Origin: Haplodiscus bocki
Taxonomy: Eukaryota
DNA length: 64,000 bases
NCBI GenBank assembly: GCA_965655095.1
Contig: OZ296659.1
Coordinates: 3,720,001-3,784,000 of the forward strand
Direction of reading: 5' to 3'
Shown: positions 1-64,000 of the stretch, in pieces
Layout: each line of letters starts with the position of its first letter
Numbering within the stretch: the stretch's first letter is position 1
Position numbers and translations under genes: made by a program
The notes under the pieces: model-generated
Databases searched by the model: none
Told to the model about the DNA's origin: nothing
What the model saw: only the letters and a program-made list of their open reading frames with translations

Positions 1-2
1 AA

Positions 3-1370
3 GAATATGAAGATGAATTTGACGATTATAGAAATGAAAATGTTGATGAAAAAGAGAAATATATCAACGAAAAATTAAGTAATCTCAGACTGCATAAATT
101 AATACAACGAATAGAACTAATTCGTTTATTATGGGATTTCGATGCTGTGTCGTTATATCCATCTGCTATGTGGGATATGAAATCAATATATCCTAGAATA
201 GAAACTGGTTATGCTTTTTCAACAGACTTGAATGATGAACTCCTTGAAAAATTCAATACTGGTATCTTTACTTAAGGATCTGCTATTTTAAAAATAAATT
301 TTACAATCCAAAAAATCTAAACGTTCAGCCATCTTGCCGTTAGAGAACGAGTAAATAAAACAGAAAATAATCGAATGAGAAATGGTTATATATTAGATAC
401 TTTAACTAGTGTAGGTATTCAAGAATTTGTTAAAATCGGTGCTAGAGTAGTAGAAGTCTTTGAAGGTGTTATTTATCGAGAGAATTTTAAAGTAAGTTCA
501 TTTAGAAAAGTTATTGATAAATTATTTGCTTTAAGACAGAAATACAAAGATGAAGGAAATCATGTTATGCAATTATCAGTAAAATTAGTAGTGAACAGTT
601 TATATGGAGAAAACATACGCAAAGATATTGACGAAAAATTTGCTTGTAAATCAGAAGCTTGGATGATGAGTGAATATGATGAACGGGTAAGAGAATATTG
701 GAAGATATCAGGTATTAATTATATTGTAAAAATGATTGATGACGTTGGATTAGAAGATGGGGTTAAAAAATTGAATACTATGCCACTTCACGTAGGCGCT
801 TTTGTATTATCAAACAGTAAAAGAATTATGAACAAATTCAGACACGCAATTAATGGTTTTTCTACAAATGATGTTTATTATTCTGATACCGATTCCTTAT
901 ACATTGAAAATAAACATTGGGATAAATTAGATAGAGCAAGATTAATTGGTAAAAATTTATTACAAGGGAGAAACGATTATAAAGACGGAGGTATATTTTA
1001 CGGACTGTTCCTAGCACCGAAAATAAAAAATTGTTTAACTATAAATAAATATGGTGTTATAGACGAACATAAGACTTTAAAAGGACTCACAAATGACTCT
1101 GATAATTTAGACAGAAAAGAATATTTTAATATGGCCAATGGTGGTAAATTAATTGCTAAAGTACCTCTTAGTTGGAAAAAATCTTTTAGTCGAGGAGTTG
1201 TTATTCCACATAAGATGAGAAATTGTGGTGATTGTGAAAAAGATATTCTATGCGATAATTGTGATAGAATAGTCAATCAAAAGAAAAAATTCTCAGCTAA
1301 TCTCAACGAATTAAAACGAGAACCTCCTAATAAACTTGGTCATATGCTCCCTAAGTATATAATCACTTAA
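3..1370 (+). pseudogene. Protein-primed B-family DNA polymerase (pPolB), C-terminal half
   Basis: Motif A WDFDAVSLYPSAM (~132-170), motif B KLVVNSLYGE, motif C YYSDTDSLYI. In-frame TAA at 273-275 and two compensating frameshifts at ~298-330, then an open 331-aa ORF at 375-1370. Confidence 0.92.
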
Positions 1371-1390
1371 ACAAATTTGTTAACTTATAA

Positions 1391-1540
1391 ATGGTTGTAA
1401 AAATAAAAGAATCCTTTGAAAGGAATAGACATGTTGAAAATAATGACAAATCTAAAAAATACATTTTACGAGGACATAGAAGTGTGAGATATCATGAAAG
1501 AATTCTGTCAAATACAAAGAAATTTTATGAGTTTTCTTAA
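1391..1540 (+). CDS. Small basic hypothetical protein of P1 (49 aa, MVVKIKESFERNRH...KKFYEFS)
   Basis: Clean ATG-to-TAA ORF just after the pPolB stop, in TATAAATG start context; no recognisable domain. Confidence 0.4.
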   Translation: MVVKIKESFERNRHVENNDKSKKYILRGHRSVRYHERILSNTKKFYEFS

Positions 1541-1920
1541 AAGAACAATTTCATTTGTTTGAGCTAGAACATTTCAAAAAATATTTGTTCGAGCTAGAAC
1601 ATATACCCTAACATTTGATCGGGGAATTGTTCGGCGCCAGAACAATGACCTAAAAGTTTGTAGACGAATTTTTTATGATGCAGCTGGAAAAAGAGGAATG
1701 TGTATGAATTTTTTATTAGTGGAGAGGAAAAAATGATGATGAATTTTTTATTAGTGGAGTGGAAAAAAAGGCGAGGCGTAGCCGAGCAATAATATAAGCG
1801 AGAGGCTGACTGGAAGGAAGCCGGTGAGGAACGAAGTGACGAGCGAGCGTGGATGTTGCCGGATATTATCAGTGGCTCGATGGTGATGTTAGTTGAAAGC
1901 GAACGAGCCAGAGAGTTACT
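1541..1920. repeat. Probable right terminal inverted repeat of P1 with internal tandem units
   Basis: TGTT(C/T)GAGCTAGAACA x2 plus TGTTCGGCGCCAGAACA; duplicated ATGAATTTTTTATTAGTGGAG..GGAAAAAA; hairpin-rich last 150 bp; ends in ACT. Confidence 0.55.
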
Positions 1921-2491
1921 GGTTTTATCCGCAATATCCTATATTATTTCCGTGGTAGCCGGGCGTATTGTTCTTTGTTTTAAATGCATTTTGACATAAT
2001 TAGGAAACCGAAAACATTAGGGTAAATTTCTAGGCATTGAGAAATGCCAGAATTTTGAAAGTAAGAGATCAAAGCGCTTGTGTAATATTTCGGTTCGTAT
2101 TCATGTGCACTTATTATTGGCGATATTTACTATGATGATCAACAATTGTCCAAAAATTTTTTTGAACGCTGTTGATTACCACTAATTAGATATAATGAAA
2201 TCTTCGGTCCGAATTTGTCTCTGGTCCGATTTTGGCATTTGGCCCGAATTGTCGCATCACTGTGAACGAAGTAGAGATTTTTGTTTCGTATTTCACTAAA
2301 GTGTGCGCAGTAGATACATAGATTAAAGGAAGATTTTGCTCTCGTGGGAAAGTATAAATTGATCGGAACTATTAGGGCCATGTTGGAACATCAAACTGGT
2401 GCACCGTGTGTCCTCTAATATAGGTCGCACTCCTAAGTCATCTCTTCAATTTTGATAGCGGCATATTACAATCCATCCCCTGAATATAACG

Positions 2492-3956
2492 CCCTAGTAT
2501 TACGACAATGCAAATCCTGCAAGAATCTTTCAAGATTTCTTGCAAGGTCTGGGAAGATAATGCTTCATTCTTGCAGGAATCTTGCAAGAGTCTTACAAGA
2601 TAAGCTTTTATCCTGCAAGATTCCAGCAAGACAAGCATTTTTCCTGCAAGATTCTTAAACGAAATGCATTTTTCTTTCAAGGTTTTTATTGTTCAAAAAA
2701 CTGAATTTCCGGAAACAACTCATTCTGCGTTTTTTTTCGGGACTTCATTTTCACTAATTTGACAAAATTTTGCAAATAAATTCCAAACGGCATTTCTTTT
2801 TTTAATGGAGAATTTTAAAATTCTTGCCGATTAATCTCTCATCACGTCTGGCATCTCAATCAAACTCTCTTAGAGACTATGGAAAAAAGGAGGAAAGAAA
2901 CGGTCAATTATTAGACAACATAATAAAGAGACACCAAATCGAATATTGAAAGAAATTATCCAAAAACTCCGTTCTAGAGTTGGCTGCTGAGGTACCATAA
3001 CTTTTTCGTCATCGGGACTGTCTGCTCCTGCGTTTTCATCAATGCCCTCGTCCAACTCATCATCGGTGATTCATTCCGAACTCTGAGAGCATCTGACCGT
3101 CCCATTGTATAAGCGCGCACTAAAACATCGAGCAAAATTTCCTCACTTCTGACAACTGTGCCGTAAGACTGTCATAGTTCCGATTCACGGAGCAGAAGTG
3201 CTGATTTTTGAGATCGAAGGTCTTTTTTATTCAGGAGGCTTTCGGTTGAGACCTTGACAACATTTTCGAACCCTGTAATTTTGGAGAAAAACTGAACTCA
3301 AGCGTCAAAGAAATTCAAAAGTAGCTGCGTTTCTGGTCATTAACGTAATGTGAGGATCACAGAATGATCCAGCAAAAAACTTTCGAAGTAATTTTGTATA
3401 CGTGCATTGCGACAAATCAGGATAAGCAACAAAATCTAATACCAAGAAGCAGAAGAAAAGTTCAATTTTCATTAATAGTTTTTAATTTAGTTTTTGAAAA
3501 TGTTTAATGTTTTTGTTGGTTTTTTAGGAAAATCAAAAGTTTTTCCAAACTCTTAACTCCAGTGAATCCAATGTTCTCCTTTCGAAAAAATTGTTTGGAC
3601 GGAAAACCATAAAGGAAAAATTTGACGGAAAATCTGGAGCCAGAAACCCTCTGGTTTATTTGAAGTGAGTATAGTTAATAAGGTTTTTCAAGCAAATTAG
3701 TGTGAAGGTATGTGTTTTGGAGGTTTATTTAAAGTGTTCCTGAACTTTTTTCAATTAAGGATGTTCCGGCAAAAGCACGCTCAATAATGGTTGTCCTAGA
3801 AGACACTTGCAAGGAAAAGAATTTTTCTCGCAATATTTCCTACCGCTGCCAGATTCTGGCAGGAAAAGCATTATCTGGCAGAATCTTGCAAGATTTGCAT
3901 TGGTAGTAAAAAATCTGCAAGAAGCTTCCAAGATATGGATTCAAGTTCGTGTGGGG
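2492..3956. mobile_element. Non-autonomous DNA transposon-like element with TCTTGCAAGA-rich inverted ends
   Basis: 2500-2655 (TTACGACAATGCAAATCCTGCAAGAATC...GATAATGCTT) is an inverted, diverged copy of ~3800-3909 (AAGCATTATC...GAATCTTGCAAGATTTGCATTGGTAGTAA). Superfamily and exact ends are unresolved. Confidence 0.55.
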
Positions 3957-4733
3957 CGTCGCGTTATGTGATATTATTGAAGCACAAGTCCTCATCAACA
4001 CACTTACTGTGGAAACTCGCTAGTTACTCTCAGCCGATAAACAACATTGTAGTGTCAGTGTTGTAGACTTACAATTTTTTTAGAGTAGCGACCTCAGTGA
4101 TAGAAAAGCTCTTCCTGAAAATTATTCAAATGAATTACATAATATTTTTGACGGTGATTAAAAATTAATTGATTACTGATTGTAGAAGTAACTGTAAAAG
4201 TACACATTTTTCGCTAACGTTACTTTTTTAAGTATAGGCCGTCCCTTCGAATTTAAATCGTGGTCGTTTTTCACAAGCTTGAATTTCACGCATTGCACGA
4301 GATGACTCATGATTGAGGAAAAAAGGTAGATTTACGATCCGTGAAATGTTCGCTCAAAGCGTTGATTCAAGCGAAGTGTGAACCGAAATTTCTACAAGCG
4401 CAAACAATATACGCACTCAGAAAAAGCAGTCGCTTAAAGCGGTACTTGAATCAATCGCGGTGCTGGATGAATTTTCAAATTCTCACAGTATTTATTTAGT
4501 CTAATTTATTCAATTTTCTTTTTATGACGGGAGTTTTTGTAAAATGATGTCGTTTAAAATTTTCTTAGTGATGACCAAAATTTAAAGACTAATTTTGTTT
4601 TTTCAATTTACTAATGTACCCTTTAATTATTCATTCCAAAAATTCCACACCCGCGTTCGATCTATTGTCACAACCGCTCAATCGTATAACAGCTTTTAAA
4701 TTGATGAATGACTAATTAGTCTTTTGTTTTCAG

Positions 4734-4806
4734 CGAGGAACTCATTAAGCGACAGCTCTATGCCAACAAGCGGCATGAGCGAGAAAGGATTTTAGAAGGC
4801 GCTTAA
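4734..4806 (+). other. Candidate stop-containing (terminal) exon, EELIKRQLYANKRHERERILEGA*
   Basis: Branch-like GACTAAT (4710-4716), polypyrimidine tract and CAG acceptor, followed by a GC-richer 23-codon open frame. Parent gene unknown. Confidence 0.35.
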
Positions 4807-5324
4807 GCGTTGAAAAAAGGATAGTTAGTGAGCGAGCAATTCACTGTTTATGATACACTTCAATGTTGCATAAAAAACATCACTTATCTTTTTTCTTGGC
4901 TGAGTTTTTCATGAACAAACAAGCCGAGAACGGCCCAAGTCGGCGCTGCCGGCTAGACTCAAAAATACATGAATCGGGGTGTGTCAAAATGTTTCGCTAT
5001 TTGGAAAAAAATTGGGTTTTTGTATTCTTGTACCTAATATGCATTTCCAGGCTTTGGAGAGTTCTTTGCAGTACGGCTAAAGACCTAGGACTCCAATGAT
5101 AATCTGTAGAATTTTTGCAGAATTTCGTCGATTTCGATTTCTTAAAAACAAAAGTCACAGCCATAGTCGTCATTTTTTTCTTTTAAAAAACGTCGACTAA
5201 AAATTCATCAGGTGAATTTTCTGAAGCATTTGAAACAAGGTGTTCTGGGTGTTCACGTTTTGTGCTCACGCATTGACAAGTAATCTCCGTATATTTATTT
5301 CCTTCTCGAAAAATATTTTAACAG

Positions 5325-5580
5325 GCTTCCGATTCTATTAGCTGGAAACAGTGTCGTGTTCAAACACGGTTCAAACTTCTACGAACACTTCTACTCGCAG
5401 CTGCAACCGTGGGTTCATTACATTCCTTATAAGGTAGATCTGTCAGACCTTTTGGACCGAATCAAATGGGCCAAACAGAATGACGAAAAGGCTAAACAAA
5501 TTGCCACAAATGGAAGGAAGTTTGTCCTGGAAAATCTCACCCCTAATTTGATTTATTGTTACTACTACCGCGTATTAGAG
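5325..5580 (+). CDS. POGLUT2: Protein O-glucosyltransferase 2/3 (KDELC, CAP10/GT90) internal exon
   Basis: Bounded by ttaacag| and |gttagt. Encodes LPILLAGNSVVFKHGSNFYEHFYSQLQPWVHYIP..DLSDLLDRIKWAKQNDEKAKQIA..IYCYYYRVLE, closely matching the KDELC1/2 C-terminal region as I recall it. POGLUT2 versus POGLUT3 cannot be distinguished. Confidence 0.93.
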
Positions 5581-5689
5581 GTTAGTTTTAGCATGTTTTC
5601 TATTTCTTAAGCGAATTGTTAGCAAAAAAATCAACTCTTGACCCTGTTGTTAAATTTGGTATCCACGAAATGAAAGTGTCATTTTTCAG

Positions 5690-5803
5690 ACGTACACTTC
5701 GAGGCAAGTCGGGACGCCTAAACTGCACGAACGAATGGAAGAGATTCCTCAGCCTGCTCATAAGTGTGACTGCTCCCAAATAAAGAACAGCCGTGTCTCC
5801 AAA
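5690..5803 (+). CDS. POGLUT2: POGLUT2/3 penultimate coding exon (TYTSRQVGTPKLHERMEEIPQPAHKCDCSQIKNSRVSK)
   Basis: tttttcag acceptor after a 109-bp phase-0 intron. Retains the family's Y..Q...P....M.....CxC tail. Donor AAA|gtaact at 5803/5804. Confidence 0.88.
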
Positions 5804-6193
5804 GTAACTTTTTGAACGTTTTTTACTTCAACTTTCAAGCTCAAAAAAAATCTTACTTCGCCAGAAAGTATAAAAAGCCCTTTAAAAAGTTTTCCTTTCT
5901 ACACATTCTGACTGAAAGAAAGAATGTGTATTGGAAACCGGTTGATGCTTAGTTTTATCCTGTCCAAAACTTGGAATTTTTTGTCGTAATCAGAGAGTCT
6001 ACTCATCTAGTCTAAATGGTCAAACCGGCCATTTTTGACAGACGCTTTTTAATTTTTACGTTGTTTATTGTGCAAACTTCTTAAACATTGGGTAGAAAAA
6101 TGGCATAACCTGAAAAGACATGACTGACATGAGAATAGTTTGAATATGAGACAGTGTGGGCAGTCTATTGGGTGTCCCCAAAAGACCTACCTG

Positions 6194-6575
6194 AGTAGTT
6201 ACAAGAACCGAATTTGACTTCAGACGCGAGGATGCACTGCGTCCACGTCCTATGACCAATACCACATCCAAATTCGGCTACACAACTAAGACGCAGACTC
6301 ATATATTTTTCAATGTGTAATTTATGTATCAATGGGCGTACACAGGAATGATGATAAAAAATGAAACCTAAATTTTATGAAATTATTTTGTTATGAAAGA
6401 TCGTTTTTACATAAAATTTTTCCGAATAGTGCATCAATGGGGATACACAATAATGATGATGAAAAAAAACTTGTTTTTTTTTTGAAAATTGTTTTCACAG
6501 AAATATATTCTGCATAGTTTTATGCCAGCGGAGCTGACAGTACACAAAGTGTACATAAGTGGGAGTATACAAATT
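6194..6575 (+). repeat. P2 left TIR
   Basis: Near-identical inverted match to the right end (GACTTCAGACGCGAGGA.GCACTGCGTCCACGTCCTATGACCAATACC), then ~110-bp tandem units with an ATCAATGGG..TACACA core. Confidence 0.9.
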
Positions 6576-6608
6576 CATACAACGGTACAATTCTGAGAAC
6601 ATAGAATA

Positions 6609-9400
6609 TCAATTCCAAAGTGTGCTTTCAGTTTTACCTAACTGATATCGTTTTTCATCAGAAGCAGATAATGCTTTTTTACGTATTTTTTGAAGATGCA
6701 TATCATGATAAATAGATTTTATAAAATAATTATCACATTCTTTTTGATATTCGTTTCCAAATAAACAATTATAATTTCCTTCAAACCTAATTAATTTCGT
6801 TTCTGATTTAGAAAAACTCTTTTGATTATTAGTATTTTCATTTCCACATTCGAATAATTATGCTTTATCTCTTAAACAAATAAAATCGTCTATCCAAACA
6901 TTTTTAAGAGTTTGAATTTTGAATTTACCAACCACCTTTTCGTTTTCATTTCTGAATAATTTACTTTCTTCGTTTAAATTACTAAAATTAAATAAAGCAT
7001 CCAGATTACATAAGTCGCTAATAAAATCGTGTGTTTTTACAGTTGAAACGAAACTATCTGTATCCATGTGATTTAATTGAATATTTTTTGTCCAAAGTAT
7101 GCTTGAAGATTATCATAATATGTTCCATACATTAGTAGTTTTGATAGTTCTAATATAGTAAATCCTATATGTATTGGTTTATCCCTCAGAATTTCGTTTT
7201 GTTCATATGTATAGCTATCATAATTGTCATAGGATTTACGAATACTAATGAATGTTGTCTTTGATTGCATTTTCAATATTTTGTCATCATCATCTTTTTT
7301 CATGAATTCTATTTTTAATCTGTTTCTAAAGTTTTGCATGAATTTACCATAAAAAGAGTAAACCATACATTTAGGAAAATCTTTATGAGAATCGATTTTT
7401 TGCTGCAGCTTGTCTCATGAGTATTAACATTTATGTATTTCTCTAACCATTCACTTTATATAAACGAAATTACATCATAAACTTTTTCAACAACCATACC
7501 ATGTTTAACATAGAATTTTTGAATCCTATAGTGAATCAATTTTTTTTGTCACTCCAATCACGAAGTAGTTTTTTACATGGTGTGTAAGTATTCGATTTCC
7601 TTTTAATCATATTGAGAGTGAACTTATAGATGTATATATAAATCGTCATTCTTTTTGTCAAATACTTTTTGGAAGACTAGATGACAATCAAAGTCACTAA
7701 AATTATGAAACGCTATTGGAATGAAATTACTTTGTTTCTGTTTAACGTTTTTATTAGATTTTTCATATGCTGGACCTCTATGCTTACCTGTCAAATGGCA
7801 TTGATCTCTAAACTATTAGAACCTATATTTTTCCAGAAAATCCTCAAATTTTATTACTTCTATATTGTTCATTATCTTCTTTATTCTTTATACTATCTTT
7901 CTTTGTGTTTTTAAAGAACGAATTCACTTTGTTTCTTGATCTTATCACTCCATTAACAAACCAATTTACATTTTCTCATCCTGAAGGAGATCTATAAAAT
8001 ACACTTTGCGGAACATCATAGAAATCTGAAAATTTTTACTAGCCATTACTTTACATACATGTATTTGTCCATGAATATAGTTGTTTTGTCTCCTATAGAA
8101 GAATTACATATTTCATTATCAGCTTCAAAATCTGCGTAAACTCTAAAGTATAGTGGATTTTTTGAAGATGTTTTCTCCAATATAGATGGGATTCGTTTGA
8201 TGTTTTAATAGGCGTTGTTTCTTGTTGTTCACAATTTTGTTTTTGCCTTAATAGAGACTTTTCATTTTTATGAGAACTTGAACATCGTCTACTTACATAT
8301 ATAGAGTCTTTTTTACCTGAAAATACATGTAACTTTTGTCGGTTAAAACAATGGTTTTTATATATCAATAAATCAACAACTTTATCCGAATCGTTTTTAC
8401 TGTTTTCAATTGGAATTAATTTATGTCTCCTTTCATTTCCATCTTGACAAAATTTTATTTCAAATATTTTGAAAGATACTTTATTTTCTCAAATATATAT
8501 ATACATCACTATATTTAAATCCAGTTGAAAAATCGAATCCTTCAATGTTTAATCCATTAAAGTAATGTGTATAAGTTGATACTCTATTAGGATTTGTTTT
8601 TTCACCGCGATGAAGATGAGCTAAGATTGATCAAAGTAATCAATTTTCTTCATCGTTTCCAATATTTTAAATAGCTGGACTAAATATTCGGATTTTCTTA
8701 TATAACTCAAACCTTTCAATTCACTAGTTTCATAGAAATATTTTGTCACTAATATGATTTTGTCAAATCTCCAATCAATATCTTTTAATTCCTGATTTTG
8801 TATTTGTCTTTCTAATTGAGATCGAAGGCCAATGATATCAATATCCGACTGTGTTAACTTTTGAATAATATATAAACTTTTTGATAACTCAGTTTCATCT
8901 AGTATCTGATCATTTTCATCCTGTTCATCAAATCTTGCTGAAAACACTGTTTGATTTTCCAATTTATATTGATTTTTTTTATTCCTGCATCTATATTACA
9001 CATGTATTCTATATAATCAATCTTTTTATTTCAAACATGTGTTGTGGTGTAATGGTAATTTTTGAGTTATTATGAATAATATGATGACTACCTAAAGCAG
9101 TAATAAATGCAACAGATTACTTTTTAGCAATATAATAAAGACTAATCATTTTTTTGGCGATTTTTGTAAGTAGTTGTTTATCATGTATATCAAATTTTTC
9201 TCCTGCTATTTCTTTTCATTTATCGGGATTATATCTTTTTGGTTTGATTTTATCAATTCGTTTGTTTCATGAAAAAAAATAGATTGAATAATTTTTTCAC
9301 CTTCCAAATGCTTTTTTTTCAAATGATTTGGTAGTGATGCTCTATGAATATCAGTATTGCAAACATAACATTTACGGCATGGTTCATTTTGCGTCTCCAA
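6609..9400 (-). pseudogene. P2 pPolB with N-terminal Zn finger and endonuclease-VII-like insert; internally deleted
   Basis: N-terminal CYVCNTDIHRASLPNHLKKKH; RSQLERQIQNQELKDIDWRFDKI; VRDQCHLTGKHRGPAH (~7765-7812); motif B SFYGKFMQNFRNR; KPIHIGFTILELSKLLMY; motif C MDTDSF. Motif A region appears lost at a deletion near 7635. Many stops and frameshifts. Confidence 0.9.
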
Positions 9401-10677
9401 TTTTTAGTATAAAAGAAGCTTGAAAAGATTTTCCTGCAACCTCATTTTTCTGCCCCTTCTGATAACTTGAAAATTATAGTGTCATACAATTCATAGTGTT
9501 TTTGTCTGGAAAAAATTCATTAATAACGAAGTTTCGTCCATAATCATGGCTATACGCTGTACATTTTTCTTATAAGAGCCTTCTTCAAATTGAAATTTTG
9601 CGTTTTATCTGTGGTAATTCATCTCATCAAAATGGTTGCTAATATCCTGATAAAGTTTCAATTTTGTTTTACCCTTCAAGTTTTGCAATTTCTTAGTCCT
9701 ACAACTTATTGTTTTGTACTTTGTGTTCATCTTAAAAAATCCGTTTCCTTAATCTTTTTTTAGCATAGGGTAGTCTTCTAGAGAAGTTTTTGTTCTGTCT
9801 ACGTACTTTTTATCTACCTGTTGTTTTTATTTATTAACAAAAAATTCACAGTTCTGTCAAAATTAAACTTGATCAAACTCTATGATTGAGCGTTGTTTAG
9901 CACAAGGACAATCTCAGTCAAATTTAGTTTGTTCATCAGATTTTTGCTTTTTGTTCGATTTTCTTCTTGAAAAGAATTCAACTTCTAATTTGTCATTTTC
10001 ATTTTCAGTAATTTTTTGATTTCGTCTTGTTTCTGTTTCATTACTACCTCGATATTGTAATCTGAGAGACTTTGGTTCATCTTACTTTCGCATTATAATG
10101 TTTTCAATGGGCTGAATCATCAATGTTTTTTTTGATTCTATGTAATACTTATTGTTCAAAATTTTCCTACGAAAGCGGATAAAATAGAAGCGGATAAAAT
10201 AGATCAAAGTATTTTATATTTTCGTAGTATCTACAGAAATATGCAATCCATTTCTATAATCTCACAGAATTATATCGACTTTTTGAAGTACATTTTGCTC
10301 TTCTTGACAAAAATTTTGTTCAAATGTTTCATCTATATTTCTTTAATTTTCAACAGTTTCTTCTTAAATGTTTATCTTATTTTTTTAATGTTGTTGTTTT
10401 TTCAATCAATTTATCATGATCATCACCATCAAAAAAATTTCATACACCAATACAACTACAAAATTTTTTCTGCCTATTCTAACCGAGTGATGAAATTTAT
10501 TTTTTTTACGTTGAACTTTTTAATTTCATTTTTTGCTTTTATAATTTCATATCCGGGTGAAAGACACTTCCATTTATTTTCATGTTGTAATATTGTATTT
10601 CTCAATCAATGCATGCATCGTTTAAAATATTTTTCAACATTTTGGTGTCCGGTTATTTCCATATATTATTAATTACT

Positions 10678-11522
10678 TTTTCTAATCGAATTTAGTTTTT
10701 TGATAACTTGACTGTTTTCGTCTAAGCTTAATTTTGTTGGTCTTAATGATATTTTTTATATCTTTTGAATAAACAGTTTGTTCGGTCTGAGGGAAGTGTA
10801 CTGTGTTTTACTCCCGTTAGTGTATATAATATGTAGCGCCAACTTGTACTAACTCTTTTTGAGAAGTTCTTTTAATATCTGCAGTTGTAAATAAATCTAA
10901 TATAATTATTGGTTTAAGTTTTTCTATTTTGTCTTGGAGATTGAAATATACTGTTTTTTCAGTTAGTCTTTTAGAAGCTTCGATTGGTGTCTTTTTCGTT
11001 GAGTGGTGAATGGTGTCCTTGTACTTTTTCCTTATATATGGTAATTCACTTATCCAATTAGCATTTCCTTTTTCATATACTGTTTTTTCGAATAAATTAC
11101 GTATCCTTCTAATGACTTGTTTTGCTCGAGAAGGTCTTTCATCAGTAAATCGTGAGGTATGTTTATTAATGGGGCTGAAGAATTTTTAAAAAGTTCTTTT
11201 ATAAAATTCCTTCCGACGATCGCTTTCTTTTTGTTTGGGTTTCGTTTTGAAGTAGTCAGAATAATTGAACTTTCATCTGTTATTGTTTGACTATATTTGT
11301 TTTTCAAGGAACCACACCAATCCTATTTTCAGAAGTTATCACTGATGATGAAGATATAACTAAATCCTTTGTTGTTTGAAATGCTTTATTCTGATATGTC
11401 CATGAAATCAATAGACCATTTTTCATCAAAATGAGTATAGATTATTTTATTCATTAGAGAATTTCTTTAGGAGCGGTACTTTATATTTCATCACTGAAAA
11501 TCTTAGTCAAGTCCCTCTTCAT
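10678..11522 (-). pseudogene. P2 retroviral-like (rve/DDE) integrase
   Basis: MKRDLTKIFSDEI...WSIDFMD...KNKYSQTITDE...IHHST..TPIEASK...DLFTTADIK...LRPTKLSLDENSQVIKKLN, read across frameshifts. Confidence 0.85.
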
Positions 11523-12190
11523 TTAGTTTGAGGGATTGATAACGTTTTTGAATTGTAATCTGAAATCGAGAAAACTGAGTTTTCTACCTTTTTTGAGGTG
11601 ACATTTTTTAAAGAGGGTTGAGTATTGATTCAATTGAAAGCTGTTGTCAATTCTTCACCTTTAGATACATCAAATGAAGAAATTGGTTTTACATGATCGA
11701 TTTCAATAATTTTCCGGTTCATGTTTGGTGTCATTTGAAACTCTATCCATTTTCTATAGATTTCAATACCTCTTCCTATTATATCTATGGAAGAAGATGA
11801 TTTTAATTCACCATTTAGAGCGTGATAGATCCTGCATTTTGTGTTATGACCGAAACGGAAATTAAGATCCGTTTGAATTTTGTTTTTGATATCTTCATTC
11901 ATTTTTCCTGTTTTCGGATTTGTTTTTTCCGTTTATTATGTACTAAATCGAGATTTGAAAATACATGATCTAATTGTTTCGGAGTTACTGTATCGTCTTT
12001 TTCATCATATCATTTTTTCTGATGATTGAGTTCTAAATCACGATTTTCATTACAGTTATTTTTCTATAATCTTACTCACATTTTTTACTTTGTGGGTATA
12101 GACCATTTTTCCTTTTTCTGTCTTTATGAAACTTAATTTTCAATCAAATTGATTTTCATTTGAAACATCTTTCAACTAGATCCTATTCAT
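11523..12190 (-). pseudogene. P2 HNH-type endonuclease
   Basis: QTDLNFRFGHNTKCRIYHALNG...WIEFQMTPNMN...EIDHVKPISSFD...AFN*INTQPS...H. The DH..P / N / H pattern resembles HNH proteins of large DNA viruses. Confidence 0.7.
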
Positions 12191-12244
12191 TTAAGTTTTG
12201 AATTGAACTTTTCAGTTTTTTGTAAAAATTTTTTTTAAATGATT

Positions 12245-12800
12245 CACATTACTTTATATCCAAAGCCGTTTCTGTGCATGTTCGTCAAACTCAAAGTTTT
12301 ACCCCCCGAGAGTGATTTTATAATATTTTTTGTAGCCTGACCCACTTTGGCGTTTTTCAATGTAGCTCCAACAATCATTCCGATTAAAAGCAGCTGTTGT
12401 ACTAACTGCCGGTTTTAAACGTTCATTCCATGCTTTTTCAGTCCCTTTAAATAATTTTTTCAGTTTACTTTTAGAGCCCTTGCCTACTGGGAATTGTTTG
12501 GAGTAGACGTTTTTTTTATGACAAATACCTTTGCCATTAAGACGCTCATCATGTCATTTCAGAACAGTTCCATTGCTATTTAAATCAGCCCATGCTGAAT
12601 GTGACACAAAATTACAATGCCCATTTTTACAGCTTCCTCTTTTGTCAAAATCTTGTGCTTTAGTCCTTTACTTAGTAAAAATTTTGCTTTTAGTTCGCCC
12701 ACAAACACTACAAGTACCTTTGATAACTTTTACAAGTTTTTTAGTTTTTGGATTTACTTTTTCTTGTACATTTTGGTGTACAGTTGCACTATGATTTCTA
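12245..12800 (-). pseudogene. P2 small Zn-ribbon ORF plus basic core/pX-like ORF
   Basis: KVIKGTCSVCGRTKSKIFTK*, then a Cys/His segment and ...LFKGTEKAWNERLKPAVS...GMIVGATLKNAKVGQATKNIIKSLSGGKTLSLTNMHRNG. Confidence 0.55.
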
Positions 12801-12929
12801 CTCCTGACACACCATCTCTTGGTCATTCAGGTACTAAAAATCATATTCAGGAGGAGCAGTCGCTTCAAAAACTTTGTTTTCTCTTTCTAGGTTTAAAATA
12901 CTTTATATATTTTTTTAAATTTTTTATTT

Positions 12930-13530
12930 ACATCATTCTGCTTAAAAAAATTACAAATTTAGTTGTTTGTTCAGTTAAAATACCCTCATTACCTAGAACA
13001 TCTCCGAAAACATTTTCAACTGAAAATTTTAAGCATTTCATGATAAGTCCACGTTTTTCAAGAAAAGGTTTGCGTATATTTTTTATTTCCTCTCCTTCGT
13101 TTTCATCGTCTTTTTTAATCTACCTTTGATTTATTTAAACTTTTCTCTTCGTAATGTAAGTTTTATCCAATCGCGTAGTTTTGTGTACTTCATTTTAAGT
13201 TTCGAACGAAGTTCGTTTGTGATTAATACTGCAAGAGTGATTATAAATGAGCTAAACCCACCGATTGGGATTGCAACTGGAGCTGTTGCCCTAGCAGTTA
13301 AAACCGTTTTAACGGCTCAAGCTCACTGCTTTTTAGAGTTTCTGAAACAAGCAAAAATATTTTTTTTTACAAAAACTTTATTCTTTATAAAAATCATTAT
13401 CAATCTGCCGTGGTTTCAAAATATTTGCGTAGTCATTTTTTCTTGTTTTGGATTTTGATATTTTAGTTTCATCATCTTTGGTTTTTATGTTTAAAAGTAC
13501 TGCATCTCCATTCAATTGAGAAAATGGCAT
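12930..13530 (-). pseudogene. P2 membrane-type protein (hydrophobic hairpin flanked by Lys-rich helices)
   Basis: TVLTARATAPVAIPIGGFSSFIITLAVLITNELRSKLKMKYTKLRDWI on the - strand; resembles the conserved Polinton/adintovirus membrane-active ORF. Confidence 0.5.
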
Positions 13531-13984
13531 TTTTTTAAATGGAAAAGTTCAATCGAATAATTGTAAAGCTATGTATTGTTTTATTGTTTTTTGTCTATGT
13601 AGTTTTTCTAGGGCAAGATTTTTTGTTTTTTTTGTTTCACGATCCGTAAATCCGGTTTGTTTTAAGATCCGTTCATCTGTTAAGCGTAGTAATAAAAATA
13701 ACAATGTTTCGTGTCCTAAAGCTTCGAAAGGAACTGCAAAATTTGATCATCAAAATTTTTCTCGATAAATGGTTCTTCTGGATCTTTTATATAATCCAGA
13801 TAATCATCATTTTGTTCAGTTAAGAATTTTCAAAACTCTTCATAAAAACGTTTGATGTCATTTCTTAAAAAACCACATTCAATTACTAAATCATCATCTT
13901 TTTTCAATTGAAAACAATAATACAATCTTTCTTTAATGTGGGGTTGATTCAAGTTTATCTTTAAACTAATTTACATTAAGCAAT

Positions 13985-15279
13985 AAAAATACAGAATATG
14001 GTATGATAATATTACTAAAACAAATGTCAGCAAGAGCTGTATCTATTTCAACATAATAAAACCTAATACCTTAGTTGGAAATAGTGAAATCTAAATCTAA
14101 TAAATTCCATTCTGCCGACTTAGCGCTGTATCCATTTTTTTTCAATAGTGTATTAAGTCTCCCATTGATTATCTGGTGATAATAATTGTATTCGAAAACG
14201 ACCCATTGCTTTGTGAACGCCCTCAGCTGAATATCTATTTTAATAAAAACCAACATTAGTAATTTGGATAAAATCTAGTCTTTCGGAACTAACGAAAATG
14301 TTTTCATTGCCAGAATTGTTTGCTCTTGTTTCAATAGACATGACGCTATCTCCTTTAGGAGGTTTATTGGTAGCTTTTTTGTTTCCCGTTGGTGAGTTCA
14401 TTTCTGTTGATTTTATAAATTTTTGTTTTATCCGCTATTAGTTTTGTCGAAACTTTTTATATTCCATTGTTGTAAAAGATAACCTCCTGTATTTGGGAAT
14501 TTATTCTTTGTTGTGTCTGTAGTTTGTTCTCTGTTATATTCTCATAGGTTATAAACACTATCACCGACCGTAACAGTGAATTATTTTCCAATAGTTGCGT
14601 TACTTCCAACAAGTGTCCTATTTCCATTATTATCATCAAATTTTTTTTAATCGTCACTCCAATATTTGAAGTAGGATTGTTGTTTATAGTTTGGTATTGA
14701 TGTTAGTTAATTTATTATCCTTGAAATCCTCATCTTGATCATTCATTACTGAAGACAAATCACGTCTACATATATCGTTTTCAAATAGAGAATCAACATA
14801 AGCTTTGGTTGCAGCGTGATTTTGATCAGTGGGTTCAGAATTTAAAGCTATATGTGATAGATTGCTTGAAGAGTGGTTGTTAAAGTCAATATTTTTTCAA
14901 TTCCTGCCAATGATGATTCGTCTATATTTTCACCAACCTATTTTTTTGGTGCTAAATGTCCTCCTTTTGCGGGATAAGAGTTTACTTCAACAAAACGAAC
15001 CTTGTCGTGATTTTTGTCATTGAAATCAATTTGTGAAGTGTTTTTATAAGGCTTAGATCGTTTCAACTTTTTATCAACCTAGGCCTTTCGAGCAGCTTCT
15101 TTTCAATGCTTAGGATCAGGTGAATTTTCTTTTTAATTTTCGTCGTTCGTATCAGTATCTTCTTCAATATTTTTTTAAATACAATTAGTTCTTAAGTATG
15201 GTTTTCGAAAAAATGTTCTTGTCTCAAGTTTATTTTATACATATTGTGATGTACTACCAAATATCCCTTTTATCAGCAT
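13985..15279 (-). pseudogene. P2 fibre/spike-like protein
   Basis: Repeats EAARKA*VD (~15073-15099) and EPTDQNHAATKAYVD (~14793-14838), then a beta-rich C-terminus (..AMGRFRIQLLSPDNQWET...WNLLDLDFTISN..ADICFSNIII). Confidence 0.55.
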
Positions 15280-15656
15280 TTATTTAGCCAGAATAATTTT
15301 TTAAAACAGCATCATAGTGATCCATTCCTTCTATTAGATGGAAAAAGTTTCAACAATAATTCCCACAAAATTTACTATTTTTGTCATGAATTTCAAAATT
15401 ATGAAGAGATTTTGGTTTTGATGATTGTTGTAGTAGAAATTTATCAGGTTGTCCATCAAACAAATCAAAATAATAAGATTCGTTATCTTTTACGTATAAA
15501 CAAACTCAATGTGTTCCGCCTAAGTGGCCGGCTTCGATGTTTACTTATCCTTTGTCACTAGTTATTTTAGAATCTCTTGGATATTTTTTTGCTCTTTAAT
15601 TATTTAGTTAATACGCTTTCTTTCATTGTTTCATCTCCGAATCCATATTTGTTCAT
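15280..15656 (-). pseudogene. P2 adenain-like cysteine maturation protease
   Basis: NIEAGHLGGTH*VCLYVKDNESYYFDLFDG...EIHDKNSKFCGNYC: the His/Asp/Cys motifs of the adenovirus/Ulp1-like protease. Confidence 0.85.
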
Positions 15657-15681
15657 AACATCTGTTAGACTGAGAGTTGAC

Positions 15682-16816
15682 TTATTTCTTTAACTTCGAG
15701 TGTTGTGTTTTTGTTCTCGTCTGAAACCATTTCAAGTTCCCTACGTCTGAAGAGGTTAATAATCTGTCATTAAGATGAGAATTATCAGGCTCACCTCTAT
15801 ATGCTTCAAATAATTGACTTTCCATAGGGTTTATGTGATCTACCTGAAATCCTGAATGAATGACTTGAATACGATGAAATTTTCTCTTATCAGGATATGT
15901 TATAAATGGGTTCATTAATGGTTCTTTAGCACACGCTTCGTAAAATAATTTGAGTTGGATGGAGGTAATCATTTGTATGATAATTAACGTTAACACAAAT
16001 TTTAGGATTCACTTTATCGATTTCACAAAGTCATTTTCAAACATCAACATAATCGGAAACTGAAATATTAATTGCTTTGTTTGCAGGTCCTGCTTTAGCT
16101 TCTGTTTGATGTGCTGCTGTCAATTTTTTAGTTGAATTTGCATTGACTGCTGAGCTTATATCGACTTGTTATTCTGATCCCGTGTTAACGACTTTTCTAT
16201 CTGTTGCCCAAGAGTGTGTAAACAATATTTTGCAAATCATTTGTTTTGAAAGTTTTTTGAAAACCTAAACCTTTTGTTCTTTTTTAGCTGTATTTTAAAG
16301 TCCAAAAATTTGTTCCATTGGTAGTTGACCGACTATTTATCGTTTGTTTGCTTGTAATGTCTGGTTTTCGATGAGTATTTCATTCAACGATGTGTTTTTA
16401 TTATTATCTTCATTAATTGCTTCAAAGTATGATGAAAAGTTACCGTCTTTACCCGTTGAAACTCGCATATAATTTGAAATAGTGACAATTTTTTTTCTAT
16501 TTCTATTGTTGATCCTTCTGTTGTCGATATGATAGCTTCTTTAAAAACATGTGCGAATGCGTTACTTACCAGTGTAATGGTACTTGTACTACCGTCTTCA
16601 AATTTACCACCGTTTTTTCTGAAGAATGTTTCAATTTGAAGGTAAGCATTACCTATTTGGTAGAAATTGTTAATCTCTGCAAAAATGAATTCGATATTTT
16701 TATCAGAATCATTTAATTGGGCTATTTGTTGATGATATATCTAGGCAAAATCTCTTTTTATAATCCATTTATCAATTAATGCATGATCCCATCAATTGGA
16801 AATTTTCAACAGTTAT
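15682..16816 (-). pseudogene. P2 major capsid protein (double jelly-roll)
   Basis: IIKRDFA*IYHQQIAQLNDSDKNIEFIFAEINNFYQIGNAYLQ...NAFAHVFKEA...LPMEQIFG...LKLFYEACAKEPLMNPFITYPD...FQVDHINP. Size and position are typical of a Polinton MCP. Confidence 0.75.
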
Positions 16817-16967
16817 TTATATACTATAAAGCTTCCTCCTGACAATAAATTTTCTTTGAATGTTTTTAGACTTGGGGGAAGATAATTTGATGGTTTTTCA
16901 GGTTTGGAGTTTTGTGATTCAGGTTTAGACTTAGTTTTAAAAAGTGACTGTATGAAGTCACAGATAT

Positions 16968-17737
16968 TTATTTATTACGAGAAACGAAAGAAGCTTTTTT
17001 GATTGATAATCGGAAAGTTATCGATTGACCATCGAATGATACTAATATTCCATTTTCATTGTTAATTTGATTTGAGATGGAGTCGTGACTCTTCATCCTA
17101 TACCATTGAGTTTCTCCTTTATTTTTTTCTATATATTTGTCACCAGGATCAACATCCATTGTAAATATATGAAGTTTACCTTCGAAAATCATTCCCTGGG
17201 CGATATCGGTTGCGAGGAAAATTTTATCGACTGATAATGTGTCAAATTAAATCCTTCTTGTATCACAATTGGTTTGAAGCCTGTAAGATTTTGTAAGGTA
17301 TCAAGTTGAACAAATTTGCGTTGCCATCGTCTCCCTGGTGCTATATCTACAATACTGCCTAAAGTTGCGAATTTCGGTTTTATTCAAAACGGATATTCTT
17401 CTTCTGTAATATACTTTTCTTCAATAATATTTCGTTTACTTTCCTCCTCTAAAGACTGCAGTTCATAAGTTCGTCGAGGAATAGTAATTACATCGTATTG
17501 AGCACCTTCAATTACTGATTTGAAAATTAATTTCCTAATTTTGTTTGTAACATTAAAGATACCGTTATAACCAGCTAAAAAGGTTACAGCTACTTTATAT
17601 TGCTGACTTTTAGTTTGTAGTGGTTGGGTTAAATTCTCTTCATGCATAGGCTTATCCAAAACACTCAACTAATGTTCTTCAGTTTTTGGTCTCGTATTCA
17701 AACCTATTTGCTCTAAAAGTTTACTTTGTAGTTCTAT
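16968..17737 (-). pseudogene. P2 minor capsid (penton) protein
   Basis: YKVAVTFLAGYNGIFNVTNK...ITIPRRTYEL...IFTMDVDPGDKYIEK...NENGILVSFDGQSITFRLSIK, the typical penton pattern. Confidence 0.75.
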
Positions 17738-17749
17738 ATAAAATAGAAA

Positions 17750-18615
17750 AATCACTGAAACTTCTTTGAAGCATTTCGATTTTGTTGTTCGTTTTGTATT
17801 TCACGATTGTCTTATATAATTCATCTATTAGGTTAATAGCTTCCCTTGAAGTATCATTATGTCCATTTAGCTTTACTCCTGATAAAGTTTTTAATCTTAT
17901 CCAAATATCATTAATTTTTGAGGGAGTGATAATTTTGAATCCTTCTCCTTGTAGATCATCAGATTCGTTTTAATTCTAGCTTCAAATTCCGCAACTCTAC
18001 GGGCAAGTTCCTTCAAAATGAATATTTTACGTTTGGAAGGTCTATCTCCATCACCCGTAAATTCAATATCGCATGAATTTTTTTGAAAAGTTTTTTTATC
18101 AGTATCTTTTCATTTTTTTACCGGTGTGTCCCGTTGAAGATAAAGCATTATGTGTTTGAGGAGTCAAGTCATAAACGTTTCCATGTAGTCTTATTCTATA
18201 ACCGCCTAATGGACAGATAAGGACACAAAAAATGCTGGCTTGACCTGAAACGTCTTCATCTATTCTTGAAGAATTGTGACTTTTCATTGAGGTACCCAAA
18301 GATTCTTTCATTAACTTACTAAAGTTAGAACTATTGAGAAAAGTTTCTTTATCAGATGCAATATCTTCAGTTTCATCCTCTGATTTATTTGAGTTATCTT
18401 CAACGTGAACTAACTTTTGATTAGTAGTACTGAATTGTTCATCTTTATCCTCAGGTTTAATAAGTTCATCTAATCTTTTAGTGTTAGGTTTAAAAGTTTC
18501 AGCTGATTTTTTATCATGAGTTTCAAAATTTTATTTTTATCACAATTGTGTTTTGTTTTTTCGTTCCTCTGGTAATTTAGCTAATTGAGTCATATCGTTT
18601 TTAGTCTCATTAGGG
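17750..18615 (-). pseudogene. P2 conserved hypothetical protein with QGEG putative protease site
   Basis: IRLHGNVYDLTPQTHNALSSTGHTGKKMK...DDLQGEGFKIITPSKINDIWIRLKTLSGVKLNGHNDT. Confidence 0.5.
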
Positions 18616-18631
18616 TAGTTCTTTATTTAAT

Positions 18632-19635
18632 TTAAAAAGGATTTGTATCTGGTACGAATATAGAGTTTAAGCCCCAACGATAATGACCTATCTGTTTGTC
18701 ATTTGTCATGTCAATAGTTAGACGTTGATTTTTTCTATTCCAACAGTTAGAAATTATTATTCTGAAATGAATAGGTGTCATATCTACACTTGCTTTATCT
18801 TGATTTAGATTTTGAAAATCTCTGAATTTGTTTGGTTTCCATATATGGTATATTTTGCCACTAGCCCTAACATTTCTTTTTGGAAGCTCGTAATATTCTT
18901 GACGGAATATAAAAATCGAAATATTACTGTGTTTCGAACATTTAAACTCTGCTTAAAGTCTGGGATCGTTTTCCTTTTCGTTTATTTTGTCTGAAATAAT
19001 CACATTTGGGTAACTTGAAATATATTCCTGAGGGTAATTTACTTCTGCTAATGCTTCATATGTTTCTATTTCTGTTTCTGATTTTTCAAAGTTTTCTTTC
19101 CTAAATATTTTCCCAGTTATTAGATCTAAATCTCCTTCTTTGAGAGTATTTTGGTTTATTTTTGTTGGTATGCGGTTATTAAAACTTTTAATCAATTCTC
19201 GATATACTTCTTGATGTAGAGATGGTGATTTGAAATATTTTTTTCCGAAATCATTGGTAATGTTCAAAGTTCGTCTAATAAAAAAGAAGATCTTCCGCAT
19301 TCGTTAGGTCCTGTTAGAATGCATCTGACTGGATGAGCTGGTTTTAGAAACCTGTGCATCATCAATTATTGTCTGAGAAACGTTTGACACTTTTCCATGT
19401 TATGGAACAGAGAAGAAATAGCAATAATAACAGTCCTGGGAATAAAAAAAGTAAAGGTTTGAGAATGAGATCAATATTATTGTTTTTATCATCTATAATT
19501 TGTATAGTGTTATTTTCATTAGTTATATTCAAAATTTCCGTTATTTATTATAATTTGATTGGAATGTTAGTATTTTCTAATTCATGGATGAAAACTTGTT
19601 TCAGCTAAAGCGTTTATGAGATTTGGATTTTCATA
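18632..19635 (-). pseudogene. P2 A32/FtsK-like genome packaging ATPase
   Basis: Walker A in PAHPVRCILTGPNECGRS; SPSLHQEVY; degenerate Walker B VIISD; SKHSNISIFI..QEYYELPK; LTIDMT..GHYRWGLNSIFVPDTNPF. Confidence 0.85.
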
Positions 19636-20073
19636 ATGTATTATAGTTGATTATATTTCACACTTTTCATTGGTTGTTTGTTATAAAATTCATGTCATGT
19701 TTATAGTGCGACTAACAGTTGTTATTCACATTTCGGAAATTTATCCTCATTGAATAAAATGTTCAATACAAAGTAAAAAAAACCTTTTGAAGTGAAAACT
19801 TGTCAGGTTATTTTGTATTTCAGATTTAATATGAGGAGTGAATTCTTTGTAAAAAATCCTTTAAAATCATTTTCAATGAGATATAATTCGAAGTGTTTAC
19901 GGTGATTGGTGATATTGTCGTAAAATTTCGAATCTATTTCAAAGAAATAGATTTTGGATAGTGTGTTTTGTCCGTGTACATTTCTCAAACTCGATGTGTG
20001 TAAGACTTTCAAGATGTTCTCTTTTAGATTTGTTGTCAATCGTTTTATCACATAAATCACAATACTGTTCCAT
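19630..20073 (-). pseudogene. P2 C2H2/matrin-like Zn-finger protein
   Basis: MEQYCDLCDKTIDNKSKREHLESLTH, continuing after a frameshift. Confidence 0.55.
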
Positions 20074-20649
20074 TTTAATTTCATATGAATATTTGGAATG
20101 AAATATCATTTTTTTATACAAAAGAACAACGTTAAGGAAGTTTTCAATATCTGTAATGAGTTAACATTCTGTGATCATTATGATTTTGAAAGAGTAATAG
20201 AATTAAACCATGTGCGTTAATATGTAATTAATGCTTTGTTTGAAAGGGAGTTTGTACATAAACATAATCGTGTTCGTGTATTAGGTTTTTTAGATGATAT
20301 ATCGCTAATGGCCATGAACAAAAATGTTAAAATTTTAGTCAGGAAATGAATATTCTTAGAGTTGGTATTTTTCAAAAGTTATGTCTAGAAAGACTACTTA
20401 AAGAAGAAGCAGATGGAGAGGATAGATATAATAATACAAAATATGGCAATGAAATTAGTTGTCATGAAACTTTTGAATCCTTTCAAAATAAAAAACGATT
20501 TTGATTCTTGTATACATCGTCTTTTGTTCTACTGAAAATGTAAATAATCTTCTCAACAAGTTTTGTTCATCGAAATCTCTTTCTAACGCCTCAAAGAGTT
20601 AGAGACAATTTCGAAAACTAGAACTTTCAGTTTTAATTTTCTATACTAG

Positions 20650-21091
20650 TTATATTGATACACTATTCAGTGATTTTAAGTAGAAACGATCTTTCGTAAT
20701 GAAATGTTTTCAAAAATTTTATGTTTTTTGACTTTCCTGTGTACTCCCATTGATACACTATTCAGAAATTTTTATGTTAAAACGAGCTTTCATACTGAAA
20801 TCTTTTTTTATAAAACGTAAGTTTTTTTATTATCATTCCTGTGTATCACCATTGATATAGTAATCGGAAGAATTTTTTTTGAAAGCAATATCTTCCATAG
20901 TAGTTTTATAAAATTTGAATTTCATTTTTTATCATCTTTCCTGTGTACCCCCATTGATATGTAAGTTACACATTGAAAACATATGAGTCTGCGTCTGAGC
21001 CATGTAGCCGAAATGGGATGCGGTATTGGTCATAGGACGTGGACGCAGTGCCTCCTCGCGTCTGAAGTCAATGTCGGCTCTTGTAAATTCT
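20650..21091 (-). repeat. P2 right TIR
   Basis: Inverted copy of 6194-6575, including three TGTGTA..CCATTGATA units. Confidence 0.9.
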
Positions 21092-21179
21092 TACATGTGA
21101 ACGTTTCGAGTTCGTAAAACTCAAATCGGTTAAACGTAGTGAACATACATCGGAACTTTTTTCAAGCCGGTATTTTCCT

Positions 21180-21727
21180 GTCAGTCATAAAAAGTGAAAC
21201 ATCCATTGAATCGCAAAATTTTGAAGTTTTAGGTTCAGGTTATGAAAGTAGTTTACATTGATTTGACCGATATTATGCAACTTTATTTTGATGTCAAAAC
21301 TAGTATTCACAAGTCCTCATGATTGACAAGTGCGATGGGAATTTTTTGAAGCTGTTTTGACGTCTTGCTGACTAATTTTGGCCTTTTTGAGGGCTCAATT
21401 TGTTTTACATGTAACGTTTTTTTTGCATCACCTAGTCTTGTTCTTTTTTACGTTTTCTAACGTGATTATTTTTTAAACATTCGCTACAAAATGGAGTATC
21501 TAAGATGACGTGATTAACATATCGACTTTTCGAGTGTCAGACACCGTGGCAAGCACTTGTCTTAATTCGACTTCGGCGAACAACCTTTTGATAGATTTTT
21601 GCTGCCGTATTTTTATAGGTGTCAATCATGTAACCGATCAGTGTTCAATTGTCTTTCGGCCGTTTTGATTTGTAAACTATCAGTGATCAAGTCAGAATAG
21701 GTTGCGAAGTTCCACTTCGCCTCGGTG
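21180..21727. repeat. Dispersed repeat, copy 1 (copy 2 is split into ~26440-26740 and 32140-32420)
   Basis: Shared blocks ATCCATTGAATC and TCACAAGTCCTCATGATTGACAA (~21307/26581), AGACAC.GTG.CA.GCACTTGTCT (~21539/32281), CAAGTCAGAAT...AAGTTCC.CTT.GCC.C.GTG (ends 21727/32420). Confidence 0.7.
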
Positions 21728-22753
21728 TTCCAGTTTTTGTCTTTAATTTCGTTTTTTCGCGCTTTCCCAATCTTGAATGAACGTCACTGCTTGCTCTTGT
21801 TTCAAATAGTATCAAATTTGTCAGTTCAATTGGCATCTTGTTTTCCAATTTTGTCTTCCAATGCTATTCATCGCCTCAAAAATTTGTTGCTTCCCAAAAC
21901 GTCCGAAGATTGCAGCCTGTTCAATGCGCTTAAATTGATCACTTTGTTCCGAAGCTTTAGCAAGATTGCTTAGTTCGATTTTTAACCTCTTTTTGCTTTG
22001 TAAATTCATAATGCTTAGGACCTACTATCCTTGATGCCTATGTTTTGAGAAAAACTCCAGTTGATTACAATTTCGGAGGCAACGTTTTGCTGATTGTACG
22101 CAAAATGATACTGCGAGTAGGATTTTTTATTATTATTTAGAATAAATGGGAATAATTATTAATGGGGGTTTTGATGTTAGAAAGCGTCGCTTCGTTGTTT
22201 TGATGTGAGTTGATTTAACTTTCACTGAGGTGCATAGTTTTTTTAATGACTGGTCGGCATTTATAGGTGGAAAGCAGATCTCGCTACGCAGTGGCCGTCC
22301 AGAGGTATCAGGGGAGCGGAACCTGTTTTTTTGAAAAAAAAAGTTGGAGAAAAAGAAACTAGAGGCAAATTGCTTTTAATCAACGACGCTATTCGTCATG
22401 GAAGACGTGACGACAAATATAAATTCCTGATGCGTTTTTCAAACTTTTTTCGATAGCTTTATGTCTTCTGTGGTTACTTCTTTGTACGCAAATACCCTTA
22501 CCAGCGGCAGTTCTGATGACAAAAAAAATGATTTTTAACAAGATAACAGAGGTAATGTCGAATATCCAGGCTTCCAATGACATTGTTGATCCAATAAAGC
22601 GCCCGGAAAAAACTAAACAGCAGAGAAAAGTTCCTATAAAAGAGATATTGCACAATTGGCCAAGAGCCGGAGGAAGAAATCCCGTAAAGTTCAGGAAGAC
22701 TGCCAATTCGCCCAACCGGAGTTCATGGTCAAGACTGCATTGAGTGCGCACGA

Positions 22754-25700
22754 ATGAAGTGAAGACCACATTGATGGAAGGAGATGCAATGTGGCATTGT
22801 TATAGCTTTAACAATTGTGAATGTGGATTGTAAAGTAGAATAAGATCATCATGTGCATTGTACCATCGTTTTTCTTTTGTACAATAAAAGCTTCGACTTA
22901 TGCTCATAAAAAGTTGGCTGACAGGTAAGCGGTTACGTGTGCGTGTGCATAAACTTTAACGCTATGGTTTGAAGTTAGCATTTCAGAGCGAAGTAATGGT
23001 ATAGAACGAACTAAGTAGTGACTATTTTCTAGCCACTACAACACCTCCCCAACTCAACTTATCGTATACGCAATTGATTAAACAAACAGTTAAACACGTC
23101 ACTCCACTTATTTTAAGACGGGATATCAAAGCGTTATGCCGATACAATCAACGCAAAGATTCATAGTTGTTTTAGTTTTCAGATATACGAAACATAGCCG
23201 TTCCAGTCTGCAATTCTTCTTTCAATCGAATTTTCCCTTCATGTATAGAGGGTTGGACGGTGGAAATCAAAACGCCCAAACCATTCCAGTTCGGGGCAGT
23301 TCTTTGTCGGTTAGACGCGCACTCTTTCACGGACTCCGCTCGTGTTGTAGGTGGAGGTATTCTGGGTGTATCATGCACTGTGAATTTTGATCCAAGATCG
23401 GGCTCGGCACGGTCACTTCGAGAGGTGTTAAGCTGTGGTTTCTCCTCACACTTGATAGGGTGAGCTGCGAGTTCATTATGCTGGGTGAGTTTCTGTGCGG
23501 TCTTTAATTCGTCATCAGTATTATCGACGTCATGGACCGGCGAGTGCTGAATGTTAAAACTAGGGACAACAGAGTGCATTGCTGCATGAAATTGATTCTT
23601 GTTTGACTGGTTGCGAGCTTTACCTTTACGGCAAACAGACTGCGGAACGGTAGTGTGCTTGCGAACACTGCTGGCTGGTGCTAATTTTACCAACTGCTTC
23701 AGCCTGATTGGCCCAATCTTGGCGTGTGTTCGTTTTTTTGGGTGACTTGCGTTTCGTCCATTTGAGGTGCTAGCACCATATCGCGCTTTGAAAGTCGGCC
23801 AGAAGTGGTTGTGCCTGTTGGCAAAAAGGACAGAGTGTGCGTACCTTCATCCAAAAATCGTCCGCGTTGGCGGTGAAAAACTGATTCAAGCTTGAAACCA
23901 CGAGCACGCTCGCGAACCGAAATAGTGATATTATTGTCGTGGGGGAACTAGTTCAGTTCAAGTTGGAATTTCGAGTCGTCCTCTGGAGTAGGAGCCCTTG
24001 AAGATGTCAACAGATGAGGACTGTTTTTAGGCTGGCGACCCATCTGCATTTGCTCTGGCGACTGAGCATTGTTTTTCGAAATGTCAGTTTTGTTCTTCTC
24101 GATGACAATTCGTTTGTTGGCCCGCAGTCGCTCAAAAAGAGTGCGAATGCATCTCTCTATCTTCCCAGTTCCTCGATGATCCTCAACCGGGCGCTCAAAA
24201 TGCTCGATAAACCGCTCACCAAAAAACGGACGAAACCGCTCCGAACCAAACGGCGATCCCGGGTTTGTTCTAATACGCCTGGAAACGCCTAAAAGAGCTA
24301 TATGGGTATGCAAAGACTCCAAAACCTTATCGGTCGTGGGCTTGCGAAGAAGTCTTGCCTCCGGTGAAATACTTTTTTAAATCTATTGACACTATCGAGT
24401 TTTTGTTTGTACTTTTAGCTATTTTGAACGGTCCCGCAAAGTCAATGGATTTCTCATCATTAAAATTCACAAACGCCAGGAACTTACCATATTGACCTTG
24501 TGATTTAATGGGTTCAAAATTTTTACCTGCGTCTGTAAATTCTTTGCACGTATTGACACAAAGAAGCACGTCATGGTGGATGTGCGGCCACCAGATATCC
24601 GATGATTTCCGAAGTTCCTGAACGCGTCCTGGGTGCCCCAGTGGAAGGACCTCTGAAGAGCTGTTCGCAGAGCCTTGGGAACCACACGGCGATCGTCCAT
24701 GTACTGAAAGACGTTCGGATGAAGCGAAAACGTAGAAAATTTCTCAAGTCAAGCCGCTGGGAGCTTCTGGATTTTGCTTTCATTGGGTTGCTCATATGGA
24801 GCGATAATACGCTGAAGTTCATCATCGGCTTCGTCATTAGCGATGAGAATTGTCTCGCCGATTTTTTGATTGGCAGGAGGGTGAGATGAAGGACGCGAAT
24901 TGACCGCTGAAGAAGAGGGCTGTCGTAATCAATGTAGTTGATTCCTTCAACGGAACTAGAAAATTAACAGCAATGGGCCGATATTTTGTTTACTCGTTAA
25001 CAGGTATTCAATAACTGCGCTATCAATTTCAAAGTGTGCTTTTCTGTTCAGAGCGAACACGCAGTTGTGCGCGTTCGGTCACTTCGCTTGCATTTGATTG
25101 GGTGATTGAATTCTCTTTAAAATTGAATGAAAAGTATTAACGTGATTGAATGTGAACCAGCTTTTCCCCAATTCCTCTGATTTAATCGCTTCGCCTTCAG
25201 TGGGTGAGGGATGCCGGGACAAGTAGTCGACAAACCCAAGTCTGCAGCCCGGCGCGGACAAAATCGAACTGAAACGGTAATAAGCAATCCATCCAACGCC
25301 TTAATCTTCTAGAAATCGTCATTTTGCGTCAATTCCCTTTCACTACGCTACCTAAATCTTTATGGTCCGGAATTACCTGGGTTTTTGTATCGTATACGTA
25401 GTTACGGAAGTGTTCGGTGGACCAAACAATGAGCAATGTTTCCAATTGTTTAGTTGAATACTTGTTTTCTAAGTCACTCAGAAACCGAAAGTGTATTGGC
25501 TGCCATTGGCGATTATTCTTCCGTTGCTGCAGCACTGCAGCTAAACCGGCGCGACTCGGGTCACAGTTTATTCGTAGATCAGCGTTGCGTTTAAAAAGTC
25601 TTACCTCCGCGACGTATTTGATGCTTGCTTTTATTTGGGGGAACGCTTTGTCTTGCTCCTCTCCCCAATCCCAACTTTTCGCTCTTTCTAGCAGAGGTCG

Positions 25701-25990
25701 GAATGGAAAAGAGTTTGGCCGGGTTGGGAATATATCTATTCATCTGGTTCAGCACTCTAAAAAATGAACGTGGTTTTTTCGAAGTTATCGGCTGCAAGTT
25801 GTCTCTATTAACTTGAACTTTACTAATTTTTGGCTTCATACCCGTCTGAGGAAATTGAAAGCCCAACCAATCGGCAATGTTGGCGGCAAAATTACCTCTA
25901 TCCAATTGTAGACGGAAACTCAATTTGTTCAATCTTTCCAAAACGTTTCTATTAAATTTGTCCATTTATAAGTGTGTAGAGAAAAGGAGA
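22754..25990 (-). mobile_element. Ty3/Gypsy LTR retrotransposon, 5'-truncated and decayed
   Basis: End of RT (VLERL...DWLGFQFPQTGMKPKISKVQ); RNase H (CDPSRAGLAAVLQQ...WQPIHF...KYS...LLIVWSTEHFRNYVY...PDHKDL; VDYLSRHP); integrase (IDFAGPF, IRTNPGSPF, GTGKIERCIRTL). Purine tract GGGGAGG followed by LTR start TGTTGTAGTGG at 23043. Distal LTR end is approximate. Confidence 0.88.
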
Positions 25991-26744
25991 GGCAAAAATC
26001 GGTCGCCTATTAGCCAGCATGTCATCTATTAGCTCAACGAATTTGAAATCTTTTGGGCTTCGAATGTGGAAAGTTTTTCAGGGTCCCTTGCGGAATTGAC
26101 GGCCAAATTTTCATAGCTCATTTCGCCAACTCCACTGAATATCTTAGTTTTCAAATTCTTATTTACGTTTGACGAATTGCCAGACTTTCTCAGTAGGGTT
26201 TTGGTTTCTTTCTGATAAAGGATGAACCGAACTTCTGCACCCAATTTTATGTTACTTATATGCTTAACGGCCGTCAAAGTGGATAGAGAATGATTTGTTT
26301 TTAAAGTTTCTTTTCCCAGTTTCGAATATGAAACGGCGTGTGCATTAGTTGTAACAAAAAATGTTACATGTTGAAAGTTGGAGCTCCTAGATTGGCTATT
26401 GTAATGTTTATGAAAAAAGCATGAGGACTTCTTCCAAATCGGCACAAACCGCCTGTCAATCACCAAAAGTGACATATCCATTGAATCCTAAAGTGTGGAA
26501 CGAGCATTTTAAGTTCAAACTATGCAAGTTGTTTACACCTATTTGACGTAATTTTTGCATTTTGGTGTTCCAACTGAAAGTCACAAGTCCTCATGATTGA
26601 CAAAATAGAGGCACTTTTGAAGTTGTTTTGATGTGTTTCAGGACATTTCATCTCCCTGCATTTTCAACCGCTACTCTTCCAACGCGTATAGTTTGGACGC
26701 ATTGCAACTTCAATCCATAACAATTTCAACTCCTTGCAATTTAA

Positions 26745-29700
26745 CCCCCCTATCGTGATGTTTTGCAAAGCTTTACCATTTTTTTAAGGCGAAGCTTGCT
26801 AACTATGATAATTGAAGCTTAGACCTCAATTATCTGATATAAATTAGTGGTAGTTGTATAACTTGAATGTAGCACATAGATTTCGGTAAATTAAGCACGA
26901 TTACTGTTCAGTTACTACGGTCTAAACATATATTAAACTTTCGGTTCCTACAAAACTGGATTGAGGTAAATTTTACCTACAAAATTTTTGGTGGACTTTT
27001 TGAGGCAGGTAACGATGAGGAGGTAAGTATGAAGGGTTAGTTGAACCGCGTGTTTTCAGAAACAAGTGTAGAATTTTTTGAATGAAACCGAGAGAATTGT
27101 TAAGAACCATAATTTTTGTATCGATAAAACTCCTAACATAATCATTCCTAATCGTTGCGTCCATTTGACTCGGACACAAATTTACACTATCCAATGGAAA
27201 CGATTGGGGTTATCAAATCCAACTGAGGTGAAAACTTGGCTTTGTTATATCGGTTCTTATTTTTTTTTTCGAGGGGACAGTGCATATCGATAGTTCGAGC
27301 AACGTATACATAATGACTTGGAGAGACGAAAGCGAAGCTCGAAAGTTGTGGGGGTTCCGAGACGGCAGATGTCTTGGAATTGTGACAAAGGATGAACTAT
27401 GTCAAACGGAAGAATTCAGCGTTCTGATCGTTGATACGCTTCTTGCTGTAGTCTCCCTTTCCAGTGTCCTTGAACGGTCCCCTTGTTTAGAATGCTTCTT
27501 TTGTTATAGACTTGCACCTGATATCACAGCTTTCCCCTTCCAGTGATTGCTCCAATTAGTTTTTGTAGTGGCTCGTTCTTTTTCCTTGTTACACATCCCC
27601 TTGAAGAAAATTTCGAGCTACGGAAGGGAGCAAAGCTAGTTTTGGTTTCGATATATTTCAAGGTGTCAGCCTTTAATTCTGGTTTTCTTCCCTTTTTTTC
27701 TCCGCAACGCGTTGCGGTAGTTTCGATCCACCGGTCGCAGCTCCACCTGTGCGTGAGAAGATTAGTGGAATGCAACTGCTCTGTTCGACATCCAGAATTC
27801 GTTGCTAGTTTTGCAGTTTATTTAGGTTTTCGTGAAATTTGTAGGGATCTTATGCTGTTTTTGACGTTTTGACTAGGGGATTTAAAAGTCTCATATCAAA
27901 GAAGTTTCGTGTAAAACTGTGTCTCCGTAGAACTTTTGCCTGAATGTTTCAGCGAGCCTCTTCTCTTGTAGTTAACTTGTTAAGGCTTTCGCCTTGCAAC
28001 GGTTAATGAAGAGATTACACTCTGACATCGTTGTACACATCTTCCGTCAGCTTTGCAATGGTTTCCTTGATTTTCTTCGGGCATGTATATGTCCATCTAC
28101 TTTTTGGACAATGCAATGGATAGGCAATCTCCAAATCATGGCCATATGGGCAAGTTTAACGTAGTTTTCCGGGCTCGATTGCGCGTCTCACTATAAGCAG
28201 TCTCGAAATTTTGACTTGTTCAGGTTGAAGCTATTTTTTGTTAGCGGCAGGACACAGCCAATTTGATTCTCCCTTTTCTGAAGCCACGCTAACAGCTAAC
28301 AATCAGTTTTTTTCTTTTTGGTCGGTGTCTCTAGGAATTTGTCTTTTTCGACTCTCAGCTACTGAGCTTTTTTTCCGCTTAGTTTCGACCGAAGTTTCTT
28401 TCTGATTTCATGTTGCTTCCGAGATGGTCTCACCAGTTAAGTGTTCTATAACGTTTTCAGACTATGAATAGTCTTCTGATTAGTCTGCTGGTTTTTGGAT
28501 GTTTTGGCAGCTTATCTTTAGTGGCGAGGAAAACATATCCCGTTCCACGTCCGTAAATTTTGGTTGGCCTACGAGCGCTGAGTGAATATTTTTGTTAGGA
28601 TTTACTCAATTTTGGCAAACTTCTTTGCCAACTGTGGTGGTCTTGTATTGATGAAAGGCAGTTTTTCTTGGACACCTCTTGTCAACAAGATTACGCGTTT
28701 TGTCGCGACGTGTTAGCTATTTGAGACATTTTCATTCAGAATTTGGTGATTTCGTCTGCTTTTTTTTCAGTGTGATATTTACGTGAGTTTTCGCTGCCGT
28801 TGACTGAGCCCAGCACTCTGGATCCATCTGACAATATTTGCTGTTCTCGAAAGGTTCTCCTGGTTTTGGAGATTGAGGCCTATTTGACAATGAGGTAGCA
28901 TTTTGAGGGTTTCACATCTTAACCGAAGTGTTTACCGTTTGTTATGACGTTCTCGAGGACGTGCTCAAATCCTCTGACTTTCGTGCCATTAATCCGTTAC
29001 CGGCGTACTACCGCTGCATTATTTGTTCGTTTTCAACGCTTCCTATCGGTAGAATAACTGCGATAGCATACATTGCGATAGCGGAAGGGTCTTATTGTAT
29101 TGTGCCTTCTGTTGGCAGCAGTTTCTTCCTATTGGCGAACAGAGTAAATGGCTTTCAGAACGAGTTGCACATTGCTTGTTACATTGCGGGACACAGAATT
29201 TTGCAGTTCTTTTCGCCAGTTTGTTGTTCATTTAGTTGAAGGCTTTATTCACGTCCAGTAGGAGAAGTGTTTCAGTATCGCCCTCGCAATTTTTCGGTGG
29301 AGTGAACCGATGGCGAAGTCAGTTCCGCACTTTTGTCCCAGACAGAGTTGCTCATTGGATCCCATTTCGAAAAGATCATGTGATGTATGTTCCGTGATGG
29401 CGCCACCAATTTTTCATTTAAGGACTTCTACACCTGTTTGACGAACACCAGGAGTTTTGTCTAATGGCACCAATCTGCAGGCATTATGTGCCTTGTTGCT
29501 CTACCGCAATAGCTTCAGTAGCTATCGGGCAGCATTTTTCGCAATCGTCTCAGATAAATGTCTCCACGCATCTTTGAAAAGAGTTCTAGTTCTTCTCCAT
29601 TCGTTCGCGTCGAAGCCAGATGGTCTTTAGCTTCAGTGTGTTTTCATTGCAGCTCTTCTGATGTAACTGACCTTGTTTTGTTCAAAAATTGGTGGATGGC

Positions 29701-32135
29701 TGGGGATTATTCAAGTCGACGGGTTTAAGGTGTAGTTTGGATTTGATGGAGAGGGATTGGTGTGTTTTGCGTTGGGGATATCTTCTACAGTTTCGCCGTG
29801 TATTGTGTAGCTCAAGGAAAGAATTTCTCTGGATTGCCATTCAGCAAGCAAGCCGCTGGCAAAGGAGATTTTGCCCGCTCCCCTCATCCTGCGGAACTTT
29901 TGAGTGTTGCTGGCATCACTCTTGTTCGAGTTTTTCGACAACCTCGACTGGAGAGCCTTGTCTTCGTTGACAGGAAGTTCGGTGCCTCTCTTTTTCCTTT
30001 GGCTTACCATCCGAGATTTCGTCCTTGCTATCGAGCCGTAACAAGAGTCTCCAGTTTCCGCAAGAAATACATGCGGTAGGGCCATAGTGGCTATCATGCT
30101 GAAACTACTCCAGTTTTTCATCCGCCAGAGGTTGCAAGAGAGTGTTGAGCTGGTTGACGAATTCGTATCCTGACTTGTTTTCGTCGAGAATGAAAAAGAT
30201 GGGATTCCGCTATACATTTTGGTTGTATATTTCAATTAACTTCCTAGTTTTGCATCTGTCAGGGATGCCCAGAAGCAGGAGCCTGAAAACTCGTTTGGGA
30301 CTGCTGTTTGAAGGTCTTCGGCTTGATTTCAGCAGAACATTCGGTTAAACTAAGTCCCTGCAAGTATTTATTACCACTCGTTAGACCGCTGCATGAAACG
30401 TGGAGATAGCTCAGGTATCCAATGCACCAGATTCCACCGCAAAACAGATGATTTTGCTGATGATGAAATGAGTCCTAGTGCTCATATAGGAAAGAAATTG
30501 ATCGTTTGTATAATTGAAAAAGGAAGGGAGACTGCACAGTGCAACACTGTGATGGATTGATGTCCAGCAAACGAGAAACGATTACCATTCTAATGTGTTT
30601 ATAAAGAAACCGGGTAAATAGGCTGAAAAGTTTGCGGTACGTGATTTCAGGTGGGATTCTATACAGCGCTTAAAGTTATAAAAATCTTGATTAATATTGT
30701 GACTTTTAGATGAAGAGATGCTTTTTGGAAGTATTCGAACGTGAGGATAGAACTTTTCAAAAGTAAGTTTCATTAAATACTTGCATGCGTTCGTTACTAC
30801 TTTGGGTGAGGATCTGCAGTCGTTGAAACCAGCTACCATTGTGACAGACGTCTACTTTTCCTGCTTGTGTTTTTCAAAAACTTTGCAAATGTCAGTCAAC
30901 ATTGCTCCTCTACGAATGTATTGTTGACTTGAAATGGGATTGGTTGATGTATTTCATTCTCGAGGCTTCCACTATTAGCTTCTTGATAATCTTGGAGCTT
31001 TCACTGGTTTCCACCTGCTGTCTGTGCCCTGTAGAAGCAAAGAAAGGGTGACAGCAACAATTGAGAGATTAATTGGTTTGTTAATTTCATTAAAAATCCT
31101 TCGATATTTTCTTGTGGTAATAGTTTCAATAGGGTTGGGCTAGTGAAATGCCAAGGGGTCGATTTTAAACGAAATATTTCAACCTGGCAGAAGGGAGGTC
31201 GTCTCCAGATCCAACAGTGCCCTGTCTACGGTGATCGCCCACTTACTTTCTGGGTCTCCCTAAAATCCCTCGCGGGCTACCCAACAGAATCTTTAATAAG
31301 AGGCTCAAACTTTCCTATTCACCTGTTTGTTAAGTTTTTTTTCACGATTACGCATCAATTAGGCCTGCTGGATTCATAAATTGTGAAACGAGCGGCAGCA
31401 TTTTCTACACATTGCTGTTGCAGCCAATATAAGATTTTAAGAAATAAAACAGCTTTGAAAACAGCAGGAACTGGGGTTCTGAAATTGTTGAAAGCAAAAG
31501 CTTTGATAGCTGCCTTGTCGAGAAGCTCGACGAGTTGGTAATATACTTCAAAAACTTTTAGTTTGAAATCTTTATCGCAAATTTGATAGTACAGTACCCT
31601 TTTGGGCTATGGGTTCAAAACAATGCGATCGTAGAGGGCGTAACCTGATTAACCAACAGTGCGGAAGGTTGGCGTTTCGGCTTGTTGCCTTTTTTACCTG
31701 ATCGAAGCCAAGTGTGTGCTTTTTGCTTGGAGAGATCGGTAAAGACGCAATTGTCCAGCAACTAAAATTTTATCCAAGAAACTGCGGGCCTAATATGTTC
31801 GGAGAGAGCGACTTGAGTTCCGTTTTTTTAAAAAATGGGACTCTGGGGGCAAGTACATTTACCCGAATGCCAAAATTAGTCAAACAGTTTGCTGTCAATC
31901 AATTTCGACAGAACTGACTATTATTGGCAAAGCCCTTCATGTTGACACTGGCTGTTAAAACGAGAAAGCCAAAAGCGTACTTTTGCAATGGGATGAAGTT
32001 GTATTGGGTTTAAGTTGCAAGGGTTTGAACTGGATGGGATGAAATGACGTGTAACCGTTTTGACGTTTGACTCATAACAAATAGTGCGCTTTGGTGCTCA
32101 TTTTGCTTAAAAAATGCATGTTTTAATATAGAGGG
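26745..32135 (+). mobile_element. piggyBac-like DNA transposon, decayed, interrupted by a CRE element
   Basis: TTAA|CCC at 26741-26747 and GGG|TTAA at 32133-32139. Transposase traces TEVKTWL (~27225), NAIVEGV-(D)LINQ (YN..MGGVD..DQ-like, ~31622-31657) and WRFGLLPFLPDRSQVCAF. TIR identity beyond CCC is weak. Confidence 0.65.
27260..30950 (-). mobile_element. CRE-clade non-LTR retrotransposon (RT plus restriction-like endonuclease), decayed
   Basis: RLVPLDKTPGVRQTGVEVL...QLCLGQKCG; PTEGTIQ*DPSAIAMYAIA...IMQR*YAGNG (EGTTQGDP / WYADD-like); FRDCL...TCPYGHDLEIAYPLHCPK knuckle; KTSFAPFRSS..RG terminus; T10 run at 27260-27269 as poly(A) tail. 5' end approximate. Confidence 0.82.
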
Positions 32136-32811
32136 TTAAACTTAAACCGTACGCTTTTCTACGTGTCACCTAGTAGTGTTGTTCATTTTTGCGTTGTTTC
32201 TTGTGTGAATCTTTTAAACTTTGGGCTGCAAACTGGCGAATCTAAAAAGACATGTTTGACGCATCAACTTCCCGAGTATTAGACACTGTGACAGGCACTT
32301 GTCTCAATCATGTATCCGATCTCATTTCAAAAGTCCATCAAGACCTTTGGTGTGGAAACTTCATCTTTGGTCTCAACTGACAAGTCAGAATGTGTCGCAA
32401 AGTTCCGCTTTGCCCCTGTGTGCAATATAAATTCATGATATCGGAAGTTATCCAGCTAGTTTTGCTCATAGTTTATATTTGGAACCAAAATCATTCATTG
32501 TACTTTCAGTTTTTAAAGTAAAATCTGTTAATTGAATGATTATATCAAAAATTGCTGTCGGAAACGTATGGACGCCTAACTTTATCATAAGCAGTCTCGA
32601 TTACTTATTAAATAGCAGAATCTAGCAAAAACGCAATTTTTTCCCAAAAGTCTTCCTCCAATTTTTTGAGCATTAACCTTTTAGTTGAAGACCTGTTGAT
32701 TTTGCGTTTTCAGGATTAAGTTTTTTAAATGTAATTTTGAGACCATTCAGCTTGTCTTGTCTACTTTTGGATTGGTTTAATCCAGTTCCCTGAACTTCAA
32801 ATGTGTTGTAG

Positions 32812-32823
32812 GATGAATTGTAG
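32812..32823 (+). CDS. POGLUT2: Predicted last coding exon of POGLUT2/3 (DEL*), completing K-DEL
   Basis: tgtgttgtag|GAT GAA TTG TAG. A phase-0 join to ...TCC AAA|gt at 5803 gives ...RVSKDEL*, the family's hallmark C-terminus. Confidence 0.75.
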   Translation, partial: DEL

Positions 32824-33058
32824 AGTCGTCAAGCATTCCGAGGAGGAGAGCAACGACCAGCAATGCTTACAATGCATATCACCCACCAACACCGACAGTC
32901 TGCCTGCGCAGTTTGCATTTCTGTCGCGACAACGCCATGCAGCGTTGCGTGCAAAGACTCACAAAATTTGAGGCCTTTCTTACAACTTATCGCTTTATTC
33001 AATATTAAAAGTGCAATTTGGATATATTGGTAGTTCAATTTTGTAGATTCGGTTGCTC

Positions 33059-33064
33059 AATAAA
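33059..33064 (+). promoter_or_regulatory. Candidate polyadenylation signal of POGLUT2/3
   Basis: AATAAA ~235 bp after the predicted stop, followed by T-rich sequence. Confidence 0.45.
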
Positions 33065-33499
33065 CTTTTTTATTCTATTATAGACTATAAGGCTTGTAAT
33101 TTTTTTTTGAATTTCCTACCTCAAACACTTAAAAAAGGACAAAGCTTTTTAATGAGTCAGGTTCGGGGGATGTGTCCTCGACTAAAAACTAAAAAGTAAT
33201 TCATGGAATTGTCAAGTTCAGTTGACAATTTTGCGAGCAAGTTTGTTCTCGGCATTTCGTTTTGTTATGCAATCCTTAGACATTGAAATGTCGCTTTCAT
33301 TCGATTGTTTTGTTGGTATAATTAACCTACAGTTTTGGATATGACGTGCAAATTAAATGTTCACATGCATTCATAACCTTTAGCAGCTTATTTCATTAAA
33401 CATATGTTTCCATTTTTAATCTATGTTAAATAGGGACATCTTTTTCCATGTCGCTCTGAAATTCTAAACGCAATAACACACAACTGACTGTTTAGTTCT

Positions 33500-34568
33500 T
33501 GACAGTAATTGAAGTATACCACTTCAGACATGACCACATTCAGTCCAAGTTTGGATGGTGTTGTCTTCCTGATGATAATTGCATTGAGTTGCCTGTTGTC
33601 AATGAACTTTAATATACAATAGAAATTTGGGTGTATCTTTCATTCTGATAATCTTTTGGAACATACTGCTGCTATTGCTCTCCAACTTCCTTGCGTCCAG
33701 CAACATTATCAAGAATACCTGGCTTTCGCAAATGACTTTTTGGTGGGATGTAATTTCCACAAAGGTCTGCACAAATTTTCTCTCACCCGATCCTCATCCA
33801 TCGTAAAAAATGGAAGGTTACATCAATTTTCTTTGTATAATCAAGTTTGTTCACTTTGCATGTCAGAAGCTTCGTTGCTACACCTACCATTCCCCATTTT
33901 AAGTTCGGAATGATTTTTGCTCGGCTGTATTCTCTCAGCAGGACAACTGCTGGTTGGTCTAACCTGTTTGATCCATTGCATCTCTGGTAACAAAATTTGT
34001 CAGTACAGTAACAACATTCGTTAGTACAGTCATACAAAAGTCGGCATCTTTCCTAGTGTTTTGATGACCAAATTTCTGAGAATCATGTCGAACAAATTAT
34101 TTTTTTCTTGATATCGTGTTCAGTCTAAAAAAATTGAGTTATTCAGTTCTTTCTCATAAGATTTTTGAATTACCAGCAACGGTGATTTTTTCAAGCCGTT
34201 GAGGATAAAAAGCTTCAATTTAAAGTAACCGCTCCAAATTGGCGTTCGATTGAGATTGTAGACCAGACTAATAGAAGGTTTTGAAAGATGTAGGGTATAC
34301 GAAACTCTCGTTTTTGACTACAGATTGACTGGAAAATTTGTACATATCGAGCTGAATTCCTTATGTTGAATTTCAATCTCTCTCCACACATAAAAAACTT
34401 GAAATCACGACAACAAACAACAGTGAAAACACAGGCTGCTGTCTTCTGTCTAGACACCTGTTGCATTTATGTCAGTACAGCGTGTACATTTCTATCTAGA
34501 CACCAATTGGGTACTGTCTAGAAAGCACCTAAAAATATCTCGACTTCGGTCTCAAGTCTGACTGCCTA
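33500..34568 (-). mobile_element. hAT-like transposase remnant
   Basis: IMLLDARKLESNSSSMFQKIIRMKD resembles L..DV.TRWNS...ML.R; possible TAGG terminus at 34568. Very degraded. Confidence 0.4.
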
Positions 34569-37500
34569 AATATAACGCTTCATTACACGTGGCCACTTGC
34601 TTTCCAGGCAATGCCGAGTTGACTTGAGGCTGGTCTTTATTAGAGCACCTAAAAAGTCCTCTTGATCATGAGGACCTTGAAGGATGTATCTGTTGAAAAT
34701 TTAAACATGATTACAAATCAACCTAATTGATGAACACATTGAATCATGAAGGAACCAAATATTCATCAAAGACTTGTTCACTTTCAGAATCCGATAGACA
34801 AACTACAAGCTTCCCAAGGTCAAGTAAAGTAAAAACTTATTGATGTTGTTTTTTTAAAGATAAACGAACAAGTCACTAGTCTTACAGGTGGTGGAAACGA
34901 GACTTTCGTGGAAAACCACTGGTCTCACATCGATGTCTGAAACGCATGAAAAAAAAGAACGGGCAGAAAGACGACGCAAATTCTAATCCAGAATGTTTTC
35001 TTGATTTTTGTTTCTTCCAAGTTATAATATACCAATTCGGGTTTCGCTGTGCCTAAACCTCTGTTGTGGAGAGTTTGAAAGAATGTTGTCTAGGCCTTTC
35101 AAGTGCAACATAATCATTGGTTGTCAACAGCAGGTGGGCCTTATGGAAAAAATACCGAAACAATTGTTCTAGCCGGTAGATTAAAAGAAATTTATTTGGT
35201 TTAGAAGACTTCTAATTTTCAGTAAACATCATTCCACTTAGGTTAGAGTCATTTGCAAGTGATTGCGTTTGGCTCTTCAGTTCGTTCAGTAAAGAATTGA
35301 ACTATATATTAGTCATGCAATTCTTCTCTTCAGATGTTAATTCAGAACTAATAATTTATCCGTATTGATTGACCAGCATAAAAACCAATTGGAAAAAAAA
35401 CGTTTTCGAAAAAAGTTCCGTGAAGTATCTCGTGGATCAATGGAAATGTGTTTGAGGTCCAGTGGACACACAAACAGAATACTAACAGCTTGCAGGTAAT
35501 TCCAAGGATCATTTTATTCTCCATAAACACAGTGACGTCTCAGAAAGTTTTCAAAATCACAAAAGAATCTTTCCTGGGCATTAAGACAGACAAATTACTT
35601 GATTTGGAACAAAGAAACGATCACTTCCAATATTCTAGGTAACATCACTTTTTTCAGTTTTTCCCACTTCTAAGTTTATAATATCTGAACGGATGCATTT
35701 TTTATGGCATTGACGAGGGACAGTTTTTCATAACATCGTGAGCTTTCGGACATAAATGGCCAATCATAATCGAAAAAGCTTGGTAGGTTCGTTGTAGTGA
35801 GAAAGGAATCTGGATGGATTCAACTAAGATACGAACCCATACCGAGTGTAAAACAAAAAACAACGTTTTTGTGTCTTCTGGTTAGTTCCAGAAGCGTCTT
35901 TCGGAGAACTAAACAACAAAAACTAACCGTTGAAAGACAATGAAGCTGATGCTACGGAAAGAACTGTTAACCCCTGCCATTCATGCCACTTCGAAGAAGA
36001 ATATCGAACTCAACTTTGTCTTGACGTTTAAAAATGTAAAACAAAACGTTTGAGTAGAAGTGATTCTGCAACTGGAACAAACAACTTTTATTTCTAAATC
36101 CCGCTAAGGGGTGAAGTCTACCAGAAGAATTATTTATGAAGTCGAGTTGACAAATATTTGCAGAATTTTTTTTAAAATGAAAATTGCAAAAGTAGCGTAG
36201 TTTCCAATAAGAGTGTCACTTTTGAATGCGAATTTAATGAGAACTTGAAATAAATAAAAAAAAGGTATCTGCAAGAGTATCGAAGTTATCGCACTGAAAA
36301 AACCATTCTTACAGTTTGGACGCTTCAAAGCGTCTGTTGAAAACCGTTGGCGTTAATTTCTTTTAGAGTTGAGACTTTCGCCATAAAACTTTTTGTTGGA
36401 AGTGGTAATTCTGTTGATTTGAAATCAATTTCCTCAGGATCTTTTGGTAAGATCGAGCTTCAATTTTTGGAGATTTTTTCCGTAAACTATTTTTTGGAAG
36501 AACGAAACTTAGACAAATTGAAGAAAAATTTCACCCAGTGAGTCGACAAAAGACAAGTTTTTACCCACTAGCGAATTCAAAATCCCGAATGGAGATATTT
36601 GAGAAATTCGGGGTGACAATCAAAATCATTAATTAGGCGAAATTTTGATTGATAAGGTAGTTTCCAAAAAATAGAAGATTAATTTTTTTCGAAAGTGTTT
36701 TATGACAGAACTTGATCAACATTTTTATATAAATCCTTAAGATAAAGGAGCATTCACGCACAAAACGGATGACAATCTTCAGTGTCGAGATTTTCTCCAG
36801 AAAATGTAAGTTTTGAGAAAACCAAAGTTTGAGCAAATCATTTCACTCTCCAGAAAAAGGTGGTGCCGGAAAAATGAAGCTGATTTTTGGCATAAGTTAC
36901 AGCAATTCAATCTTTGAAATACCACATTGCAGCAATTTGGTGAAACAATTCACTCGCACACGTGGATGGGGGACTATTTTGAGCCCTGTGAATGCACGAA
37001 AAGTCCCCGAAAAAAAGTAATTTGGAGAGTCGACCTGACAAAAATGTTGCAAAAAATTCCTTTGACAAATATTTCAAAATTCGAAGAGCTTCCAAAAAGC
37101 CTCACAGTTTTAATTTGATGTAAAAGAAAACTTAGTCGAAAAACAAAGATTGCTTCAAGAATTAAAAATTTTTAGAACTAAAAAAAAACCTGTGCACTGA
37201 AGAGACGACGATGATGCTGATGATTTTGATCAAATAATATCAACTTTTCCAAAACTTAATGGTATGATTGAGGCTAACATTGGCATATGAGTCAGCGAGT
37301 CAATTTTGGGACGATGGGGTCAACGAAAGTATCATTTTGGAAAATGAAAAAAAATCGACTTCACCGAGCCGTTATGGGAAACTGTTGATTTGAACCAAGG
37401 CTTAAAGGTCTTGGCCGACCGGAAACTCAATTTTTTCAAATCAAACTGAGAAGTGATAAAAAAGCAACACGTTCCTCTATTATTACAAAAGGTTGTCGAA

Positions 37501-40299
37501 CTAAAACTCAACACCCATACACAGTGGATCATTATGAAGCGTCTGGGGAAATCCGATGCACGTTATCGTTCCTCAGTGTTGACTTTTTTCCAAAAACTGC
37601 AGATCATGAAATTGTCCTCTTTGAGAGGAAGAATTTCTTTTCGTCTAAAATTGTTGGCCGATCAGATCGACTTGACATGTGGCTTGTGTGTCCCGGAGTC
37701 GTTTTTGGAAAACCAAACTTGAACAAAACAAGATACCTCAAGATAAGTTGTGCTGGAAAAAATTAAACTTTTCGCCTGTGTCCAGATCATTCTTCTTAAT
37801 CAGCAGTAAATTAACTTTTGCATATTCAAACACTTTGCTGAAATTGTCGTCCTGTCCACTCTGGTTAGTTTGTCCCGGGATGGTACAAGAGTTTTCGGAT
37901 TCTTTCAGCAATCAAAAACTAAGGAGGAAATCGGGTTCGGGATTTGCAAGTCATTAGCCGCATTCGAATGAAAATGCATGGATGAAGAATTGAATTTTGA
38001 ACGTCCACGAAAGCACTCAAACCTTACCGAATTGAAACACTCAAAATGCCACACTGGAGAACCATTTCCAGCGTCGCAGTTTGATTTTTTATCAGAATTG
38101 TTCTTGCATGATGTTTTGCGAAACATTTTAATAGACTTTCCTCAAAAAATCACCCACACTAAATTTCAACAAATCTCTATAACTTATTTCATACCACTAC
38201 TTGCTAATTTGCACTTCGGTTCTTCATTAGTAATGTACCTTCTGTCATGCATTGGCCTAAAATCAATTGAATGCTGTAAAGCAAGTTGGTTTTGAATATT
38301 TGATTTTCTAAGAAGTTCAAAATTCTCAGCAAAACAAGTGTAGAAGAGTTTCAGAAAAAGGCAATCAAATACAAAAACACATGCTTTTCCTATGTTCAAA
38401 ATATCCATAGATGATTTTGCCGCTTTTGCCTGACGAACCTTGTTCAACTTTCGCAAGAAAACTATAGAATTTTAAAAATTCCCCACTTCTTGTATTCGAA
38501 AGTCACAGTTTTCATTAATTGCAGTCCTGATTGTCGAGAAGGTTTCATCAGTAGCAACCACTTTAGTTGCAAATTTTAAATACCGTTTTTTTTAATCATT
38601 TTGTTAAACTAGTCATTAAAAAAGTTTTAATGTCAAAAACCAGTGTCCCCCGTCGATATGTATTTCAACAAACTACTTTATTAAGCAGAGGTTCAAAACG
38701 GGGGTCTCTTGAACCGATTTTCCCAAAACGCTAGACTCCCTCACAAATGATTCGTTGTAAGTGAAAAGACCACAATCAAAATTTATATCAATTTTCCGAA
38801 TTAAAAAACCACTGTGCTTGGGTTGATACCTTGAACCTCAAAAATTACAAAAAGGTTGATTTGAAGCCGACTAAAATTGTTCATACCTATTTGTCCTATC
38901 CAAACAGTCAAATATTTCACTAAATTGCCACAACGAAGCGGAATTTATTCGGGTGCCAAACAAGTACAAGTTTCTTGCAAATCTTAATGTAACTGTAAAA
39001 GTATCCACGTTTGATTTCTAGTTGCTCTTCCATCTTGTTTTGTAGTTGTTCCAACGTATCGTTCATTGTAGTATTTCTGAGACACATCAAGAAAAAACTT
39101 AGTCCAAAATTTCTATGGATTTCACAGGCATCAGTTGTTTCAATCGAAGGTGTATTTAAACTTTTGGTTCACTTTGATTACAACTACATCATTTGCGTCG
39201 ACCTTTTCCTGGTCTGCAGCGTTCAAAATAACTTTTGGTGCTGGCAAAAAAATCGATTTATGTCCGATGACGTCTAGGCACAAATAACAGCTCACATAGG
39301 TTTTCACAACGATTATATGCTTGTGGCGTTCGTCGGCCCATTCTGCTTTCAACTAATAAGGCAGGGTCTCTAAAGTTTTGAAAAAATAGTTTACTTCATT
39401 TGATTTGAACCAGCTGCACTAGATAGCTAGTCTGGATTTTGAAGAAGTCGAACTCCATATCCTCTTCGAACTTGACAATGTTGGAGATGATGGTCCCAAC
39501 TATCATACAAATATGTCTTCAGAGCCCAACTATGGAAAATTGCTCGATCTAGGTCTCTACTCAAAATTCAAAGCCTCTATAGCGTTTTCCCACATCAGCA
39601 AAAGAACCGATAGAATGGAATATTTAAAAACAAAGCAAAAAATCAGATCCATGAAAAGCATACCTTTACAACGGGAATAAAAAATGAATTGACGGCGCCC
39701 AAGATGAGAAAAAAAGTGATGGCCGAAAATTGGCAGATGGTAGTAAAAAAGCTAAAAGTGACCTAAAAAAATCATTGGGAATCGATCAATAAAGTTACCG
39801 AAATAGGCGGGGATCACCCGAACAAGCAAAAGGGTTTTTGAAGCACAAAATTTATGTAGGTGCAGCCTGAACTAGGGTTTGAGAGGGGTGGAAGTTTCAA
39901 GAACTTGAAAATCACGTCAAAACACCTCAAAAATGCTTGAAAAGTCGACAAAAAGGCACATTTTTTCAAACAAGAGGAACATAAAGAGGAGTCAAAACAG
40001 TTAAATTGTCAATCATCAATTTTTTCCGAAGCTGGAGTTCTTGAGCTTTAAGGACTGCAGGCGTTATTAGTTGTTGCAGCGAAGAATAGGAGTTAAAAAC
40101 TTAAAAAACTGACTTCAGCGTTGTGACGGAAAGATCTAAACTATCAGGATGTGCACACATTATATCCGACGAGACTTCGTTGTTTCTTGTGGGCCTATTT
40201 ACAATGCGTATTGAGAACAAAAACTTCAAGGACTCTTTGTTTCTGTCAAAAAGCTGAAATTAGTCACCAAGTTTTCCCGACCTGACCGCTAAGCGACTC

Positions 40300-43200
40300 A
40301 GAGGAAGTAATGTCAGGTGGTGTGCCCAAAGTGTGGGTGTTTGTTTTCGGGGTTTATAGAAACTTCTTTTCCGAAGGAAGTTTTTGGTTCATTAGTCTTT
40401 GAGATTTTGATACTTTTGGAAAGCCATTCCAGTGCCAGAGAGTAATACTTCTTTTAATTCATTTCAACGGGCGAAACCACGAAAGGGCAATTAATTGATA
40501 ATTTCAATTGTTAGGAACTTTTCGTGGTTCCATTGAAGTGCTGTATAATTTTACAAAAAAGGACAATTCTTCAAAAATTGAAGTCTCCCATGTTTTTTGT
40601 GCCAACCTCATTCGGCCCATTTTCAATCTCAGAAACGCTCATAAAAAACTTGCGCCTTCTTCACTGCATGTTTTTGAAGGAGCCCGTTGCACTTGTACGT
40701 AGATGTGTTCTGGTGACATCGGCAGCCCCAGGAAAAACTAGTTCGATTCGCTCAATCTTGTTTTCATGACGTCTAAGTGACTGTCCCAGCAGCCAACCCG
40801 AACCTCAAGGTTCCAGAACCAGCTCGTATTCTTTGACTTAAAATATCTTACATTCTGCTTGATGAGATTTTATTGGCCCCAACTGTACCAAACGTTTTGA
40901 CTAAAAACATGAAGCAATTTTTTAAATTTTGTCAATGAGGTATTTGGCAATAATGGTTCTGGTAAACTTGATTGTCACAAAAGAAAAGTATGTGGCGACA
41001 ACGCTCTTGAGTTTTCAGCGTTATCACTACCGGGTGTCAATTGTCTCGGATTCAGCTTTTGTTCATTCAAAGACACCGTGGTCGTCAACACTGGTAACGC
41101 CAGCTGTCGATTTTCAAGAAGCACGCGCAAGGTTTCCTGCAGCTTGATCCTTTTCTTTTGACCACTCTCCGAACTCACGAGCAGCTCTCAAAAAGTTAGT
41201 TCCATTGTCGCTGAGGACAGTGTGTGGTCTATTATGTCTTGTCCTGAAATTCGTTTTTGCCATCAACAACGCGTTCATGCCCAGCCCAATTTGATCACTT
41301 TCATGCGAACGGCTTTAGTCAGCAAACCTGTGAAAAAACAAGAATTGTGTTCCACTGGCCCCTGCAGAAGTTTCACTTCAAGTGGACCAAAATAAACTAC
41401 TCCAGTCGTTTGAGGAGATATACGTTACCATGTACATTTGATCTCAGAATAACAGCGAAAGGAGAATTTATTTGTTACACTGAAAGTTTTTTGCATGTGA
41501 TACACTTCGCTTTGATGCCGCTCAATGCATTTTTTGTTCCAAAAACCCAAAACCGTTGTTGAACCGTGCTTTTCACGTAATTTGTTCTCTCCTGGTGTTT
41601 GTCTTCATTCATTTGTTTCAAAATGAGAATAACTGCGCGATCTTCGATTACAATTAAAACTGAACGTTTGACCTGATCGCAGATGGTGGTTTTGTTCAAA
41701 CGACTTTTCAGTTAATTGATGTTGTCACTTTCAGCCATCGAAAAAACTTAGCTAAGTCATGTGTCATTTTGCATCATCCGTTGTATTCTAAATTGTGAAG
41801 ACTTCCTCGAAGTTTTCACGTTTAACCATCTGCAGTAACAATAGTTCACCAGTATCAAATGCCACACTTTTTAAACTCACCGTCTACCTCAAATCAAATC
41901 CGAGGTAGTAAATAAATAAAAGTTCATAAATATTTTCGAACCTTGACCAATCAAGGATATTGGCAGTACAGTGTCGCCATCATCTGCTAAATTACTTGCT
42001 CTGAACGACCAATAGGGTCGGGCCGTACTTCAGAAAAACAAAACAACCGGTCTTGCCATTCTAATTGAAACAACAGTGCCATATGCAAATCCTGTTCCAA
42101 GTACAGAGAGATTCATACTGCCGTTCACATGTCGCAATTCTTGTAGAGTTGGTTGATACCGTATTGATCCTACTCAATCTACAAACCAACGCTTTCGGCC
42201 GTTTGTCGGCCGAATGTATTCTTCGCAACAAAATCATCGAATTAGTCCAATGTATCCCTGTATGGATCTGGATATCAAATTGTTCGGCTCTCATCTTTTT
42301 CAATCTCAAAAAAAGTTTTGCTGCGTGCAAGTCTGTGGTCTGTTGTTTCATTGGAGCAGTTCTGAAGTTGCCAATGACAAAGGCAACATCCGTGCGACTA
42401 TCTTCAGCTGGCTGGTAAACCACTAAACACATTAATTTCGGAAACTGATCGCAAAAACTAATCAATTCATATCTGTCGTACTGCCGGTCAAAATTTAATC
42501 TTTCCAAAGTCATGCACTTCAATTCAGTCTGTTTTTGGTCTCGATTGAGAAACTGCTCCTACTTATTAACATTCCCTTTTTCAGCCAAATATCCACTTTT
42601 ATGTCGTGATAACTTCAGAGAGATGCTCATTCTCGTTGTCAAAGATGCATAGGGTCTCAAGGGACCAAATACTGATCGTAAAATTGAAAACATTGACCGC
42701 TCTGTAATCTTGTTATGCATTCGTTTCCCGGAACTGCGACAAAAAGTTTCTGTGTATTTGTTCACATTCAATTCCGTGCCTAGAGTTGACAAGGTATGAG
42801 GCTGTTCCTCAATTATTTTGCTTCTTCTTTCTGTTCGGTTTTCATCGGGAAATCTTTTTGTGACCATTTCACTTTTGATGAATCTTTTCAGCAAGATGAA
42901 CTATCCCAGGACTAGAGGTTTTTGCAGGTCTTTGTACACCGGTAAAACTTTTTGCAAAATGGCAACAGACTTCGTAATTTTTTCCGTACGTAAGTTCTTT
43001 TTGATTGCCTTGTCGGCTCTTGACTGACTTTTGTTTTTCGCCACTCCAGTTTGAAGGCAATCACCGTTTGCACATTTGAGACTGCTTTTCGTAACAAAAA
43101 CATGTCTGCTATACTGGTAAACGGCAATGTGGTCTTCGCGTTTACTCTTCCTGGGGAGTCAGATCATTTGACACTTCTTTGATGGAAGTCTCACTCTCAC

Positions 43201-44200
43201 TTCTTTGAAGCTCCTATGTGCAGTTTCAAAGAAGTTTGGTGCTCTCTGAAACTGGAAGGGTTTCCAACGATGTTCGACAGGGAATCAAGCACGGTCAAAA
43301 GTTTTCCGTTCAAGGGTTCTCCTCTGTACTTCACCTTACTCAATGATTACTCATGCTAGATCTTTCACTTGCATCTAACTTCTTGAGGACTACGTGGGTT
43401 GGTCATTGGTTGATGCAGCTGGTACCACTGTTTTTATTTTTTGTGTCTTCCAGCTTTTCATATATTTGGCTAACTTTGCTACTTTGCAGGTCCAGCTTGA
43501 TAGCTTCTTCATATCGCCACTTCAAAGACTCATACTTTGCCGTCGTCGTTCCAATAAACGGAAGTGCAAATGTGCTGAAACGTAATTGTTCTCAAAAGTC
43601 GCTTTGCCTCCAGCCCAAGTTAACCCACCTTCAAAGACTTTTTTGTTGTCTTCTCCAGTAGCTCGTGAACTTTCTTGACTTGCCTTGAGTGATCACTGAT
43701 GTTCACTCTTGGAGCGTATGACTCCATGCCCAATCAGGACTTCAATTGCTTTACCAGTCCAACATCTTCCTATACAACAATGCCTTTGGCTGCTATCGGC
43801 TCTACTTGCTCTTTTGGTAGTGGATAACCCAATGTCCACTCAAGCGTCACCTTGAGAACATTTTGCTCATTTCGCTTGCTTTTCCTGTACCCTAAAGGAA
43901 AGAACAAGTGGTAATTGTTTTGCCCCTGAACCAGTTTGATCTGTTTCGGAATCGTACTGTTGTCCGGTAGATTATCCGGATGACTTATTTTGTGGGAAGT
44001 ACCTGTGTCAATTTGTTAGATGTTTTCCGAAGAGAACCTACAACATTTCTCCAGTTGGGATAATCACTTGACTTCTTCAATTCGTTGAATCTCATTCTGT
44101 CTGCTTACCTCGAGAATTCCACAATATTCAATGTGGCAGATTTTTCCTGCGTTTATTTTAGGATAAAATATAATTTTTTTTCTAACTCCGAGAGGAAAAA
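40300..44200 (-). mobile_element. BEL/Pao LTR retrotransposon pol remnant
   Basis: KITERSMFSILRSVFGPL (TKR.ILS..FDPLG-like); RNase H FCDQ...VAFVIGNFRTAPMK...HWTNSMIL; integrase PHTVLSDNGTNFLRA and LNPRQLTPGSD...ALSPHTFLL. Confidence 0.85.
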
Positions 44201-44352
44201 CGTGTCTGAACTAAGGGAAACTTCCTGGTCGGTGGAAACCAAACAACAGCTGACTTGAATCTTCACAAGAGAGTTAAGGATTTGCCGAGCCCTGGTTTGT
44301 CCTAATTTGAAACAGCAAAACCGGATTTTGGATTTTGAAATGACAGTACACT

Positions 44353-44906
44353 AGTAGTGGAAGAGTGAGCAGATCAGGTGGAACACCCTATGTATTAAGA
44401 TAGGCTATAGCGAGCCGAGAGAAACCGAGAGCCGAGAGCCGACAGGGGTCTTCCACCCTAGCCGAGAGCTCTCGGGAGACGTAATACTCGATTCTGTTTG
44501 GCTGACGACTCGAATTTGATTGGCTGCCAACGGTTATGTATCAAGACAGGGTTCGGTTCAGTGTATTAAGATAGGGTATAGTTCGGCTCAATGTATTAAG
44601 ATAGGGTATATTTCGTCTCAATGTATTAAGATATGGAAGAGGGTCTTTTCGGCATTGTTCGACAGTCTTCGGCACTGTTAGACTATTTCGAATTTTTTTT
44701 GAAAAAATACTTTTTGCAACATACATACTCTTAATAGTATACAAGCGAGCAAGACAGCCATGGGATCCCTCATGTATCAAGATGGGCTATAGCATCCGAG
44801 AGCGGAGGAGGGTCTTCACCCCTATGTATTAAGGTAGTGTACGTTTTTTGGCAATGTATTAAGACAGTGTTGGGTAATGTGAGTCGGTTTTCGGTCCTGT
44901 GAGACT
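44353..44906 (+). repeat. P3 left TIR
   Basis: Inverted match to ~61098-61685, with many internal TGTATTAAGATAGG units at ~30-bp spacing. Confidence 0.92.
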
Positions 44907-45427
44907 TTTGCGAAAACTTTTTTAAACTAATTTTTCCTTGCAGGCCCGCCCGTGCGGATAGTTTTTACAGCGCGGACTAATTTTTGCGTCTGCGGATACT
45001 GTTTTGACTTAATGCAATGTGAAAAGATACTTCGGCATTGTATTAAGATTGGGTATAATGCGGTAATGTATCAGGATAAGATATAACTCGATAACGTTAA
45101 TAGTTTAACAGGATAATGTCAAATAAACGTACAGACTGTAGCAACTTGACTGTAACAATGCAAAAGAAAAAATGGTGGAAAGTATGTAAAAAGTGTTACC
45201 GATTACGATATACCATATATGGAAAGACCAGACATAAAAGGAAAGACCAGCCATAAAAGGAAAAATTAACCATAAGAGGAACTGTCAATCATATTCCTTT
45301 ACGCGCGCGGATACTGATAAGAAATAACATTATGTAAAAAGTTTATAATAAATTCAAAAAACGTTAAATATAATGTCTAAAGTTTGACCAATACACGAAA
45401 TTATAAATTGAAAAATGATTGAATATC

Positions 45428-48400
45428 TTACAAATGAAGCGGTTGAGTGTGAATTCTATCACTCTCAACTAGTCGGTATGGGTAAAAGTAGGACAGACCT
45501 TTCTTAACTTGTTCATAGCTAGCAACAGAGTGATTGTTTGTTCGGAATCCTCTATTGTTCGAAGTGACGTTTATCTTTTCGTTCAAGACTCTCCGATACT
45601 TCTCCAGTAGTCCGTCGCCGCTCTGTTCCAGTTCGCGTTTATTGAGAATTTTACAGCTAGATTTAAATTTATGAGAGGTGAAGTCATTGCAGCAGTATGT
45701 CTTACTACATAGACATAATATCTCCGTACATCTGGAATCTTCTTTATATAGACCAGGCTCTCTCTTATCATCTTGTTTGTGTTTTACACAACATGTTCGG
45801 GGGAAGAAATTTGCTACAGCATCAGCAGGGAAACTATCGACACAGTCATTTGATCGCAACCTCTGCCGTTCCGTTCTCAATTGAGGTCTTATACAATCTT
45901 CCGGTTTTTCTTCGGCAAGGGCAAGGTACAGCGAATATGTGTCCCTTTCTAGTTCTTCGAACTTGTTTACATCACAGAATCTGGTGAAGAAGTTGTATTA
46001 CAGCTCCAACACTCGCAGTTTTGCGTATTGAAGAATGAAAAAGCCGACAATGATCGGCCCTTTGTGTTCAATCTGTGCTTTGGCGAGTTCAACTTCATAC
46101 AGTGAAATTTTCACATGATCTAGTTTTTTGAACAGTTTACTATTAATAGCCGCGTGAGTTTTTTTCGTCAGGACGGTACTTCATTACAGTGTGTCGGCTC
46201 CGGTCCATGACCTGGTAACCGTAGGAGCTGTTAACCAGAAGCTTCAATGTTTCTGCAGCGACACCTGAGTTTGGATTTTCGTAACCTTGCTTTCCTGCGT
46301 CCACTGCTAACTGCACAAATCTATCGAAGCATTTCTTGGTCTCAATTTTACAATCAAGACTTGTACTATGAAAAATATACCTGACCATAATTTCAAAGCT
46401 ACGAGTCTTGTTTTGTCGAGGTGTGAATCTACTCGTTTCTGAGTCCAAATCCCAAAGCGTATAAAGAACGGTAGGCATGGGTTGACACATCGAGTAGGGG
46501 TATAGTCGGCTAGCGTCAATCCCAACAAAAGATTTGCATAAATCTTTTGATTTTCGAATATAAATTTCATCAAAAACTGCTTTCCGTGTAAAAACGATAG
46601 ATGGGCCACCAACAACATCTTCTCGGATTTTTTCCAAAAGGTCTTTATCTCCTTCCGTGATTGGATAGAATTTTGCATCAGTGGATTTGTGTAAGCAAAT
46701 GTTGGCCAGGTTTGGTAAAGTGCAACCAAGCTTTAACATATCGATATTTTTGTCCTGGTAAAAAGCAATAATTTTTTGCATTGCTTCTAAAGTTGGTACA
46801 ACATCTTTATTGTTATACCGGTTAAAAAAGTCTTTGATTGAGCTCATTTGTTCCTGCTTCCATATTTGTTGCAGCTATTGGTAATTCTCAATCCCGGTAC
46901 GGGGGTAGCTTTGATAGTTTTGATTTGACGACGGCTTGTTCTGTGGTCAATCGACTTTTCAATAAATTAACATAGTCCTTGTATTTAGCTTCAAGAGGGT
47001 TACAGCAACGAAATATACTGTAAAAGGCGTCATTTGGGAGAAGTTCTGTATTCTGCATTTTGTCAGGGTAATCAAACCATGCGTAGGGAAGAATCTTTTT
47101 GTTACTGAAGTTTTGTCTGCTTTCAAGAATGAATCAAGGCTTGTTGCTCCACCAAGAAAGTGTGTTATATCCAATAGATGAATATCACAAAATTTGAACG
47201 ATATGAAATGGTTCGCTTTCTTAATGACAGCGGTTTCAATGTCTTGTTCGCTAACAAGAATGGGTAGCAAATAGGATTTGATTAAGTTGATATCGTATTT
47301 TGCACTGTTGAAACCAAACAAAGGTAAAACATTGCAAAAACGTTCCAGAGATTCCTGAAGATCAAATAACTGATTTTTTTTGTATCTGTAAGAATTGATT
47401 TGAGGCACAAATTTCGTTATCACAATCATCTTGACTCATGTCAAACCTCGCGTGCCCTCGTTGAATATGACGTTGGGTAAGTTTCTCCAAGATGCTGCCC
47501 AGCTTAATCTTAATTGTTGTCTCGACATCAAGGAATAAAGTTTTCTTTTGTGCTTTACTTCGCAACGCTAGACCTTCCAGTGTTCCAATAAACGAGGAAA
47601 CGAGATAGTGAGGATCAGAAATGTAGAGAAAAGTTGGTTCCCCCACAAGATCTGAGGAAATGGAAACCGAGATGGGAACATGTTTTCCTATCCACGTTGT
47701 TGTCTTTGTATCGTTGAAGGACTCTTGGACACAGGTCGATTCAAAGCCGAATAATGCTAACTTTTTGAAAATTTCTTGTTGGCTTATGTACTTGATACCG
47801 AAAGTGTCCAAATTGTCAAAGAGAGTTTCTCGGATTCGATATACGTTCCTCGGATAGACATTTTTCCTTTGTTCACTGCATGTAGTTAAATGTCGCTGCA
47901 AGTTGAATATTCTGCTGAAAAAAGTTTCACCAGTAGGACAACGAAAATATTGAAAGACTGCACTAGCGTTGCTCTCATAACTTATTTGATATTTTTATCT
48001 CAACAGTTTGACAGTATTTTCGTCTTTCTGCACACTTCTTCTAGCAAGTTCTCCGACATTGGTTCCATCTACAATATCTACGTCACAAACAAGAATGTTG
48101 AATGTTAACAGAACCTCAAATATTGGAATAATGTTCTGGTGGACCCTTTTGCACTGATTGGGACTGATTTCATCCATTTTTTTGTGAATGAAATGGAACT
48201 GTTAGATATTTCTTCTTCCAGTCGTTGATTTCCGCGCAAATGGAGAGCAAGAGCACGAAATAGACACAAATTGTCATTATAAGTTTGTCTTGTATTTTCT
48301 TCAAACGTGAGACAGTTGGTTGTACCATTTCTCAACAGAGGTTCGGGTAAAACTGCGTCCACAGGTGCGTCTTTGAGAAGAGCTGCAAATACAGTCAAGT

Positions 48401-49130
48401 TTGTTAACCTGTACAACGTCCAATTTGTGTTCATTCTTTCTCGGCTACAAGACTCTATGACGTCAGTTTTGTTGAGAAAGTTTTTCAACTTTGCCAAGTC
48501 GGTATGAGCACACACATGTTTGGATCGATCCAGCAAGGTATTGTTTTCGTGTGCGAAAAAATATCTGAAGCCTCCGTCTTCTAAATTTTTCAAAATGAAA
48601 CCAAAAACCAGATTCACTTTTGGTGCACGTTTCAAATTGTTGACAAAATGATCAAGTTTTTCATTCACGATTGTTTCGTTGAGAGTTTCCACTGCGTAAT
48701 TGAATACTTTGTGTCACGCTCTTTCAAGTTCCGAATCCACCAAAAAACGTTGACAAGAACACAACTCTTCTCTCAACCTGTGATCCTCAACATCTCCCAC
48801 CATGTGTTCCACATCCATATCTCTTGTTTTTGATCCAATCTGCATGCCATTTTGAGTGTCTCTATGTTTAGGGAGAGCGTAAAATCCGGAAAACTCTCAA
48901 TAAAAAAGTTTACATTTGAAGGTGACAGCAGGTTTTGAAGCGCTGTGCTTCTTAGCAATATGGTAACTCAGATCATTTTGTGATTTTGTGGAGAAATTGA
49001 GACATTGGGTACAATACAATGTACCAGCAGAACATCTCTTCTTGTGACGCCCAAGATTCAGCTGTGTAGTTTGGGTAGCACAGTTTTCACATAAAATTTT
49101 TTTTTCGATTTAACAAAAGCATTTCAATAA
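45428..49130 (-). pseudogene. P3 pPolB with N-terminal Zn fingers
   Basis: DNLCLFRALALH; exonuclease region FGFEST and FGFNSAKYDINLIK; YNNKDVVPTL; VVGGPSIVFTRK; motif A GIDASRLYPYSM; motif B KLLVNSSYGYQ; degenerate motif C ELERDTYSLYL; REPGLYKE..CLCSKTYC. Confidence 0.93.
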
Positions 49131-59149: not shown

Positions 59150-59527
59150 ATAGTTGCTTCAAGACCAGTAGAGGTTCCATCCTATAGAGGTATTGGTTGA
59201 CAACGTGGACTGAGATTCGGTTCACTTGCACAAGTTATTGGGAGAACTGCAATAACATTTCTGCGTAAGTAAGTCGTCCCAGCTGCAAAACGCGTATGTG
59301 CTGACTTGTTGGAAATTGCTGTGCCAGAAAATGAAGATGTTGTGAGTGGTAGAATGAATTTCAAGACAGCTGCAAAGAATGTGGGAAGACAGACTCTGGG
59401 GAAACAGTTGGGTAGTGGTAGCAAGAAAAAGAGTCGGGCAGAATCATTCCAACTAAGTCTGCAAAACAAATCAGTCGGTCGCGAAGAGACATTTTTACAA
59501 ACATTTCTCATTTATCATCTCGAGTAA
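59150..59527 (+). pseudogene. P3 basic core/pX-like protein with QRGxx cleavage-like site
   Basis: YRGIG*QRGLRFGSLAQVIGRTAITFLRK..VPAAKRVCADLL...KTAAKNVGRQTLGKQLGSG. Confidence 0.65.
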
Positions 59528-59529
59528 TG

Positions 59530-60811
59530 TTCGGTACCAACCTTTTGTGGCAGTTTCTGGAAACGTTGGAGGGAAAGTCCCAGTAGTTGACGATGCCTTG
59601 TCGTCCCATGAACAAGAAACCTATCTTACTACCTCACTCGATGATAATTGCAAGGAGTTTGAATTTTAAACAGATCGGAACTATTACGATGATTTGGGAC
59701 AGACGTACTTGGCTTGGAAACTGAAACTTGTCATGGGTCTTGGTTATGAAACTTACATAAGCAAAAAAATAAAAAAAGACCACAAAGAAGAGGTAAAAGC
59801 CATTGAGGAAAAGACGGTGGAGGCGCATTCACCAGTTCCTCTCGTTACTCATGTAAACAACATTTTGCGCTCAATTTTTTTCCAATGTTGAAGAGTACAT
59901 CAACAATCAGCAAATTCTTACGTTTCCAAAACTTTCAAGGGAGCAATTTCTGAATACAAGGGAGTTTTGCACTGCGAGGGGTACGACTATGAAGAATTTC
60001 TTGAAGAATTCATGGAAGCGCCTTTGGCTGAACTTTGTTTCACAAAGACAATGAAAATGCTTAGGACACCTGATGGCTTCATGTTGTATGGTAAATTGGG
60101 GGTTGACTTTTACTCCACTTCTGAATTGTTAAATCCAAATATGAAAATTAGGCTACGACTAATCAGAGCCAGACCTAGTTTCTACATGATTAGCGACAAC
60201 CCCAACGTTAGAATTGTTGATTGTTCGCTCTACACTTGTCGTATTGCTCTCAAGGATGATTTTCACAAGAAACGAATGGACATGCTTGCTTACACTCCTG
60301 TGGAGTTCAACTATTTAGGATTTCTTGCAAAGACTTTCAACATTCCTGCGAGACAAAACCAGTTGATTCAGGAAAACATTTTCAACAATGCTCCAGATCA
60401 TCGGATTGCTATTGCGATGAATACAAACTCTGCATTCACTGGATTTCATACCGAAAATCCATTTTGATATGAGACAAAATAGAACACTCACAGGATCTCA
60501 GCCAATCGAAGACTTTGATGCTGCTGATGATTGTCGCCTTTCTGTTACAACAATGAAAGCAATTAACTTTCAAGAAAATGTCCCCTCAATTCCAATCGAT
60601 AATTTCAAAGACCACTATGTACTAGTGTTTGATTTGACTTCGATTCAAGATGCTACCGAAAATTTTCATTACCCAGAAGTAGTTGGGGAACCACTGAGGT
60701 TGTAGCTAAACTTTAGTTTTCCCCCAACACTATACTGAACTCATTGTATTGGCAGAACGAATGTCTTCAGTTGCAGTTGACAAATTTGTTGTTGTTGGAA
60801 AAAACATCTAA
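59530..60811 (+). pseudogene. P3 major capsid protein
   Basis: TTSLDDNCKEFEF..DRNYYDDLGQTYLAWKL...HVNNILRSIF...LYGKLGVDF...LLNPNMKIRLRLIRARPSFYM...ENIFNNAP..IAIAMNTNSAFTG...NPF...YVLVFDLT. Confidence 0.85.
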
Positions 60812-60812
60812 A

Positions 60813-61082
60813 ATGGGTAATGTTTCTCTCCAGCAATTAATCAACTCTATCCCACTACTCAAGTATCGGTACCGTGACTCTTTTCCCTCTGACTTTGTTC
60901 CAACTCTTGACAATGACACTTTTGCCTTAATAAATACTCAACCCAGCAAAATGCAGTTGAGCTTTGGATGCTGATTGCAAACTCTTGTCGAATATTGTAG
61001 TTTGCAGACTCTCTTGGTCGTAAAAACTAAATTTTCCTCAAGCAGCAAAATGAACAGGTGATGCCAGAACCACTACAGTCCT
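60813..61082 (+). pseudogene. P3 adenain-like protease, truncated at the TIR before the catalytic Cys
   Basis: YRDSFPSD...ALINTQPSKMQ..(W)MLIA...FADSLG...EPLQS, then TIR sequence. Confidence 0.75.
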
Positions 61083-61097
61083 AATACCCTAAATTAA

Positions 61098-61685
61098 GGC
61101 TCACAGTGCCAGGAACCGACTCACAGCACCCATCATTATATCATAATACAATGCCAAAAACGTACACTACTTTAATACATAGGGGTGAAGACCCTTCTCC
61201 GCTCCCGGATTCTATAGCCTATCTTAATACATCGGGCATCCCCTGACTGTTTTGCTTGCCTATATACTACTAAGAGTAAATATAACGAAAAAAAGTATTT
61301 GTTCAAAATATTTTTTCGAAATAGTGTCACTTTGCCGAAAACTGTCGAACAGTGCCGAAAATACCCTCTTCCATATCTTAATACCTTGAACCGAACTATA
61401 CCCCGCCTTAATACATTGAGCCGAACAATACATTTCTTGATATATTGAGCCGAACTATACCCTATCTTTTTACATTGAACCAAAACCTATCCTATTCCAT
61501 TACCCTCGGCAGTCAATCAGTTTCGAGTCGTCAGGCAATCAGAATCGAGTAATGCGTCACCCGAGACCCCTCGGCTAGGGTGGAAGACCCCTCTGGGCTC
61601 TCGGCTCCTCTCGGCTCGCTATAGCCTATCTTAATACATAGGGACCTCCAACCCCCCCGTCTGATCTGCTCACTCTTCCACTGCT
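61098..61685 (-). repeat. P3 right TIR (inner terminus at 61685)
   Basis: Inverted copy of the left TIR ending CTGATCTGCTCACTCTTCCACTGCT; a second 25-bp terminus follows at 61821-61845. Confidence 0.92.
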
Positions 61686-64000
61686 AAAACGCAAAGATCA
61701 GAAACAATGTCAGGTATCTACTTCGTCCAATCGTTAACACTAAACCAATCTTTTCTCCCTTTTATCTATTTATCTGGACTAGTTTGCGTGTTTTCAACGA
61801 CTAAAGCTTGGATGTGCTCACTGATGTGCTCACTCTTCTACTACTTACACTCTATATGATTTGAACTAACTTCATTAGATAGCTCCCAAAATTGCGAACT
61901 GCAACATCCAAATCCTTTTCGAACATGACGATCTTAAAGACTTAAGTCCCAGCTATGAGTAAAATCTATCCCAATTGTTCAGCTATTGAGAATTGAAACA
62001 ACTAAGTATCATGTTTTTGATCAAAGTTTCACCAGCGTGTCTCCAAAGTCAGCTAACTAAGCCAAAGAAGGCCTTTTTACAGAACGAACAAACTATCGAA
62101 ACCATGGCAGTTTGACTACTACAGATTGAAAAAATACAATACATTGATGGCGTCCAAGTTTATCGAAAAGAATGTGCATTAAACAGAGTGCGTGCTCAAG
62201 AATGTGCAAGGGAGAGTAAAATATCTGAACTTGATTACGTATCCAAGCTGATTCCGAAATTGTCAAGTTATGGTCAAAAGCAGCCTAAAATTCACTGAAG
62301 TATGCCATTGTTTTCAAATAGAAATTAGGAGGCGCAGTCGCATTGCAATGTTTTCAGTCATGGTGGCACGTAAATGATAGATTGAACAAACAACTTTTGA
62401 TTATGGAAAAGACGCATTTTTGAGAGAAAAATCAACGGAGACCTTGATAGAAGAAATCAAGACAATGTAGGGAATAAGACCAGACATTTTTCCGTGTAAG
62501 AGTCATTTAGTAGTATGAATGCGTCAATGGAGAACTTGAAACAAGAAATCACTGCTGTATTTTTCGAGAAGCATGACTTGGAACTCCGATATTTGTCTGA
62601 AATAAAAGCAGTTTTGCCACTCTTGGCCCATCAGGCTTCCAATTCGGACGTAGAGATCATTTTTTGAGATACTTAGAAACGAACAGTCTGCTTCAGGTAT
62701 AAAGCTGCCGAGATTGTAACCTTGATTAAAAAAATGAAGTGGGTAGAATTGAAGTAGTAGAAGTTTGGACACCGACTTTTGTCAACACTAAGAGGATGTT
62801 CTGGCCACTGTGGTTCATCAAAGTTGCTCAGAGAGGTCCAAATTGAACGATTTCTCAATCAAATTTTCAAACTCAAGTAGAGGGCATTAGATTCAGACTT
62901 TGAAGGAAGACAGAAAGTTAGTAGTTATGGGGAAAATAACGCTCTGAAAATCGAGAAGACTTCAGATTCAAAATCATTTCTTGACTCTTTTTGGACTATC
63001 AGAAGAAAATTGCAAAGAACGGAAACGACAGTTAGTTGAACTAATACTCCACAAAAACTCCACAAAAAATTTGTTTGATTAAAACATTGGCGAAAGAAAT
63101 GAAGCCCGTAGTTCCGGTCAAAGGTGACTTTGCTTGCCGACAAAAATCAAAAATAATAGCATATTTTGGAACTTTCAGACTAGGTTGATTCTGTTGCGAG
63201 GAAAAAACAATGGCTTGTTTTGTCAATAGATCTTGGAAAGTTGCAAGCATTCGTAGGGACCAAGATGGAAGATACCAAGCCTCTCTTTATGGAGAAAATA
63301 GAGTTTCAATATCGAGATGAAGCATTATTATTAGCATTACTTGGAATATCAGAAGATCAGTTTTCCAATGCAAGAAACAAAATCAACATATTTACCATCG
63401 AGAAATTATTCACAACTAAATGGCTTTCTACAGAAACTTTGATGGGAGATATGAAGTTTGTAGTTATGGGTGACAAATGAAGATGAAATTGAATGACGAG
63501 AAAAATTTTTCAATCGAGTTTTTGTGGAAAATTTGGACCATCAGGAGACTGAGGCAACGAACACAATCAACCGTTCACCACATCAATGTTACTTTTCAAG
63601 TGATTTTTTAGGCTGATTCATGATGGAGGATTTCGAACTTGTAGAAGCTGAGAAATACAAGTTTGAAAAGAGAGCGAAATAAAAAAAAGTAGCAATTCTT
63701 GGAAAATTCGAACTGTCAAGAAACAGATGCAAGAGACACAAATCGACAATTAATCCATCAAAAACCTTCTTACCATAAGAATTTTTCATGCCCAAATTGA
63801 TTGAAGAGATAAAATTTGTAGTTTTGGTGAAATACGAGTTTGAGTAGCGAGAAGAAATAAAATGAAAATGTACTCCTTGGAAGTTTCGGACAATCAGGTT
63901 ACTGATACGAGAAAAAAACAATGAATTTTGAGTTGAAAACTCGTGTAAAAAGCTGTGTTTAGGATTGGGATTTTGATGGAGGAAATCGAACTGATGGTGG

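Follow-up and report, generated by a model that had tools for sequence, protein, structure and literature searches.

The window analysed here, a 64,000-nucleotide stretch of Haplodiscus bocki DNA, holds the last exons of a POGLUT2/3-like gene whose C-terminal KDEL signal appears to be cut by a very long intron. In the reading that we consider likely, an acoel POGLUT2/3-like gene with an ancestral intron inside the KDEL signal has its 3' end here, its main transcript is spliced from position 5803 to position 32812, and the insertions between the two sites are tolerated passengers. For the most part, this is an ordinary gene structure in a repeat-rich genome. The gene family and the Maverick fossil in the intron are of known kinds. 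The gene structure, with an intron inside the retrieval tetrapeptide, is counted here as a new variant, since the listings and abstract openings returned by a literature search held no report of such an intron, or of POGLUT2/3 isoforms without KDEL. The features are collected in Table 1.

Table 1. Features of the host gene and of its long last intron, by position in the window.
Feature	Position	Strand	Basis or remark
Coding exon of the POGLUT2/3-like (KDELC, GT90/CAP10) gene	5325..5580	+	Pfam Glyco_transf_90, acoel relatives
Intron, 109 nt, phase 0, GAG/GTTAGT ... TTTTTCAG/	5581..5689	+	Position common to several metagenome loci
Penultimate exon, 38 codons, phase 0, CxC motif, ends RVSK (Lys of KDEL)	5690..5803	+	
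Read-through codons VTF and stop, if the donor is unused	5804..5815	+	TGA at 5813-5815
Putative last intron, 27,008 nt, phase 0, GT...AG	5804..32811	+	Sequence; C. macropyga isoform branch point
Maverick/Polinton fossil ("P2"), antisense, 14,898 nt (55% of the intron)	6194..21091	-	
Protein-primed DNA polymerase B gene, broken into six pieces (three frames)	6612..8788	-	
First four sense AATAAA of the intron (6760, 6879, 6991, 7020), in the Maverick, candidates only	6760..7025	+	
Broken double-jelly-roll major capsid gene, at least 3 frame pieces	15772..16806	-	
Packaging-ATPase-like remnant, Walker-A-like GPNECGRS	18900..19499	-	By eye, X read-through
Decayed repeat, copy 1	21092..21728		
Gypsy-type pol remnant (RNase H, integrase zinc finger)	24330..25739	-	
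Non-LTR reverse-transcriptase-like remnant	28700..29899	-	RT-like motifs by eye (X read-through)
Putative last exon, DEL + TAG (32812-32823), 3' UTR to AATAAA	32812..33064	+	

The identity of the host gene as a POGLUT2/3-like member of the GT90 family is well supported by protein comparisons. The exon at 5325, whose first base completes an Arg codon, matches Glyco_transf_90 (PF05686) over 5326-5580 with an E value of 2.2e-26. A search with this exon returned 3 proteins from 51 candidates, namely the POGLUT2/3-like proteins of the acoels Convolutriloba macropyga and Symsagittifera roscoffensis, to which the exon product is 71-72% identical, and one further protein; for the product of the penultimate exon the identity to the acoel relatives is 46-54%. 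These matches make an acoel origin of the window probable. That the gene is nearer to POGLUT2/3 than to POGLUT1/Rumi, as judged through one such relative (P0001, 71% identical), is also well supported: P0001 matches human POGLUT2 (9w47) with an E value of 1.3e-118 and 400 bits, compared with 2.2e-32 and 116 bits for POGLUT1 and 97 bits for Rumi. The GT90 match and the closeness of P0001 to POGLUT2 thus bear out the initial annotation, which had named the gene POGLUT2/3-like and had called its product catalytically complete before the donor; in the C. macropyga protein the GT90 domain indeed stops ahead of the boundary that matches the donor. No exon upstream of 5325 was found by tblastn within the window. 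The upstream exons of the gene lie before it, among them those encoding the N-terminal signal peptide and the filamin domain that also define POGLUT2/3, together with the O-glucosylation of EGF repeats between Cys3 and Cys4. As described in the accessible part of one report, members of this family end in a KDEL-like motif and glucosylate folded EGF repeats in the ER using UDP-glucose (PMC13756544). The H. bocki gene resembles POGLUT2 and POGLUT3 (KDELC1/2) in its GT90 domain and, if 5803 splices to 32812, in a KDEL-like end; it differs from them in that the signal would be interrupted by an intron after the first residue.

The penultimate exon closes on RVSK with the donor context AAA/GTAACT at 5803. 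On the far side, TGTTGTAG/GATGAATTGTAG at 32812-32823 reads GAT GAA TTG TAG, that is, DEL and a stop, and an AATAAA at 33059 is followed by a T-rich run. The coordinates in the initial annotation (the donor at 5803, the 27,008-nt interval, DEL and stop at 32812, the downstream AATAAA and the VTF-stop read-through) are all exact. A C-terminal KDEL would be present only if 5803 splices to 32812, a splice that is strongly implied. An AG followed directly by DEL and a stop occurs just once in the window with both strands counted, at site 32812; it is expected 0.017 times per 58 kb, and of 300 simulated versions of the 58 kb 3' of the donor 5 contained it. A looser two-strand pattern found a match in 8 of 100 shuffles. 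For the loose form AG/x[DE]L-stop, about one match is expected by chance per 58 kb (182 of 300 simulations) and one was observed on the + strand, at 32812, so the case depends on the match being exactly DEL. There are 2869 phase-0 candidates starting after an AG 3' of the donor, 36 of which end in [DE]L or EF, and KDEL is completed only at 32812. Two other candidate phase-0 last exons, which would give SKDL (24648) and WKDL (24642), fall within the Gypsy remnant and depart from the three-codon pattern. As an acceptor, 32812 is middling, since 282 of the 1269 intron AGs are YAGs with more pyrimidines; the other frames after it are open for 52-69 codons and have no Pfam family match. The statistics alone for the distant site are suggestive, not decisive. 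We regard the junction from 5803 to 32812, taken alone, as very likely, and the joining of K to DEL in the host gene as well supported by the relatives.

The acoel relatives end in KMEL and KMDL. In reporter experiments, position -3 of the retrieval signal accepts almost any residue and position -2 strongly favours Glu, with Asp being partly active (PMC2140024). The two isoforms of the C. macropyga protein, XP_075247887/8, are identical through QNQNSK, after which X2 continues with MEL and X1 with 31 other residues ending in KFQL. This divergence after the Lys points to an exon boundary at that Lys in a second species, where the last exon would likewise have three codons; the boundary is read from two predicted proteins and not from DNA. 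Both S. roscoffensis isoforms, XP_063726450/1, retain KMDL. The intron boundary after Lys is thus apparently common to the host and another acoel.

A wider scan of metagenome contigs gave 38 related loci. In nine of them the last matched frame continues through the CxC motif to an xxEL or xxDL stop, and in two further loci the last exon, following an intron common with 5581-5689, holds everything from CxC through the signal. The tally is therefore 11 of 38 loci with signal and CxC in one stretch (of these, 3 match in a single piece and may be transcripts, and there are two pairs with identical tails), 1 with an intron 7 codons before the stop, 0 with a split tetrapeptide and 26 that are uninformative. 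The intron 7 codons before the stop is 58 nt long (locus L011), and the close relative L023 is without it. A break near the residue of the host intron 5581-5689 is seen in 8 of the 38 loci. As to intron position in orthologues, to which the initial annotation had looked for a check, the C. macropyga isoforms point to a boundary at the Lys, and there is no split tetrapeptide among the 38 metagenome loci. Read most simply, these observations would make the intron after Lys a gain within this acoel lineage, and it looks older than its present contents. By the same reading, late intron gains near the retrieval signal may have occurred more than once.

More than half of the intron is taken up by a Maverick/Polinton element whose two ends are preserved while its interior is defective and partly deleted, a fossil and not an intact element. 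The first 200 nt of its terminal inverted repeats align with 171 matches, 28 mismatches and 1 gap; the left end is an exact AGTAGT, the right end agrees with the (AGT)2 motif at 4 of 6 positions, and the flanks TACCTG and TACATG form a target duplication matching at 5 of 6. The polymerase remnant is 35-67% identical to relatives bearing DNA_pol_B_2 (P0132 carries this domain), and it is without about 350 codons present in the relatives, a gap that appears against 5 of 5 relatives tested. Among the capsid relatives, 3 of the 8 longer ones match PF21738, two of them above the cut-off (P0208 and P0215 were used), and the first Atlas match of the capsid is a DJR cluster (0.98). In X read-throughs of the - strand we recognised by eye, from their motifs, what we take to be an integrase-like remnant (10750..11500) and an adenain-like protease remnant (15250..15697); the X read-throughs of these two and of the ATPase remnant had no Pfam, PHROGs or PDB match above the cut-off. 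A minor capsid gene was not located in the Maverick, and the longest stop-free stretch on its coding strand is 143 codons. The "whole provirus" of the initial annotation holds for the two ends, where a target duplication also remains, but not for the interior, where the polymerase is shortened, the capsid gene lies in pieces and the frames are short.

No protein match links this element to the two other Mavericks of the window, the polymerase family of the first of these has no match to it, and the viral contigs scanned contained no related locus. Mavericks and Polintons are described as having inverted ends, an AGTAGT motif, a 6-bp target duplication and a length of 12.7-24.6 kb, with 96% of vertebrate loci being eroded (PMC8097293). 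The intron element shares with such fossils the inverted ends, AGTAGT, the target duplication, the size range, the pPolB and capsid genes and the erosion. It is unlike them in having all recognisable genes on one strand and a large internal polymerase gap. Search listings and abstract openings also gave no report of an acoel Maverick inside an intron.

The intron beyond the Maverick amounts to 11.7 kb. A Pfam run on the 85 stop-free intron stretches of at least 65 aa gave matches for 2 of them. The Gypsy remnant matches RT_RNaseH_2 (Pfam, E 6.2e-19), upstream of a weak Integrase_H2C2 match (E 0.005, below the cut-off); no flanking direct repeat was found that could be its LTR pair, and the sequence supports filing it as a remnant only. 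The decayed repeat next to the Maverick has a second copy that is split into 26365-26648 and 32028-32421 with about 5.4 kb of other DNA between, a nested insertion. The label CRE for 28700..29899 is tentative: of the RT domain and the C-terminal restriction-like endonuclease that mark CRE elements, RT-like motifs alone were seen, by eye, and this stretch has no Pfam or PDB match. A piggyBac element likewise gave no Pfam (DDE_Tnp_1_7) or PDB match in the intron, and candidate TTAA-flanked ends at 26741 and 32133 were no better than shuffles (196 of 500). X read-throughs of the distal intron had no Pfam, PHROGs or PDB match above the cut-off, 31358-31606 had no usable Atlas match, and Rfam returned 0 matches. 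Of the further insertions proposed at the outset, then, the Gypsy stands, while piggyBac and CRE were not confirmed. Repeats make up 53-70% of acoel genomes; in one of these, Mavericks account for 4.5% and 32,110 transposons sit in introns, and in another the mean intron is 2.5 kb long (PMC9911081, PMC6451197). In genomes so rich in repeats, introns filled with transposable elements are to be expected.

Four sequencing runs (X1-X4) from one study were compared over 4600-21700. All four behave as genomic DNA, with one contig unspliced across 5108-5925 in 4 of 4, and reads cover 30 of 30 bins of the region. The depth of the Maverick pieces against that of the exon contig is 31-47 vs 32 in run X1, 9-12 vs 14 in run X2, 32-43 vs 51 in run X3 and 31-85 vs 44 in run X4, so that Maverick depth is flank-like in all four. 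None of the 15 joints inspected among 137 was an empty-site joint; a joint from 5921 to 21403, with just 20 letters on one of its sides, was discounted. The runs support the local assembly over 4600-21700 and the presence of the Maverick in the samples, among which the source of the window may be; their contigs are not proof of contiguity over the full 27 kb.

From these observations, of which the sequence features, the gene family and the decay of the Maverick are established, we infer the splice, the passivity of the insertions and the following order of events. An ancestor of these acoels would have acquired a phase-0 intron just after the Lys of the signal, so that the last exon was reduced to three codons and the 3' UTR. 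In the host species this intron would later have swollen to 27 kb as the Maverick, the Gypsy and other repeats inserted and decayed. The insertions, arriving later, were presumably tolerated, which would fit their antisense orientation and decay. Transcription would run through the 27 kb, the intron would be removed to give a main transcript joining 5803 to 32812, and the KDEL-ended protein would be retrieved to the ER lumen, where it would glucosylate folded EGF repeats.

Other accounts of the same features can be given. The site at 32812 might be a chance match, the true end being the VTF-stop, another acceptor or an exon beyond the window. The one expected occurrence of the loose pattern, the middling acceptor and the long open frames after it would all allow for this, but exact DEL came up in so few of the simulations, and the relatives end in KxEL or KxDL with a boundary after Lys; there is, moreover, a poly(A) signal 3' of the site, and the other frames belong to no Pfam family. 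We consider a chance match quite improbable. Somewhat more probable, though still unlikely, is that the intron after Lys marks a conserved, regulated choice in acoels, at which early polyadenylation, retention of the intron or use of an alternative exon would yield a full enzyme lacking the retrieval signal, independently of the present insertions. Isoform X1 of C. macropyga, which swaps MEL for its KFQL-ended tail, would be an example, the more so as position -2 so strongly favours Glu and the GT90 domain is complete before the donor. There are also precedents: in human P3H1 (isoforms b and c) and C. elegans crld-1 (a and b), a splice choice at the last intron or exon decides the KDEL end, as stated in the accessible sections of PMC9956579 and PMC6245729. 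The same sections report, however, that P3H1 forms without KDEL were judged non-functional, and many ER proteins remain in the ER without the motif (PMC2140024, available text). Isoform X1 is an automatic annotation, its 31-residue tail has no counterpart in the window (best tblastn match E 0.31), and the S. roscoffensis isoforms both keep the signal. The likeness to P3H1 and crld-1 is that splicing at the 3' end of the gene could set the KDEL end; in those genes the last exon has many residues and the isoforms were shown, whereas in the host gene it would have three residues beyond a 27 kb intron.

The least probable account, to which we give very little credence, is that the choice is governed directly by the insertions, for instance through poly(A) sites in the Maverick, making ER retention sensitive to the state of a transposon. 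The last exon is 27 kb away, and of the AATAAA motifs in the intron (24 sense, 43 antisense) 20 of the 24 sense ones are inside the Maverick, the first being 945 nt past the read-through stop. Yet AATAAA is common in DNA of 70% AT, the Maverick holds 35 antisense copies vs 20 sense, and the element is old and broken, with no empty-site joint seen among the 15 of 137. The transposon-sensitive localisation switch put forward in the initial annotation is unsupported: another acoel apparently has the boundary too, the Maverick lies antisense in a decayed state, with flank-like depth in 4 of 4 runs, and loss of a KDEL-type motif often leaves the protein in the ER (PMC2140024). The signal-less isoform of that proposal may exist, as the automatically annotated X1 of a relative suggests. 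By analogy with P3H1 and crld-1, the host gene may lose the signal through a splice choice, with the annotated X1 in favour of this and the missing counterpart of the X1 tail against it; given X1, splicing in the host gene may be not entirely constitutive. An exported enzyme would have little UDP-glucose. We think it quite improbable that acoels use the KDEL of POGLUT2/3 as a splice toggle, with the three-codon last exon joined for an ER-held enzyme or skipped for one that is exported and still catalytically complete, and that in this species poly(A) sites of the dead Maverick provide the skipped form, so that its chromatin state would set where a Notch- and matrix-modifying enzyme acts.

With the intron after Lys read as an acoel gain filled later by passive insertions, the structure carries a lesson for annotation: a three-codon last exon 27 kb off is easily missed, and an ER enzyme may then be mislabelled as secreted. 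Given the junction proposed here, splicing in an acoel would bridge decayed elements amounting to more than 20 kb, and the intron gain may serve as a character useful in acoel phylogeny. The toggle, if true, would shift an enzyme from one compartment to another by the smallest change possible.

The last-intron Maverick of the POGLUT2/3-like host gene was inserted at the edge or in the interior of a high-copy repeat (5900-6190), which starts about 95 nt past the donor of exon 5690-5803. In all four genomic-DNA-like read runs, this repeat reached a summed depth in the thousands and showed loose ends at 5900. Inside the element, an HNH-like stretch on the minus strand was recognised by eye; library searches with it gave nothing above the cut-off.

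Two further elements, one Maverick and one Maverick-like, flank this part of the gene; with the last-intron copy they account for over half of the window. The upstream polymerase shares about 80% identity with many ENA proteins and belongs to a different family from that of the last-intron Maverick. Since it lies 5' of exon 5325-5580, the host gene's intron just before that exon probably contains it, in sense orientation. Nearby, the TGCAAGA-rich arrays, the first of which repeats a 31-nt unit over 2583-2688, may represent the two termini of a foldback-like element.

Features of the window and of metagenome locus L011 (own coordinates)
Feature	Position	Strand	Remarks
Second Maverick polymerase gene, 3' end	3-1370	+	open for 349 codons; DNA_pol_B_2
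TGCAAGA-rich short tandem arrays	2437-2700; 3830-3935		mutually opposite orientation
HNH-like motif (IDHVKPIS...)	11633-11932	-	in last-intron Maverick
ATG-started frame, 52 codons	32813-32971	+	overlaps last exon; shifted by one base relative to the DEL frame
Pao/BEL peptidase remnant	42064-42558	-	Peptidase_A17, E 8.5e-7
Third Maverick-like element	44352-61686		~17.3 kb; inverted ends 78% alike; AGTAGT at left end
DNA_pol_B_2 piece of third element	46146-46874	-
L011, GT-AG intron, 58 nt	1625-1682		7 codons before stop of POGLUT2/3-like gene

At the last exon, the overlapping 52-codon frame had no match in a Pfam search. Because the donors at 5580 and 5803 are both in phase 0, a hypothetical transcript that skips exon 5690-5803 and joins 5580 to 32812 would encode ...RVLEDEL*, an EDEL-type end.

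The POGLUT2/3-like gene of L011 would end in NLKHIDL when spliced and without the signal when read through; its short intron is missing from the close relative L023. L011 is an independent case of a short last exon bearing the ER signal.
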